From an uncultured Gemmatimonadales bacterium (GTDB taxonomy: Bacteria; Gemmatimonadota; Gemmatimonadetes; Gemmatimonadales; Gemmatimonadaceae): a stretch of DNA of 64,000 nucleotides. The notes below the pieces were generated by a model. The model saw only the letters and a program-made list of their open reading frames with translations, searched no databases and was not told the origin of the DNA. Position 1 is the first letter of the stretch. Each line of letters opens with the position of its first letter. Made by a program: the position numbers and the translations under genes. Where the stretch lies: NCBI GenBank assembly GCA_963851265.1, contig CAWKNZ010000012.1, positions 1 through 64,000 on the forward strand. The letters run 5' to 3'. This document shows positions 1 through 64,000 of this stretch, piece after piece.

Positions 1-60
1 TAGCGGGCCGACGGCCGCTCGCCAAACGTCACCCGAACGACATCGAAGTGGTTCGACCCA

Positions 61-98
61 AACCCGACGGCCACCGCGGCCGTCGGGTTCTTCGCATT
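61..98 (+). terminator. Probable intrinsic terminator of an upstream transcript
   Basis: 12-bp perfect stem AACCCGACGGCC(61-72)/GGCCGTCGGGTT(78-89), followed by CTTCGCATT. Confidence 0.6.
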
Positions 99-145
99 CG
101 GTGACGATGCGGGCGTAAGTCCTGTTGCGCACAAATCCCGAAACG

Positions 146-174
146 TTGACAGTTTCGCGGCCCGGCCGTACAGT
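146..174 (+). promoter_or_regulatory. Sigma70-type promoter of the susCD-like operon, with an overlapping inverted repeat
   Basis: TTGACA(146-151), 17-bp spacer, TACAGT(169-174); inverted repeat CGAAAC-N7-GTTTCG (139-157) straddles the -35. Confidence 0.65.
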
Positions 175-393
175 GGGTCACGGACGCGTCACGCGCGCCC
201 GCCCTCCCGCCGTACCCCTCCCCCGCCCTGACGCCCGGGCGCGTTCGACCCCGCCCTGCCCTTCGCGCGCGCAGCACGCCGGCGCGCTTTTGTCGACGCC
301 GTCCCGCGGCGTCGGTCGTTCGGCCAGCGTCCTCCCCGCGCCGCCGGCGCCCGCTGGTCGTGACTGTTACGGGCTCTGACCAGAGGGGTTTTG

Positions 394-3300
394 ATGCGCG
401 CGTCACCACCGCCCGTTGTTCCTCCCGCCCGACGGTTCGGCGCGTTGCCGCTCACCGTCGTCGTCCTCGCGCTTCCGGCCGTCGTGCGGGCGCAGGGAGC
501 GACGACCGTCACCGGCACCGTCACGAGCGAGGCCGGCCTGCCGCTCGCCCTCGCCAGCGTCAACATCCCGTCGCTCGGCCTCGGCGCGCAGACCAACAGC
601 CAGGGGCGGTACACGTTCGTCGTCCCGGGGGCCCGCTCGCTCGGCCGCACCGTCGACATCGCCGCGCGCCTCGTCGGGTACCGGCCCACCACGGCGCAGG
701 TGACGCTCACCGCGGGCGCGACGGTCACGCGCAACTTCTCGCTCGCCACCAACCCGCTGCGGCTGAGCGACGTGGTGGTCACCGGCTCGGGCACGACGAG
801 CACGCGCGAGCGCCTCGGCGTCACGGTCAGCTCGGTCGCGAGCGAGCAGATCGCGCGGTCGGCCGAGGTGAACGTCGTCGACGCGCTCGCCGCCAAGGCG
901 CCGGGCATCGAGGTGGCCTCACAGTCCGGCGACCCGGGCGCGGGATCGGGCATCATCCTGCGCGGCCTCAAGACCATCCAGGGCAACGGGCAACCGCTGT
1001 TCGTCGTCGACGGCCAGCCCATCGACAACTCGGTGATCGTCACCGACGCGTCGGACACCGGGTTCGGCTACTCCAACCGCGCGCTCGACCTCAACCCGGC
1101 GGACATCGAGACCGTCGACGTGCTCAAGGGCCCGTCGGCGGCCGCGATCTACGGGCTGCGCGCGGCCAACGGCGTCATCCTCATCACGACCAAGGCCGGC
1201 CGCGCGGGCGCGACGCGTTACCAGCTGGCGACCAACTTCACGCTCGACGACGTCAACCGCTCGATCCCGCTGCAGACGCAGTGGGGGCGCGGCTTCGTCG
1301 GGGTGACACCCACCTGCGTCGCCGACGCGCTCTGCGCCAACCGCTCGTGGGGGGCGGCGCTCCCCTCGGGGACGGCGACGTACGACCACTTCGGTGAGCT
1401 GTTCCGCACGGGCAACACGATCGACCCGACGCTGCAGGTCTCGGGCGGCGACGCGCAGCGCAGCTTCTTCCTCTCGGGCGGGACGCTGCAGCAGGAGGGG
1501 GTGTCGAAGGGGCCCAACAGCCACCTGAGCCGCAACACGTTCCGGCTGCGCGCCACGCAGCAGCTGACGGGCGCGCTGCGCATCGGCGGCAACGTCAACT
1601 ACACCGACCTCTCGCAGCGCGCCATCCAGAAGGGGAACAACCTCAACGGCCTGCTGCTCGGCTCCACGCGCCAGCCGCCCGAGTACAACCCGTACCCCTA
1701 CCAGACCGCCACCGGCCAGCAGCGCTGCTGGACGATGCCGATGCCGACGCTCCCGACGAGCACGTGCACGTTCGACGGCGGGCTGTGGGTGCAGAACGTG
1801 CCGCAGAACTCGGACGCGGTGGGGCGGACGATCGGCAACGTCGACGTCTCGTACGCGCCGGCGAGCTGGATCAACGTCGGCTACACGTTAGGCATCGACC
1901 AGTACGCCGAGCGGCGGCTGGAAGGGCTGCCGCCGTACAGCGCGGGCGACGCGATCACGGGCGAACTCTGGCAGGGCACGTTCACCAACCGCCAGATCGA
2001 CCACAACCTGGTCGCCACGCTCACCAAGCAGCTGCCGCGCGGCATCCGCGGGCAGCTGGTGCTGGGGCAGAACCTCAACTGGCGGCAGTTCCGCCGCGAG
2101 CAGGTGAAGGGCGTCGGCTACATCGACCCCACGCTCTACACGCTCAACAACATCGTCTCGTCCAACCTCACGCCGCAAAACGACCAGAACAACGTCAACC
2201 TCGCGGGCTACTTCAGCGAGGGGCGGCTCGACTTCGGCGACCAGGTGTACGCCACGGCGCGCATCCGCGCCGACCAGGCGTCGACGCTGCCGAGCACGGC
2301 CCGCACGGGCTACTTCCCGGGCGCGACGCTCGCGTGGAACGTGACCAACACGCTCGGGCACCGCGACCAGCGGGGGATCCTCACGTACCTCAAGGCGCGT
2401 GCGAGCTACGGCGTGGCCGGGCGCTCGCCCGATCCGTACCAGGTGCTCACCGTGTACGGCTCCGGCCCGCAGATCTACGCGTACGGCACCGGGTCGACCA
2501 ACACGAGCGCCGGCGGACTGGCCGGGCTGCACCTCGGCGACAACGCGTTCGCGCGCGGCAACCCCAACCTGAAGTTCGAGCGCACCGCCGAGGGAGAGGG
2601 CGGCTTCGACTTCGGGCTGTTCAACCAGCGCGTGGACGGATCGCTGTCGTACTACGGGCAGGCCACGCGCGACCTGATCTTCTACGTGCCCGTCCCCGGA
2701 TCGACGGGGTTCTTCTCCGCGCTGCAGAACGGCGCGCGGGTGACCAACAAGGGCGTCGAACTGCAGGTGAACGCGCGCCTGCTCGAGCGGCGCGCCGTGT
2801 CGTGGGACGTGGGCGTCAACTTCAGCCGCAATCGCAACCAGCTCGTCTCGCTCAACGGCGCCGACTTCGTGCTGCTGCCGGGCGGGTTCGGCAACAGCGC
2901 GGCCGTCCCGGGGCACCCGCTCGGCTCGTTCTTCTTCACCGACTTCGCGCGCTGCCGCTACGACGTCCCCGACAACCAGAACCTGCAGTCGACGGCGGCG
3001 GCGGACGGCGTGAACATCAACGCGGCCTGCCGCGCGGCCAAGGCGCCTAACGGCGCGATGTACATCGACGCCAACGGGTTCCCGATCCTCGACCCGGCCA
3101 ACCGGGTCTCGGGCAACCCCAACCCCAACTGGCTCGGCGGCTTCCGCACCGGCCTGCGCCTCTGGCAGCGCCTGTCGCTCTCGGCGCTCGTCGACGTGCG
3201 CCGCGGCGGCGACGTGTGGAACGGCACGCGCGGCGCGCTGCAGAGCTACGGGACGAGCGGCTACACGTCGTCACGCGCCATCTGCACCGGCACGCGGAGC

Positions 3301-3714
3301 GCGCCCCAGTGCACGGGCAACAACCAGGTCTTCGGCACCGCGGGCTGGTTCCCGGGGCCCGTGTTCGGGCCGGGCGCGGGTACGGCCGTGCCGATCGGCG
3401 AGAACTGGTACCGCGTTGGGCTCGGCAACAACTTCAACGGCCCGTCCGCGCAGTTCGTCGAGGACGGCAGCTACACGCGCCTCCGCGAGCTCTCGGCCGC
3501 CTACACGTTCGACGGCGCGACCATCCGCCGCGTGACGCGGCTCTCGAGCCTCGACCTGCGCCTGGCGGGGCGCAACCTGTTCCTCTGGACCAAGTACAAG
3601 GGCATCGACCCGGAGACGAACCTCGCGGGGCCGATCGGCGCTGGGCGCGGGCAGGACTACTTCAACAACCCGCAGACGCGTTCGGTGGTGCTCAACGTGA
3701 CGCTCAACCGCTGA
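394..3714 (+). CDS. SusC/RagA-family TonB-dependent outer membrane transporter
   Basis: Signal peptide, carboxypeptidase-regulatory-like N domain, plug motifs PLFVVDG and DIETVDVLKGPSAAAIYG..AANGVILITTK, GNPNLKFE, C-terminal FVEDGSYTRLRE..GIDPE. Confidence 0.95.
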   Translation: MRASPPPVVPPARRFGALPLTVVVLALPAVVRAQGATTVTGTVTSEAGLPLALASVNIPSLGLGAQTNSQGRYTFVVPGARSLGRTVDIAARLVGYRPTTAQVTLTAGATVTRNFSLATNPLRLSDVVVTGSGTTSTRERLGVTVSSVASEQIARSAEVNVVDALAAKAPGIEVASQSGDPGAGSGIILRGLKTIQGNGQPLFVVDGQPIDNSVIVTDASDTGFGYSNRALDLNPADIETVDVLKGPSAAAIYGLRAANGVILITTKAGRAGATRYQLATNFTLDDVNRSIPLQTQWGRGFVGVTPTCVADALCANRSWGAALPSGTATYDHFGELFRTGNTIDPTLQVSGGDAQRSFFLSGGTLQQEGVSKGPNSHLSRNTFRLRATQQLTGALRIGGNVNYTDLSQRAIQKGNNLNGLLLGSTRQPPEYNPYPYQTATGQQRCWTMPMPTLPTSTCTFDGGLWVQNVPQNSDAVGRTIGNVDVSYAPASWINVGYTLGIDQYAERRLEGLPPYSAGDAITGELWQGTFTNRQIDHNLVATLTKQLPRGIRGQLVLGQNLNWRQFRREQVKGVGYIDPTLYTLNNIVSSNLTPQNDQNNVNLAGYFSEGRLDFGDQVYATARIRADQASTLPSTARTGYFPGATLAWNVTNTLGHRDQRGILTYLKARASYGVAGRSPDPYQVLTVYGSGPQIYAYGTGSTNTSAGGLAGLHLGDNAFARGNPNLKFERTAEGEGGFDFGLFNQRVDGSLSYYGQATRDLIFYVPVPGSTGFFSALQNGARVTNKGVELQVNARLLERRAVSWDVGVNFSRNRNQLVSLNGADFVLLPGGFGNSAAVPGHPLGSFFFTDFARCRYDVPDNQNLQSTAAADGVNINAACRAAKAPNGAMYIDANGFPILDPANRVSGNPNPNWLGGFRTGLRLWQRLSLSALVDVRRGGDVWNGTRGALQSYGTSGYTSSRAICTGTRSAPQCTGNNQVFGTAGWFPGPVFGPGAGTAVPIGENWYRVGLGNNFNGPSAQFVEDGSYTRLRELSAAYTFDGATIRRVTRLSSLDLRLAGRNLFLWTKYKGIDPETNLAGPIGAGRGQDYFNNPQTRSVVLNVTLNR

Positions 3715-3730
3715 CCGGGACCGCGCCGCC

Positions 3731-5149
3731 ATGACTTCCCGACTCTCCCGCGCGTTCTCGCGCCGCACGCTCGCCGCCGGCCTCGCGACGGCCGCCTGCC
3801 TCGCGACCGCCCCCGCCTGCAAATCCAACCTCACCGGCGGGGACCTCACCGACAACCCGAACGCCCCGTCCAAGGCGTCCATCAACCAGGAAATCGTCGC
3901 GGTCACCGCGATCAGCGGCGCGGCGCTCACCGCCGACGACAACCGCGTCATCTCGATCTGGATGCGGCAGATGGCCGGCACCGGCCGCCAGTGGCTGACC
4001 TACGACGGCCCGTACATCATCGACGAGAACTCGTTCGGCTCGTTCGCCAACTTCTACACCGGCGGGGGCCTCGTCGACATCCGCGCCATCCAGACCAAAG
4101 CGAAGGCCGCCAACGACCGCCTCTACCTCGGCGTCGCCGAGGTGTGGGAGGCGCTCGTGATGGGCTACGTCGCCGACTGGTGGGGCGACATCCCGTACCG
4201 ACAGGCCGCCGACCTCTCGGTCACGCAGCCGGCGCTCGACCCGCAGCAGCAGGTGTACGCCGACCTGCAGAAGCTGCTCGACGCCGCGATCGGCGACCTG
4301 CAGGCCGGCGGCACCGGGCCCGGCGCGTTCGACCTGATATATGGTGGTGACGCGAAGAAGTGGACCGCGCTCGCCCACACCCTCAAGGCGCGCCTCTACC
4401 TGCACACGGCCGAGCGCGACGCGTCGGCGTACGCGTCGGCGCTGGCGCAGGCGCAGCTGGGCATCGCCGACGCGACCGGCGACTTCCGCACGTACCAGAG
4501 CAGCACGGTGGGCGAGGAGAACCAGTGGTTCCAGTTCGCGCGCGGACGCGGCACCGACATCAGCAGCGGGTCGTTCCTCGTCAACCTGATGGCGACGCGC
4601 AACGCGGGGGGGCCGGACGCGCGCCTCACGCAGTACTTCGCGCCTAACGGCACGGGCAGGGTGGTCGGCGCCGACCCCGGGCAGGAGGGCGAGACGTTCT
4701 CGTACCTCAGCACGACGCGCGGCGACGCGGGATTCCGGCAGCCGCTCGTCACCGCGGCCGAGAACACTCTCATCCGCGCCGAGGCGCGCCTGCAGACGGG
4801 CGACCTCACGGGTGCGGCCGCCGACCTCAACACCGAGCGCGCGACGGCGGGGCTGCCGGCGGTTGCGAGCGGCCTGCCGCGGGCCGCGCTCTACCAGCAG
4901 ATCATCGAGGAGAAGTACGTCGCGCTGTTCCAGAACGCCGAAGTGTGGAGCGACTGGAAGCGCACCTGCTGGCCGAATTTCGCGCCGGCCAACGGCGCGC
5001 GCGTGATCCCGGCGCGCTTCTTCTACGGCGCCGACGAGCGCGGGACCAACCCCAACATCCCGTCGCCGAGCGCGGCGCCGCGCCGCAACTGGAACGACCC
5101 GGCGAACGCGACGGCACTGGACGGCAGTGCGTGTCTCGGGCAGGGGTGA
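3731..5149 (+). CDS. SusD/RagB-family lipoprotein
   Basis: Directly after SusC; signal peptide ending in Cys (APAC); WGDIPY, DLIYGGD..KW, IIEEKYVALF..EVWSDWKRT motifs. Confidence 0.93.
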   Translation: MTSRLSRAFSRRTLAAGLATAACLATAPACKSNLTGGDLTDNPNAPSKASINQEIVAVTAISGAALTADDNRVISIWMRQMAGTGRQWLTYDGPYIIDENSFGSFANFYTGGGLVDIRAIQTKAKAANDRLYLGVAEVWEALVMGYVADWWGDIPYRQAADLSVTQPALDPQQQVYADLQKLLDAAIGDLQAGGTGPGAFDLIYGGDAKKWTALAHTLKARLYLHTAERDASAYASALAQAQLGIADATGDFRTYQSSTVGEENQWFQFARGRGTDISSGSFLVNLMATRNAGGPDARLTQYFAPNGTGRVVGADPGQEGETFSYLSTTRGDAGFRQPLVTAAENTLIRAEARLQTGDLTGAAADLNTERATAGLPAVASGLPRAALYQQIIEEKYVALFQNAEVWSDWKRTCWPNFAPANGARVIPARFFYGADERGTNPNIPSPSAAPRRNWNDPANATALDGSACLGQG

Positions 5150-5192
5150 GCCCCGCGGCGGGGCGGCGCTGACGCGGTGCTGAAGCCGCGCG

Positions 5193-5246
5193 GTTGACGG
5201 GGCGGGTTCGGCCGGGTCACTCCCCGGTCGAACCCGCCCCGTCAAC
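5193..5246. terminator. Long GC hairpin between convergent genes (bidirectional terminator or REP-like)
   Basis: GTTGACGGGGCGGGTTCG(5193-5210) pairs with CGAACCCGCCCCGTCAAC(5229-5246), plus an inner CCGGG/CCCGG stem. Confidence 0.65.
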
Positions 5247-5295
5247 GTTGCCGCGTCGACCTCGCCCCGTCGACGCGGCCCAGGTCAGCCCCAGG

Positions 5296-7170
5296 TCAGC
5301 GCTGCCCCGTGAACCGCGGCTCGCCGGTCCCGAGGCGATCGCCGCCAGGGAGCTGCGTCGCCCCGGCCGGCACCCGCACGGCCCCGGGCACCACGGGGCG
5401 ATCCGCGGGCGTCTGCGTCGGCCGGTACGCGAGCGCCACGCGCACGAATTCGGGCATGTCGAAGCGCCCGTGCGGGTCGCGAAACTCGGGCTGCCATCCC
5501 GGGTCCTGCGCCAGGAACGAGTGGCTGTCGCCGAGCAGCAGCCCGACGAACACCTCGGCCACGATCCGCCCGCCGACCGGCCCCAGGCGCACCGGGATCG
5601 CGTTGGCCGCGGCCTCGCCGAGGCCGCGTGCCTGTTGGAGCCACGCGTGCTGCGCTTCGGCGAGGATGTACGTCCAGAGGGGCGCGTTGCCGCGGAACGA
5701 CGCGCCGTAGGCCGTGATCGGCTGGTTCACGTTCGCGTGCACCGCGTCGGCCCACGTCGCCTTACCGATGCGGATATCCGCGTCGCGGAGCGGGGTGAGC
5801 CCCATCGCGCGCGCCACCGACTGCCCGCTCGGCAGCCCCATGCGGAGCCCGCGGAGGAGGTTGCGGCGCGCCAGGTTGGGCACCACGTCGGTGCCCGGCG
5901 CGGGCGTCGGGTTCCCGTGCGCGTCGGGGATCAGGTTGCGACTGTCGGGCGCGAAGCGGCAGAACTCGGGCAGGTAGGCGAGCGGGTTGACGAGCGACGT
6001 GTCGAGCTTGTACGACGGCTGCACGCGTCCGCGCCCCTGCGCCTGGCTGTGCTCGGGGGTGAGCGTCGAGTCGAGTTCGAAGAACAGCCCCCAGTCGATC
6101 GCCCAGTTCGACGGGAACGGCCCGAACCCCGCGAGCGAGCGCGCGCCGACGCCCGAGAAGATGAACTGCCGCCCGTCGCGCCCCATCTCGACGTCGTGCG
6201 GCGAGGGGAGCGGATCGACGGTGCCGAGCACGGTGTTGAGGCGGTAGATCGGGCGCACCATCGAGTGGCCGAAACGGTACGCGGCCGCGGTGAACTCGAT
6301 CGGGATGAAGGGCGCCTCGCGCGGGCGGTAGAAGTCGAGCCGCGGCGGGTCGTCGAAGATCGTGCGCCCCGACGCGAGGTGCGGGAGCACGGCGTGCAGC
6401 CGCTCGGTCCCGACGAGGCGCGGCAAGAAATCGTGCAGGATCACCCACTGGTAGTGCCAGCGGACGACGCGCTGCAGCTCGGCGAACGGCGTGTGCGGGT
6501 CACGCAGCGACGCGACGCGGTTGTGAAAGCGGAGGAACAGCCCCTGGAGCTGCGAGACGATCACGTTCTCGTCGTTGCGCTTGTCGCCGATGAGCGCCCG
6601 GCCGTTGAAGCGCGCGAGGTCGTGCGTGTCGGACGGGTGCGAGGCGTCGCCGCGCGTCATCGGCGCGCCGAACACGAAGCGGCGGCCGTCGTCGTCGTAC
6701 AGGAACGGCTCGTCGGCCGGGCCACGCCCGTAGACGTTGTCGAGGTCGAAGCGCGGCGTGCGGTAGTCCGTCAGCCCGTCCGGGTCGTTCTCGCGGACGA
6801 GGCTGCTCGCGGGGTCGAACGTGAGGTCGTGGTCGATGAACTGCCCGAGGTAGGTGTAGCCCGCCGGGATGCCGAAGTTCTCCTCGTCGTCGAGCTCCGT
6901 CTCCTTGGTCGCGCCCGCGTCGATGAAGCGGGTGTCCCGGTCGATGACCACCGTGCCGTCGGGCCCCGGCTCGGGCTTGGCGGACATCGCGTCGGCCAGG
7001 GCGTCGAGTTCCGCCTCCACGAACTCCGCGGCGGGGAGCGTGCGGAACATGCGCCCGAAGCGGCCTTCGAACTGCTGCGAGTGGCGGGGAAGGTCGGCCC
7101 CGCGGATGCCGCCGCCGTGCGACGGGCCCCGCTTCGCGGCGCTGGGCGGCAGTCGGTGGGATTCGGACAT
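5296..7170 (-). CDS. Bacterial heme peroxidase (peroxidase-cyclooxygenase / animal peroxidase family)
   Basis: GYTYLGQFIDHDLTFD, LIGDKRNDEN, FLRFHN, EFTAAAYRFGHSM, PLWTYILAEA, LGPVGGRIVAE; AGGAGA RBS before ATG 7170. Confidence 0.9.
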   Translation of the reverse strand: MSESHRLPPSAAKRGPSHGGGIRGADLPRHSQQFEGRFGRMFRTLPAAEFVEAELDALADAMSAKPEPGPDGTVVIDRDTRFIDAGATKETELDDEENFGIPAGYTYLGQFIDHDLTFDPASSLVRENDPDGLTDYRTPRFDLDNVYGRGPADEPFLYDDDGRRFVFGAPMTRGDASHPSDTHDLARFNGRALIGDKRNDENVIVSQLQGLFLRFHNRVASLRDPHTPFAELQRVVRWHYQWVILHDFLPRLVGTERLHAVLPHLASGRTIFDDPPRLDFYRPREAPFIPIEFTAAAYRFGHSMVRPIYRLNTVLGTVDPLPSPHDVEMGRDGRQFIFSGVGARSLAGFGPFPSNWAIDWGLFFELDSTLTPEHSQAQGRGRVQPSYKLDTSLVNPLAYLPEFCRFAPDSRNLIPDAHGNPTPAPGTDVVPNLARRNLLRGLRMGLPSGQSVARAMGLTPLRDADIRIGKATWADAVHANVNQPITAYGASFRGNAPLWTYILAEAQHAWLQQARGLGEAAANAIPVRLGPVGGRIVAEVFVGLLLGDSHSFLAQDPGWQPEFRDPHGRFDMPEFVRVALAYRPTQTPADRPVVPGAVRVPAGATQLPGGDRLGTGEPRFTGQR

Positions 7171-7389
7171 GCGTTCTCCTCCGGCAAGGGTGGGGCGGCG
7201 CGACGCGCGTAGCAGGTTCGCTGCGCGTCGCGACGATGCGATCCCGCCCACGACGGAGCAAGAGCGCGCGCCCCCCCGCCGGCCCCGGATCGGGGGCCCG
7301 CGGGGGGGCGCGGCGGCGCTGACGCGATTAACGCGCGTTAGGTGTTGAAAACCACGCCGTCGAACCGGCACCAGCGCGGAGCGTCAGCT

Positions 7390-9594
7390 TCACCGCCCCG
7401 ACGCCGCGCCCGACGTCGTGACCAGCCCGCGCTCCTCCATCAGCGGCGCGATCTTCGGGTCGCGCCCGGCGAACGCGCGGTACATCGCGCCCGCCTCCGT
7501 CGTGCCGCCGCGGGAGAGGATCATGTCGCGGAAGCGCTGCCCGTTCTCGCGCGTCATCCCGCCGTGCTCCACGAACCACGCGTACGCGTCGTCGTCGAGC
7601 ACCTCGCTCCACATGTACGCGTAGTAGCCGGCCGAGTAGCCGCCGCCCCAGATGTGCGCGAAGTAGGGCGTGCGGTAGCGCGGCGGCACCTCGGGCATCG
7701 CCACGCCGAACTGGCGCAGCGCGTCCTGCTCGAACGGGCCCACGTCCTGCCGCGGGGCGCTCGCGGGGAGCGCGTGCCAGGCGAGGTCCAGCAGCGACGC
7801 GGCGAGGTACTCGGTGGTGGCGAAGCCCTGGTTGAACGTGCGCGCCGCGCGGATGCGCTCGGCGAGCGGCTGCGGCATCGGCGCGCCCGTCTGGTAGTGC
7901 GTCGCGTAGTGCGCGAACACGCGCGGCTCGAGCGCCCAGTGCTCGTTGAACTGCGACGGGAACTCGACGAAGTCGCGCGGCGTGTTGGCGCCGGCGAACG
8001 TCGGGTAGGTGACGTGCGAGAACATCCCGTGCAGCGCGTGGCCGAACTCGTGAAACATGGTGCGCACGTCGTCCGACGTGAGCAGCGCGGGCTGCCCGGG
8101 CGCGGGCTTCTGGAAGTTCGCGACGTTGTAGACCACCGGCTTCGTACCGCGGAGCGCCGACTGGTCGACGAACGTGTCCATCCACGCGCCGCCGTTCTTG
8201 TTGTCGCGCTTGAAGTAGTCGCAGTACCAGAGCGCGAGCGGGCTGCCGTCCTTGTCGAACACCTCGAACACGCGCACGTCGGGCTGGTAGACCGGAAGGT
8301 CGTGGCGCTCCTTGAAGGTGAGGCCGTACATCTGGTTGGCCGCGTAGAAGACGCCGTTCTGCAGCACGTGGTTCAGCTCGAAGTACGGCCGCAGCTGCGC
8401 CTGGTCGAGGTCGTAGCGGGCCTTGCGCACCTGTTCGCTGTAGTACTGCCAGTCCCACGGCTGCAGTCGGAACCCCCCGCCCTGCCGGTCGATGAGCGCC
8501 TGCATCTGGGCGGCCTCGCCGCGCGCCTTGGCCGTGGCCGGCGGCGCGAGCTGCGCGAGGAGGCCGATCGCGTGCTCGGGGGTCTTCGCGCCCTGGTCGT
8601 CGAGCTTGTACGCGGCGTACGACGGGTAGCCTAACAGACGCGCCTTCTCGGCGCGGAGCTGCGCGAGGCGCGTGACCACGGCGCGCGTGTCGTTGGAGTC
8701 GCCGCGCTCGGCGCGCGTGGTCGAGGCGACGAAGAGGCGCTCGCGGAGGGCGCGGTTCTTCAGCACCGCCATGAGCGGCTGCTGCGTCGTGTTCTGGAGC
8801 GGGATCACCCACTTGCCCGACATCCCGCGCTGCCGTGCCGCGTCGGCGGCGGCGGCGATCTCGCCGGCGCCCAGGCCCTCGAGGTCGCGCACGTCGTCCA
8901 CGACCACCGCCCCGGCCTTGGTCGCCGCGAGCAGCTTCTTCTGGAACGTGGTCGTGAGGTTCGACTCCTCCTCGTTCAGCGCGCGCACGCGGCGCTGGTC
9001 CGCTTCGGCCAGGTTGGCGCCCGCGCGCACGAAGTCGCGGCGGTAGCGCTCGACGAGGAACAGCTGCTCGGGGGTGAGGCCGAGCGAGGCGCGGCGGTCG
9101 TAGACCGCCTGCACACGGCGGTAGAGAGCCGGGTTGAGGAAGATCGCGTCCGCGTGGGCCGCGAGCTTGGGCGCCACCGCCGTCTGCACACGCTGCAGCG
9201 TGTCGTTGGTGTTCGCGGCGACGATGTTGAAGAAGGTCTTCGTCGCACGCGTGAGCAGCTCGCCGGAACGCTCCATCGCGACGATCGTGTTGTCGAACGT
9301 CGGCGGCGCGCTCTGGTTCGCGATGGCCTCGACTTCGGCGAGCTGCCGGCGCATCCCGTCCTCGATCGCCGGCTCGTAATCGGCGTTGCGGATGCGGTCG
9401 AAGGGGGGTGCCTCGTAGGGGAGCGAACTCGCGGCGAGGAGCGGGTTGGCAGACGAGGGGGCGGGCGCGGCAGACGGCGCCGGGGCGGCGGCCGGGGCGG
9501 GCCCGGCGACCGGGGCCGGCGCCGCGGCGGGCGGCGCGTGCGCGCAGGCGGCGACGGCCGCCGCAGCAAGGAGCGGAAGACGGGTGCGGAGCAT
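7390..9594 (-). CDS. dcp: M3-family peptidyl-dipeptidase Dcp-like metallopeptidase, lipoprotein-type signal
   Basis: HEFGH zinc motif, RDFVEFPSQ, KNGGAWM, GYSAGYYAYMWSEVL; VAAC lipobox. Confidence 0.9.
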   Translation of the reverse strand: MLRTRLPLLAAAAVAACAHAPPAAAPAPVAGPAPAAAPAPSAAPAPSSANPLLAASSLPYEAPPFDRIRNADYEPAIEDGMRRQLAEVEAIANQSAPPTFDNTIVAMERSGELLTRATKTFFNIVAANTNDTLQRVQTAVAPKLAAHADAIFLNPALYRRVQAVYDRRASLGLTPEQLFLVERYRRDFVRAGANLAEADQRRVRALNEEESNLTTTFQKKLLAATKAGAVVVDDVRDLEGLGAGEIAAAADAARQRGMSGKWVIPLQNTTQQPLMAVLKNRALRERLFVASTTRAERGDSNDTRAVVTRLAQLRAEKARLLGYPSYAAYKLDDQGAKTPEHAIGLLAQLAPPATAKARGEAAQMQALIDRQGGGFRLQPWDWQYYSEQVRKARYDLDQAQLRPYFELNHVLQNGVFYAANQMYGLTFKERHDLPVYQPDVRVFEVFDKDGSPLALWYCDYFKRDNKNGGAWMDTFVDQSALRGTKPVVYNVANFQKPAPGQPALLTSDDVRTMFHEFGHALHGMFSHVTYPTFAGANTPRDFVEFPSQFNEHWALEPRVFAHYATHYQTGAPMPQPLAERIRAARTFNQGFATTEYLAASLLDLAWHALPASAPRQDVGPFEQDALRQFGVAMPEVPPRYRTPYFAHIWGGGYSAGYYAYMWSEVLDDDAYAWFVEHGGMTRENGQRFRDMILSRGGTTEAGAMYRAFAGRDPKIAPLMEERGLVTTSGAASGR

Positions 9595-9664
9595 GCAATG
9601 GGGTACTCCGCAGCGCCCCGTCAGGTTGCGCGGAGCGGCGTTCCGCCGCCGAGAGGCGGGGTGA

Positions 9665-9692
9665 CGCGGGGGCCCCGGTCAGGGCCCCCGCG
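9665..9692. terminator. GC hairpin downstream of the PEP-CTERM gene
   Basis: CGCGGGGGCCC-N6-GGGCCCCCGCG. Confidence 0.5.
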
Positions 9693-9699
9693 CCCGAAC

Positions 9700-10383
9700 T
9701 CAGGCCGCGGCCGCGTTGCGCCGACGCCGGCGCAACACGCCGACCAGCCCGACGCTCCCCACGCCGATCAGCGCGAGCGACCCGGGCTCCGGCGTCGCCG
9801 ACACCGCGACCCCGCCGGCCACGTAGTCCAGCGCGGCGTCCGCCGTCGTGAGCGACGCCCCGTAGTCGACGCCGTCGCCCATGTCCCCGTTGCTCCAGAC
9901 GTTGACCATCCGGCCGCCGCCGACGTCGAACAGCAGCCCGTAGACGTCGAGGAACCCGCCCTGGAACGGGTAGTCGGAGCCCGTCTGCGGCGACCCGCCG
10001 GGCCAGAACAGGTTGTCGTACGTGGCGAACCCGTTGGTGTAATCGGGCAGCCCCGTCATCACCGCGAACCGGCTGAAATCGTTCGGCGCCGCCGTGTTGC
10101 CCGGCTCCGGTGTGGCGTGCGTGATCGCCATGAGCGATCCGACCGGCGCGCCGACGATGTTCAGGCCGTTGTTCGTGTCGTAGAAGCTGCCGCGGATGCC
10201 GGTGACCTCGTAGGCATTCGGGTACTTCGCGTCGGTGGCGGCGCCGTAGGTGAGCACGAGGGTTCCCCCAATGCCCATGCCGCCGAAGACGAAGCTGTAC
10301 GTGCTGGCGCGTGCCTCGCTGGCCATCGTGCTGGCGGCCGCGAACATCGCGAGCCCCGCGGCGAGCAGACGGGATTTCTTCAT
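9700..10383 (-). CDS. PEP-CTERM sorting domain protein
   Basis: Signal peptide MKKSRLLAAGLAMF; C-terminal TPEPGSLALIGVGSVGLVGVLRRRRR. Confidence 0.92.
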   Translation of the reverse strand: MKKSRLLAAGLAMFAAASTMASEARASTYSFVFGGMGIGGTLVLTYGAATDAKYPNAYEVTGIRGSFYDTNNGLNIVGAPVGSLMAITHATPEPGNTAAPNDFSRFAVMTGLPDYTNGFATYDNLFWPGGSPQTGSDYPFQGGFLDVYGLLFDVGGGRMVNVWSNGDMGDGVDYGASLTTADAALDYVAGGVAVSATPEPGSLALIGVGSVGLVGVLRRRRRNAAAA

Positions 10384-10525
10384 GTGTCGGTTTTCGGGTT
10401 CGGGGTTCAGTAGCATTCGGCGGAGCGAATGTACCTGGAAAACCGGACGTATGACAAGCGCGTCACCGTCGACGCCGCGGATCGCGGGAATCAGGATCTC
10501 GCCGCGACCGACGTAGGTTTCCCGG

Positions 10526-11359
10526 ATGCGCGTCACCGGCCTCTTCCTCTATCCCGTCAAGTCGCTCGGCGCCGTGGCCGTGCGCGAGGCGCACGTGGGC
10601 GACCTCGGGCTCGAAGGCGACCGGCGCTGGATGCTCGTCGACGCGGACGGCCGCTTCCTCACCCAGCGCGAGCACCCGGCGCTCGCGCTCGGCCGCGTCG
10701 CGGTAGGCGCCGGCGGCGCGCTCACCCTGGCCGCGCCGGGACTGCCGCCCCTCGACGTGGCACCGCCGGCGGCGGCCGCCCCGCGCGTGCGCGTGCGGGT
10801 GTTCACGGACGTCGTCGAGGCCGCGCCCGCCGCCGCCGCGGCGCACGCGTGGGCGAGCGCGTGGCTCGGCGCGCCGACGCGGCTCGTGCACATGCCCGCC
10901 GACGTGCGGCGCGCCGTCGACCCGCGCTACGCCGGGCCGGATGACCGCACCGCGTTCACCGACGGCTACCCCGTCCTGGTCGCATCGCAGCCCTCGCTCG
11001 ACGACCTCAACGCGCGGCTCGCGGCGGCGGGCACGGCGCCGGTCGGCATGGAGCGCTTCCGGCCCAACGTGGTCGTCGACGCCGACGCGGGCGAGCCGCT
11101 CGCGCCCTACGCGGAGGACGACTGGCGCACACTGCGCCTCGGCGACGAGGTCCGGCTCGCGGTCGTCAAGCCGTGCGCGCGCTGCGCGGTGACGACCGTC
11201 GACCAGCACAGCGCGGCGCGCGGCACGGAGCCGCTCCGCACGCTCGCGGGGTACCGGCGCGTCGGGACCAAGGTGCTGTTCGCCCAGAACGCCGTCGTGC
11301 GCGCGACCGGGCCCCTGCGCGTCGGGGACCCGGCCGCGGCCGCCGCGCACGCGGACTGA
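10526..11359 (+). CDS. MOSC domain protein (YcbX/mARC-like)
   Basis: LFLYPVKS, GDRRWMLVD, FTDGYP, ERFRPNVVV, EDDW, KPCARC. Confidence 0.92.
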   Translation: MRVTGLFLYPVKSLGAVAVREAHVGDLGLEGDRRWMLVDADGRFLTQREHPALALGRVAVGAGGALTLAAPGLPPLDVAPPAAAAPRVRVRVFTDVVEAAPAAAAAHAWASAWLGAPTRLVHMPADVRRAVDPRYAGPDDRTAFTDGYPVLVASQPSLDDLNARLAAAGTAPVGMERFRPNVVVDADAGEPLAPYAEDDWRTLRLGDEVRLAVVKPCARCAVTTVDQHSAARGTEPLRTLAGYRRVGTKVLFAQNAVVRATGPLRVGDPAAAAAHAD

Positions 11360-11378
11360 CCCACCAGCCCCCCCCGCC

Positions 11379-12299
11379 GTGCCTCTCCTGCCCCCCTGCG
11401 GCCGTCTCGCCGCCGCGCTCGTCCTGCTCCTCGCGGCGCGCGCGGGGTCTGCCGGCGCCCAGTCGGCGCCGGCAGACCCCGCGCCCCCGCCGCCCGCCGC
11501 GATCGCCACCGACCCGCCGCACGACGCGCAGCACCCGGCACGCATGCAGGTGCTGCACATCCCGTCGGGCGGCGTGCGCATCAACGGCGTCGCCTACCTC
11601 GCCGCGGGCGCGGGGTCGCACCCGACGCTCGTCCTGCTGCACGGCCTGCCCGGGAACGAGAAGAACCTCGACCTCGCCCAGGCGGTGCGCCGCGCGGGGT
11701 GGCACGTGGTCACGTTCAACTACCGCGGCTCGTGGGGGAGTCCGGGCGCGTTCCGCTTCGCGCAGACGCTCGGCGACGTGGAGGCGGTACTCGCCTTCCT
11801 GCGCGACACGGCCACCGCGCGCGCGTTAGGCATCGACACCGCGCGCCTGGTGCTCGCCGGACACAGCATGGGCGGCTGGGCCACCGTCCGCACCGCGGCG
11901 CGCGACCGCGGCCTGCGCGGCGCGGTGCTCATCTCCGCCGCCGACATGGGGCTGAACGGCGTACGCGGAGCCGCCGCGCGCCCGCAGCTCGTCGCGCTCA
12001 TGGCCGACAACATGGAGTCGCTCGCCGGCGTCACCGCGGAGCAGATGGCCGACGAGCTGATCGCGAACGGCGAGCGCTGGCGCTTCGAGCGCGCCGCCGC
12101 GGGCCTCGCGCGGACGCCGCTCCTCGTGCTCACCTCCGACGACGGGCTCGCGCCGGCCGCCGACTCGCTGGCGGCGACGCTGCGCGCCGAGGGGAACGCG
12201 CGCGTGACGACCACGCACGTCGCGACCGACCACGCGTGGTCGGACCGGCGTGTGGCGCTCGAGGCCGCGGTCGTGCGCTGGCTGGACGCGCTTCGGTAG
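11379..12299 (+). CDS. Secreted alpha/beta hydrolase
   Basis: Signal peptide, LLHGLPGNEKN, YRGSWGS, GHSMGG nucleophile motif, TDH. Confidence 0.88.
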   Translation: MPLLPPCGRLAAALVLLLAARAGSAGAQSAPADPAPPPPAAIATDPPHDAQHPARMQVLHIPSGGVRINGVAYLAAGAGSHPTLVLLHGLPGNEKNLDLAQAVRRAGWHVVTFNYRGSWGSPGAFRFAQTLGDVEAVLAFLRDTATARALGIDTARLVLAGHSMGGWATVRTAARDRGLRGAVLISAADMGLNGVRGAAARPQLVALMADNMESLAGVTAEQMADELIANGERWRFERAAAGLARTPLLVLTSDDGLAPAADSLAATLRAEGNARVTTTHVATDHAWSDRRVALEAAVVRWLDALR

Positions 12300-12308
12300 C
12301 CGCGGCGC

Positions 12309-12340
12309 GACCGGGGCCCCCGACGCGCGGGGCCCCGGTC
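12309..12340. terminator. GC hairpin between convergent genes
   Basis: GACCGGGGCCCC-N8-GGGGCCCCGGTC. Confidence 0.55.
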
Positions 12341-12362
12341 ACGGGCCGCGCGTGCGCGCCGT

Positions 12363-13277
12363 TCAGTCGAGGCGGACGACGACCTTCCCCTTCGCGTGCG
12401 CCTCGTAGGCGCGGTGCGCGTCCGCGACCTGGTCGAGCGCGAACGTCGGACCTGGCTGCGCCTGCAGCGCCCCCGCGTCGAACAGCGCGGCCAGGCGCGC
12501 GAGGCGCGCGCCGTCGGGTTTGACGCCCATGCTCTGCAGCGAGATCCCGCGCGGCGCCTCGGGCAGGTGGCCGGGCAGGAGCGTGACCGCGCGCCCGCCG
12601 TCGCGGACGACGCCGAGCGCGGCGGCGAGCACGTCACCGCCTAACGGATCCAGCAGCGCGTCGACGCCGCCCCGCGCGGCCGCGTGGACGGCGCCGGCCC
12701 AGTCGCCGCGCGAGTCCACCGCCGTCGCGGCGCCGATCGCCCGCAGGTGCTCGTGGTCCGCCGTGCCGCCCTGCGCGATCACCGTCGCGCCGCGCTGCTT
12801 GGCGAGTTGGACCGCGAACGCGCCGACGTTCCCGGCGGCCGCGAGGACGAGGATCGTCTGCCCCGCCGCGAGCTGCAGCAGGTCGAGCGCCTCGTCCGCG
12901 GTCATCACCCCCACGGGAACGCCGCCGGCGTCCACGGCGGACAGGCGTTCCGGTCGCCGTGCCACCGCCGACGCGGGTGCGACGACCAGCTCGGCCGTCG
13001 CCCCCTTCAGCGCGGGGTAGCTCCACACGGCATCGCCGACGGCGAAACCGTCGACGTTGGCGCCGACGGCCGCCACCGTCCCGGCGAGTTCGGCGCCCGG
13101 GACGTAGGGCGTCTCCTGCGGGCCGAAGCCGCCGTCGCGCATCTTCGTGTCCCACGGGCCCACGCCCGCCGCCGCGACGCGGATGAGGAGTTCGCCGGGG
13201 CCGGGCGAGGGGTCAGGAAGTTCGGCGACGCGAAGGACGTCGGGGCCGCCGGTGGCCGTGACTTGCGCTGCACGCAT
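12363..13277 (-). CDS. NADP-dependent oxidoreductase (MDR / quinone oxidoreductase family)
   Basis: GGPDVL, PYVPGAELAG, AAAGNVGAFAVQLAK, KGKVVV; start trimmed to ATG 13277. Confidence 0.9.
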   Translation of the reverse strand: MRAAQVTATGGPDVLRVAELPDPSPGPGELLIRVAAAGVGPWDTKMRDGGFGPQETPYVPGAELAGTVAAVGANVDGFAVGDAVWSYPALKGATAELVVAPASAVARRPERLSAVDAGGVPVGVMTADEALDLLQLAAGQTILVLAAAGNVGAFAVQLAKQRGATVIAQGGTADHEHLRAIGAATAVDSRGDWAGAVHAAARGGVDALLDPLGGDVLAAALGVVRDGGRAVTLLPGHLPEAPRGISLQSMGVKPDGARLARLAALFDAGALQAQPGPTFALDQVADAHRAYEAHAKGKVVVRLD

Positions 13278-13435
13278 GGTGTGCTCGATGGAAGGTCGCA
13301 GGCCCGCTCGGGGTGAGGCGAGCCGATCCACGCGCGCCACGCAAGAAGCGCGGGCGCGGCGTACGGCCGAGCACGAAATGCGTGTCGGCCGTTCGTCCCC
13401 AACGCACCGCGACCGACCCCCAGCGGGGACCGGCG

Positions 13436-14878
13436 TCAGCGGCCGCGCTCCGCCGTGCCCACGAGTCGGGGCAGTTCGGTCGGCCCGAAGTTCACGTGGT
13501 GCCGCGAGTCGAGCACCAGTTGGTCGCCCGAGAAGCGGAAGTCGAGCGTCGAGTAGAACGGCGTCTCGGGCGCGACGAGCTTCACGGTGAACACGCTGTC
13601 GGACGTCCACGCGCCGCTCGCCGCGACGGCCGGCCCGGCGTGCACGCTCAGCAGGCGCTCCATCCCGTTCGCGAAGCCGGTGCCGCTCCGCACCCAGCTG
13701 CCGAGCCCCACCGGCGTACGCGTCTCGCCCGCGGCCGTGCGCACGAGGAGGGCGGGTGCGCGGGCCGTGAGGTCGAGGGCGAGGGCGCGCACGCCACGGT
13801 CGTTGTCCGGGAACGCGTACCACCGCCCCGAGACGCGACGCGCGAGCGGGCCGGTCGGGCGCCCGTCGGGCGTGCGGACGCGGAGCCGGGCCAGCGCCGC
13901 CCGGAGCGCGCCTTCGGCGGCCGGGTCATCGGGAAGCGCGGCGGGGCGCATCGCGGGCAGCAGCTTGTCCCACACGAGGTCCAGCACGGCCTGCATGTCG
14001 CGCACGCCGCTCGTGATCGCGACCACGGCGTCCTGCTCCGGGAGCACGAGCATGTACTGCCCGAACGCGCCGTCGCCGCGGAAGCCGTGACGCGAACGCC
14101 AGAACTGGTAACCGTAGCCCTGGTCCCAGTCGCTTGCCGGGTTCGACCCGTTGGCCGTCTGCCGCGCGGTGGCCGAGTCGGCCCACGCAGCGGGGAGCAG
14201 CTGTCGGCCGTTCCAGCGGCCGCGCTGCAGGTAGAGCAGGCCCAACCTTGCGATGTCCTCGGTACGCGCGCGCAGGCCGTAACCGCCTATCGTGACGCCC
14301 TCCGGGCTCGCGTCCCAGGTGGGAGCGCCGATGCCCAACGGCGCGAAGAGGCGCGGTCCGAGGTAGTCGCGCACCGTCTGCCCGGTGCGCCGCTGCACGA
14401 GGGCCGACAGCATGTACGTCGCCGGCGTGTCGTAGAGGAAGTGCGTGCCCGGCTTGAACGGGACGGGGTGCGCGAGGAACCGGCGCACCCACGACGCCGC
14501 GGGCGTGCCGCGCAGCGAGTCGGGCGTCGCGGTCTCGAGCCAGAACGCCGGCTCGGTCTGCTGCCCGGTGGCCATGCGCAGCAGGTCGCGCACGCGCATC
14601 TGCCGCAGGTTCTCGGAGGGCTGCGCGGGCGCGTCGGCCGGGAACGCCTGGAGCAGCGCGTCGTCGAGCCCGAGCTTGCCCTCCGCAACCGCGAACCCCA
14701 CCGCGGTCGACGTGAAGCTCTTGCTGAGCGAGAAGAGCAGGTGCGGTGTCGCCGCGTCGTACGGCGCCCACCAGCCCTCCGCCACCACCCGCCCGTGCCG
14801 CACGACCATCACGCTGTGCATCGCGTCGACCGCGCTCTCGGCGGCCCGCACGAAGTCGAGGAGCGCGGCCGACGACAC
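13436..14878 (-). CDS. Serine hydrolase (beta-lactamase/PBP fold); true N-terminus uncertain, possibly the frameshifted C-terminal half of a fusion
   Basis: SxxK (FSLSKSF), PGTHFLYDT, GYGYQFW, GDGAFGQ; the motif LPRSTPERQG lies upstream of the only available start (GTG 14878). Confidence 0.85.
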   Translation of the reverse strand: MSSAALLDFVRAAESAVDAMHSVMVVRHGRVVAEGWWAPYDAATPHLLFSLSKSFTSTAVGFAVAEGKLGLDDALLQAFPADAPAQPSENLRQMRVRDLLRMATGQQTEPAFWLETATPDSLRGTPAASWVRRFLAHPVPFKPGTHFLYDTPATYMLSALVQRRTGQTVRDYLGPRLFAPLGIGAPTWDASPEGVTIGGYGLRARTEDIARLGLLYLQRGRWNGRQLLPAAWADSATARQTANGSNPASDWDQGYGYQFWRSRHGFRGDGAFGQYMLVLPEQDAVVAITSGVRDMQAVLDLVWDKLLPAMRPAALPDDPAAEGALRAALARLRVRTPDGRPTGPLARRVSGRWYAFPDNDRGVRALALDLTARAPALLVRTAAGETRTPVGLGSWVRSGTGFANGMERLLSVHAGPAVAASGAWTSDSVFTVKLVAPETPFYSTLDFRFSGDQLVLDSRHHVNFGPTELPRLVGTAERGR

Positions 14879-16119
14879 GCCCTGGCGCTCGGGCGTGCTC
14901 CGCGGGAGCGCCGCGGGCGCGTCGAAGACGGCGCGTCCGAAGGCGGCGCGGCCGGCGGCGTGTTAGGCGCGACCGCGCCGGAGCCCGCGCGCGGGTAGTC
15001 ACGCCACAGCCACTCCAGCGCTTCGGGCAACGTCTGCCGCGTCACGGCCCGCTCGCAGTGCCCGGCGTCGCGCGCGAACACGAACTGGTACGGGTACTTC
15101 CGCGCCGCGAGCGCCGCGGCCATGCGCTCGTTCGCGGCCACCCAGTCGTGCATGCCGTCGCGCATCACGTTGGGGTCGAGCAGGTCGCGGTCGCCCACCG
15201 CCATCCAGAGCCGGAGCGGCCTGGCGGGCGACGCGGGGATGAGTCGCTCGTGGAACTCCCACGCGCCGTGCGGCGTCTCGGCGCTGTGCGGCCACTGCTG
15301 GTTGACGAAGGTGCCCGAATACGTGAGCACGCGGTGATACCACTCCGGGTGGTACCACGCCATGATGAGCGCCGCCGACCCGCCCGAGCTGCACCCCGTC
15401 GTCGCGCGCCCGTCGGGGTCGCGCGTCAGGCGCACGCCGGCCTCCCGCTCGACCCGCGGCAGCACCTCGGTCTCGACGAACTCGGCGTAGCGGCCCGACA
15501 TCGTGTCGTACTCCAGCCCCCGCTCGCTTCCCTGTGCGTCGCCGCCGCCGTTGCCGATCGAGATCGCGACCATCGCCGGCACGCGCCCTTCGGCAATCAG
15601 ATTGTCGAGCGCGGTGAACAGCCCCGGATCGGGCCCGTCGGCGCCGACGATGAACGGCGCGGCGGTGCCGGGCACGTACTGCCGCGGCACGTAGACGGCC
15701 ACCTGGCGCGTGTACGGCGCCGCGTGACTGGTAGTCACGACGAGCGCGGCCGGATCGGCCGGGTCGGGAGTGCCGAACGTGCCCGGCTCGCGCGCGATGC
15801 CGGGGAAGAGCCGGCTGTCCACCGACCGCATCGTGAACCGGTACACCGTGCCGTGCGGCACCGACTCCCGCACCGTCATCTCGGCCGCGGGCGGGTGCGT
15901 CGGGCCGATCACGAAGTTGCCGTCGGCGTTGGGCGGTGGCACGGCGCCGTCGGGAAGATCGGTGGCGGCGACGTACCCGGGCGCGTGCGGGTCTCGGGTC
16001 GGGGGCGCGGCACGGGCACCGCCCTGCGCGTCCGCCGCACGGCTGACGGCCAGCACGCCCAACAAGCCCCACGCGCCGAGCGCGCACCGTCGCACGGTGC
16101 GCCGTCGCGCTCTCTGCAT
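14809..16119 (-). CDS. Secreted enterochelin-esterase-like alpha/beta hydrolase
   Basis: Signal peptide, VAVYVP.QY, ERGLEYD, GCSSGG, GHC..TLPEALEWLW; GGAGG RBS; last ~45 aa look out of frame. Confidence 0.85.
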   Translation of the reverse strand: MQRARRRTVRRCALGAWGLLGVLAVSRAADAQGGARAAPPTRDPHAPGYVAATDLPDGAVPPPNADGNFVIGPTHPPAAEMTVRESVPHGTVYRFTMRSVDSRLFPGIAREPGTFGTPDPADPAALVVTTSHAAPYTRQVAVYVPRQYVPGTAAPFIVGADGPDPGLFTALDNLIAEGRVPAMVAISIGNGGGDAQGSERGLEYDTMSGRYAEFVETEVLPRVEREAGVRLTRDPDGRATTGCSSGGSAALIMAWYHPEWYHRVLTYSGTFVNQQWPHSAETPHGAWEFHERLIPASPARPLRLWMAVGDRDLLDPNVMRDGMHDWVAANERMAAALAARKYPYQFVFARDAGHCERAVTRQTLPEALEWLWRDYPRAGSGAVAPNTPPAAPPSDAPSSTRPRRSRGARPSARACRRPRSSTSCGPPRARSTRCTA

Positions 16120-16386
16120 ACTCGCCCTCCGAAGGCGTTCACGGTGGTCCGAACACGCGCCGCGGGGTGACGTCCCCGCGGCCCCGAGCGCGGCGCGTGA
16201 TTCCGCGAGTGTACCGGACGGCACGGCGGTCTCCAAGGGTGGCCCGGCGCCGCCACGTTCGGCGTCGCGGGCGCGCCTGAGCCGATGTCCGCGCGCTTTC
16301 CGCACTACTGAACGAGTAGCACGCCGCGACCGGCGTTCGCCTGCCGGTCCGCCCGCCCCCCGCCGCCGTTCCCGCCGAGATCCTTG

Positions 16387-18327
16387 ATGACCGTCCGCCG
16401 CCACGAGATCCGCGAGAAGCTGGTCCACACCGACGTGCTGCCCATCCCGCCCAAGATCCGGCTCGACCGGTCGGCGGCGAGCCGCACGCGCGTGCGCATG
16501 TGCGCCGCCGACGTGTCGCTGCACGCCGCCCTGCCGCTCACGTCGGCCTGGACCTATGCGGGCAGCACGCCCGGCCCGACGCTCGTCATGCGCCGCGGCG
16601 TGCCGGCCGAGGTCGAGTGGGTGAACGAGATCGCGACGACGCTCCCCGTGACGGTGGTCGAGTGCGGCGCGACCCCGTCGCCGGTGGGCACGGCCGAGGG
16701 GGTCGAGGCGCCGCAGAACGAGCCCGGCTCGGCGTGCGGCGACCCCGGCGACTTCGTGAACCACGCCGCCGAGGCCCTGCCGTCGTGGACGGTGGTGCAC
16801 CTGCACGGCGGCCTCACCGCGGCCGACTCCGACGGCTGGACCGAGAATGCCTACCTCGCGCGGCCGTTGCACCCGTCCTCGCAGCGGTCCTTGTACGTCA
16901 ACGACCAGCGCGCGACCGCGCTCTGGTACCACGACCACGCGATGAGCGTCACACGGCTCAACGTGTTCGCAGGGCTCGCGGGGCTCTGCCTCGTCCGCGA
17001 CGCGGAGGAAGACGCGCTGGGCCTGCCCGCGGCGGGGTACGAGCTGCCGCTGCTCATCCAGGACCGTAACCTCGAGCTCGACGGCGACGTGCTCACGGGG
17101 CGGCTGGTGCATAAGGTCGAGTCGAGCACGACCGCGATTCCCAACCCCGACGACCGCACGTCAGAGTTCTTCGGGCCGTTCACGCTCGTCAACGGACGCA
17201 TCTGGCCGCGCTGCGACGTGAAGCCGCGGCCGTACCGGCTGCGCGTGGTGAACGGGTCCAACGCGCGCACATACCAACTGATCCTGATGGACGAGACGGG
17301 CGCGGTGCGCCACGACCTCGTCCGACAGATCGGCGCCGACGGCGGGCTGCTGCCGAGCGCGGTACGGCTCTCCGACCTGGCCCCGATGGAAGACGGCCGG
17401 CCGCGCGGCCTGATCCTCGCGCCGGCCGAGCGGGCCGACCTGATCGTCGACTTCGGGCTCGCGCCGGGCGCGCAGCTGCACTGGGTCAACGTGGCGGGGG
17501 CGCCGTACGGCGGCCGATACGCGCAGGTGGACCCCGACGCGGACTCGCCCGCGTCCGTGATGCCGGGCCAGGCGTCGCCGAAGGAGCGGCTGCCCTACCC
17601 CGAGGTGATGCGCTTCGACGTGGCGCCCGGGCCCGTGGGCGCGCCGTTGGCGCTGCCCGACCGCCTGTGCGCGTTCGAGCGCTGGACGCACGCCTCGCCC
17701 GAGCTGGCCGGGCACGTCCACCGGTATTTGGCGCTGAACGAGAACAAGGAAACCGGCGTGCTCTTCTTCAACGAGCTCGAGATGGTCGAGGACGGAGACA
17801 CCGGGCGGGTGGACTTCACACTCGCGCTGCCGCCGAGCGGGCCCGGTGGGCCGCCGCAGGTGGAGCGGTTCAGGAACCGGCCGGTGCGCTTCGGCGACGC
17901 GATCAACTTCGCGGTCAACGCCGGGGGTGCGGAGCTGTGGCGTATCCTCAATCTCACGGGCGACACGCACCCCGTACACGTGCACCTGGTGCAGTTCCAG
18001 GCGCTGTCGCGCCTGCGCGTCGACGTGCCGCCCGTGCACCCGTCGACCGGCCTCGTCGAGCCGACGCCCGACGTGCCCGCACCGGTGGTCGCGTACACGG
18101 GGCCCGGGACGCTCGACGCGAACGAGGCGGGGTGGAAGGACACGGTGCGCGTGAACCCGGGCGAGCTGGTCACGATCGCCGCCGTGTTCGACGGCTACAC
18201 GGGGCGGTACATGTACCACTGCCACGTGCTGGAGCACGAGGACATGGACATGATGCGGCCGTTCACCGTGATGCCGGCCGCGGTCGCGGCGGTAGGCGGG
18301 ATGCGGGGCGGCATGGGCCCGATGTGA
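16387..18327 (+). CDS. Multicopper oxidase (CotA / bilirubin oxidase / aminophenol oxidase type)
   Basis: All four Cu motifs: HLHG, WYHDH, HPVHVHL, YHCHVLEHEDMDM. Confidence 0.93.
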   Translation: MTVRRHEIREKLVHTDVLPIPPKIRLDRSAASRTRVRMCAADVSLHAALPLTSAWTYAGSTPGPTLVMRRGVPAEVEWVNEIATTLPVTVVECGATPSPVGTAEGVEAPQNEPGSACGDPGDFVNHAAEALPSWTVVHLHGGLTAADSDGWTENAYLARPLHPSSQRSLYVNDQRATALWYHDHAMSVTRLNVFAGLAGLCLVRDAEEDALGLPAAGYELPLLIQDRNLELDGDVLTGRLVHKVESSTTAIPNPDDRTSEFFGPFTLVNGRIWPRCDVKPRPYRLRVVNGSNARTYQLILMDETGAVRHDLVRQIGADGGLLPSAVRLSDLAPMEDGRPRGLILAPAERADLIVDFGLAPGAQLHWVNVAGAPYGGRYAQVDPDADSPASVMPGQASPKERLPYPEVMRFDVAPGPVGAPLALPDRLCAFERWTHASPELAGHVHRYLALNENKETGVLFFNELEMVEDGDTGRVDFTLALPPSGPGGPPQVERFRNRPVRFGDAINFAVNAGGAELWRILNLTGDTHPVHVHLVQFQALSRLRVDVPPVHPSTGLVEPTPDVPAPVVAYTGPGTLDANEAGWKDTVRVNPGELVTIAAVFDGYTGRYMYHCHVLEHEDMDMMRPFTVMPAAVAAVGGMRGGMGPM

Positions 18328-18359
18328 CGGGCGCGGGGCGCGCGGCCCCACGCCTGACT

Positions 18360-19070
18360 CTAGTGCCTAACCGTCACGGCGATACCCCGCGCCGCGCCCG
18401 CGGCCCGCAGCGTCGGCCCGGCGGCGCGGACGAGGTCGGCGACGGCCGCCCCCGCGGCCGTCGCCAGGCTGTCGACCACCGCCACCATCACGTTGGGTGG
18501 CACCACGGACCGCTCCGCGGACGCGCTCCCGCGCCAGAGCACCGAGTCGTCCTCCGCGCGCACCAGGAGCGCGTCGAGGCGCACGCTCGCCGACACGCGC
18601 GACCCGCGGTCGACTTCCTCGAACTCGCGCACGGTCGCGCGCCAGACGAGCCCGCGCGCGGGGCCCGCGGCGGCCCCGTCCTGCACGCGCGTCGCGCCGC
18701 CGGGCAGCTGCCGCAGCGCCTCGGCGGTGCGCGTGGCGAGCACGGCGCCGAGCGGGAGGGCCCACTCGCGGTTGGGGTACGTGCCGTATTCGGTTTCGCC
18801 CACGCGGTAGACGATCTCGGGGCGCGCGTACACGCCCGGCGTCGCGTACGGCTCGACCGAGACCAGCGTCGCGACCGAATCGCCCGGAGCCGCCGCGGCC
18901 GGCGGCAGCGGGCGAAGGCGGTACAGCTCGCGCGCGGGGAGTGTGCCCCCGAAGCAGCCGGCGAGAGCGCCCGCGGCGACCACGTAGGCGGCGAGCGCCG
19001 GTGCGGCGAGCGCGCGCGCGGAGGGCGCGCTCGCGGCGGCGGGGGGCGGGGCGGAACGAGTTAGGCGCAT
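18360..19070 (-). CDS. PqiC / ABC-transport auxiliary lipoprotein
   Basis: LAGC lipobox, LYRL, IVYR..YPNREWA..P, REFEE; directly downstream of the MlaD gene. Confidence 0.75.
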   Translation of the reverse strand: MRLTRSAPPPAAASAPSARALAAPALAAYVVAAGALAGCFGGTLPARELYRLRPLPPAAAAPGDSVATLVSVEPYATPGVYARPEIVYRVGETEYGTYPNREWALPLGAVLATRTAEALRQLPGGATRVQDGAAAGPARGLVWRATVREFEEVDRGSRVSASVRLDALLVRAEDDSVLWRGSASAERSVVPPNVMVAVVDSLATAAGAAVADLVRAAGPTLRAAGAARGIAVTVRH

Positions 19071-19087
19071 GCGGGGCGGCGGGGGCG

Positions 19088-20074
19088 TCACCGCCCGATC
19101 GGCGGTCCGGCCGGCTTGGGCGGGTTCGCGTGGTGCTGGAGTGCGCTTAGCGGGTTGCGCTCGAGCCTGTCGGTGAGACGCGCGAGGTTGTCGCCGGCGA
19201 CCGTGAGGTCGCGCACGAGCGCGCGCACGTTCCCGCCCTGCTGCGCCACGCCCGCGCGCACGTCGGCCAGCAACTCGCGCGACTCCTGCAGCGTGACCAG
19301 CAGCTCGCCGGGCGCGCGGGCGAGCGCGGGGCGCGCGGAGTCGAGCGTGGCGACGAGGCGGTCGGCGCGGGCGAGCACGTCGTCGGCCCGGCGGGCGGCG
19401 CGCTCGAGCTGCGGCCCCCACCGGTCGGCGGTGCGCGAGGCGGCGGTCGCGAGCGTATCCACCCGCGCGACGGTGCGCGCGAGTCCCGCGAACACGCGCC
19501 CGTCGGCGAGCGGCGCGGCGGCCGCGAGCAGCGTGTCGCTGCGGTCGAGCAGCACGGTCACGCGCGCGAGCACGTCCTCGAGGGTCGGGCCCTGCTCGGA
19601 GGGCACGCGCGCGCCCGGCGCGAGCGCGGGCGCGTCGGGCGCGCCCGGGCGCAGGTTGACGTACACCGCCGGCTGGCCACCGGCCGACACCACGACCGCG
19701 CGCGTGCTCGCGCGCACGGGCGTGCCCTCATCCACGCGGATGGTGACGAGCACGTGCCGCGGGTCGACCGGGTCGACCTGCACCGCGCGCACGCGCCCCA
19801 CGCCCAACCCCGCGTAGCGCACCTGCGCCCCCTCGGCCAGCCCGCCGACGTCGGCGAACGCTGCGCGATACTCCGGGCCGCGGACGAACAGCCATCCGTA
19901 CGCGGTGCGCGCGTAGAACACGGCGATCGCGAACAGCGCGAGCGCGAGCACCGCGAACACGCCGCCGAGCACCGGACGTCCGACGCGGTCGACGCGGTCC
20001 GTGCGGAGCGCGCGCGCCGTCGTGACGACGGGCTCGTCCGGAAGGGGCGGGCGTGAGGACGGGAGTGCCGACAT
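19088..20074 (-). CDS. MlaD/MCE-family protein
   Basis: N-terminal TM, FADVGGLAEGAQVRYAGLGVGRV, helical tail ending LERNPLSAL. Confidence 0.88.
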   Translation of the reverse strand: MSALPSSRPPLPDEPVVTTARALRTDRVDRVGRPVLGGVFAVLALALFAIAVFYARTAYGWLFVRGPEYRAAFADVGGLAEGAQVRYAGLGVGRVRAVQVDPVDPRHVLVTIRVDEGTPVRASTRAVVVSAGGQPAVYVNLRPGAPDAPALAPGARVPSEQGPTLEDVLARVTVLLDRSDTLLAAAAPLADGRVFAGLARTVARVDTLATAASRTADRWGPQLERAARRADDVLARADRLVATLDSARPALARAPGELLVTLQESRELLADVRAGVAQQGGNVRALVRDLTVAGDNLARLTDRLERNPLSALQHHANPPKPAGPPIGR

Positions 20075-20154
20075 GGATGCCGCGCACGACGGGCAAGATC
20101 GGTGCGCAGCACGCGCGTTGCGCGCGACCGGCCGCGCGCGACCGGCCGAGCTCG

Positions 20155-20748
20155 TTAGGCGCGCTCCGCCGGCGCGAGCGGCAACCGGTACGCCTCGACC
20201 AGCTCCGCCCCCGCGGGGCGGAAGTCGTACGCGGGCTCGCGCACGAACCCCATTGCCGCGTACAGCCCGCGCGCGGCCGTCATGCTCGCCGAGGTGTGCA
20301 ACCCGAGCGCGCCCGCCCCCGCCGCCCGCGCCCGCGCGACGCACGCGTCCATGAGCGCGCGCCCCGCCCCCGAGCCGCGCGCCTCCGGCGCGACGGCGAG
20401 CAGGCGGACCTCGGGCCACGGCGCCCGTCCCGTGAGCCCCCCGTACGCGTCCACGGCGGGCGGGTACAGGAAGACGCTCCCGACGAGCACGCCCCCCGGA
20501 GCCCCGTCGCGCACCGCGACCAGCCACTCGGCCGCGCCGGGGTCGGCGAGCGCCGCGCGCACGGCCGCGGCCAGCCCCGCCCAGGCGTCGGGCGTCATGC
20601 GCGCCCCGTACTCCGCGTACGCCCGCTCGACGAGCGCCGCGGCGGCCGCGCGCTCTCCCACGCCGACGGGACGCACCGCGACCGACTCGCCGCCGTCCAC
20701 CCCGTCCACCCCGTCCACCCCGTCCGCGCCCACGCCGCCCGCACTCAC
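20155..20748 (-). CDS. GNAT acetyltransferase
   Basis: VRLLAVAPEARGSGAGRALM, LHT..M.AA..LY..MGF; GTGA overlap with the upstream stop. Confidence 0.85.
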   Translation of the reverse strand: MSAGGVGADGVDGVDGVDGGESVAVRPVGVGERAAAAALVERAYAEYGARMTPDAWAGLAAAVRAALADPGAAEWLVAVRDGAPGGVLVGSVFLYPPAVDAYGGLTGRAPWPEVRLLAVAPEARGSGAGRALMDACVARARAAGAGALGLHTSASMTAARGLYAAMGFVREPAYDFRPAGAELVEAYRLPLAPAERA

Positions 20749-21695
20749 CCCAGCCGCGCCCGGTCGTGCGGCGCGAGCCAGTCGACGAGCGGGCCTAACG
20801 GCACGATGCGCGAGGGGTTGAGCCGGTCGTGCGTCATGTAGTAGTGGCGCTTGATGTGGTCGAAGTCCACCGTCTCGCCGAAGCCCGGGCGCTGGTACAG
20901 GTCGCGGGCGTAGCCCCACAGGTTGGGGTAGTCGACGAGCCGCCGCAGGTTGCACTTGAAGTGCCCCACGTACACCGCGTCGAAGCGCGCGAGCGTCGTG
21001 AACAGCCGCACGTCGGCCTCGGTGAGACGGCCCCCGACGAGGAAGCGTTGGGCCGCCAGGCGCTCCTCCAGCCAGTCGAGTCGCGCGAACAGGGCGGTCA
21101 CGGCCGCCTCGTACGCCTCCTGCGTGGTCGCGAACCCGGCCTTGTACACGCCGTTGTTCACGTCCTGGTAGACGACCGCGTTCACCGCGTCGATCTCGCC
21201 GCGCAGCGCCTCGGGATACAGTTCCGGCGCGCCGGGCGCGTGGAAGGCCGTGAACTGCGTCTCGAAGTCGATCGTGACGTCGGGGTAGTTGTTGGTCACG
21301 AGCCGCCCCGTCACTCGGTCCCAGATGCAGGGCACGGTGTAGCGCCCCTCGTACGTGGGGTCGGTGCGGAGGTACGCCTCGCTCAGGAAGTCGAAGTTGC
21401 ACACCGAGTCGCGCTCGTGCCCGCGCCCCTCGCGGAACGCCCACCCGCGCTCGTCGCGCACGGGGTCGACCACCGACATCGAGATCACGCCCTCAAGGCC
21501 TAACAGCCGCCGGACGATCACCGCGCGGTGCGCCCACGGGCAGGCGAGCGACACGTACAGGTGGTACCGCCCCGCCACGGCCGGGTACCCGGACGACCCG
21601 TCGGCGGTGAACCGGTCGCGGAATCGGTACTGCTGGCGCACGAACGCGCCGCGCGCGTCGGTTTCGGCGGGGAACTGGGCGGGAGGAGCGGTCAT
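20745..21695 (-). CDS. Glutathionyl-hydroquinone reductase (YqjG/ECM4-type GST)
   Basis: GRYHLYVSLACPWAHR, YTVP..WD, VNNGVYKAGFA, RFDAVY..HFKCN, HIKRHYY. Confidence 0.93.
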   Translation of the reverse strand: MTAPPAQFPAETDARGAFVRQQYRFRDRFTADGSSGYPAVAGRYHLYVSLACPWAHRAVIVRRLLGLEGVISMSVVDPVRDERGWAFREGRGHERDSVCNFDFLSEAYLRTDPTYEGRYTVPCIWDRVTGRLVTNNYPDVTIDFETQFTAFHAPGAPELYPEALRGEIDAVNAVVYQDVNNGVYKAGFATTQEAYEAAVTALFARLDWLEERLAAQRFLVGGRLTEADVRLFTTLARFDAVYVGHFKCNLRRLVDYPNLWGYARDLYQRPGFGETVDFDHIKRHYYMTHDRLNPSRIVPLGPLVDWLAPHDRARLG

Positions 21696-21773
21696 GGCGC
21701 GTGGGCTGGACGTTGATGGGCGGACGGCTGGACCCTCGCGCAAGCGGGGGTCCAGCTGCCGCCGGCGACCTCG

Positions 21774-23288
21774 TCAACCCGCGTCCGCCAGCCGTTCGGC
21801 GAGCCGCCCTATCGCGTCCGGGCCGCTCGCCCAGCGCGCGATCTCGGGGGCGGCCGCCGCGAGCGCTTCCGACGAGAAGAAGCCGCAGCGCCGGTGCAGA
21901 TCGAGCGCCTGCAGCGCCGGACGCCGCAGCTCGCGCCGCACCTTGGGCAGCCGCTCTTCGGGCACCACGACGTAGAGCGGCACGGCGAGGTTGGGCGCGA
22001 GCGCGGCGAGGTCGGCCATGCGGAGCAGCCCGCCGTGGACCGACGTCGTGCACTCGACCTCGAACGCCGCGACCACCTGCGCCGCGCCACGGAGCCAGAC
22101 CACGTCGATCAATTCGACGAGGCGCTGCGAGTCGGGGTCGAGCCCGAGCGGGGGCAGCCGGTCGACGGAGATGGCGCCGAGCCGCTCGCCGCGCCACACG
22201 CGGTGGTGGTCGTTGGCTGCCACCCACACGCGGCACCCGAGCCGCCGTCCGAGCCGCGCGAGCAGCCACTGCACCTGCGTGTGGCCGGGGGCGCCGGGGG
22301 CGTCCGCGTTAGGCTCTCCCGCCACCGGGTCGCCGACGTCGTGCGGCGCCGCACTCGGCAGCTCCGCGGCGTGCGCGTCCGGGTAGGGCGCGTCCGGGTA
22401 CGGCGCGTCGGGTGCGCGCTCGGCGACGCGGGCGGCCCGCGGCGGCCCGGCCGCCGGGTACTCGCCCTCGGGCTCGGCGATGCGCGCGGGCTCGGCGTCG
22501 GCGAACACCCGGGCAGGATCGCGGCGCTGTTGCCACCAGCACAGGTGCTCGAGCGCCCACGGGTGCAGGCCGAGGCCGGACGCGAGCGCGAGGGCGGCGG
22601 CGCGGAAGGTGACGTAGTCGGCCACGGGATCGCCGCTCGGCACGAACACGCCCTCCTCCGCGGCGAGGGTCTGGCGCGTCGACGGCTGGTAGCTGGGCCA
22701 GTGCGCGGGGTCCTGCACGTGCCACCACGCGCTCACGAACGCCGTGGCCAGCGCCGGCTGCGCGGCGGGGCCGAGCGCGCGCACGTAGTCGGCGAAGGCC
22801 GCGAGTTGGGCGCCCGCCGCGACCACGGTCGGCGGGACGTGCAGCGCGGCGCGCAGGGCCGGGTCGAGGGTGGCGCCGAGCGGGGTCGCGCGGACGTGCT
22901 TGGCGAGGCGGTTGAGGAACATCGCGCCGGCGACGCCCCGCAGGCCGAACGCGTCCCACCGCGTGCGGGTCTCGCGGTCGAACGCCGCGCGCAGCGACTC
23001 GGCGTCGAGTCCGGCGGCGAGGAATCGGCGGGCGAGCGCGGCGATCTCGGGCTGGGCACGGGAGCGGGCGGCGTCCCACGACTGCCACTCGCGCTGCGCG
23101 GCCGGGTCGGCTGCCCACTCGTCGCGCAGCAGGCGCCAGCTCTCGAGTTGCAGCGCGGTGATCGGCGAGGGCGAGTCCGGGCCTGACGAGTCCGGGCCGG
23201 GCAAGTCCGGGCCCGCCGCGTCGCCGTCCCAGGGCGCGGAGGCGGCGCGGCGTACGAGCGCTCGGTATGTGTCGCCGGACCAGACCAT
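21774..23288 (-). CDS. Putative restriction-endonuclease-like protein (helical N domain plus C-terminal PD-(D/E)XK-like domain)
   Basis: HTQVQWLL..LG..VWVA.ND, IDVVWL..AAFEVECTTSV..GLLRMADL, LYVVVPEER..KVRREL.RP. Confidence 0.65.
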   Translation of the reverse strand: MVWSGDTYRALVRRAASAPWDGDAAGPDLPGPDSSGPDSPSPITALQLESWRLLRDEWAADPAAQREWQSWDAARSRAQPEIAALARRFLAAGLDAESLRAAFDRETRTRWDAFGLRGVAGAMFLNRLAKHVRATPLGATLDPALRAALHVPPTVVAAGAQLAAFADYVRALGPAAQPALATAFVSAWWHVQDPAHWPSYQPSTRQTLAAEEGVFVPSGDPVADYVTFRAAALALASGLGLHPWALEHLCWWQQRRDPARVFADAEPARIAEPEGEYPAAGPPRAARVAERAPDAPYPDAPYPDAHAAELPSAAPHDVGDPVAGEPNADAPGAPGHTQVQWLLARLGRRLGCRVWVAANDHHRVWRGERLGAISVDRLPPLGLDPDSQRLVELIDVVWLRGAAQVVAAFEVECTTSVHGGLLRMADLAALAPNLAVPLYVVVPEERLPKVRRELRRPALQALDLHRRCGFFSSEALAAAAPEIARWASGPDAIGRLAERLADAG

Positions 23289-23468
23289 CGGAACTCGTCG
23301 CGGGGCCGAGCGCGGACGGCGCGCCGGAGGGGCGCGCCGTCGGGTTCTTCTCGGCTTGATACGAAGGAAGGTAGTCGGCGCGGCCGCCGCCGTGACCCCG
23401 CCCGTCGCATCCGCGGGGTGTCGGCCAGGCCCCGTGCACCAGGATCGGTGATCGGCCGGTCGTCATCG

Positions 23469-23484
23469 TTCGACACTTGTCTAA
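23469..23484. promoter_or_regulatory. Candidate ArsR-family operator
   Basis: Imperfect palindrome TTCGACA-CT-TGTCTAA upstream of the ArsR gene; the half-site GTTCGACA recurs at 23862-23869 before the alkene reductase. Confidence 0.45.
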
Positions 23485-23511
23485 TCATCAATGACTTCCT
23501 ATCATTCCCGC

Positions 23512-23823
23512 ATGGACGCGATTCAGGTCACCCGCATTGCGAAGGCCCTCTCCGACCCGCGCCGTTTCGATCTCCTCGAAATGATCGCGGCGGACGACGA
23601 GGTCGCCTGCAAGCGGATGGTCGAAGCGTTCCCCGTCTCGCAGGCCACGATCTCGCACCACCTGAAGGAACTCGCCACCGCCGGCCTCATCGAGGCGCGT
23701 CGCGAGGGCCAGTGCGGCCACTACCGCGTGTGCCCGGGGGTGCTGGACGAGTACCTCGCCGAAGTCGCGCGGCGCCTGCGCGCGCAGCCCTCACTTCGCA
23801 CACCCGCCGCATCCGTCGGCTGA
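23512..23823 (+). CDS. ArsR/SmtB-family transcriptional regulator
   Basis: KALSDPRR..LL, SQATISHHLKEL..AGLI..RREG. Confidence 0.92.
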   Translation: MDAIQVTRIAKALSDPRRFDLLEMIAADDEVACKRMVEAFPVSQATISHHLKELATAGLIEARREGQCGHYRVCPGVLDEYLAEVARRLRAQPSLRTPAASVG

Positions 23824-23933
23824 CCGCCGCCGACGCACGGAACTGGTTCCATTCTCGCGTTGTTCGACATTTAGATCGTCATACAACGACGTAACGTCCC
23901 GACCGTTTCCCTTCGCCTTCGCGAACCCATCAC

Positions 23934-25070
23934 ATGACTGTCGCCCTCGCCGACTCGCCCCTGTTCACGCCGTTCACCCTCGGCCGCCTCACGCTGCCCA
24001 ACCGCGTCGTGCTCGCCCCCATGACCCGCGTGCGCGCCAGCGCCGAGGGCGTGATCCCCGAGATGGCCGCCGAGTACTACGCGCGGCGCGCCTCGGGCGG
24101 GCTGCTCGTCACCGAGGCCACGCAGGTACTCCCGAACGGCGCGGGCGGCGTCGGCACGCCGGGCATCCACGACGAGGCACAGGTCGCGGCGTGGCGCCGC
24201 GTCACCGACGCCGTGCACGCCGCGGGTGGGCGCATCTACGTCCAGCTCTGGCACACGGGCCGCGCCGCGCACCCGAGCTTCCTGCCCCCCGGTTCCGAAG
24301 TCGTCTCCGCGTCGGCCGTCGCGATCGAAGGCGAGGTGTTCACCCCCGCGGGCCGCGTGCCCTACGCCACGCCCCGCCCGCTGACGCTCGACGAGATTCC
24401 GCAGTACGTCGAGGCGTACGCCCGCGGCGCGCGCAACGCGATCGCCGCCGGCTTCGACGGCGTCGAGATCCACGCCGCCAACGGGTATCTCATCGACCAG
24501 TTCCTGCGTGACGGCAGCAACCGCCGCACCGACGCTTACGGCGGGAGCATCGAGAACCGCACGCGCTTCCTGCTCGACGTGGTGCGCGCGGTGGTCGCCG
24601 CGGTCGGCGCCGATCGCACCGGCGTCCGCGTGTCGCCGACCAACGCGTTCCAGAGCATGACCGACTCCGACCCCGACGCGCTCTTCGGGTACGTGGCCGC
24701 GCAGCTCAACCCGTTCGGCCTCGCGTACCTGCACGTGCTGGAGCCGGTGCGCGCCGACCACCCGTCCGCCGACAAGCAGGGACGCGTGATCGCCCCGACG
24801 ATCCGCGCCGCGTTCCACGGCCCGCTCATCCTCAACGGCGGCTACGACCGCGCGACGGCCGACGCCGCCATCGCAGAGGGCCGTGCCGACCTGATCGCCT
24901 TCGGCGTGCCCTACCTCGCCAACCCCGACCTGCCGGAGCGCCTCGCGCAGAACGCGCCGCTCAACGCGCCCAACCCCGCGACGTTCTACGGCGGCGGCGT
25001 CGAGGGCTACCTCGACTACCCGACACTCGACGAGGTGCAGGGCGAGCGCGAACTCGCCGGCGTCGCGTGA
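23934..25070 (+). CDS. Alkene reductase (Old Yellow Enzyme, NemA-like)
   Basis: NRVVLAPMTR, QLWHTGR, GFDGVEIHAANGYLIDQFL, ANPDLPER, TFYGG..GYLDYP. Confidence 0.95.
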   Translation: MTVALADSPLFTPFTLGRLTLPNRVVLAPMTRVRASAEGVIPEMAAEYYARRASGGLLVTEATQVLPNGAGGVGTPGIHDEAQVAAWRRVTDAVHAAGGRIYVQLWHTGRAAHPSFLPPGSEVVSASAVAIEGEVFTPAGRVPYATPRPLTLDEIPQYVEAYARGARNAIAAGFDGVEIHAANGYLIDQFLRDGSNRRTDAYGGSIENRTRFLLDVVRAVVAAVGADRTGVRVSPTNAFQSMTDSDPDALFGYVAAQLNPFGLAYLHVLEPVRADHPSADKQGRVIAPTIRAAFHGPLILNGGYDRATADAAIAEGRADLIAFGVPYLANPDLPERLAQNAPLNAPNPATFYGGGVEGYLDYPTLDEVQGERELAGVA

Positions 25071-25077
25071 GGACCGC

Positions 25078-25659
25078 GTGAGCGACGACGCGTTCGTCAC
25101 CGGCCGGGGTGCCGCCGCGGCACCCCGGCCTGCCGCCGGGCCGGTGATCGGCCACCTGCTCGGCGACCCCGACGCGCCCGCACGGGTGGTGGTCTACGGC
25201 ACCTTCGAGTGCCTGCACTGCCGGCGCGCCTGGCCCGGGTTGCGCGCGCTCGCCGAGGATCCGGCTGGCGGGGTGGCGCTCGAGTGGCGTCACTTCGCGC
25301 CCGCGGGCGCCTTCCCCAACGCCACCGGTGCCGCGCTCGCGGCCGAGGCGGCGGGCCTGCAGGAGCGCGTCGACGGGCGCCCGCTCGACGCCGCATTCTG
25401 GGAGATGTACGAGGCACTGATGGCCGCCCCGTCGCCGCTCTGGCCGGAGCGCGTGGACGGCGTGGCCGCGGCGCTCGGGCTCGACGTGCCGGCGCTGCAC
25501 CGCGGCACGGCCTCGGACGCGGCGCGCGCGCGCGTCGAGGCGCAACGCGCGGCCGCCCTCGCCGACGGGGTGCGGGGCGTACCGACGGCGTTCCTGCACG
25601 GCGCGCGCGTGGACCTCGACGACCTGGACGCGCTGCGGGAGCAGGCCCGGGCGCTCTGA
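25078..25659 (+). CDS. DsbA/thioredoxin-fold protein
   Basis: GDPDAP..YGTFECLHC, WRHF, GVRGVPT. Confidence 0.8.
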   Translation: MSDDAFVTGRGAAAAPRPAAGPVIGHLLGDPDAPARVVVYGTFECLHCRRAWPGLRALAEDPAGGVALEWRHFAPAGAFPNATGAALAAEAAGLQERVDGRPLDAAFWEMYEALMAAPSPLWPERVDGVAAALGLDVPALHRGTASDAARARVEAQRAAALADGVRGVPTAFLHGARVDLDDLDALREQARAL

Positions 25660-25664
25660 CGCGC

Positions 25665-28600
25665 TCAGGCCGCCCGCCGCGGCGGCTCCTCCCGCGGCGG
25701 CTCCGGCCGCTGGGCCTCCTCGCGCCGCCGCCCGAACGGCAGCGCCCGCGCGGCCCGCCCCACCGTCACCACGACCTGCCGTCCCAGCCCGTGCGCGCGC
25801 CGCTCCATCGCGACGTAGAGCACCGGCAGCATGAGCAGGGTCAGCACGGTCGACGTGACCAGCCCGCCGACGATCACCGTCGCGAACGGCCGCGTCGTCT
25901 CGGCGCCGATGCCGGTCGAGAGCGCCGCCGGCAGCAGGCCTAACGCCGCCATCAGCGCCGTCATCGCCACCGGGCGCAGGCGGTCGAGCGTGCCGCGCCG
26001 CACCGCGTCGTCGACCGTCGCGCCGTCGTCGCGCAGCCGGTTGAACTCCGACACGAGCAGCACGCCGTTCTGCACCGAGATGCCGAAGAGCGCGATGAAG
26101 CCCACCGCCGCGCTCACGCTCAGGTGGATGCCGCGCGCCCACAGCAGCACGATGCCGCCGATGAGCGCGAACGGCAGGTTGGCGAGCACGAGCCCGGCGT
26201 ACTTCCCCGACCCGAACGCGCTCACCAGCAGGGCGAAGATGAGCACGATGCTCGCGGGGACGATCACGGCCAGGCGCGCGGTCGCGCGGCGCTGGTTCTC
26301 GAACTGCCCGCCCCACGTCAGCCGGTAGCCCGGCGGCAGCACCACCCGCTTCGCCACCAGCTGCTGCGCCTCGGCCACGAACCCGCCCTCGTCGCGGCCG
26401 CGCACGGAGCACTTGATCGCCACGCGCCGCTCGTTGGTCTCGCGCGAGATGCGGCTCGCGCCCTCCGTCGTGACCACGCGCGCCACGCTCGCCAGCGGCA
26501 CCGTGCGCCCGTCGGGCGCGTTCACGGCCAGGTGTTCGAGCGCGGCGCGGTTGTCGCGCGCGCTTCCGGCGTAGCGCACGCGCACGTCGAACACGCGGTC
26601 GCCCTCCAACAGCTGCGTCACCGCGCGCCCGCCCACCGCGGTCTCGATGGCGTCGTTCACGTCGGACACGGCCAGCCCGTAGCGCGCGGCGGCCGAGCGG
26701 TCCACCTCGAAGCGCACCTGCGGCTGGCCGAACTGCTGTTCGGTGCCGAGGTCCGCCACGCCCGGCACCGTGGCGAGCACCTGCTCGACCTCGTCGGCCT
26801 TCTGCTGCAGCGTGGCGAGGTCGGGCCCGAAGATCTTCACCACCAGCTCGCCCTTCACCCCCGACAGCGCCTCGTCGACGTTGTCCTTGATGTACTGCGA
26901 GAAGTTGAGGTCGATGCCCGGGATGGCCTCGAGCTGCCGGGCCATGCGCGCGACCAGCTCCTCCTTGTCGCGCACGTGCGGCCCGGGGCCGCGGCCCCAC
27001 TCCGCCTTCGGCTTGAGGTCGGCGAGCACCTCGAGGTTGTTGGACCCCTTCGCGTCTGTGCCGTCGTCGGGGCGGCCCAGCTGCGACACGACCTGCGCCA
27101 CCTGCGGATACGAGAGCAGCACGCGGCGCACGTCCTGCTCGACGTTCTTCGCCGCCTCGAGCGAGATGCCCACGGGCATCGTCACCGTGAGCCAGATGTT
27201 GCCCTCGTCGAGCGCGGGAAGGAACTCGGTCCCGAGCTTCGCGCCGAGCGCGAGCGAGCCGGCCAGCAGGACGAGCGCGCCGAGGACGACCGCGCGCCCG
27301 TGGCGGAGGGCACCGTCGAGCACGGGGGTGAAGCCGCGCACCAGCCACCGCGTCGCCCGCGTCTCCTCGGGGTTTCCATGCGCGTCGAGCTTGCCCGGCC
27401 GCAGCCCCCACGACGAGAGCACGGGGATGAGCGTCAGCGTCAGCACGAGCGAGCCGAGCAGCGCGAACGTGAGCGTGAACGCCATCGGCGAGAAAATGCG
27501 CTTCTCGACGCGCTGGAAGGTGAAGATGGGGAGGAACGCGGTGATCACGATCGCCTTCGCGAACAGGATCGGGCGCCCCATCTGCCCCGCCACGTCGGCC
27601 AGCAGCCAGCGCTTCTCGCCGTCGGGCAGCCGCTTGGCCCCCTCGTCGCGCGGGGCGAGCGCCAGCCGCACGAGGAAGGCCTCGACCATCACCACCGCCG
27701 CGTCGACGATGATCCCGAAGTCCACCGCGCCTAACGAGATCAGGTTGGCCGAGACGTGCCCGGCCTGCATGAGGATGAACGCGCAGAGCAGCGACAGCGG
27801 GATGACGAGCCCGACGATGAGCGCCGCGCGGAAGTCGCCGAGGAAGACGACGAGGATGAGCAGCACGAGCCCGGCGCCCACGGCGAGATTCTCCTCGACC
27901 GTGCGCACCGTGTGGTTGACGAGCGTGGCGCGGTCGTAGAACGACGTCATCCGCACGCCCGGGGGCAGCACGCTGCGGTTGACCTCGGCCACCTTCGCGC
28001 GCACCCCCTGCAGCACCTCCATCGCGTTCTCGCCCTTGCGCATGAGGACGATGCCCTCGACCACGTCGTCCGCGCGGTCCTTGCCGACCACGCCCTCGCG
28101 CGGCGCGCCGCCCACGGTCACGCGCCCCACGTCGCCCACGCGCACGGGCACGCCGGTGCGCGTCGCGATGCTCACCGCCGCGATGTCGCGCGGGCTCGAG
28201 AGCAGCCCCACGCCGCGCACCACCTGCTTCTCGTAGCCGTGCGAGAGGTATCCGCCGCCCGCGTTCGCGTTGGCGCCCGCGACGGCCTGCTCCACCTGCG
28301 GCAGCGTCACGCCGTAGGCGGCCAGCCGCTCGGGGTCGACGTCGATCTGGTACTGCTTCACCTGCCCGCCGAACGAGGTGATGTCGGCCACACCCGGCAC
28401 CGTGCGCAGCGCGGGCTCGATGGTCCAGTCCTCGAGCGCCTTGAGCTCGGTGAGCGCGAGCGGGCCGGTCACGGTGTAGCGGTAGATCTCGCCCGTCGCG
28501 TTGGACAGCGGGCCCAACGACGCCTGCACGCCGGTGGGCAGCGTGACCTGCTGCAGCCGCTCCAACGCCTGCTGCCGCGCGAAGTAGTCGGTGGTGCCGT

Positions 28601-28895
28601 CCTCGAACGTCATCGTCACCACCGACAGCCCGAACATCGAGACCGAGCGCAGGTTGGTGAGGCCGGGCAGCCCGTTCATCTGCCGTTCGACCGGCAGCGT
28701 GACCACCTTCTCGATCTCCTCGGCCGCGTGACCGCTCCACGGCGTGATCACCTGCACCTGCACGTCCTGCACGTCGGGGAACGCCTCGACGGGCAACACC
28801 TGGAACGCGCGCACCCCCGCGATCACGAGCAGGAGCGTCGCGCCGAGCACGGCGACGCGGTGCGCGAGCGCCCAGCGCGCGATGCGTCCGATCAC
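25665..28895 (-). CDS. CzcA/CusA-family heavy-metal RND permease
   Basis: VEAFPDV, ANLISLGAVDFGIIVDAAVVMVE, GTEFLPALDEG, GGQFENQ, RLRPV.MTA. Confidence 0.95.
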   Translation of the reverse strand: MIGRIARWALAHRVAVLGATLLLVIAGVRAFQVLPVEAFPDVQDVQVQVITPWSGHAAEEIEKVVTLPVERQMNGLPGLTNLRSVSMFGLSVVTMTFEDGTTDYFARQQALERLQQVTLPTGVQASLGPLSNATGEIYRYTVTGPLALTELKALEDWTIEPALRTVPGVADITSFGGQVKQYQIDVDPERLAAYGVTLPQVEQAVAGANANAGGGYLSHGYEKQVVRGVGLLSSPRDIAAVSIATRTGVPVRVGDVGRVTVGGAPREGVVGKDRADDVVEGIVLMRKGENAMEVLQGVRAKVAEVNRSVLPPGVRMTSFYDRATLVNHTVRTVEENLAVGAGLVLLILVVFLGDFRAALIVGLVIPLSLLCAFILMQAGHVSANLISLGAVDFGIIVDAAVVMVEAFLVRLALAPRDEGAKRLPDGEKRWLLADVAGQMGRPILFAKAIVITAFLPIFTFQRVEKRIFSPMAFTLTFALLGSLVLTLTLIPVLSSWGLRPGKLDAHGNPEETRATRWLVRGFTPVLDGALRHGRAVVLGALVLLAGSLALGAKLGTEFLPALDEGNIWLTVTMPVGISLEAAKNVEQDVRRVLLSYPQVAQVVSQLGRPDDGTDAKGSNNLEVLADLKPKAEWGRGPGPHVRDKEELVARMARQLEAIPGIDLNFSQYIKDNVDEALSGVKGELVVKIFGPDLATLQQKADEVEQVLATVPGVADLGTEQQFGQPQVRFEVDRSAAARYGLAVSDVNDAIETAVGGRAVTQLLEGDRVFDVRVRYAGSARDNRAALEHLAVNAPDGRTVPLASVARVVTTEGASRISRETNERRVAIKCSVRGRDEGGFVAEAQQLVAKRVVLPPGYRLTWGGQFENQRRATARLAVIVPASIVLIFALLVSAFGSGKYAGLVLANLPFALIGGIVLLWARGIHLSVSAAVGFIALFGISVQNGVLLVSEFNRLRDDGATVDDAVRRGTLDRLRPVAMTALMAALGLLPAALSTGIGAETTRPFATVIVGGLVTSTVLTLLMLPVLYVAMERRAHGLGRQVVVTVGRAARALPFGRRREEAQRPEPPREEPPRRAA

Positions 28896-30172
28896 GTGCC
28901 CCCCTCCCCGCCCTCGGCCGCCGTGCCGCCGGCCGGGCCGCTGCTCTCGGCCTGCCGCGCCGCCTGCGCGTCCACGAGCAGACTTCCCTTGGCGACCACG
29001 CGCTCACCCGGCTCCAGCCCGCGCACGATCGTCGCGACGGTGCCGTCGTCCTCGCCCACCGTCACCGCGCGCCGCCGGTACCGCCCGGGCGCGTCCTCCA
29101 CGTACACCACGGTTCCGCCGCCGCGCGTCACCAGGGCCGCGCTCGCCACGGTGGGCGCGTGCGCGTCGTCGGCCGCGTAGAGCGTGGCCTGCCCGAAGGT
29201 GGCGGCCCGCAGGCGGTGCCCGGGGTTGGGGATCACGGCACGCATCGACGCCGTGCGCGTCTGCGGGTCGAGCGCGTCGGCGATCCACGACACCCGCGCC
29301 TCGACCGGCGTGGCGCCCAACGCGTCGCTCACGAACGTCACGCGCGCGCCGCGCCGCACGTGGGCGAGGTCCTGCTGGTACAGGTTGGCCGTGAGCCAGA
29401 CGTCGCCGAGGTCGCTCACGGTGAAGAGCGGCGTGCCGGCGCCCGGCTGCGCCTCGGTCCCCACGTTCACCTGACGGTCGATCACCTCGCCGGCGACGGG
29501 CGAGCGCAGCACGTACGTCTGCCCCGAGGCGGCGCCGCCCAGCAGCCGCGCGCGGAGCCCCGCGCGCGTCTCTTCCGCACCCGACGCGGCCGCATCGGCC
29601 TCGACCTGCTGCAGCTCCTTCTGCGCGATCACGCCGTGCGCGTAGAGGTCGCGCGCGCGGGTGAGCGCGGTGCCCGACTGGCGGGCGGCCGCCTGCGCCT
29701 TGGCGAGGTCGGCGCCGGCCTGCGCGACGTCGCTCGAGAGCAGGTGCGCGAGCGCCTGCCCCGCGCGCACCACGTCGCCGGGCTTGGCGTCGAGCGAGAC
29801 GACGCGCCCCGCCACGGGCGAGAGCACGCGCGCGGTGTGGTCCTCGTCGAAGGCGAGCTGCGCAGGCACCGTGGCGACCGCGCGTTCGGCGCGCGCGCGC
29901 ACCGTGTCGATGGTCACGTACGCGAGCTGCGCGGGCGCGAGCGTGACCGAGCCCGCCGGCGGCACGGCCGCCCGTGGGGAGGCCGACGCCCCGGCGGGGG
30001 GCGCCTCGATCGCGCGCGCCTCGGGCGTCTGACGCCCGCAACCCGAGAAGAGGATCGTGGCGAGCGCGAGCAGGATCGCGGCTACCAGAGCGAGCAGGGG
30101 CGCGCGCGACACGGGGCCGGATTCCGGCGGCGGCGGCGACGTCGGGCGCGGTGGTAACGAAACGGGAGTCAT
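28892..30172 (-). CDS. RND efflux periplasmic adaptor (CzcB-like)
   Basis: SPVAGRV..GDVVRAGQ, LRSPVAGEV, LDPQTRT, GLEPGERVV; 4-nt overlaps with both neighbours. Confidence 0.92.
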   Translation of the reverse strand: MTPVSLPPRPTSPPPPESGPVSRAPLLALVAAILLALATILFSGCGRQTPEARAIEAPPAGASASPRAAVPPAGSVTLAPAQLAYVTIDTVRARAERAVATVPAQLAFDEDHTARVLSPVAGRVVSLDAKPGDVVRAGQALAHLLSSDVAQAGADLAKAQAAARQSGTALTRARDLYAHGVIAQKELQQVEADAAASGAEETRAGLRARLLGGAASGQTYVLRSPVAGEVIDRQVNVGTEAQPGAGTPLFTVSDLGDVWLTANLYQQDLAHVRRGARVTFVSDALGATPVEARVSWIADALDPQTRTASMRAVIPNPGHRLRAATFGQATLYAADDAHAPTVASAALVTRGGGTVVYVEDAPGRYRRRAVTVGEDDGTVATIVRGLEPGERVVAKGSLLVDAQAARQAESSGPAGGTAAEGGEGGT

Positions 30173-31641
30173 GGCGTCTTCGGCAGCGCGCGCGCGGACC
30201 GCGCGCGACGCGAGAGAGTGCGGGCGGCGGGACCCGGTGTGGGGGCGGCGGCCGGTGCGGCGTCGGGGGTGCCGACCGTCGGCGCCGCGAGGCCGGGCAC
30301 CGACTCGGCGGTGAGCGGCGGGGCGGGCACGTCGGCGGCCGTGTCGGCCGCCACGCCCGCGACGTCGACGCCGGCGGCGCGCTCCAGCGCGAACACGCTC
30401 ACCCAGTAGTCGTGCACGCTGGTGTAGTAGTCCGACCGCGTCTCGGCGTCGGTGCGCAGCGCGTCGATGAGTTCGAGCTGCGAGATGGCCCCCGCGCGGT
30501 ACGCGTACTGCGCCGCGGACACGGCTCCGCGCGCCTTGGCGAGCAGGCCGCTCTCGTAGCGTTCGGCCAGCGCGCGCGATACGCGGTACTGGTCGAGCGC
30601 GGTGGCGACGTCGGTCTCGACCTGCACGCGGGCGCGCTCCTCGGCCACCTCCGACGCGGCCACGCCGGCCCGGGCGCGCTGCCGCTCGCCCCCGAAGAAG
30701 TTCAGGAACGGGATCTCCGCGCCGAAGCCGAGCATGTAGAAGCGGTTGTTCTCGAAGCGCACGTGCTGCTGCCCGACGATCGAGACTTGCGGCACGGGCA
30801 CGAGGTTCGCGCGGGCGTTGCCGAGGATCGCGCGGCTCTGGGCGATGCGCACGCCGGCGCTCCGCAGGTCGGGGCGTTCGCGCAGGGCGACGTCCCGGAT
30901 GCCCGCCGTGTCGACCGCGACGGGGCGGTAGTGGAGCGTGCCCGCGGCGGCGAGGCCGGTGTCGGGCGCGGCCACGCCCATGAGCTGCTGCAGGGCGAGC
31001 CGTGCCGCACGGGACTGCGCGACCGCGCGCGCGTACGCCGCGTCGCTCCGCGCGAACTCCAACTCGCTGCGCGTCAGGTTGAGCGCGGGCACGTCGCCGT
31101 CGCGCAGTCGCACCGAGTCGGCCGCGAGCACGCGCCGCACGGCCTCGCGCTGCTCGCCGGCCACGTCGCGCAGCGACTGCGCCAGGAGCGCGTCGTAGAA
31201 GCTCTGGCGGACGTTGTAGGCGACCTGTCGCCGCGTGTCGGTGTTGTCCAGCCGGGTGGCGTCGTAGCCGAGGCGCGAGGCGCGGGTGCGGAAGAGCCGC
31301 GCGGGGGTGAGGTCGATCGGCTCGGTGAGCGAATACTGGGTGGGCACGTTGGGCACGACCCCGACCGACGGGTTGGGGATCGCGCGCGCGATGCGGCGTT
31401 CGCCCTGAGCGGAATCCTCGCGCAGCCGCGCGGTGAGGAGGTCCGGGTTGGCGCGCAGCGCGGCCGCGAGCGCGCCGGCGAGGGTGACCACGCGGGCGGG
31501 CGGCGCGGGTGGTTGCGCGCACGCGTCGCGCGCCCCCGCGGTCACGCACGCGACACCCGCGAACGCGCGGAGCGCGGCCGCGCGGACAAAGGCGGCGCGC
31601 GGGGCGCGCGACACGGGTGGACGACGGCGGAGAGGCACCAA
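30169..31641 (-). CDS. TolC/CzcC-family outer membrane efflux protein
   Basis: ALRANPDL, ALRERPDL, YRAGAISQLELIDALR; first gene of the CBA operon; start approximate. Confidence 0.9.
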   Translation of the reverse strand: MVPLRRRPPVSRAPRAAFVRAAALRAFAGVACVTAGARDACAQPPAPPARVVTLAGALAAALRANPDLLTARLREDSAQGERRIARAIPNPSVGVVPNVPTQYSLTEPIDLTPARLFRTRASRLGYDATRLDNTDTRRQVAYNVRQSFYDALLAQSLRDVAGEQREAVRRVLAADSVRLRDGDVPALNLTRSELEFARSDAAYARAVAQSRAARLALQQLMGVAAPDTGLAAAGTLHYRPVAVDTAGIRDVALRERPDLRSAGVRIAQSRAILGNARANLVPVPQVSIVGQQHVRFENNRFYMLGFGAEIPFLNFFGGERQRARAGVAASEVAEERARVQVETDVATALDQYRVSRALAERYESGLLAKARGAVSAAQYAYRAGAISQLELIDALRTDAETRSDYYTSVHDYWVSVFALERAAGVDVAGVAADTAADVPAPPLTAESVPGLAAPTVGTPDAAPAAAPTPGPAARTLSRRARSARALPKTP

Positions 31642-31661
31642 TCAGCCTACCCGCACCCCGC

Positions 31662-31722
31662 GCTAAGCCGCTGCTAACGGACGCCCGCGTGCTGCTAAGA
31701 CTCTGCTAACGCGAGGGTTAGC
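31662..31722 (-). promoter_or_regulatory. Tandem direct-repeat boxes, candidate OmpR-family binding sites for the efflux operon
   Basis: GCTAA at 31662, 31673, 31694, 31705 (spacing 11/21/11), plus inverted GTTAGC at 31717-31722. Confidence 0.65.
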
Positions 31723-31732
31723 GCGCTGCCCG

Positions 31733-33187
31733 TCAGCCGCCGGCGTCCGCGTCGTCGGCCGACACGTCGCCGACCGCCGCCCCCGGCAGCCGCAATTCGA
31801 ACACGCTGCCCCCGCCCTCGCGCGGCGCGTAGTCCAGCGTTCCCCCCTGCGCCTCCGCGAGGGCGCGCGCCGTCGCGAGGCCGAGCCCCGCGCCGCCGAC
31901 GTCGGCCCGCGCCCCGGCTCCGCGATAGAACGGCGTGAAGATCCGCTCCCGCTCCCCCTCGGGAACTCCCGGGCCGCGGTCGCGCACCGCGAACACCAGC
32001 CGGCCGTCCGCCTCGTACGCCGCGAGCTCGACCGGCGACCCCGGCGGCGCGTACTTGTTCGCGTTCTCGACCAGATTCCCCAGCACGCGCAGCGTCGCCA
32101 CGAAATCGAACGTTCCCGCGAGCGGCGGATCGTCGTCGGGCAACTCCACCGCGAGCACGCGCGCCGGGACGGTCTCGTGTCCGGCGCCGAGCACGCCCGC
32201 CACGTGCCGCCGCAGGGCGCCGACCACGTCCTCCGCCGTGTTCAGCTCGGGGTGCACCACCACGCCGCCGGCGCGCGCGCGCGAGAGGTCCAGCAGGTCC
32301 GTCACCATGCGCGCCAGCCGGTCGGCCTGCTCCTCGACCATGGCCGCGTTCGCGTCGCCGCGGCGCGCACTCTCGTGGGCGAGCGCCTTGATCGTCGTGA
32401 GCGGGGTGCGCAGGTCGTGCGACACGGCCGCGAGCAGCTGGTCCTTCATCCGGTCGGCCTCGCGCAGCGCCTCGGCGTGTTCCGCCGCGGCCACGAGGCG
32501 CACGCGCTCGACCGCGAGCGCGGCGTAGTGCGCGAGCGCTTCGAGGAACGCCGCCCGCGACGCGTCGAGTCGGATGCCGCCCGGCCGCGCGAGGCGCAGC
32601 GTGCCCACCGGCCGCCCCGAGATCCGCAGTGGCACGACCGTGTCGTCGGGCGCGCGGTCCGCGGCAGTGCCTAACGTGGCGAGCGGGGCGCCCGCCGCGT
32701 CGTAGATCGCGCAGCCGTCGAGCGCGAGCGTGCGCGCGAGCACCGCGGCCACCGCGCCGACCGCCGCCTCGGCCCGCCCGGCGCTCAACGCCTCGGCCCC
32801 CACGGCGGCCAGCTCGCCCACCTCGCTCGCCCGCCGCCGAGCCGCCAGCGCTTCGCGGCGCGCGGCCTCCAGCAGCTGCGTGGCGACGCCGGCCGTGACG
32901 AAGAACGCCACGAGCACCACCCAGTCGAGCGGCTTCGCGACGGTCAGCGTGTCGAACGGCGGCTGGAAGAAGTAGTCGACCAGCGCCGCCGCCTCGGCCG
33001 CGAGCACGAGGCCGAGCGCGCGCCCCTCGGTCGCGCTGCCCGCGAGGACCACGAGCAGCAGCGGCAGCACCACGTGCACCTGGTCGATGTGCCCGCGGCG
33101 CACGGTGAGCGCGACCGACATGATCGCCGGCACGCTCGTCCACCCCGCCCAGATGCCGAGCCGCCGCGCGGCGCGGCCGGGCCGCAC
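31733..33187 (-). CDS. KdpD-like sensor histidine kinase (DUF4118-type TM, GAF-like, HisKA, HATPase)
   Basis: DYFFQPPFDTLTV..PLDW, AVSHDLRTPLTTIK, NLVENANKY, DRGPG, GAGLGL. Confidence 0.9.
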   Translation of the reverse strand: MRPGRAARRLGIWAGWTSVPAIMSVALTVRRGHIDQVHVVLPLLLVVLAGSATEGRALGLVLAAEAAALVDYFFQPPFDTLTVAKPLDWVVLVAFFVTAGVATQLLEAARREALAARRRASEVGELAAVGAEALSAGRAEAAVGAVAAVLARTLALDGCAIYDAAGAPLATLGTAADRAPDDTVVPLRISGRPVGTLRLARPGGIRLDASRAAFLEALAHYAALAVERVRLVAAAEHAEALREADRMKDQLLAAVSHDLRTPLTTIKALAHESARRGDANAAMVEEQADRLARMVTDLLDLSRARAGGVVVHPELNTAEDVVGALRRHVAGVLGAGHETVPARVLAVELPDDDPPLAGTFDFVATLRVLGNLVENANKYAPPGSPVELAAYEADGRLVFAVRDRGPGVPEGERERIFTPFYRGAGARADVGGAGLGLATARALAEAQGGTLDYAPREGGGSVFELRLPGAAVGDVSADDADAGG

Positions 33188-33188
33188 G

Positions 33189-33971
33189 CTACGCGGACCG
33201 CGGCGGTTCGAACCGGTAGCCCACGCCGGGCTCGGTCACGATCAGCTCGGGCGACGACGGCACCCGCTCGATCTTGCGCCGCAGGTTGGTCACGTGCACG
33301 CGCAGGTACTGCGCGGCGTTCCCGAACTGCCGCGCCCACACGGCGTCGAAGATCTGCTTGTGCGTCAGCGTGCGCCCGGCTTCCGCGGCGAGCGTGCGGA
33401 GGATCCCCCACTCGATGGGCGTGAGCCCCAGCGATTGCCCGCCGCGCGTGGCCACGCGCCGGTGGAAGTCGATCACGAGGTCGCCCACGCGCAGCGGCGT
33501 GAGTTCGCTCGCGCCCGCGGCGCGCATGTTGGCCCGGCGCAGCTGCGCGCGCACGCGGGCCGCGAGTTCGCCCGGGCCGAACGGCTTCGTGAGGTAGTCG
33601 TCCGCGCCGGCGTCGAGCAATCGGATCTTCTCCTGCTCGGAATGCCGGGCCGACAACACGAGAACCGGGGCGGGCGACCAGCTCCGCAGCTCGCGGCACA
33701 CCGTGATGCCGTCCATGTCGGGGAGCCCGAGGTCGAGCACGACGAGGTCGGGCCCGCGCGCCGCGGCGGTGTCGAGCGCGTCGCGGCCGGTGGCCGCCTC
33801 GAACACCGTCGCGCCGAGCTCCTCGAGCACGTGGCGCACGGCGTGGCGGATCTGCGGCTCGTCGTCGACGACCAGCACGGTCGGCGGAACCGGCACCGCG
33901 CCGGCGGGGCTGGCGGCCGCGACGGCCGCCGACACGGGACCCGAGGAAGCGAGGAGCGACGAATCGGTCAC
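33189..33971 (-). CDS. KdpE-like OmpR-family response regulator
   Basis: VVDDEPQI, LDLGLPDMDG, GADDYLTKPF, YLRVHVTNLRRKIE, TEPGVGYRF; start uncertain. Confidence 0.92.
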   Translation of the reverse strand: MTDSSLLASSGPVSAAVAAASPAGAVPVPPTVLVVDDEPQIRHAVRHVLEELGATVFEAATGRDALDTAAARGPDLVVLDLGLPDMDGITVCRELRSWSPAPVLVLSARHSEQEKIRLLDAGADDYLTKPFGPGELAARVRAQLRRANMRAAGASELTPLRVGDLVIDFHRRVATRGGQSLGLTPIEWGILRTLAAEAGRTLTHKQIFDAVWARQFGNAAQYLRVHVTNLRRKIERVPSSPELIVTEPGVGYRFEPPRSA

Positions 33972-34170
33972 GGCGTCAGGGGCAAGAGGACACGCAGGAA
34001 TCTGGCGATCCGAAGGGCAGGTGCCAGTCCCGGCGCCCGCAAGGTTCCCAAGCGGGCGCCGCCGTCCGTGACGAAACGCGTGCGGGGTGCCGCTCCCGTG
34101 TTGGAGCGGCACCCCGCACGGCACCCGTGCAACGCGGCGCGTGTCGCGCGCCGCGTTGCACGCGCCGGGG

Positions 34171-34599
34171 TCACGGCGTGCGCGTGCCGCCCGAACCGCC
34201 CGAGCCCGAGCCGGCCGTCCCGGCACCTGCCGCCCCGGATCCGCCCGTACCGCCCGCGCCGCTCGTCCCGGCGGTGCCGCCCGTGCCGCCGCTCGTCGCG
34301 CCAGCGCCCATGCCCGCTCCGGCGCCGCTCGTCCCGGCGCCCGCTGCCCCGGCCCCGGCCGCACCCGCGCCGGTCGAGCCCGACATGCCGGCGCCGCCGT
34401 TCATGCCGCGCATGCTCGTATCAGCGCCGGCACCGCCGGCGGCACCGCCCGCCGCACCCGTGCTGCTGGAGCTGCTCGCGCCGCCGGCCGAGCCGCCCAT
34501 CGCGGCGCTGTCGCCGGCGGCGCCCTTGTTCCCGCCGCAGGCAGCGGCCGCGACGACCGCGGCGCCCAGGGCGAATGTCGTGAGATAGCGCTTGGTCAT
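34171..34599 (-). CDS. Small Gly/Ala/Ser-rich lipoprotein
   Basis: MTKRYLTTFALGAAVVAAAAC signal with lipobox Cys; GGAGA RBS; low-complexity body. Confidence 0.75.
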   Translation of the reverse strand: MTKRYLTTFALGAAVVAAAACGGNKGAAGDSAAMGGSAGGASSSSSTGAAGGAAGGAGADTSMRGMNGGAGMSGSTGAGAAGAGAAGAGTSGAGAGMGAGATSGGTGGTAGTSGAGGTGGSGAAGAGTAGSGSGGSGGTRTP

Positions 34600-34636
34600 C
34601 TGTGGATCTCCACGTGGTGAGGGGTGGTAATCGTCG

Positions 34637-35653
34637 TCAATCGCGCCCGTGCCCGCGACCGCGGGCGGCGAGTGCGACGCCGACGCCGAGCGCCGCGGCG
34701 CCGAGCACCGTGACGAACGGGTTGAGCGCGGCCGCCGTGAACGCGCTCGACTGCATGACGTGCCCGGAATACCGGCCGCGCTCGCGGCCGCTGCCGCTGC
34801 GCGGCGCGTAGAGCGTGGCGTCGTCGCGGGCCGGGCGGTCGGTCTGCTGGCCGCTGAACGCGGTCGCCCGCTTCATCCGGTCGACGATCCGCGGCGCGAA
34901 CGTCTCGAGGGTGGTGTAGAGCTTGGCGCTGCCGCCGACCTTGATGTCGCGGTAGGGCACCTCTGCCGCCGCCAGGATCGCGCGCGCGACGACCATCGGC
35001 GCGTACACCGGCGCCTGGTGCGTCGGCTCGACGCCCATCTGGTTGCCCGCGTGCTGCGGGTACGGCGTGTCGACGGCGGCCGGCTTCACGAGTGTGACCG
35101 AGACGGGCACGCCGTCGTGCTCCAACTCCACGCGCAGCGCGTCGGTGAAGCCCTTGACCGCGTGCTTGCTCGCCGAGTAGTGCCCCTGCAACGGCATCGC
35201 CGTGTCGGAGAGCACCGAGCCGACGTTGATGAGCGCGCCGCCACCACGGCGTTTGAGGTACGGCACCGCGACGAGCGAGCCGTGCACGACTCCCCAATAG
35301 TTGGTCTCGAACAGGCGCCGCGCGTCGGCCAGCGGCACGTCGCCCACACGCCCGTAGATCGAGACGCCGGCGTTGTTCACCCAGGTGTCGATGCCCCCGA
35401 ACGCGGCCGCCGCGCGCTCCGCGACCGCGGCCACGGCGTCGAAATCCGCGACGTCGGCGACGACGTACTCGGCGCGCCCGCCCTCGGCCCGGATGGCGTC
35501 GACCGCGACCGACAGATCGTCCTCGTCGCGCGACGCGAGCACGACCTTCGCGCCGCGCCGTGCCGCCTCGCGCGCCGTTACCAGCCCGATGCCGCTCGAT
35601 GCGCCGGTGATCACGATGACCTGCTGGCCCAACTGCTTGAGCGTCACGCCCAT
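34637..35653 (-). CDS. Short-chain dehydrogenase/reductase
   Basis: TGASSGIG, NNAG, YSASK. Confidence 0.93.
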   Translation of the reverse strand: MGVTLKQLGQQVIVITGASSGIGLVTAREAARRGAKVVLASRDEDDLSVAVDAIRAEGGRAEYVVADVADFDAVAAVAERAAAAFGGIDTWVNNAGVSIYGRVGDVPLADARRLFETNYWGVVHGSLVAVPYLKRRGGGALINVGSVLSDTAMPLQGHYSASKHAVKGFTDALRVELEHDGVPVSVTLVKPAAVDTPYPQHAGNQMGVEPTHQAPVYAPMVVARAILAAAEVPYRDIKVGGSAKLYTTLETFAPRIVDRMKRATAFSGQQTDRPARDDATLYAPRSGSGRERGRYSGHVMQSSAFTAAALNPFVTVLGAAALGVGVALAARGRGHGRD

Positions 35654-35870
35654 GCCGGATCTACATGTAGAGCCTGCCGCCGACCCGTCATCATCCTCCG
35701 CCGCACCCGATCACGTTCTACTCGACTGTGGAGCGTTCGTGCTCCCACACGCCGGCTCCGAGCAATGCGCGTACCGCGATGTCGATCGGTGCCAAATTAT
35801 CGGCGGGCTCCGCCACAGGCTCCGTCCAACGTCTTCGTTACCGGGCGCTTCCGTCCTTCACCGCCGCCGC

Positions 35871-37358
35871 ATGTCCCGCAATCCCGCCGAGTCCGCGCTC
35901 CTCACCGACCTCTACCAGCTCACGATGGCGCTCGGCTACTGGCGCGCGGGGCGCGAAGCGCGCGAGGCGGCGTTCCACCTCTACTTCCGCACGGCCCCGT
36001 TCGGCGGCGGATACACGGTCGCCTGCGGGCTCGATGCCGCCGCCGACTACCTCGACGGCTTCCGCTTCGCGTCCGACGAGCTCACCTACCTCGGCACGCT
36101 CGAGGACGCCGACGGCCGCCCGCTCTTCCCCGCCGCCTTCCTCGACCACCTCGGCGCGGTCCGCCTCGCGCTCGACGTCGACATGGTCGCCGAGGGCGCG
36201 GTCGTGTTCGCCAACGAGCCGCTCGTGCGCGTGCGCGGCCCCATCCTCCACGCCCAGCTCGTCGAGACCGCGCTGCTCGCGCACGTCGGGTTTTCGACGC
36301 TGGTCGCGACAAAGGGCGCGCGCGTCGCGCTCGCCGCCGGCGGCGACGAGGTGCTCGAGTTCGGGCTGCGCCGCGCCCAGGGCCCCGACGGCGGCCTCGC
36401 GGCCAGCCGCGCCGCGTACGTCGGCGGGTGCGGCGCCACGAGCAACGTGCTCGCGGGCATGAAGTTCGGCATCCCCGTGCGCGGAACCCACGCCCACAGC
36501 TGGGTGATGAGCTTCGACAGCGAGGCCGAAAGCTTCGCCGCCTACGCCGACGCGCTCCCCGGCAACTGCGTCTTCCTCGTCGACACGTACGACACGCTCG
36601 AAGGCGTACGCCACGCGGTCGAGGCGGGCCGCGCCCTCCGCGCCCGCGGCCACCAGCTGTTAGGCATCCGCCTCGACTCCGGCGACCTCGCCTACCTGAG
36701 CCGGGCCGCGCGCCGCCTGCTCGACGACGCCGGCTTCGCCGACGCGCGCATCCTCGCCTCCAACGACCTCGACGAGCACCTGATCGAGAGCCTCAAGCGC
36801 CAGGGCGCCGCGATCGCCGTGTGGGGCGTCGGCACGCGCCTCGTCACGGCCTACGACCACCCCGCGCTCGGCTGCGTCTACAAGCTCACCGCGATGCGGG
36901 ACGCCGACGGCGCATGGCAGCCGCGCGTGAAGGTGAGCGAGCAGACGGCGAAGACGACCACGCCCGGCGTCCTCCAGGTGCGGCGCTACCGCGACGGCGC
37001 GTCGCCCGGTGGGGCGTCCTTTACCGGCGACATGCTCTACGACGAACTCGGCCCGCCCGCACCGGGCGCGGCGACGATGGTCGACCCGCTCGACCCGACG
37101 CGCCGCAAGCGCTTCGCGGCCGACGCACCGTACGACGAGTTGCTCCAGCCGGTGTTCGCGCGGGGCGTGCGCGTGCGCGACGCGGTGCCGCTCGCGGCGG
37201 CGCGCGAGCGGGCGCGGGGCGAGCTCGCGGCGTTGCCGGAGGGGACCACCCGGCTCGCCAACCCGCACCGCTACCCGGTCGGGCTGGAGCGCGGGCTGTA
37301 CGAGCGCAAGACGGCGCTGGTGCTCGCGGCGCGCGGCGTGGACGCGCCGGCAGGCTGA
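35871..37358 (+). CDS. pncB: Nicotinate phosphoribosyltransferase
   Basis: LLTDLYQLTM, EFGLRRAQG, GTHAHSWV, LVDTYDT, GIRLDSGDL, GVGT, GCVYKL. Confidence 0.95.
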   Translation: MSRNPAESALLTDLYQLTMALGYWRAGREAREAAFHLYFRTAPFGGGYTVACGLDAAADYLDGFRFASDELTYLGTLEDADGRPLFPAAFLDHLGAVRLALDVDMVAEGAVVFANEPLVRVRGPILHAQLVETALLAHVGFSTLVATKGARVALAAGGDEVLEFGLRRAQGPDGGLAASRAAYVGGCGATSNVLAGMKFGIPVRGTHAHSWVMSFDSEAESFAAYADALPGNCVFLVDTYDTLEGVRHAVEAGRALRARGHQLLGIRLDSGDLAYLSRAARRLLDDAGFADARILASNDLDEHLIESLKRQGAAIAVWGVGTRLVTAYDHPALGCVYKLTAMRDADGAWQPRVKVSEQTAKTTTPGVLQVRRYRDGASPGGASFTGDMLYDELGPPAPGAATMVDPLDPTRRKRFAADAPYDELLQPVFARGVRVRDAVPLAAARERARGELAALPEGTTRLANPHRYPVGLERGLYERKTALVLAARGVDAPAG

Positions 37359-37382
37359 GTGCCGCGCGCTGACGGCCGCGCG

Positions 37383-37565
37383 CTACGCCGCCGGCGCGCG
37401 CCACACGAGCCGCGCCGCCCAGGCGCTGAACGCGGCCGCGAGGAGCGTGATCACCACGTACGCCGGGTCCGACGCCAGGCGCGGCGACTCGGCGACGACG
37501 CGCCACACGTGCACGACCACGAGCAGGCCGAAGATGAGACCGGTCGTCATCACGTACGCCTTCAT
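37383..37565 (-). CDS. Small two-TM membrane protein
   Basis: 60 aa, two hydrophobic helices, GGAGA RBS, GC-typical codons. Confidence 0.7.
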   Translation of the reverse strand: MKAYVMTTGLIFGLLVVVHVWRVVAESPRLASDPAYVVITLLAAAFSAWAARLVWRAPAA

Positions 37566-37662
37566 GGGCAGTCTCCGGGGAGGGGAAATGGCGAGGGGGC
37601 GGGCCGGCGCGGCGGCAGGCGCGGCCCGGACCGGCGAATGTAGGGCGCGCCGCGCGGCCCGC

Positions 37663-38742
37663 TCACACGCCGCGCAGCCGCACCACCGCCCCCTCGCGCG
37701 CCGACCGCAGCGCAGCCTCGATCACCTCGAGCCCGGCGGCCGCGTCGTCCACCGACACCGGCGGCGGGGCCCCGTCCCGGATCGCATCGCGTACCCCGGC
37801 GTAGAACTCGCCGTACGCCCCGGCCTCCGTCCGCACCGCGCGCACGACGTCCCCCGCGCCGAGCGTCCCCCACGCCGTGTCGGGCTCCTCGCCCCACCCC
37901 GCGCCGCCCGGCCGGCCGCCGCGCGCGAGCGCGTCCTCCTGCGGATCGAGCCCGAATTTGACGTACGCCCCGCGGCTGCCTAACACGCGGAACCGCGCCC
38001 CCGGCTGCCCCGCGAGCGCGCTCGCCATGAGGTGCGACCGCACCCCCGACGCGTGCGTGAGCGCGACGAACACGTCGTCGTCCACCGCCGCACCCTCCGC
38101 CCCGCCCGGCCGCCGCCGGTCCCGCTCGGCGTACACCTCGCGCGCCGCCCCGAAGAGCACGATCGCCTGGTCGACGAGGTGCGTGCCGAGGTCGAAGAGC
38201 AGACCCGTCGCGGCCCCCTCGCCCCCCACCTCCTTCCACCCCGCGCGCGGCACCGGCCGCCACCGGTCGAAGCGCGACTCCAGGCGGTGCACGTCGCCTA
38301 ACGCGCCCGCCGCGACGAGCGCGCGCACCGTGCGGAAGTCGCCGTCCCACCGCCGGTTGTGGAACGGCACCAGCACCACCCCGCGCGCCCGCGCCTCCGC
38401 CCCGAGCAGCCGCGCCTCGCCCGCCGTCGGCGCCAGCGGCTTGTCGATCACCGCGTGCCTCCCCGCCGCGACCGCCGCCCGGGCCAGCGGCACGTGCGTC
38501 GCGTTCGGCGTCGTCACCACGACGAGGTCGACCGGCGCGAGCCCCTCGCTCCCGTCCCACAGCGCCTCGGGCCGTGCGACCACGCGCACGCCGGGGTACG
38601 CGGCCTCCGCCTTCGCGCGCCGCTCGGCGTCGCGGGTGACCACCGCCGTCAGCTGCATGCCCGGCGTGGCCGCGACGAGCGGCGCGTGAAAGACCGACCC
38701 GCCGAGGCCGAAGCCGACCACGCCGACGCGCAGGGTGTTCAT
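37663..38742 (-). CDS. Gfo/Idh/MocA oxidoreductase (YdgJ/IolW-like)
   Basis: GVVGFGLGG..FHAP, IDKP, FHNRRWDGDF, DLGTHLVDQ, GLDPQE. Confidence 0.93.
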   Translation of the reverse strand: MNTLRVGVVGFGLGGSVFHAPLVAATPGMQLTAVVTRDAERRAKAEAAYPGVRVVARPEALWDGSEGLAPVDLVVVTTPNATHVPLARAAVAAGRHAVIDKPLAPTAGEARLLGAEARARGVVLVPFHNRRWDGDFRTVRALVAAGALGDVHRLESRFDRWRPVPRAGWKEVGGEGAATGLLFDLGTHLVDQAIVLFGAAREVYAERDRRRPGGAEGAAVDDDVFVALTHASGVRSHLMASALAGQPGARFRVLGSRGAYVKFGLDPQEDALARGGRPGGAGWGEEPDTAWGTLGAGDVVRAVRTEAGAYGEFYAGVRDAIRDGAPPPVSVDDAAAGLEVIEAALRSAREGAVVRLRGV

Positions 38743-41186
38743 CGTGGAACGGGGTTGGGAACGGGAACATGGCGCGCCGCGTCCGCCGCGCCGTCGGACA
38801 CGATGACCTCGGCCGCGGCGACCTCGGCCGCGGCGACGCGCGCCGCGCGACCACGCGCGTCGGCCAGCCGGGCGGCGGCCGCGCGCACGCCCACCGCGTG
38901 CCGCGCGACGCGCACGAGCGCCGCCCACGCGGGCACCTCCGGCACGCGCCGTTCCGCCGTCTCGAGCACGGCACGCGTGACCCCGCCCGAGTTCCCCAGC
39001 AGCGCCGCGAGCGCGGGGGGCAGTGAGGCCGGCGCCCGTTCTTCGCGCACCGCGGCCGCCGCGTCGGCGAGCACCGCGTCCACGTCCGCGCCGAGTGCCG
39101 CGAGGCGGTCGCGGCCGCCCGGAGCCGGGCCGAGCGCCGCGAGCGCCGTCGCGGCGCTGTTCACGCGCCGCACCCGCGCCAGCAGCGCGAGCGTCGCCTC
39201 CGCCCGCGCCCCGCGCCCGCCCGGCTCCGCCATGAAGCGGCCGAGCGCGTCCTCGCCCGCGGTTGCCGCGAGCCCCGCGCGGCGCCGCGCCGCGGCCACC
39301 GACTCGGGCGACGGCACCGCGGTCGCGCCGTCGGCGTCGGCCCCATCGTCCCCCACCGCGCGCGCCGCCCGCCGCGCCGCGAGCGCGGCGTAGGCCCGCG
39401 CCGCCTCGGCCGCCGCGGCCAGCGTCCCCGGCAGCGAACGCGCCTCCCACGTCGGCCACAGCACGAGACTCGCGACCACCGCCACCAGACCGCCCACCAC
39501 GGTGTCGGCCGCGCGCACCCCCGCGAGTGCCCAGTTGCCGGGCGCGGGCTGCGCGATGAGCACGAATACCGGGGTGAGGAAGAACGTGAACACGCCGTAG
39601 TGCACCGCCCGCAATGCCACCGCCGCCGCGGCGAGCGGGAACACCACGGCCGCGATCAGCCGCGGGTCACGCAATGCGGCCGCGAGCACCGCCGCGACCA
39701 CCCCGCCCAACACCGTCCCGAGCACGCGCGCCGTCGACCGCCGGAGCGTCATCCCGGCCGAGGGCTGGAGCACGATGAGCGTGGTGATCGTGAGCCACGG
39801 CCCGCGCGCGATGTGCAGCCCCGCGCCGAGCGCGTGCGCCCCCGCCGCCGCCGTCCCGACCCGGAGCGCGTGGCGCAGCGTCGGCGTGTCGACGTCGCCT
39901 AACGCGCGGCGCCAGCGCGCCAGCCCGCGCAGCCGCCGCGTCGCGGGCGCGGCGCGGCGCTCCCGCCGCCCGCGCGCCACCGCCCGCACCCCCGCCAGCA
40001 GCGTGTCTTCGCCACCGCTCGCGAGCGTCGCCGCCACCTCGGCCGCGCGCTCGACCTCGCCGGCAAGCTGCTCGACGAGTGCGGCCGCGTGCCCCAGGGC
40101 GTCGGACGCCCCGGCCACGACGGCAGCCTCCGCCTCGAGCGCGGCCAGCGCGGGCGGACGGCGCCCCGCCCGCGGCCCGGGCACGATCGCGAGTGCCAGC
40201 TCGTCGAGCGCCGCCGACGCCTGCCCCAGTGCGGCGCCCAGTGCGGCGCCCAGCGCGGCGCCGAGCGCGGCGGCCGCGCCGTTCGGCACGGGCGCGGCGT
40301 CGGCCACCTCCGCCGCTTCCGCGAGCACGAGCAGCGTGCCGAACACGAGGTCGGCGCCGTCGAGCAGCAGGGCGAGATCGTCGCCGCGCGGCGCGGCACC
40401 CAAGCGCCCGCGGCGCGTGGCGAGCAGCACCGAGCGCCCGGCCTCGATCACGGCACGCACCCGCGGGTGCTCGCGTCGGGCGAGCGCGGTGTAGCGGTCG
40501 GCCGCGGGCCCACCACCGCCGACCGCCGCGGCGATCTCGCCGGCGAAGTGCGCGAGTGCGTGGTAGGCGTCGGCCACCCCGTGCCGCGCCGCGCCGTACG
40601 GGCGCACCGGCCATATGGCGAGCGCGAGGAGCATCGTCCACAGCCCGCCGCCCGCGATCATCACCCCGCCGTGGATCGCGGCGTCCGCCTGCGCCGCGGG
40701 GCTCGCGAGCGCGGCCACGAAGGTGGCCGCAACGAGAATGCCGAGCGTCGTTCCCGCGTCGCCGAGCACGCGCAACAGCGCGGTGCCGGCCGCCCAGCAG
40801 AAGACGAGTGTGGCGACGACCAGGACGGCGGCCCACGTCGCGTCCGCCGCACGCAGCGCCACCGCCACCCCCGCGGCCCGCGCCCCCGCGGCGTAGGCGA
40901 CCCCGCCGAGCAGCACGTACGCGCCCATCGTGCGGGCGCGCGTGCGCGTGACGCCGCCGACGTCGGCCATCGCGGCAAACCACCCCCCCACGGCCGCCAG
41001 CACGTACCCGCGGTTGCCGGTCGTGTAGGCGAGCGCCAGCGGTGCGGCCGTGCCCGTGGCCGCGCGGAGGCCCGCGTGCACCGCCGTGAGGGTGACGTCG
41101 CGGCGGAGGCGCGCCGAGACCGCTCGCACCGAAGCACGCAACACCGGAGCGCGCCCCGGCCGGGGCACCCGCACGGGCGACGACAT
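38739..41186 (-). CDS. FUSC family (YccS/YhfK-like) membrane protein
   Basis: Two TM clusters, LAIWPVRPY, RHALR..W...T..VLQP..T..RS..RVLGTVLG, LWPTWE. Confidence 0.88.
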   Translation of the reverse strand: MSSPVRVPRPGRAPVLRASVRAVSARLRRDVTLTAVHAGLRAATGTAAPLALAYTTGNRGYVLAAVGGWFAAMADVGGVTRTRARTMGAYVLLGGVAYAAGARAAGVAVALRAADATWAAVLVVATLVFCWAAGTALLRVLGDAGTTLGILVAATFVAALASPAAQADAAIHGGVMIAGGGLWTMLLALAIWPVRPYGAARHGVADAYHALAHFAGEIAAAVGGGGPAADRYTALARREHPRVRAVIEAGRSVLLATRRGRLGAAPRGDDLALLLDGADLVFGTLLVLAEAAEVADAAPVPNGAAAALGAALGAALGAALGQASAALDELALAIVPGPRAGRRPPALAALEAEAAVVAGASDALGHAAALVEQLAGEVERAAEVAATLASGGEDTLLAGVRAVARGRRERRAAPATRRLRGLARWRRALGDVDTPTLRHALRVGTAAAGAHALGAGLHIARGPWLTITTLIVLQPSAGMTLRRSTARVLGTVLGGVVAAVLAAALRDPRLIAAVVFPLAAAAVALRAVHYGVFTFFLTPVFVLIAQPAPGNWALAGVRAADTVVGGLVAVVASLVLWPTWEARSLPGTLAAAAEAARAYAALAARRAARAVGDDGADADGATAVPSPESVAAARRRAGLAATAGEDALGRFMAEPGGRGARAEATLALLARVRRVNSAATALAALGPAPGGRDRLAALGADVDAVLADAAAAVREERAPASLPPALAALLGNSGGVTRAVLETAERRVPEVPAWAALVRVARHAVGVRAAAARLADARGRAARVAAAEVAAAEVIVSDGAADAARHVPVPNPVPR

Positions 41187-41201
41187 CGCGCCCGGCTTCC
41201 G

Positions 41202-41810
41202 CTAGTCGGGCCGGACGTCGAGGCCGAGCGCGGCGGCGATCGCGAGCGCCTGCTCGAAGGAGACGATCGCGCCCGAGAGGTCGACGTGCGCGGGTTCGAG
41301 GGCGCTGAGGTCGCTGCCCCGCAGGTCGCAGCGCGCCAGCGTCGCGCCCCGGAGCGCGGCACCCGACAGGTCGGCGTCGCGGATGGCCGCGCCGTCGCAG
41401 CGGGCGCCCGTCAGGTCCGCCTCACGCAGCCGGGTGCCGCGGAACGACGCGGTCCGCAGGTCCGCGCCCGACAGGCCGACGTGCGACCAGTTGCCCCCGA
41501 CCACCTTGAGCAGGTCGTACGTGCAGCGCTTGAACGAGCTCCCCACGAGTTTGCAGTCGGTGAAGCGCGCGTCGAAGAACGCGCAGCTCGCGAACGTGCA
41601 GTTGACGAACGCGGCGTCGGTGTGCGCCGAGCCGTTGAAGCGCGCGTTGCGGAAGGTGCAGTCGGTGAAGACCGCGCCCGCGTTGGTCACGTCGGTCAGG
41701 TCGAGGTCGACGAACGTGACACCGGTGTGCTGCTGCCCCGAGATGTCCTGTCCGTCCCAGTCGGCGCCCTCGACGGTCGTCGTGGGCACCGGCGCGCGGC
41801 GCGAACTCAA
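41202..41810 (-). CDS. Pentapeptide repeat protein (MfpA/Qnr-like)
   Basis: Continuous A(D/N)Lxx and xFxxC pentapeptides (FTDCTFRNARFNGS, ADLRTASFRGTRLREADL). Confidence 0.9.
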   Translation of the reverse strand: MSSRRAPVPTTTVEGADWDGQDISGQQHTGVTFVDLDLTDVTNAGAVFTDCTFRNARFNGSAHTDAAFVNCTFASCAFFDARFTDCKLVGSSFKRCTYDLLKVVGGNWSHVGLSGADLRTASFRGTRLREADLTGARCDGAAIRDADLSGAALRGATLARCDLRGSDLSALEPAHVDLSGAIVSFEQALAIAAALGLDVRPD

Positions 41811-42856
41811 GGGCCGGCGGCCGGGGGCGCGGGCTCGAGCGTGACGATGAGCCGCCCGCTCGTCGCGTCGAGGCGCATCCCTGCGACGCGGGTGCCCGGG
41901 ATCGCCACCGACAACTCGGCCTGCGCGGGCAGCTCGATTCGCTGGCCGGCGTACTCGAGGAGCGTTCCCGCCGACGGACGCGCGACCGGCACGACCTGCG
42001 GCACTCCCGGGGGCGCCACGGACGGGGGAACCGGCGCCACCGGCGCATCTGCTGCTCCGGCACCCGGGACCGGCACGGCGACGGCGAGCGGCGTGAGCGA
42101 CGCGGCATCGCCGGCGAGCACCGCGGGTGCCGAAGTTGGTGCCACGCCGACGAGCACGGCGTCAGCGAGAAGCAGCTGCTTCGCGCGCCCGGCCTGTGCC
42201 TGCTCCACCACCAGCCCGCGCTGCACGAGCGTGCGCGCGCCGCGCCGCGCCTGATCCTCGCTCAGGCCGAGTTGCTCCTGCACCACCGAGGCCGGGAGCG
42301 TGACCGGCGCACGCGGGTGCGCGAGGCGGTCGAGCAGCAGCCGAAAGAGCCCGATCGCGGCGAGCGCGCCCTCGCCGCGTCGGTCGAGCAGCTGGTCGGC
42401 CACCGTCCCCCACCGCACGGCGTACGCGAGCGGCGTGGGCGCGAGCAGCTCGTCCGAGAAGCGCGTGGTGCCCGCGTCGCTCCCGGCGCGCAGCACGTCG
42501 GCCACCCAGAGCGCACGCAGCGCTTCCTCGATCGCCGCCGCCGGCAGCGCGATCCGCGTGGTGAGGGCATCGACGTCCAGCGGAAGGTCGACGGCGGCCA
42601 GCGATCCGCCCCCTGCGTCGGGCAGCGCGAGCAGGTTGAGCGCGAACGCGACGACGCGCGCATTCCGCCGCAGGGTCGCGTCGCGCACCGGCAGCACCGG
42701 ATGGCCGGCGAGCCGCGACGCCACGAGCGCGTCCGACACGAGCCACGGCCGCTCGCGAACCACCTGCGGCGTCGCTGCGCCGGCCGCGGAGGACGATCCG
42801 GCGACCGGCGGCAACGCCCCGCCGACGACCCGGAGTGACGCGCGTCGCGCCGTCAT
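41807..42856 (-). CDS. Hypothetical protein with two predicted winged-helix motifs
   Basis: HTH-like segments LDVDALTTRIALPAAAIEEALRALWVADVL and SVVQEQLGLSEDQARRGARTLVQRGLV; 4-nt overlap with the pentapeptide gene. Confidence 0.6.
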   Translation of the reverse strand: MTARRASLRVVGGALPPVAGSSSAAGAATPQVVRERPWLVSDALVASRLAGHPVLPVRDATLRRNARVVAFALNLLALPDAGGGSLAAVDLPLDVDALTTRIALPAAAIEEALRALWVADVLRAGSDAGTTRFSDELLAPTPLAYAVRWGTVADQLLDRRGEGALAAIGLFRLLLDRLAHPRAPVTLPASVVQEQLGLSEDQARRGARTLVQRGLVVEQAQAGRAKQLLLADAVLVGVAPTSAPAVLAGDAASLTPLAVAVPVPGAGAADAPVAPVPPSVAPPGVPQVVPVARPSAGTLLEYAGQRIELPAQAELSVAIPGTRVAGMRLDATSGRLIVTLEPAPPAAGP

Positions 42857-42886
42857 ACGGACTCGGCGCCCCCTGGGCACAGCCAC

Positions 42887-43326
42887 GACGGTACGCGGAT
42901 CGGCACGGGAGCCAAGTTCGGGGGCGAGCACGCCAGATGTCAACACCTCGCGCTACCCCCCGCGCCCCCTCTCGCGCCTGCCTCGCCCCTCCCTGCCGCC
43001 ACTCGGCGTTCGAGAGGTGTGCAGGCACTGCGCGACGCCGCGGCCCGGACGGTATCCACGACCCGACGGACCCGCCGCGCCACCCCCAGCGTCAGGGCCG
43101 GGACGGTACGCAGTGCCGCCCGTTCCGCACCGCCTCCCTGCCGACGCGTCACGCGCAACCGCCTGTCGTACCGCGAGTTACACGACTCGCTGCCCGGCGA
43201 CGGTCCGAGCGGTAGCCGACCGGTGCGTACCGTCCCGGCCGGCGTCCCTCCGTGCCCGATCCGCGTACCGTCCGGGCCCAGGATGCGGACTGTCCACCCC
43301 CGCGTCGCGATGCGTCGCGTACCGCC
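42887..43326. repeat. Array of GACGGTACGC-type repeats in both orientations (iteron-like, candidate origin)
   Basis: Forward copies at 42887, 43048, 43102; reverse copies at 43166, 43225, 43263, 43317; perfect 17-bp inverted pair 43096-43112 / 43224-43240. Confidence 0.7.
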
Positions 43327-43607
43327 CCCGCCCCGTCGCAACGTGCGAACCTGCGGCATCTCAACCACTTGCCTGCTTTCTCCACATCCGGTTCGCTGCC
43401 GAACCCCTGCGTTGTGGTGGTGGATTTGTGTTTGAAGAGCGAAGCGAAAGAACCCCCCCGATCCGGTGCGCGGCTCGCGATCAGGACCAGCCGACCTGCA
43501 GTGCGGCCGGAGCGGTGGCGAGCCGAACCTTGAACCGCGTGGCCCCTTGCCTGCATTCACGAGGTCCTTGCCCGCCCGACGCCCCACGACGAGATTGGTC
43601 GCGATCC

Positions 43608-45407
43608 ATGACCCGCCCTGCTGCATCCTCCCCGTCCACCGCCGACGCGGTCCTCTGGACCGCGCTCGACCAGGGAGTTCGGGCGCTACCGCTCCCCGCG
43701 CCCGCGGGCCTCTGCGAACTGCCGCTCGCCCGGCTTTCGCGCTACGAGCCCAAGCCCGACCCCGCGACCGGCCGGCTGGCGGAAGAAGAGTGGCTGCATG
43801 TCCACCGCGTGCGCGCGCTCAGCGGCCAGTGGTTCGCCGTCCGTATCGCCGGTGATGCGGCGCTCGGCCTTCCCCGCGCCGGCGACTGGCCGGTCCTGAT
43901 GGCCGTCGTGCGCCTGTTCGACGAGGCCGGATGGGCGAGCAACACCCTCTCCGACGTCAGCATCCGCCGCCTCAACGCGACGATGGGCGTCACCGGCGGC
44001 GGGAAGATGATCCGCCGCGTCCGCGACGCCCTCCTCCGCTTCGCCCAGGTCCGCGTGCTGCTCGCGCCGATGGCGGCGACCGCCGACCCGGCCACCGCCC
44101 TCTCCGAACTGCTCGCGTCCGACGAGGCGAACGCGGCGTCCGCCGACGCCCCCGCCCCGGCCCTCTGGGCCCCCGCCGCGCTCGACCGCACGGCGGCCCG
44201 CGGAGCCCGCGCCCGCCGTGCCGGCGCCGACCCCGCGTCGGGCCCGGCGATGGGGCGTGGCACCGCGACCGGCGTGCTCGACGTGGCGTGGCGCGACGAC
44301 ACGCTCGACCGCATCACGCTCGCCGACGTCTGGCGTCCGCGGGCCGGCACCACGGCGACCACGTGGATGGACTACGAGCGCTACTTCGCGCTGGTCGATC
44401 CGGTCGCGCAGCGTCTCTACCAGCTCTACGCCGGCGCCGCCGCGCGCGGCGAGCCGCTCCCGTTCGAGCACGACCTCGAATGGCTCCGCTCCGCGCTCGG
44501 CCTCTCCCCGCGCTTCAAGCGCAGTCGGGTGCTCGAGTACCTCGCCGGAGCGACCGCCGAGCTGCGTGAGGCGGGCATCCTCGGCGACGTGCTCATCGAG
44601 CCGCCTGGGCGCGCCGCCGACCGCCTCGTCGCGATGCCGGGGCCGGTGCTCGAGGCCGCCCGCCTCTTCGCCGGGCTCTCGCTCGAAGTGCCGCGCGACG
44701 CGCGCGTGCAGCTCGCCGCGCTGCAGGCGTTAGGCGTCCACCGCGCCGAGGCCGAGCGGCTGCTGCGCGCCGACCCGGCGCAGGTGTACGAGGTGCTGTG
44801 CTACGTGCTCTACGCGCGCCGGCACGAGCCCGACGCCATCCGCGACCCGGGCGCGTACGTCCGCCGCGCGGTGACCGAGGGCTACCGCTTCGCGAAGCCC
44901 GGCTACCAGACGTGGCGCGCCGGCGTCCAGCGCCGCTCGCTCGACCTCGTGCGCGCCCGTGCCGACCGCCCCGGCGCTGACCGCCCCGGCGCCGACCGCC
45001 CGGTGCCGGCCGGAGCGTCCGCCGCCCCCGACGTGCCATCCCCGAGCGCGCCCGCATCCGTTCCAGCGCCCGAGCCCGCGGTTCCCGTCGCGCCGTCGCC
45101 GGCGGGCGCGGAGGCCGACGCGGCCGCCCTGTGGCGTGGCGTGGCCGACGAGGTGCGCCGGCGTGTGGGCCCGCGCGAGTTGCGGCTGCTCTGGGTCACG
45201 ACCCAGCTGCACCGCGTGGCCGGCGTCCGGCTCGAGGGGGCGGCGCTCGTCTGCGCCGTGCCCGACCTGGAGCTACGCGCCTGGGCCGCGAACGATGCGG
45301 GCCGCGCCCTGCTCGGCGACGCGGTCGCCGCGCTCACGGGCGGCAGCGTGACGCGCGTGATCGCCCGGGTGCCGGGCGACGTGGATCGGAGCGTCGACGA
45401 CGGCTGA
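43608..45407 (+). CDS. Putative plasmid/chromid replication initiator (Rep-like) with C-terminal DnaA-N-like region
   Basis: GLPRAGDWPVLMAVVRL..SIRRL..MG..GGK...RVRDALLRF and MDYERYFALVDPVAQRLY resemble RepA/TrfA-type initiators; IRDPGAYVRRAV; LW..V..W......LEG..L...VP tail. Confidence 0.6.
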   Translation: MTRPAASSPSTADAVLWTALDQGVRALPLPAPAGLCELPLARLSRYEPKPDPATGRLAEEEWLHVHRVRALSGQWFAVRIAGDAALGLPRAGDWPVLMAVVRLFDEAGWASNTLSDVSIRRLNATMGVTGGGKMIRRVRDALLRFAQVRVLLAPMAATADPATALSELLASDEANAASADAPAPALWAPAALDRTAARGARARRAGADPASGPAMGRGTATGVLDVAWRDDTLDRITLADVWRPRAGTTATTWMDYERYFALVDPVAQRLYQLYAGAAARGEPLPFEHDLEWLRSALGLSPRFKRSRVLEYLAGATAELREAGILGDVLIEPPGRAADRLVAMPGPVLEAARLFAGLSLEVPRDARVQLAALQALGVHRAEAERLLRADPAQVYEVLCYVLYARRHEPDAIRDPGAYVRRAVTEGYRFAKPGYQTWRAGVQRRSLDLVRARADRPGADRPGADRPVPAGASAAPDVPSPSAPASVPAPEPAVPVAPSPAGAEADAAALWRGVADEVRRRVGPRELRLLWVTTQLHRVAGVRLEGAALVCAVPDLELRAWAANDAGRALLGDAVAALTGGSVTRVIARVPGDVDRSVDDG

Positions 45408-45471
45408 CGCCGCCGTGTCGGCGCGCCGAGCGCGTGCGGCGGCAACTCCGCCGGGGACGTAGCTTTGCGCG

Positions 45472-46965
<1,494 letters not shown>

Positions 46966-46973
46966 CGTCACGC

Positions 46974-48044
46974 ATGCCCGCAACCGTCACCACCACCGCG
47001 TTCGGCGCCGCGCCCGACGGGCGCGCCGTCGCCCTCCACACGCTCGACGCCGGCCCCGTCCGGGTCGGCGTGACGCCGTACGGCGCCCACCTCACCTCCA
47101 TCGCGGTCCCCGACCGCGACGGCCGCCCCGCCGACGTCGCGCTCGGCTACGACGACCTCGCCGGCTACGTCGCCGACACCGCCTACTTCGGCGCGCTCGT
47201 CGGGCGGTACGCCAACCGCATCGCGCGCGGCCGCTTCACGCTCGACGGCGCCGCGTACACGCTCGCGATCAACAACCCGCCTAACGCGCTGCACGGCGGC
47301 GTGGTCGGCTTCAACCGCGTGCTGTGGGACGCCGAGCCCTTCACGGCGGGCGGCGCGGCGGGCGTGGTACTCCGGCACACGAGCCCGGCGGGCGACCAGG
47401 GGTACCCGGGCGCGCTCGACGTGCGCGTGACGTACACGGTCACCGCCGACGCGCTCGCGATCGACTACCACGCGGCGGCCGACGCGCCCACCCCGGTGAA
47501 CCTCACGCAGCACACGTACTGGAACCTCGCCGGCCACGCCGCGGGCTCGGTGCTGGAGCACGAGGTCACCCTCGGCGCGTCGCGCTTCACGCCGGTCGAC
47601 GACACGCTGATCCCGACCGGCGAGCTGCGGGGGGTGGCCGGCACCCCCTTCGACTTCCGGCGGCCGCACCCGATCGGCGCGCGCATCGACGCCGACGACG
47701 CGCAGCTCCGCGCCGGCGGGGGCTACGACCACAACTTCGTGGTCGACGCGCCGTCGCCCGGCGCGTTCGCCTTCGCGGCGCGCGTGTACGAGCCGCGCAG
47801 CGGGCGGGTCCTGGAAGTGCACACCACCGAGCCCGGCGTGCAGTTCTATTCGGGCAACATGATCCCCGACGGGCTCGCCGGAAAGGGCGGCGCGCGCTAC
47901 GCCCGGCGCGGCGGCTTCGCCCTCGAGACGCAGCACTACCCGGACTCGCCCAACGAGCCCGCGTTCCCGTCGACGATCGTCCGCCCGGGCGCGCCGTACG
48001 CCTCGCGGACCGTGTACCGCTTCTCGAGTCAGCCGGCGGGATGA
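46974..48044 (+). CDS. galM: Aldose 1-epimerase (galactose mutarotase)
   Basis: GRYANRIA, LHGG, GYPG, NLTQHTYWNL, GYDHNF, QFYSGN, LETQHYPDSPN. Confidence 0.93.
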   Translation: MPATVTTTAFGAAPDGRAVALHTLDAGPVRVGVTPYGAHLTSIAVPDRDGRPADVALGYDDLAGYVADTAYFGALVGRYANRIARGRFTLDGAAYTLAINNPPNALHGGVVGFNRVLWDAEPFTAGGAAGVVLRHTSPAGDQGYPGALDVRVTYTVTADALAIDYHAAADAPTPVNLTQHTYWNLAGHAAGSVLEHEVTLGASRFTPVDDTLIPTGELRGVAGTPFDFRRPHPIGARIDADDAQLRAGGGYDHNFVVDAPSPGAFAFAARVYEPRSGRVLEVHTTEPGVQFYSGNMIPDGLAGKGGARYARRGGFALETQHYPDSPNEPAFPSTIVRPGAPYASRTVYRFSSQPAG

Positions 48045-49717
48045 CCGCCGCCCTCGACGCCGACGTGATCGTCGTCGGCGCCGGGCTGGCGGGCCTCGTC
48101 GCGGCCGCGGAACTCGCCGACGCCGGGCGCCGCGTGCTCGTCGTCGAGCAGGAGGGCGAGCAGAGCCTCGGCGGGCAGGCGTTCTGGTCGTTGGGCGGCC
48201 TCTTCCTCGTCGACACGCCCGAGCAGCGCCGCCTGGGCATCCGCGACTCGCGCGAGCTGGCCGCGCAGGACTGGATGGGCACGGCGGGCTTCGACCGCCC
48301 CGAGGACCACTGGCCGCGTCGGTGGGCCGAGGCGTACCTCGACTTCGCGGCCGGCGAAAAGCGCGCGTGGCTGCGCGCGCAGGGCCTCCGCCTCTTTCCC
48401 GTCGTCGGCTGGGCCGAGCGCGGCGGCTACGGCGCGGTCGGCCACGGCAACTCGGTGCCCCGCTTCCACGTCACCTGGGGCACGGGCCCCGGCGTCGTCG
48501 AGCCGTTCGCGCGCCGGGCGCGGGCCCACGCGGCGCGCGGTCGCGTCCGCTTCGCGTTCCGCCACCGCGTCGACGCGATGGTCACCACCAACGGCGCGGT
48601 CGACGGCGTGCGCGGCGCCGTGCTCGCCCCGAGCCGCGTGCCCCGCGGCGTGACCAGCTCGCGCGAGGTCGCGGGCGAGTTCGCCTTCCGCGCGCAGGCC
48701 GTCGTGGTCGCCTCGGGCGGGATCGGAGGCGACCACGCGCTCGTGCGCCGCAACTGGCCCGAGCGCCTGGGCCCTCCGCCCACGCGCATGGTCGCGGGCG
48801 TGCCCGCGCACGTCGACGGGCGGATGATCGGCATCGCCGAGGCCGCGGGCGTGCGCGTCGTGAACTCCGACCGGATGTGGCACTACGTGGAGGGGCTCGA
48901 GAACTGGGACCCGATCTGGCCCAACCACGGGATCCGCGTCCTCCCGGGCCCGTCGTCGCTCTGGCTCGACGCCGAGGGGCGCCGCCTGCCGGTCCCGCTC
49001 TTCCCCGGCTTCGACACGCTCGGCACGCTGGCCCACCTGCGGCGCACCGGGCACGACTACTCGTGGTTCGTGCTCACGCAGTCCATCATCCGCAAGGAGT
49101 TCGCGCTCTCGGGCTCCGAGCAGAATCCCGACCTCACCGGGCGCTCGTGGCGGCAGGTCGCGCGCCGCGCCTACGGCGACGAGGCCCCGGGGCCGGTGGA
49201 GGCGTTCAAGCGACACGGGGCCGATTTCGTCGTCCGCCGCACGCTCGCGGAGCTGGTCGAGGGGATGAACGCGCTCGCCGCCGCCACGCCGGGCGCCCCG
49301 CGCATCGACCCCGCCGCAGTCGAGCGCGAGATCGTCGCCCGCGACCGCGAGCTGGCCAACCCGTTCGCCAAGGACCTGCAGATCACCGCGCTCCGCGGTG
49401 CGCGCGCCTACCTCGGCGACCGGCTCATTCGCACGGCGAGGCCACACCGACTGCTCGACCCGGCGCACGGGCCACTCATCGCGGTGCGCCTGCACGTGCT
49501 CACCCGCAAGACGCTCGGCGGTCTCGAAACCGACCTGCGCGGCCAGGCGCTCGCGCCCGACGGCTCGGCAATCCCCGGGCTCTTCGCCGCGGGCGAAGCG
49601 GCCGGATTCGGCGGCGGCGGGATGCACGGCTACCGGTCGCTCGAGGGGACCTTCCTCGGCGGGTGTCTCTTTTCGGGGCGCGTGGTCGGGCGCGAGCTCG
49701 CGCGCGCCGTCGCGTGA
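48041..49717 (+). CDS. FAD-binding dehydrogenase (KsdD-like family)
   Basis: VVGAGLAGL, LGGQAFWSLGGLF, GNSVPRFHVTWGTGPG, RKTLGGL, LEGTFLGGC. Confidence 0.92.
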   Translation: MTAALDADVIVVGAGLAGLVAAAELADAGRRVLVVEQEGEQSLGGQAFWSLGGLFLVDTPEQRRLGIRDSRELAAQDWMGTAGFDRPEDHWPRRWAEAYLDFAAGEKRAWLRAQGLRLFPVVGWAERGGYGAVGHGNSVPRFHVTWGTGPGVVEPFARRARAHAARGRVRFAFRHRVDAMVTTNGAVDGVRGAVLAPSRVPRGVTSSREVAGEFAFRAQAVVVASGGIGGDHALVRRNWPERLGPPPTRMVAGVPAHVDGRMIGIAEAAGVRVVNSDRMWHYVEGLENWDPIWPNHGIRVLPGPSSLWLDAEGRRLPVPLFPGFDTLGTLAHLRRTGHDYSWFVLTQSIIRKEFALSGSEQNPDLTGRSWRQVARRAYGDEAPGPVEAFKRHGADFVVRRTLAELVEGMNALAAATPGAPRIDPAAVEREIVARDRELANPFAKDLQITALRGARAYLGDRLIRTARPHRLLDPAHGPLIAVRLHVLTRKTLGGLETDLRGQALAPDGSAIPGLFAAGEAAGFGGGGMHGYRSLEGTFLGGCLFSGRVVGRELARAVA

Positions 49718-49981
49718 GTCCGGGACGGCCGCTCACGGCCGACCACGCCTTCCCTCGCGACGGTGCAGACTGCTACGCTCCGAATGCCGGAGCGCACGCG
49801 CGTTGTGCTGCCCCGGCCCACCATTCCGCACGTAGCAGGCTGCATCTGCGTCACATACTGTCATACAGTGGTTCCCGGTCGAATCGCGGCCGCGGCGCGC
49901 TCGCCGTCGTTCCGAGGCGAGTTGAGGGGCCCGACGCGGCCGGCGGCGTGCCCGCGCACGTGACGTGCACGTGACGCCGGC

Positions 49982-52108
<2,127 letters not shown>

Positions 52109-52163
52109 GCCGGCGGACGCTCCGTCGCGCGCGCTGCCTGCCCCGCCCTACGCGCACGTCGCG

Positions 52164-52832
52164 TCACGTCCCCTTCAGCGCGCGCAGCCGTGCGTCCAGG
52201 TGGGCGCGGTCGGCCACCGCGTCGGCCATCGGTCCGTGCCGCCCGAACTCGATCACGCTCACCGACGCCGTCGGGCACGCGAACCGAAAGCGGAACCGGC
52301 CCACGTCCACGCCCAACAGCCCGCAGAGCGCGACGCGGATGGCCGCCTTGTGCGACACGACGAGCACGTCGCCTTCGGCGTCGTGACTGCCGTCCTCGCT
52401 GCCGCCCTGTTCCGCGACGATCGTCTCGACGGCGCCGAGCACGCGGCGCGCGAGGGCGACCGCGGTCTCGCCGCCCGTCGGCGCGTTCCAGGCCGGGTCG
52501 GCCGTCCAGCGCACGTAGTCGTCGTGGAACGCGTGGTCGACGTCGTCGGCGGTGCGCCCGTCCCACTTGCCGTAATCGATCTCGGCCAGGCCGTCGAGCG
52601 GGCGGACGGTGAGCCCGGCCAGCTCGGCGGTGGGGCGCGCGGTGGCGAGCGCGCGGCGCAGCGGGCTCGCGTAGATGGCGCGCCAGCGCATGTCGCGGTA
52701 GAACTCGGCGAACGCCTGCGCCATCGCGAGGCCGTCGGGCGTGAGGTCGATGTCGAGGCCTCGGCCGCAGAACACGTTGTCCCGGCTGCCGGAGGTCTGG
52801 CCGTGGCGCAGAAAGTGGAGGCGTAAGGGCAT
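52164..52832 (-). CDS. Histidine phosphatase (phosphoglycerate mutase family)
   Basis: LRHG at the N-terminus, SPLRRA, EIDYGKWDG, GGET, VVSH. Confidence 0.92.
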   Translation of the reverse strand: MPLRLHFLRHGQTSGSRDNVFCGRGLDIDLTPDGLAMAQAFAEFYRDMRWRAIYASPLRRALATARPTAELAGLTVRPLDGLAEIDYGKWDGRTADDVDHAFHDDYVRWTADPAWNAPTGGETAVALARRVLGAVETIVAEQGGSEDGSHDAEGDVLVVSHKAAIRVALCGLLGVDVGRFRFRFACPTASVSVIEFGRHGPMADAVADRAHLDARLRALKGT

Positions 52833-53580
52833 GCCGCAAAGAAGCGAGGTTCTCGTCGTCCAGCAGGTCGCAAACGAGCCGCCGGGCACCCTCCTCCGCG
52901 CCCTCGCGGCGTCGGGGCTGGCCGCGCGCGTGCTGCACCCGTACGCGGGCGAGCCCGTTCCGGCCGACGCGTCCGGGTTGGGCGGGCTGGTCCTGCTCGG
53001 CGGCCCGCAGGCGGTGTACGAGCAGGACGCGCACCCGTTCCTCGCCGACGAGCTGCGCCTCGTGGACCGCGCCCTCGCGCGCGGCACGCCCGTGCTCGGC
53101 ATCTGCCTCGGCGCGCAGCTGCTCGCGCACGCGTTAGGCGCCGCGGTGCGGCCGGGGGGCGCGGTCGAGATGGGGTGGCTGCCCGTGACGCTCACCGCGG
53201 CCGGACGCGCGGATCCGGTGTTGGGCCCGCTCGCGGCCGACGGCGGTCCGTCGGGCGGCGAGCCGTTCGTCCCCTTTCATCAGCACGGCGACGTGTTCGA
53301 CCTGCCCGCGGGCGCGACGCTGCTGGCGCACTCCGAGCGTACGGCGCACCAGGCGTTCCTCGCGCGCGGCGCGGGCGGGGCCGCGGCGTACGGCGTGCTG
53401 TTCCATCCGGAGGTGGACGGCCCGCTGGTCGAGACCATGCTGGCCGAGTTCGGCGCGGCGGCGGCGGCGGCGGGGTGGGACGTGGACGCGATGCGGCGTG
53501 ACGCGCCGGCCCGGCTGGCCGCGCTCGCGCCGCGCGCGGCCGGCCTGTTCGCGCGATGGGCCGCGCTCGGCACACGTTAG
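52831..53580 (+). CDS. Class I glutamine amidotransferase-like protein
   Basis: LLGGP..VY, LGICLGAQL, HGDVFDLP, FHPE (Cys-His-Glu triad). Confidence 0.9.
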   Translation: MPQRSEVLVVQQVANEPPGTLLRALAASGLAARVLHPYAGEPVPADASGLGGLVLLGGPQAVYEQDAHPFLADELRLVDRALARGTPVLGICLGAQLLAHALGAAVRPGGAVEMGWLPVTLTAAGRADPVLGPLAADGGPSGGEPFVPFHQHGDVFDLPAGATLLAHSERTAHQAFLARGAGGAAAYGVLFHPEVDGPLVETMLAEFGAAAAAAGWDVDAMRRDAPARLAALAPRAAGLFARWAALGTR

Positions 53581-53731
53581 GCGTCGGCCCATGTCGAGCC
53601 CGCCGCCGCGGGCGCGCGTCGCCCAACCGCCACGAAATCGTCGCGCCGCGCGGCCGGCCGAGGCACCGATTCTGCCGTCCCCGCCGGCGCGCGGGCGAGG
53701 GCGCCCGCATCACACCGGGAGGAACGGGACC

Positions 53732-54220
53732 ATGGCGATCAACGGACTTCAGGAACTCTTCGTGCAGGGCATGCAGGCGGTGTACGACGCGGAGCAGCAG
53801 GGCATCAACGCCGCGCCCGCCATCGCCGACCGGGCGACGCACCCCGAGCTCAAGCAGAAGCTGCAGGAGCGCACCGACAAGGGGCGCCAGCAGGTGCAGC
53901 GGCTGGAGCAGGCCATCCAGCAGGCCGGCGGCACGCCGCGGGGCGAGCCTAACGAGATCGCGAAGGGCATCCTCGCGGTCGGCAACAAGATCATGAACGA
54001 GACGCAGGACCCCGACGCGCGCGACGCGGGCATCATCGCCGCGGCGCAGATCGCCCTGCACTACCACATGGCGGCGTACGGCACGCTGCGGTCGTACGCG
54101 GACGCGCTCGGCAACCAGCAGGCCTCACAGCTCCTGCAGCAGACGCTCGACGAGCGGAAGCGGCAGGACCAGGACATGTCGCGCCTGGCCGAGCAGGTGA
54201 TCAACCCCAAGGCCGCGTAA
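53732..54220 (+). CDS. Ferritin-like YciE/YciF (DUF892) protein
   Basis: LQELF...VYDAEQQ, RDAGIIAAAQ..HY.MAAYGTL, LLQQTLDE; GGAGG RBS. Confidence 0.85.
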   Translation: MAINGLQELFVQGMQAVYDAEQQGINAAPAIADRATHPELKQKLQERTDKGRQQVQRLEQAIQQAGGTPRGEPNEIAKGILAVGNKIMNETQDPDARDAGIIAAAQIALHYHMAAYGTLRSYADALGNQQASQLLQQTLDERKRQDQDMSRLAEQVINPKAA

Positions 54221-54257
54221 GGCGGGCCGCCCGGGGCCGTGCGGCGGCGCGGGGTCG

Positions 54258-55373
54258 TCAGTAGGCGACGTCGCGCCGCTCGGCCGCGCACCGGCTGCAC
54301 AGCGTGGCGCTGTGCAGCCACTCCGGCGGGTTCCGCTCGCCGCACTCCGCGCACGTGCGGAAGCGCGCGACGCGCTCCGCACGCGCGGCGAGCACGGCCT
54401 CGATGAACGGCGCCTCGCCGCCGAAGCGCGTCACCGCCTCGCGCGGGAAGCTCGCGCGGCGCTCGCCGGTGAGCACCGGGGTGTGCCCACGCCACTCGAC
54501 CACGGGCACCTCGACGTGCACCGCGTGCGGGTCGGCGCGCACCAGCACCTCGACCGGGTCGCCGTACGAGAGGAGCGTCGACGCGGTCGCCTCGATGGCG
54601 CCGCCGAGAATGGCACCGAGCAGGTCGCGCAGGGTCTCGTCCGGCGACGGCGGGTCGGCGGGCGGGGTCGCGCCCTGGGCCCAGCCGAAATGCAGCCGGC
54701 GCCCGTCCGCGCGCTCGATGGTGGCGAGCGCGCCCACACGCGCCGTGGCGCCGAAGAGTCGCACGAACGCCGCGTAGTCGGCGAATTCCGCGGGCGCAGG
54801 CGGCGGCGCGGCGTCGTCCGCCTCGCCGGGGGCCGGCTCGAACGCGTGCACCAGGACGACGGCGTGCCGCGCCGCGAACGCGTCGGCGTCGAGCAGCGCG
54901 GCGGCCGTGCGCTGGAGCAGCGCGTACCGCACCTCGTCCGGCACCGCGCGCAGCCCGAGCACCGCGAGCACGCGGGCGAGCCGCGCCTGCTCGACCGGCG
55001 ACGCGTCCGCCCGCCACTCGCCGACCGTGAGGCCGAACGCCTCGCCCGCCCTGCCCTCGACCGCGATCACGGCGAGGCCGTCGGCCGTGCGGGCGAGAAC
55101 GAGCGCGTCGGTGCGCGACCCCACCACCGCGTCGGGCAGAGGCGAGGCGTGCTCGGGGATGACCAGCAGCGCCTCCGCGCTCGCCAGCGCGGGATCCCCG
55201 GCGAATACCGCGCGCACCTCGGACGGCAGCCCGTCCGGGGCGGCGTCGGCCGCGCGCTGCCACGCGTGGGCGAGCGCGTGCGCCGACCCGCCCTCGCCCC
55301 ACCGCCCCTCGGGCTCGGCGAGCAACGGGCGCCAGTCAGTGGCGGTGCGGGCGGGCAGCGAAACGCGGGGCAT
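54258..55373 (-). CDS. Putative PD-(D/E)XK-fold protein (DUF6946-like) with C-terminal zinc finger
   Basis: DWRPLLA..W..GGSA..LA.AW, PEH..LP....SRTD..IAVEGR..EAFG, RYALLQRTAAA; CAEC..CSRC tail. Confidence 0.6.
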   Translation of the reverse strand: MPRVSLPARTATDWRPLLAEPEGRWGEGGSAHALAHAWQRAADAAPDGLPSEVRAVFAGDPALASAEALLVIPEHASPLPDAVVGSRTDALVLARTADGLAVIAVEGRAGEAFGLTVGEWRADASPVEQARLARVLAVLGLRAVPDEVRYALLQRTAAALLDADAFAARHAVVLVHAFEPAPGEADDAAPPPAPAEFADYAAFVRLFGATARVGALATIERADGRRLHFGWAQGATPPADPPSPDETLRDLLGAILGGAIEATASTLLSYGDPVEVLVRADPHAVHVEVPVVEWRGHTPVLTGERRASFPREAVTRFGGEAPFIEAVLAARAERVARFRTCAECGERNPPEWLHSATLCSRCAAERRDVAY

Positions 55374-55485
55374 CGGCAAAGGGAAGTCTGGCGGTCGCGC
55401 AAGTTACGGCGGATTGCCGCACGACCTGAATCGTACTGCCTCGGGCTCGAGCGCCGCGGCCTTGAGTCTGCATTCGCGTCCTTGC

Positions 55486-57486
55486 ATGGCGAACGAACCA
55501 CCCACCGACTCCGTCCCGCACCCGGAGCCCGACTCGCCCGAGGCGCGGGAACGTGCGGCCGCATTCCGACGTGGCGCAGCGCGCGAGCACGAGCGGTCCG
55601 GGGGTGCCCCGGCGCCGGGCCACGCGCCGGAGCCGGCCCGCGACGCCGTGGCCGGGCGCGCGCGCGGGGCCGTCGCCGCGCGCGCGTTCGCCGCGCTCGC
55701 CGACAACGTGCGCGACTACGCGATCTTCCTCCTCGACCCCGCGGGCGTGATCACCTTCTGGGGTGAGGGCGCGCGGTACATCAAGTGGTGGACCAAGGAC
55801 CAGGCCGAGGGCGCGCACCTCCGCCTGCTCTACCCGTCGGGCGGGGCGGAGGACGGGTCGGCGGAGGCGCACCTGCAGACGGCCGCGGAGCGCGGCGAGT
55901 ACACCGGCGAGGGCCACCGCGTTCGCAGCGACGGGTCGACGTTCTGGGCGGGGGTCACGCTGACCGCGCTCTGGGACGAGGACGGCACCCTGCTCGGCTT
56001 CGCGAAGGTGACGCGCGACCTCACCGCTCGGCGCGCCGCCGACAACCTCCTGCAAGCCGCGGCCGAAGCGTCCGAGACGGCGCGGAACGAGGCGGTGGCG
56101 GCGAGCAATGCCAAGAGCGGGTTCCTGGCGACGATGAGCCACGAGATCCGCACGCCCGTCAACGCGATCCTCGGCTACCACGAGTTGCTCGATCTCGAGA
56201 TCGACGGGCCGCTCACGCCCGGACAGCGCCGCTCCCTCGCGCGCGCGGGCGCGAGCGCGCGACACCTCCTCGCGCTCATCTCGGAGGTGCTCGACTTCTC
56301 GCGCATCGAGGCCGAGCAGGTATCGGTCGAGCGGACGGCGTTTCGCATCGGCGACGCCGTCGGCGGCGCGCTCTCGCTCGTCACGCCCCAGGCGCGCGAG
56401 CGTGGACTCGAGCTCAACAATGAGGTGGGCGGGTACGCGGCCGGACTCTCGGCCTGGGGCGACGAGGCGCGCGTCCGCCAGATCCTCGTCAACCTGCTGA
56501 GCAACGCGATCGCGTTCACCACGGCCCGGTCGGACGAGCCCGGCCGCATCGCGGTGAGCGCGGGCACGGCGACGCAGGCGTCGCCCGACGCCGAACTCGA
56601 TGGTGACGGGCCGTGGGTGTACGTGCGCGTGGAGGACAACGGCGCGGGCATTCCGGCCGACCGGCTGCGCCCGATTTTCGAGGCGTTCGTGCAGGCGGAC
56701 ATGACGCTCACGCGCCGGCACGGCGGCACCGGCCTGGGCCTCGCGATCTGCCGCCGCCTCGCGCGCCTCATGGGCGGCGACGTGACGGTGCGGAGCGAGG
56801 TCGGGGTCGGCTCGACGTTCATCCTCTGGATCCCGGCGGCTCCGGTCGAGTCGCTCGGCACGGGCGGGCTGGCCGGGCACGGGCCCGGGGGGGAGCTCGG
56901 CGCCGCCGGCGACGCGAGCCCGCCCGCGGCCCCACGATCCGAAGCCGCGACGCGCCCGCTGCGCGCCACCGCCGACGCGGTGCTCGCGGAGCTCGAGCGC
57001 GTGCTGCACGCCTACGTCGCGCGCCTGCGGAGCGATCCCGCCACGCCGAGCGCGCACGCCAGGCCCGAGTCGGAGATCGAGGACCACCTCGCGAGCTTCC
57101 TCGCCGACATGGCGGGCATGCTCTATCAGCTCGACCTGACGCTCACCGACCCCCAGAGCGAGGCCGCCGCGGAGGTGCAGGACGGGACGGCGATCCAGCG
57201 CGTCGTGGCCGAACGCCACGGGGCGCAGCGGGCGCGCCTCGGGTGGGCGGAGGACGAGATCCGACGCGAGTTCGTGATCCTGAACGAGGAACTCGCCGCG
57301 GCGGTGCGGCGCGGCGTGGTGGACCGTCTCGCCGGCCCCACACGCGAAGCGCGCGAGCGCGAGGCCGAACGGTGCCTCGTGCTACTCGCGCGCTTCACGG
57401 CGGTCTCCGAACGGTTGAGCGTGGCGGCGTACCGGGCCGCGAGCGCCGGTGGGATGGCGGAGCGCTCCGCCGGAAGCACCGTCTGA
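55486..57486 (+). CDS. PAS sensor histidine kinase with C-terminal helical (RsbRD-N-like) extension
   Basis: DYAIFLLDP.G, RVRSDGSTFWA..GFAKVTRDLT, MSHEIRTP, GGTGLGL; tail AERHGAQRARLGW..EIRREF. Confidence 0.9.
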   Translation: MANEPPTDSVPHPEPDSPEARERAAAFRRGAAREHERSGGAPAPGHAPEPARDAVAGRARGAVAARAFAALADNVRDYAIFLLDPAGVITFWGEGARYIKWWTKDQAEGAHLRLLYPSGGAEDGSAEAHLQTAAERGEYTGEGHRVRSDGSTFWAGVTLTALWDEDGTLLGFAKVTRDLTARRAADNLLQAAAEASETARNEAVAASNAKSGFLATMSHEIRTPVNAILGYHELLDLEIDGPLTPGQRRSLARAGASARHLLALISEVLDFSRIEAEQVSVERTAFRIGDAVGGALSLVTPQARERGLELNNEVGGYAAGLSAWGDEARVRQILVNLLSNAIAFTTARSDEPGRIAVSAGTATQASPDAELDGDGPWVYVRVEDNGAGIPADRLRPIFEAFVQADMTLTRRHGGTGLGLAICRRLARLMGGDVTVRSEVGVGSTFILWIPAAPVESLGTGGLAGHGPGGELGAAGDASPPAAPRSEAATRPLRATADAVLAELERVLHAYVARLRSDPATPSAHARPESEIEDHLASFLADMAGMLYQLDLTLTDPQSEAAAEVQDGTAIQRVVAERHGAQRARLGWAEDEIRREFVILNEELAAAVRRGVVDRLAGPTREAREREAERCLVLLARFTAVSERLSVAAYRAASAGGMAERSAGSTV

Positions 57487-57516
57487 CCCGCGGGACGGCC
57501 TGGCCCGCGGGACCGC

Positions 57517-59778
57517 CTAACTCGCGAGCGCGCGTGCCCGCCGACGTCCGGCGGCAGCGCGCACGACCTCTGCCCGCTCCGCCGGGGCCGACACCGTGCC
57601 CGCGATCGAGCCCGACAGGTGGAACCGCTCGACCATGGCGCTGAGTGCCGCCGACTGCCGGACGAGCACGCCGGCCGCGTTCGCGGCGTCGTCGGCGCCC
57701 GCCGCCGTGCGCTCGGTGACGCGGTGCACCTGGGCGACCTCGGTGCTGATGTGGGCGACGTCGTCGGCCTGGGCGCTGCTCGCGGCCGTGATCTCCCCGA
57801 CGCGACCGGCCATCTGGTCCACGTCGGCGTTGATCTCGCGCAGGCTGCCGACCACCTCCGCGTTCAGCGCCACGCTCCGGACCGCGGTCTCGGTCCCCTG
57901 GGCGATCAGCGTCGCGACCTGCCGGGCCGCTTCGGCCGATCGCTGAGCGAGGGCGCGCACCTCTCCGGCGACGACCGCGAAGCCACGCCCCGCGTCGCCC
58001 GCGCGCGCGGCCTCGACCGCCGCGTTCAGCGCCAGGAGGTTGGTCTGCAGCGCGATCTCGTCGATCGTGCGGACGATCTGCGCCGTCGCTTCGCTCGAGC
58101 GGCGCATCTCGGCCATCGACTCGGAGAGGCGCTCCATACGGACCACGCCCCCCGCGGCCCGCTCCCGTGCCTGCTCCGCGAGGTTGCGCGCGTCGCCCGC
58201 GCTCGCCGCGCTGCTGCGCGCGGCGGCGGTCACGCGCTCGATACGCCCGGCGACCGTCTGGAGACTCGACGCCTGCGCGCTCGAGCCCTGGGCGAGGGTG
58301 CGGCTGCCCGCCGTGATCTGCTCGCCCGCCGTCGCGACCTCGCCCGCCGCCGCGCGCACCTGGGCGAGTGCGCCGTCGAGCGTCCCGACCGCCCCGTTGA
58401 GCGCGGTCTGGATGGAGCCGTACGCGCCGTGGTACTCACCCGTCATGCGGGCCGAGAGGTCGCGGTCGGCGACGCGCTCGAGCACCGCGCGCGTGGCCTG
58501 CACCGGCGACTCGACCGCGCTGAGGGCGCGGTTCATCCCGGCCACGAGCTCTGCGAACGCGCCCTCGTAGCGCGTCGCGTCGGCGCGCTCGCTCAGGCGC
58601 CCGGCTTCCGCGGCGGTCGCCAGCGACGACACGTCGCTGGCGAGTCGCTGCAGCGTCGCGCCGAGCGACGCGAACCCTGCGCCGAGCCGGTCGTTGGCGC
58701 TGCGCGCCACGCACGCGACCGAGGTGTCTCCGGCGGCGAGACGCGTGGCCACGTCGGCGAACGCCCGCTCGGCCGCGGTGACGGCCGCGAAGGCCGCGGA
58801 CACCTGCCCGACCTCGTCGTCGCGCTCGAGGGTCGGCACGCTCGCGTCGAGGTCGCCGACGGCGACGCGCCTGGCGACCGTGCTCAGCGCGGTCAGCGGG
58901 CCGAGCGCCCGGCGGGTGAAGCCCCACAGGAGCGCACAGCCGAGGACCGCGCAGAGCGCGGCGGCCGCGACGACGACGTTGGCCGCGTGACCGGCCGCAT
59001 TCCGCGCGCTGGCTGCATACGGCGCGAACGGAAAGCCCGCGTAGATGATGCCGATCACGGCGCCGGAGGCGTCGGTGATGGGCAGATACTGCGTGAACTC
59101 GTCGACACCCGCGACCGTGGCCCGGCCGTGGTACGCGCGGCCCGACGCGAAGGCCGCGCCGGCACCGGCCGGGCGGTGCGTCGCCGTGTCCTGCGCCGGC
59201 ATCACCGTGAACACCGCACGCGTGGGGCGCCCGTGCGCGTCGGGGCGCGTGACCGTCGTCGCGAGGCGGAGCGCGCGCCCCATGGGCGCGGACCCGACCG
59301 TCGGGTCGGCGGACGGCGTCGCCGACGCACGCGGCGGCAGGCGGACGGCGACCGTGAACTCCGCGCCGGTGATCTCGGTGGCGCGGTCGAGCGCGTGCTG
59401 CACCACCGCGCGGCCGATCACGGGCGTGGTGCCCTTCGCGAGCAGGGCCGACACCGACTCGGTGGTCCGGTACGGGTCCTTGCGGCCGTTGCCGTTGTAG
59501 AAGGCGAGCGCCGTGTCCCCGCCGGCGGGGCGCACGAGCGTCCAGGCGCCCGGCGCCGCGTCGTCGAGCAGCGCGCGCGCGGTACTGAGCGCGAACGAGA
59601 GGCGGTCGTCCGCCTGGGTGAGCTGTGCGCGGAGCGTCGCGTCGGCGATCTGCGAACGGGCGAAGAAGCCGACGACGGCGATGGTGAGGACGAGCGTCGC
59701 GGCGCTGATGCCGGCGATCCGTGTGCTGAGGCGGATGCGGAGCAATTGCCGCCGCAGCGCGGCAATGGTAGGAGGCAC
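57517..59778 (-). CDS. Methyl-accepting chemotaxis protein (Cache sensor, HAMP domains)
   Basis: [43 protein letters not shown]; two TMs; [13 protein letters not shown]ache motif; start uncertain. Confidence 0.92.
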
Positions 59779-60037
59779 TCGGCGGGGGGTGGCAGGGGAG
59801 GTATCGCACCGAGACGATCGTGATCGCCGGAAGTCCCGTCTGCGCCACTCGGTTGGACGTAGGGAAGGGCGGATTTCGCTGCCCAGGGCGATCCGGTTGG
59901 CGCGACGACGTGGGGGCCCGGCCCGGCCGCACGCGCGCGGGGCTGGACGCCGCGCCGGGCACGGGACGCATATTCGTTCGGGCCGTCGCGGCGCCGTCCC
60001 GTGCGACCGTCCGGCCCGGTTCCCCTCCCCGCACCGC

Positions 60038-61270
60038 ATGCTCATGCCCCGTCGCCGTCCCGCCCTCGTCGCCCTGCTCGGCGCCGTCCTTGCCGCACCC
60101 GCCGCGTCCGCTCGTGCGCAGACCCCGGCCGGGCCAGCCGCTGTGCCTGCCGCCGACGACCCCATCAAGGGCCTCGTCGGCCGCCTCGACCTGGAGCGGT
60201 ACAAGGCGACGATCAAGGGCCTCACGCAGTTCGGCGACCGGCGCCAGGGCACCGACCGCAATCGCGCCGCCGTGGACTGGATCGAGGCCCAGCTCAAGAG
60301 CTACGGCTGCACCAACACCGAGCGGATCACGTACGACTACCAGCCGCCCCCGCCGCGGCCCGGGTCGGAGAACGCGTACCGTGCGCGTGTCGCGACGTCG
60401 GCGCCGGGCGGCGCGCGTCTCCGGGGCAGCCAGCTGCCGATCGGCGTGAACAGCGACTCGCTCGCGCAGCCCGACGCGCGGCTCCGCGCGCTGAACGCGC
60501 AGGCGAGCGCGCCGGGGCGGCGGCAGGAGGTGTACTGCACCAAGGTGGGGAGCACGCACCCGGGCGAGATGTACATCGTGGGCGCGCACATGGACGGCAT
60601 CGGCTGGGGCGAGGCCGCAAACGACGACGGGTCGGGCACCGCGCTCGTGATGGAGCTCGCGCGCGTGTTGTCCGCGCCCGACGTGCAGACGGACCGCTCG
60701 ATCCGCTTCGTCCTGTGGAACAACGAGGAGACGGGGCTCAACGGCGCGCGCGCGTACGTGGAGCAGCGGCAGGCGTTGCAGGGCAAGGAGTCGCCCGCCG
60801 GGTCTGGGCGGTACCCCGAGCCGCGGTGGTTAGGCATGATCCAGCACGACATGATGCTCTTCGACCACGGCATGCCCCGCCCCGACGGGACGATGAGCCG
60901 CGAGCAGCGCCCGGAAGCCGACGTGAACGTCGAGTTCCAGAGCGCCTCGAAGATGGCCGCCGGGGCGCAGCAGCTGGCGTGGGCGCTCGCGAACGCGAAC
61001 GAGGCGTACGCGACCGACTACCCGGCGACGGTGGGGCAGCACATGACCAACACGGACTCCGGGCCGTTCCAGGACCTCGTCCCGGCGGTCAGCCTGCGCG
61101 AGAACGAGCGCGGGTCGCAGATCGGCGCCGGGTGGGATCCGCAGTGGCACCAGCCGACGGACCTGTACGCGACCTACAACGACAGGGACTTCCGGCTGGG
61201 CCTCAACGCGGCGCAGACGACGTTAGGCGGGGTGGCGCGGCTGGCCGGGGCGACGATGCGGGGCCGGTGA
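60038..61270 (+). CDS. Secreted M28-family peptidase
   Basis: VGAHMD, ANDDGSG, NNEETG, HDM, WHQPTD; signal peptide. Confidence 0.88.
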
Positions 61271-61272
61271 GC

Positions 61273-63141
61273 ATGAACACCCGCCGCCAGTTTCTCGTCC
61301 GCGCGCCGCTCGGCGTCGCCGGCGCGCTCGCCGCCTGCCGCCACGCGCCCGCGTCCGAGTCCCAGCCGCCCGTACCCGGCCCGGGCGGTACCCCGACCGG
61401 AGCCCCCGCCGCCGCGCCCGCCGCCGCGCCCGCCGGGGCGCCGGCAGGCGCGCCGCCCGCGTTCAACACCGCGCCCCCGGTCGGGCCCGAGGTGTCGACG
61501 GCCACGTTCGCGGAGGCGGAGAAGCTGATGCAGGTGCAGCTCACCCCCGCGCAGCGGCGCATGGCCGCCGACAGCTGGCGCACGTCGATGGCGCCTCTGG
61601 TGGAGCGGCGCACCGGCCCCAAGAAGCTCGCGCTCCCCGACGGGCTCGCGCCCGCGACCCGCTGGACGCCCGGCGTCGGCGGGGAGCCGATGGGGGCGGC
61701 GCGCGACCGCTTCGTGCGCACCCCGGCCGACTCCGCTCCGCTCCCGACGAGCGATGCCGACATCGCCTACGCGCCGGTGACGCGCCTCTCGCGCTGGATC
61801 GAGTCGCGCCAGCTCACCTCCGAGCGCCTCACGCGCATCTACCTCGAGCGCATCCGGCGCTACGACCCGAAGCTGCGCTGCGTCATCACCCTGGTCGCCG
61901 ACGCGGCGATGGTCGAGGCGCGGCGTGCGGACGCCGAGATCGCCGCCGGGCGCTACCGCGGGCCGCTGCATGGTGTGCCGTACGGCGTGAAGGACCTGCT
62001 CGACACCGCGGGCGTTCGCACGACTTGGGGTGCGGAGCCGTTCCGCGACCGGGTGCCGAACGCGGACGCGGCCGTCGTGGCGCGGCTGCGCGCCGCGGGG
62101 GCGGTGCTCGTCGCCAAGCTCAGCCTCGGCGCGCTCGCACTCAACGACATCTGGTTCGGCGGGCAGACGATGAACCCGTGGCTCCTGGAGGAAGGCGCGT
62201 CGGGGTCGAGCGCGGGGCCCGGCGCGGCGACCGCGGCTGCGCTCGTCGGGTTCTCGGTGGGGAGCGAGACGGGCGGCAGCATCATCAGCCCGAGCATGCG
62301 TTGTGGCGTGACGGGACTCCGCCCGACGTACGGCCGCGTCGCGCGCACGGGCGCGATGACGCTCGCCTGGTCGCTCGACAAGCTCGGGCCGATGACGCGG
62401 AGCGTGGAGGACGCGATGCTGGTGCTGCAGGCGATCACCGGCCCCGACGCGGGCGACGTGGCGAGCGTGCCGAGCCGGCTCGACTACGACGCGACCGCGG
62501 GAGTGCGGGGGCTGCGCGTGGGGTACGTGCCGGCGTGGATGCGGGAGGCGCCCGCCACCGACGTCGACCGCGCCGCGCTCGACGCGGTGCGCGCGTTAGG
62601 CATGACCGCGGTCCCGGTCACCTTCCCCGACTGGCCCTACGACTCGCTCAACCTGGTGCTCTTCGCGGAGGCCGCGGCGGCGTTCGAGGAGTTGACGCTG
62701 AGCGGGCGCGCGGACCAGCTGCGCGCGCAGGTGCCCGACGCGTGGCCCAACCTGTTCCGCGAGGCGCGCTTCCTCTCGGCCGTGGACTTCGTGCAGACCG
62801 ACCGCCTGCGGCGTCGCGTCGCGGAGGAGATGGGGCGCGTCATGTCGCAGGTCGACCTGCTGCTCGTGCCTTCGCTGCGCGACGAGATGCTCGTGATCTC
62901 GAACAACACCGGGCACCCGTCGCTCACGCTCCGCACGGGGTTCGTGCGCGTGGCCGAGGCGCGCAGCGACTGGGCGCCCGACCCGGCCCACCCGCTGCCC
63001 AGGTTCGACCCGCCGCGGCGCGTGCCGCACGGCGTGACGCTCATCGGGCGGCTGTTCGACGAGGGGACGATCGCGCGCGCGGGGCTGGCGCTCGAGCGCG
63101 CGTCGGGGGTGGTCGCCGAACGGCCCCCGCAGTTCGCCTGA
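61273..63141 (+). CDS. Amidase-signature enzyme with Tat/lipoprotein signal
   Basis: TRRQFL..LAAC; GPLHGVPYGVKD, SGSSAG, GSETGGSI..P...CGVTGLRPT. Confidence 0.92.
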   Translation: MNTRRQFLVRAPLGVAGALAACRHAPASESQPPVPGPGGTPTGAPAAAPAAAPAGAPAGAPPAFNTAPPVGPEVSTATFAEAEKLMQVQLTPAQRRMAADSWRTSMAPLVERRTGPKKLALPDGLAPATRWTPGVGGEPMGAARDRFVRTPADSAPLPTSDADIAYAPVTRLSRWIESRQLTSERLTRIYLERIRRYDPKLRCVITLVADAAMVEARRADAEIAAGRYRGPLHGVPYGVKDLLDTAGVRTTWGAEPFRDRVPNADAAVVARLRAAGAVLVAKLSLGALALNDIWFGGQTMNPWLLEEGASGSSAGPGAATAAALVGFSVGSETGGSIISPSMRCGVTGLRPTYGRVARTGAMTLAWSLDKLGPMTRSVEDAMLVLQAITGPDAGDVASVPSRLDYDATAGVRGLRVGYVPAWMREAPATDVDRAALDAVRALGMTAVPVTFPDWPYDSLNLVLFAEAAAAFEELTLSGRADQLRAQVPDAWPNLFREARFLSAVDFVQTDRLRRRVAEEMGRVMSQVDLLLVPSLRDEMLVISNNTGHPSLTLRTGFVRVAEARSDWAPDPAHPLPRFDPPRRVPHGVTLIGRLFDEGTIARAGLALERASGVVAERPPQFA

Positions 63142-63208
63142 CAGGCGGGGCGGGGGTGACCGGCGCGCGCCTCACGGCCGTGCGCTTCGTCGCGCACGCG
63201 GCGGCGAT

Positions 63209-63685
63209 CTACGGCGTCACCCGGGCGCGCTGCGGATCGTCGGCCGGATGCACGTAGGTCATCGCGAACGGCCCCGTCGCGCTCACCGCGACGACCGTCG
63301 CTCCCTGCGCGGCGGCATAATGGTGCATCCGCGCCGGTACGTCCCCCGCCTGCCCGCTCGTCATCGGGCGCGCGGTCGCGAGGTTGAGCGAGTCGCCCAT
63401 CCCGACGAGGAAGGTGCCGCGCCGCACGACCACGTGCTCGCTCGTCGGATGCGAGTGGGGCGGGATCCGGTAGCCGTCGGGAAGCGAGAGTTCGATGGTG
63501 AACGGGCCAGACTTGCTGGGATCACCTTTCAGGACGGCCATCTGCGCGCCGGCGGGGAACACCGGGGGGGCCGGTGTCCAGTGTCGGACGGGCATGCTGT
63601 CCTGCTTCGCCGCGGAGGGCTGCTGCGCTTGGACCGCCGACGCGGCGGCCAGTCCGACTACAGTGGTGACGAGTACCGGTCGCAT
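63209..63685 (-). CDS. Secreted cupin-domain protein (DUF4437-like)
   Basis: Signal peptide, AVLKGDP, PPHSHP..E..V..G, HHYA; GGAGA RBS. Confidence 0.85.
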   Translation of the reverse strand: MRPVLVTTVVGLAAASAVQAQQPSAAKQDSMPVRHWTPAPPVFPAGAQMAVLKGDPSKSGPFTIELSLPDGYRIPPHSHPTSEHVVVRRGTFLVGMGDSLNLATARPMTSGQAGDVPARMHHYAAAQGATVVAVSATGPFAMTYVHPADDPQRARVTP

Positions 63686-63906
63686 ACGCCGATCTCCATG
63701 AGTGGCGAGGCGCATAGGGAGCAACTGCGCCGGCCGAACATGGGGGCCCCATCCGCGGTTGGACAGGTCGCCAGACGTTGCGACGACGACTCGGGCGATC
63801 GGACGACGCTCGCGCGACGCGGTGTACCAGAGACTGCGCGTCAGATCGGGGCATTCAGCACGTATGCGCTGGTGACGGCGTCCGGTGTTCGACCGGCCGT
63901 GGCTCG

Positions 63907-64000
63907 TCAGACGCCGACAGGAGACGCCTGCTCGGTCGAGACATCGCGCGCGAACGAGCCGGTCCGGACGTCCCCGGCGCGTTCGTAGGTCGCGAGGATC
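63907..64000 (-). CDS. Possible 3' end of a gene entering from beyond the window
   Basis: Open frame ILATYERAGDVRTGSFARDVSTEQASPVGV* with plausible codon use. Confidence 0.35.
   Translation of the reverse strand, partial: ILATYERAGDVRTGSFARDVSTEQASPVGV

Follow-up and report, generated by a model that had tools for sequence, protein, structure and literature searches.

The window, as the whole analysed stretch of 64,000 nucleotides is called here, belongs to the source genome G000 (relatives are designated G001, G012 and so on, and contigs by C-numbers). It contained 30 exact copies of the heptamer GTTAGGC/GCCTAAC, all at coordinates that an earlier sequence-only reading had listed, with GTTAGGC lying 13 times on the + strand and 17 times on the − strand. 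Genes were called by codon usage and covered about 88% of the genome. Eighteen copies encoded Leu-Gly in the frame G-TTA-GGC, on the + strand at 1887..1893 (in a + strand gene), 11825..11831, 36659..36665, 44729..44735, 53133..53139, 60829..60835, 61222..61228, and 62595..62601, and on the − strand at 8629..8635 (in a − strand gene), 12639..12645, 20793..20799, 21498..21504, 25938..25944, 27729..27735, 32669..32675, 37978..37984, 38296..38302, and 39897..39903. Five copies were read antisense as Pro-Asn (G-CCT-AAC), at 3045..3051 and 4642..4648 (both −, in + strand genes), 22308..22314 (+, in a − strand gene), 47279..47285 (−), and 53947..53953 (−). Four copies supplied a stop codon, two as GCC-TAA (20154..20160, +, ending a − strand gene, and 46960..46966, −, ending a + strand gene) and two as GT-TAG (53576..53582, +, ending a + strand gene, and 57515..57521, −, ending a − strand gene). 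The copy at 18365..18371 (−) lay in the Val-Arg frame GTT-AGG-C, and those at 14962..14968 and 19060..19066 (both +) were intergenic according to the gene calls. The Leu-Gly and stop-codon counts were the same as in the sequence-only reading (18 and 4), but its six Pro-Asn copies were reduced to five, and its two copies "in other frames" became the one Val-Arg copy and the two intergenic ones. A near copy claimed at 7337..7343 (+) does read GTTAGGT, with one mismatch at the last base.

The G+C content of the window was 0.71–0.78 in 4-kb bins, close to the ~76% assumed earlier. In 100 dinucleotide-preserving shuffles of the window the mean was 2.12 copies and the maximum 7, against 30 in the real sequence. 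Genome-wide, 1,762 copies of GTTAGGC were counted in G000, the highest-ranked 7-mer under order 1–3 Markov models (expected 96–160). The proposed enrichment held under these nulls and also under a codon-context null, with 9–21% of synonymous contexts occupied. One-mismatch variants were scarce genome-wide (GTTAGCC 36, CTTAGGC 10), and the base preceding TTAGGC was G in 1,762 of 1,794 cases. Preferences extended beyond the heptamer: 79% of copies had C at position −1 and a further 14% had T there, while at position +7 G accounted for 54% and A for 22%. The full word is Y-GTTAGGC-R, i.e. (C/T)GTTAGGC(G/A). The relative G012, at 62% G+C, showed matching flanks over 251 sites (C 75%, T 16%, G 45%, and A 26%). 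A literature search found no paper on genome-wide dispersal of GTTAGGC.

TTA codons were concentrated within the word, as the sequence-only reading had suspected, with 992 of 1,286 (77%) genome-wide; 126 of 430 TAA stops also fell within it. The word thus skews codon statistics and creates off-frame stops. In the sense direction it filled 991 of 10,768 x-Leu-Gly synonymous contexts (9.2%), and in the antisense direction 201 of 1,447 x-Pro-Asn contexts (13.9%), while frames requiring two rare codons were far emptier (0.7% and 3.8% occupancy). Which frames are used depends on how costly the codons are and how frequent the peptide is, as in the DNA uptake words DUS and USS, for which a similar frame bias is on record in the available text of PMC2817400. 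With sense and antisense contexts both filled, the word was independent of orientation once coding opportunity was counted, and the absence of strand polarity reported for the window was borne out. Strand counts of the 8-mer were 708 forward and 688 reverse, and co-directional spacers held 85 co-oriented and 73 anti-oriented copies. For the suggested check of skew between origin and terminus, the terminus was placed by a dif-like site (G000 C2:1368954). Leading contexts were filled in 180 of 1,883 cases (9.6%) and lagging contexts in 57 of 754 (7.6%), a difference that was not significant, so replichore polarity is at most weak.

The word was densest in the least constrained DNA, the convergent spacers, with 62 copies in 58 kb. 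Inside genes the copies kept apart. In 200 context-preserving randomisations 69.4 ± 8.3 copies less than 200 bp apart were expected and 10 were observed; below 100 bp, 2 were observed against 35.8 expected. Near neighbours were depleted in both orientation classes (same 27 vs 67, opposite 20 vs 67), and pairs less than 500 bp apart numbered 115 in the same and 82 in the opposite orientation, with 169 expected for each. G012 was likewise short of near pairs (31 vs 62.7). Spacing is more even than chance at short range (<500 bp) in either orientation. One word-free gap in G000 was exceptional, a 45-kb zone around parS and parAB that was nearly free of the word in two congeners as well; in G012, copies lay 0.7–0.9 kb from parS. 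The earlier idea of a signal at the DNA level, recurring roughly every 2 kb and prevailing over codon preference, agrees in every testable part with the orientation, intergenic, and replichore tests.

Among relatives the distribution was patchy. The word was abundant in 11 of 41 relatives and in none of 48 genomes outside the order, and 26 of the 41 had at most 65 copies. Sister lineages differed 25- to 300-fold in copy number. The rich state appeared in at least five places on a quick rpoB tree, on which the trait changed at least five times, with the spelling always identical. No substitute word was found in 200 kb each of the poor relatives G006 and G021, and the same search in 200 kb of G000, as a positive control, recovered GTTAGGC easily. 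At Leu-Gly positions conserved in rpoB and rpoC the word was the derived spelling, with CTC or CTG before GGC in other genomes; the same comparison showed Asp-to-Asn changes in G012 that generate CCT AAC. Over 330 kb aligned between G000 and G001 (82% identity), 72 sites were common, 96 were found only in G001, and 49 only in G000. Per site, the word was retained in 50% of cases and the control words GCTSGGC in 35%. Where one genome lacked the word, the orthologous heptamer was mostly GCTCGGC (27), GTTGGGC (21), or GCTGGGC (9). These comparisons show that the word is gained and lost by point mutation. In G001 the density was 0.61 per kb in blocks common with G000 and 0.65 per kb in unaligned DNA; the word therefore does not cluster in the DNA that the two genomes have in common.

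The sequence-only reading did not recognise the word as a described motif, but the word is the canonical integron core/inverse-core site, GTTRRRY/RYYYAAC in the available text of PMC3053210. The attC sites of G000 itself (GCCTAACG...CGTTAGGC) carry it on both arms, and the nine-base C-GTTAGGC-G is also how the R' box is spelled in the attC sites of G000 and of cassette arrays in relatives, where C stood at position −1 in 14 of 14 among the attC sites listed. In integron cassette arrays one to two copies occurred per 0.5 kb. The dispersed copies share the identical letters with the attC/attI core, including the flanking C, but 93% of copies are lone and form no hairpin, and the copies sit in synonymous codons within ordinary genes and are independent of an intact integrase. 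The possibility that they are themselves attC sites was ruled out, since a paired inverse core or imperfect palindrome 50–150 nt away was no more frequent than at random: 1,638 of 1,762 copies (93%) had no inverse-core partner, and the same was true of 1,609 of 1,762 random positions. An attC context was limited to the array at C10:194.5–204.5 kb and one pair at C6:1591/1701. The word did not mark insertion points either, as the 13 clean insertions that separate G000 from G001 included no case with the word on both flanks.

The best candidate explanation, which we hold tentatively and at somewhat less than even confidence, is that the word serves as a self-tag in uptake or recombination, in the manner of DUS and USS. 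It would act as a signal in the DNA itself, read on the duplex in either orientation, and a process favouring any segment of about 0.5–1 kb with at least one copy would keep roughly one copy per 1–3 kb. Biased horizontal exchange would be the likeliest such process, with tagged DNA favoured in natural transformation either at uptake or in its survival and recombination; uptake or recombination may then be the step that reads the word. As with DUS and USS, molecular drive would make the word accumulate, restrained by codon-usage selection, and the frames it occupies would be those observed because that selection holds it back. If the spelling was borrowed from the integron R-box, cassette DNA would be tagged automatically.

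The likeness to DUS (Neisseriaceae) and USS (Pasteurellaceae) is extensive. In each case hundreds to thousands of short, asymmetric, exact words are shared equally between the strands and show no replication polarity. Use of the cheapest frames, tolerance of some amino-acid changes, even spacing, greater density in unconstrained spacers, and maintenance by mutation plus drive (the last only proposed here) are further common traits, as far as the consulted text of PMC2817400 and PMC1939737 goes; the latter cites Karlin 1996 for the even spacing of USS. The word core is 8–9 bases, compared with 9–12 for DUS and USS. Further differences are that the word occurs in Gemmatimonadota, is patchy within a family, has one spelling, and equals the integron core; presence across a family with lineage dialects, as in DUS and USS, was not found here. 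To our knowledge, no competence and no uptake bias has been described in Gemmatimonadota, and we know of uptake-type self-tags from two proteobacterial families only. A literature search found no uptake or transformation data for this group. PilA-type pilins were present, and a PilQ-like secretin and ComEC were each found in 40 of 41 genomes, word-poor relatives included.

Several observations count against the self-tag reading. Neither of two pilins considered as candidate receptors tracks the trait, since the PilA paralogue and the FimT/GspH-like protein each occurred in rich and poor genomes, and none of eight candidate readers (IntI, PilQ, ComEC, the two pilins, a Type IIG-like methylase, RecC, and AddB) followed richness. 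Even for USS the reader has proved difficult to identify. The poor relatives G006 and G021 lack a substitute word, unlike the DUS dialects, the trait changed state at least five times with one and the same spelling, and density in G001 is alike in shared and unaligned DNA. The zone around parS and parAB could point to an intracellular reader, and uptake alone does not account for a spelling identical to the core that an intracellular recombinase binds.

A more specific form of the self-tag reading, which we consider distinctly unlikely, is that Gemmatimonadales possess the first such tag outside Proteobacteria, spelled as the cassette core so that arrays are favoured, be it during uptake or in recombination afterwards, and transformation is coupled to cassette harvesting; its reader would be an accessory factor with at least five gains or losses in the order. 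Were this a third independent self-tag, in a common soil phylum, it would show that biased DNA exchange generally leads to such tags. A link between cassette capture and transformation, suggested by the match to the integron core, is open to testing.

The intracellular alternative is rather unlikely in our judgement. Here a sequence-specific protein, perhaps a relative of the IntI/Xer tyrosine recombinases or a nucleoid protein, would read the word, and the copies would serve chromosome structure or be harmless lone half-sites that soak up integrase. The shared R' box suits this explanation, as do the binding of GTTRRRY by integrases and their use of double-stranded genomic sites, described in the available portions of PMC3053210 and of the preprint 10.1101/2022.09.11.507474, respectively. 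A bound protein that blocked sliding of ParB/SMC would be counter-selected around parS, where the exceptional gap lies, and close opposite-oriented pairs, rarer than same-oriented ones, would make sense if functional two-arm sites are avoided. HIP1 of cyanobacteria (GCGATCGC), the nearest parallel among hyper-abundant words with no known function, has been tied to nucleoid structure and resembles our word as a genic 8-mer that is over-conserved and varies in abundance by lineage (PMC5861425, as far as its available text goes), but HIP1 is palindromic and GTTAGGC is not. Against this, IntI had no link to richness across genomes. The richest genome, G012, held IntI only as three frameshifted pieces; in G000 it was split into two pieces 2.1 kb apart; G018 and the word-rich G008 had no IntI match above Xer level; and several poor genomes, among them G005, G006, G009, and G014, had it intact. 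The dif-like site in G000 lacks the word, inverse-core partners were as scarce as at random positions, the clean insertions had no word on both flanks, and the copies near parS in G012 do not fit exclusion from that region.

It is quite improbable that GCCTAAC-R is the target of a conserved Type IIG-like adenine methylase with an SNF2 helicase partner, kept as a modification or self mark. At C7:582089–585511 G000 encodes a protein of 1,141 residues with Eco57I, MmeI_Mtase, and N6_Mtase domains, whose best defence-library matches were Type IIG enzymes and DrmMI and which adjoins a DrmD-like SNF2 helicase. It was the sole large DNA adenine-methylase candidate in a [DNS]PP[YFW] screen of the gene calls, and enzymes of the Type IIG/MmeI-like family read asymmetric words of 6–7 bases ending in AC. 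The gene was, however, present in 40 of the 41 relatives irrespective of richness, and of 15 relatives in which it was inspected, 14 had it without interruption (G021 has a frameshift). The C-terminal part, presumed to recognise the target, did not group the rich genomes: within the family, identity to G000 was 47.5–48.7% in rich and 41.4–47.8% in poor genomes, and in the other family it was 33–35% in both classes. Restriction targets are also usually avoided in genomes rather than enriched.

Highly improbable, in turn, is a neutral mutational or biased-repair process that keeps recreating the word, in the way that very-short-patch repair recreates its own target. Rapid turnover between the congeners (96 sites specific to G001 and 49 to G000 over 330 kb) and the frequency of one-step neighbours such as GTTGGGC among non-word orthologues (21 of 145) would suit it. 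Yet TTA arises from CTC or CTG by two changes towards A and T, against 74% G+C, and all eight positions are specified. A site-by-site process would not yield mutual repulsion of copies below 500 bp, retention exceeded that of control words, and a crude motif screen of the gene calls gave 0 matches for C5-methylase candidates.

The evidence all but refutes a Chi-like role, in which the word would be a recombination hotspot shielding the cell's DNA from a helicase-nuclease. Like Chi and the architecture-imparting KOPS, the word is short, asymmetric, and over-represented, and G000 carries an AddAB-like gene pair (C3:244.5–250 kb), but Chi and KOPS are skewed along replichores and the word is not, opposite-oriented copies repel as strongly as same-oriented ones, and RecBCD and AddAB are absent from most rich genomes in the RecC and AddB searches, RecC being found in one of 41 (G017, with 4% contamination) and an AddB-like protein, with the G000 query, in nine of 41 and not in the rich G001, G003, G004, G008, G012, or G040.

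The 25- to 300-fold differences between sister lineages offer a clean comparative route to the reader, and the word is usable as a taxon marker in metagenomes.

The word GTTAGGC (reverse complement GCCTAAC) occurred in 30 exact copies in the window, 13 on the + strand and 17 on the − strand, exactly those that the sequence-only reading had listed. Dinucleotide shuffles of the window, which had a G+C of 0.71 to 0.78, gave a mean of 2.1 copies and a maximum of 7. The window is the first part of contig 12 of its genome (G000; 4.60 Mb, 12 contigs), and this genome showed a total of 1,762 copies, with every contig near a density of one per 2.6 kb. The enrichment over composition proposed from the window was also observed genome-wide: GTTAGGC was the most over-represented 7-mer of G000 under Markov models of order 1, 2, and 3, with expected counts of 160, 96, and 127, respectively. 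A maximal-order model hides the word because its own sub-words are equally enriched. Every single-mismatch variant was rare in G000 unless it was an ordinary codon word; GTTAGCC, CTTAGGC, GTTAAGC, and GTTAGGT showed 36, 10, 15, and 27 copies, respectively. G preceded 1,762 of the 1,794 TTAGGC occurrences. At position −1, 79% of copies had C and 14% had T; at position +7, 54% had G, 22% had A, and 5% had T. The word is more sharply defined than the sequence-only reading had supposed.

Genes of G000 were called by codon-usage scoring (3,674 genes, about 88% of the genome), and all frame assignments depend on these calls. From the 1,762 copies, 992 were read in sense as G-TTA-GGC and 201 in antisense as G-CCT-AAC. 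Stop codons were supplied by 113 copies as GCC-TAA and by 78 copies as GT-TAG, the two frames requiring two rare codons held 71 and 22 copies, and 285 copies were intergenic. TTA had been described as a codon hardly used elsewhere in the genes of the window; in G000, 992 of 1,286 TTA codons (77%) were inside the word. A tRNA-Leu(UAA) gene is retained at contig C2:1177464-1177546, as one of five Leu tRNAs among 62 tRNAs, and three quarters of the codons that it serves come from the word.

Of the synonymous contexts, 9.2% of those for x-Leu-Gly (991 of 10,768) and 13.9% of those for x-Pro-Asn (201 of 1,447) carried the word, and the 8-mer (the word plus one flanking base) showed occupancies of 16.6% and 21.4%, respectively. 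These context numbers attribute the 3:1 sense excess to coding opportunity. As both context types, sense and antisense alike, were filled, the signal resides in the DNA and is effective in either orientation, and it cannot be one of peptide, codon, or mRNA. At the proteome level, no excess of Pro-Asn over Asn-Pro was observed (ratios of 1.17 vs 1.20).

Along the contigs of G000, the orientation of the word tracked gene orientation and showed no further pattern. A dif-like site, GGTTTACATAA-CATATA-TTATAAGCGAG, at C2:1368943-1368970 (site at 1368954) adjoins a flip of gene orientation (+ to −). Replication probably terminates at this site, and the position of the terminus was fixed by this pairing. 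With strands presumed from this terminus, the word was carried by 180 of 1,883 leading-strand contexts and 57 of 754 lagging-strand contexts, a ratio of only 1.26 (about 1.6 standard errors by our own arithmetic). In spacers between co-directional genes the orientations were split 85 to 73. The absence of clear strand polarity noted in the window held across the genome, and nothing comparable to the skew of Chi or KOPS was observed.

The spacing of the word was compared with a null built from 200 random placements, among real contexts, of the in-gene copies in Leu-Gly and Pro-Asn frames (1,193). Copies in G000 showed short-range mutual avoidance, with 2 gaps below 100 bp, 10 below 200 bp, and 81 below 500 bp, compared with 35.8 ± 6.3, 69.4 ± 8.3, and 159 ± 10 under random placement, respectively. 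When every copy was included, 27 same-orientation and 20 opposite-orientation pairs were closer than 200 bp, against an expectation of 67 in each class. G012, a relative rich in the word, was likewise short of close pairs (31 vs 62.7). Convergent spacers were the densest (62 copies in 58 kb), with 158 copies in 327 kb of co-directional and 62 copies in 170 kb of divergent spacers. These data suggest a pressure that tends to put roughly one copy into each kilobase, whatever the DNA, and that is weaker once a copy is near and opposed by codon use.

Alignment of G000 with its congener G001 covered 330 kb at 81.8% identity; with 26 copies at gapped columns set aside, 72 copies were shared, 96 were found only in G001, and 49 only in G000. 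Retention per copy was 50%; the control words GCTSGGC were retained at 35% and 7-mers in general at 37%. Orthologues that were not the word were mostly GCTCGGC (27), GTTGGGC (21), and GCTGGGC (9). The copies in rpoB and rpoC sit at conserved Leu-Gly positions where the codon before GGC is CTC or CTG in every other genome, so the word is the derived state there. In rpoB and rpoC of G012, Asp was changed to Asn three times, making CCT AAC, and few word positions in these two genes were common to different genera. Point mutations create and remove copies of the word, under a pressure that is moderate and persistent. A concentration of copies in shared DNA was considered and rejected, with 0.61 per kb in the G001 blocks shared with G000 and 0.65 per kb in unaligned DNA.

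Among 41 relatives surveyed, 11 had at least 300 copies of the 8-mer (all five genomes of the genus together with G008, G012, G017, G018, G036, and G040), 4 had 170-300, and 26 had at most 65; the total for G012 was 6,360. In an even phylum sample of 161 genomes, 6 reached 300 copies and 3 more reached 170. All nine belong to two families of the same order, and one of them, G172, was not above the control count for the reversed word. Outside the order, where 48 genomes were sampled, the count never exceeded 70 copies. These tallies take in three unpublished genomes (G011, G085, and G124), all word-poor. On a provisional quick rpoB tree of 21 genomes with SH-aLRT support only, rich and intermediate genomes were placed at no fewer than five separate positions, and their poor sisters had 6- to 300-fold fewer copies. 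Contrasts between rich and poor genomes in the order include genus g1 (300-475 copies per Mb) and G009 (1 per Mb), G023 and G021, G016 and G007, and, inside a single genus, G173 as opposed to G172 and G152; G012, G018, and G019 likewise contrast with their neighbours. The flank preferences of G012 (62% G+C) were the same as those of G000 (74% G+C), and this match despite the difference in G+C argues for one and the same reader, that is, a factor recognizing the word, in both. In 200 kb each of the poor genomes G006 and G021, no substitute hyper-abundant word was found; the top 6- to 8-mers were ordinary codon words, and lineage dialects were rejected on this basis.

The few copies in word-poor relatives formed one-strand runs about 550 bp apart, which are integron cassette arrays, and the attC (cassette recombination) sites of these arrays end in C-GTTAGGC. 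GTTRRRY is the textbook attC core and RYYYAAC the inverse core (PMC3053210). G000 has its own cassette array with small ORFs at C10:194558-204508, its attC sites (90-112 bp) reading GCCTAACG...CGTTAGGC. This array is distant from the intI matches, which are two pieces on C6 (5244-6044 and 3005-3166) separated by 2.1 kb. The dispersed copies are not attC sites, as 1,638 of 1,762 had no inverse core 45-150 nt upstream, compared with 1,609 of 1,762 random positions. A role as a cassette landing pad was also rejected, with none of 13 clean G000-G001 insertions bearing the word at both ends; the one 3.1-kb insertion adjoining a copy was read and showed no attC.

The best fit, which we hold tentatively, is a self-tag similar to the DNA uptake sequences of Neisseriaceae (DUS) and Pasteurellaceae (USS). 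This reading is based on the combination of orientation independence, frame use set by cost, the sufficiency of one copy per segment, a density that peaks in free DNA, and a steady turnover in which retention is raised (PMC2817400, PMC1939737). The word differs from them in having no dialects and in its repeated gain or loss with unchanged spelling, and it is identical with the binding core of an intracellular recombinase, that of the integron. For these three reasons a reader acting inside the cell is kept as a lesser and rather doubtful possibility. No paper pairing the phylum with uptake sequences was found, and a literature search on the bare word returned primer lists only.

Eight reader candidates were screened by presence across the 41 genomes, and none tracked word richness. 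Many poor genomes had an intact IntI, and in several rich genomes it was either decayed or not found. The PilQ-like secretin and ComEC were each present in 40 genomes and a FimT/GspH-like pilin in 37, and a PilA paralogue near parAB was found in rich and poor genomes alike at 45-55% identity. RecC was present in 1 genome, the AddB-like protein of G000 in 9, its own congeners not among them, and a Type IIG-like methylase with an SNF2 neighbour in 40. The genomes therefore have transformation machinery and lack readers of the Chi type.

The last candidate is a Type IIG/DrmMI-like adenine methylase of 1,141 residues adjoining a DrmD-like SNF2 helicase at C7:579717-585511 in G000. It could place a methylation mark at the word, but this is unlikely given its presence in 40 of 41 genomes and a C-terminal part that did not group the rich genomes; among the ten papers listed in a literature search, none was a methylome study containing the word. 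Across the 40 genomes of the order (out of 41) that have the methylase, its identity follows phylogeny, an uncommon pattern for a gene of the restriction or defence type. Interruption by stops in poor genomes was rejected, as tblastn showed that the apparent stops were the normal ends of the gene, past which the presence search had read; of the relatives checked, only G021 had an interrupted gene, owing to a frameshift. A Chi-type role, in which a RecBCD- or AddAB-like enzyme would respond to the word, is unlikely in view of the distribution of RecC and the AddB-like protein and of a replication skew that was not significant. The AddAB-like helicase-nuclease pair of G000 (C3:244523-249942) is probably an acquired gene; its AddB-like part matched G023 at 54% identity and, with this query, gave no match in three congeners of good size. 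Generation of the word by biased repair is also unlikely.

One region of G000 outside the window, C1:182876-227962 (45 kb), held no copy and was the sole statistically exceptional gap (about 5e-5 genome-wide). The genes gidA, parA, parB, and mnmE lie in this region, as do two parS-like palindromes, both perfect, with the sequence TGTGGCACGTGCCACA (positions 192709 and 195715); this variant was found instead of canonical parS, which had no match in G000 at up to 2 mismatches. The orthologous blocks in two congeners, more diverged than average, held 2 copies in G004 and 1 in G001 (13.8 expected for G001). The idea that the word is generally kept away from the origin or centromere was rejected, as G012 showed no comparable gap and copies lay 0.5-8 kb from parS in G001 and G004. 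A ParB search of plasmids gave no record of this group.

Two copies joined head to head formed a perfect palindrome, GTTAGGCCTAAC, in rpoC of G012 (locus L035, alignment column 182-183), and a second one, GCCTAACGTTAGGC, was observed at C1:176716 in G000. The 9-mer ranked highest in G000 by the maximal-order model was TAGCGCTTG / CAAGCGCTA (33 vs 8.4 expected), and several 7-mers around AGCGCT were likewise over-represented; these may represent a second, minor word or a restriction-site effect.
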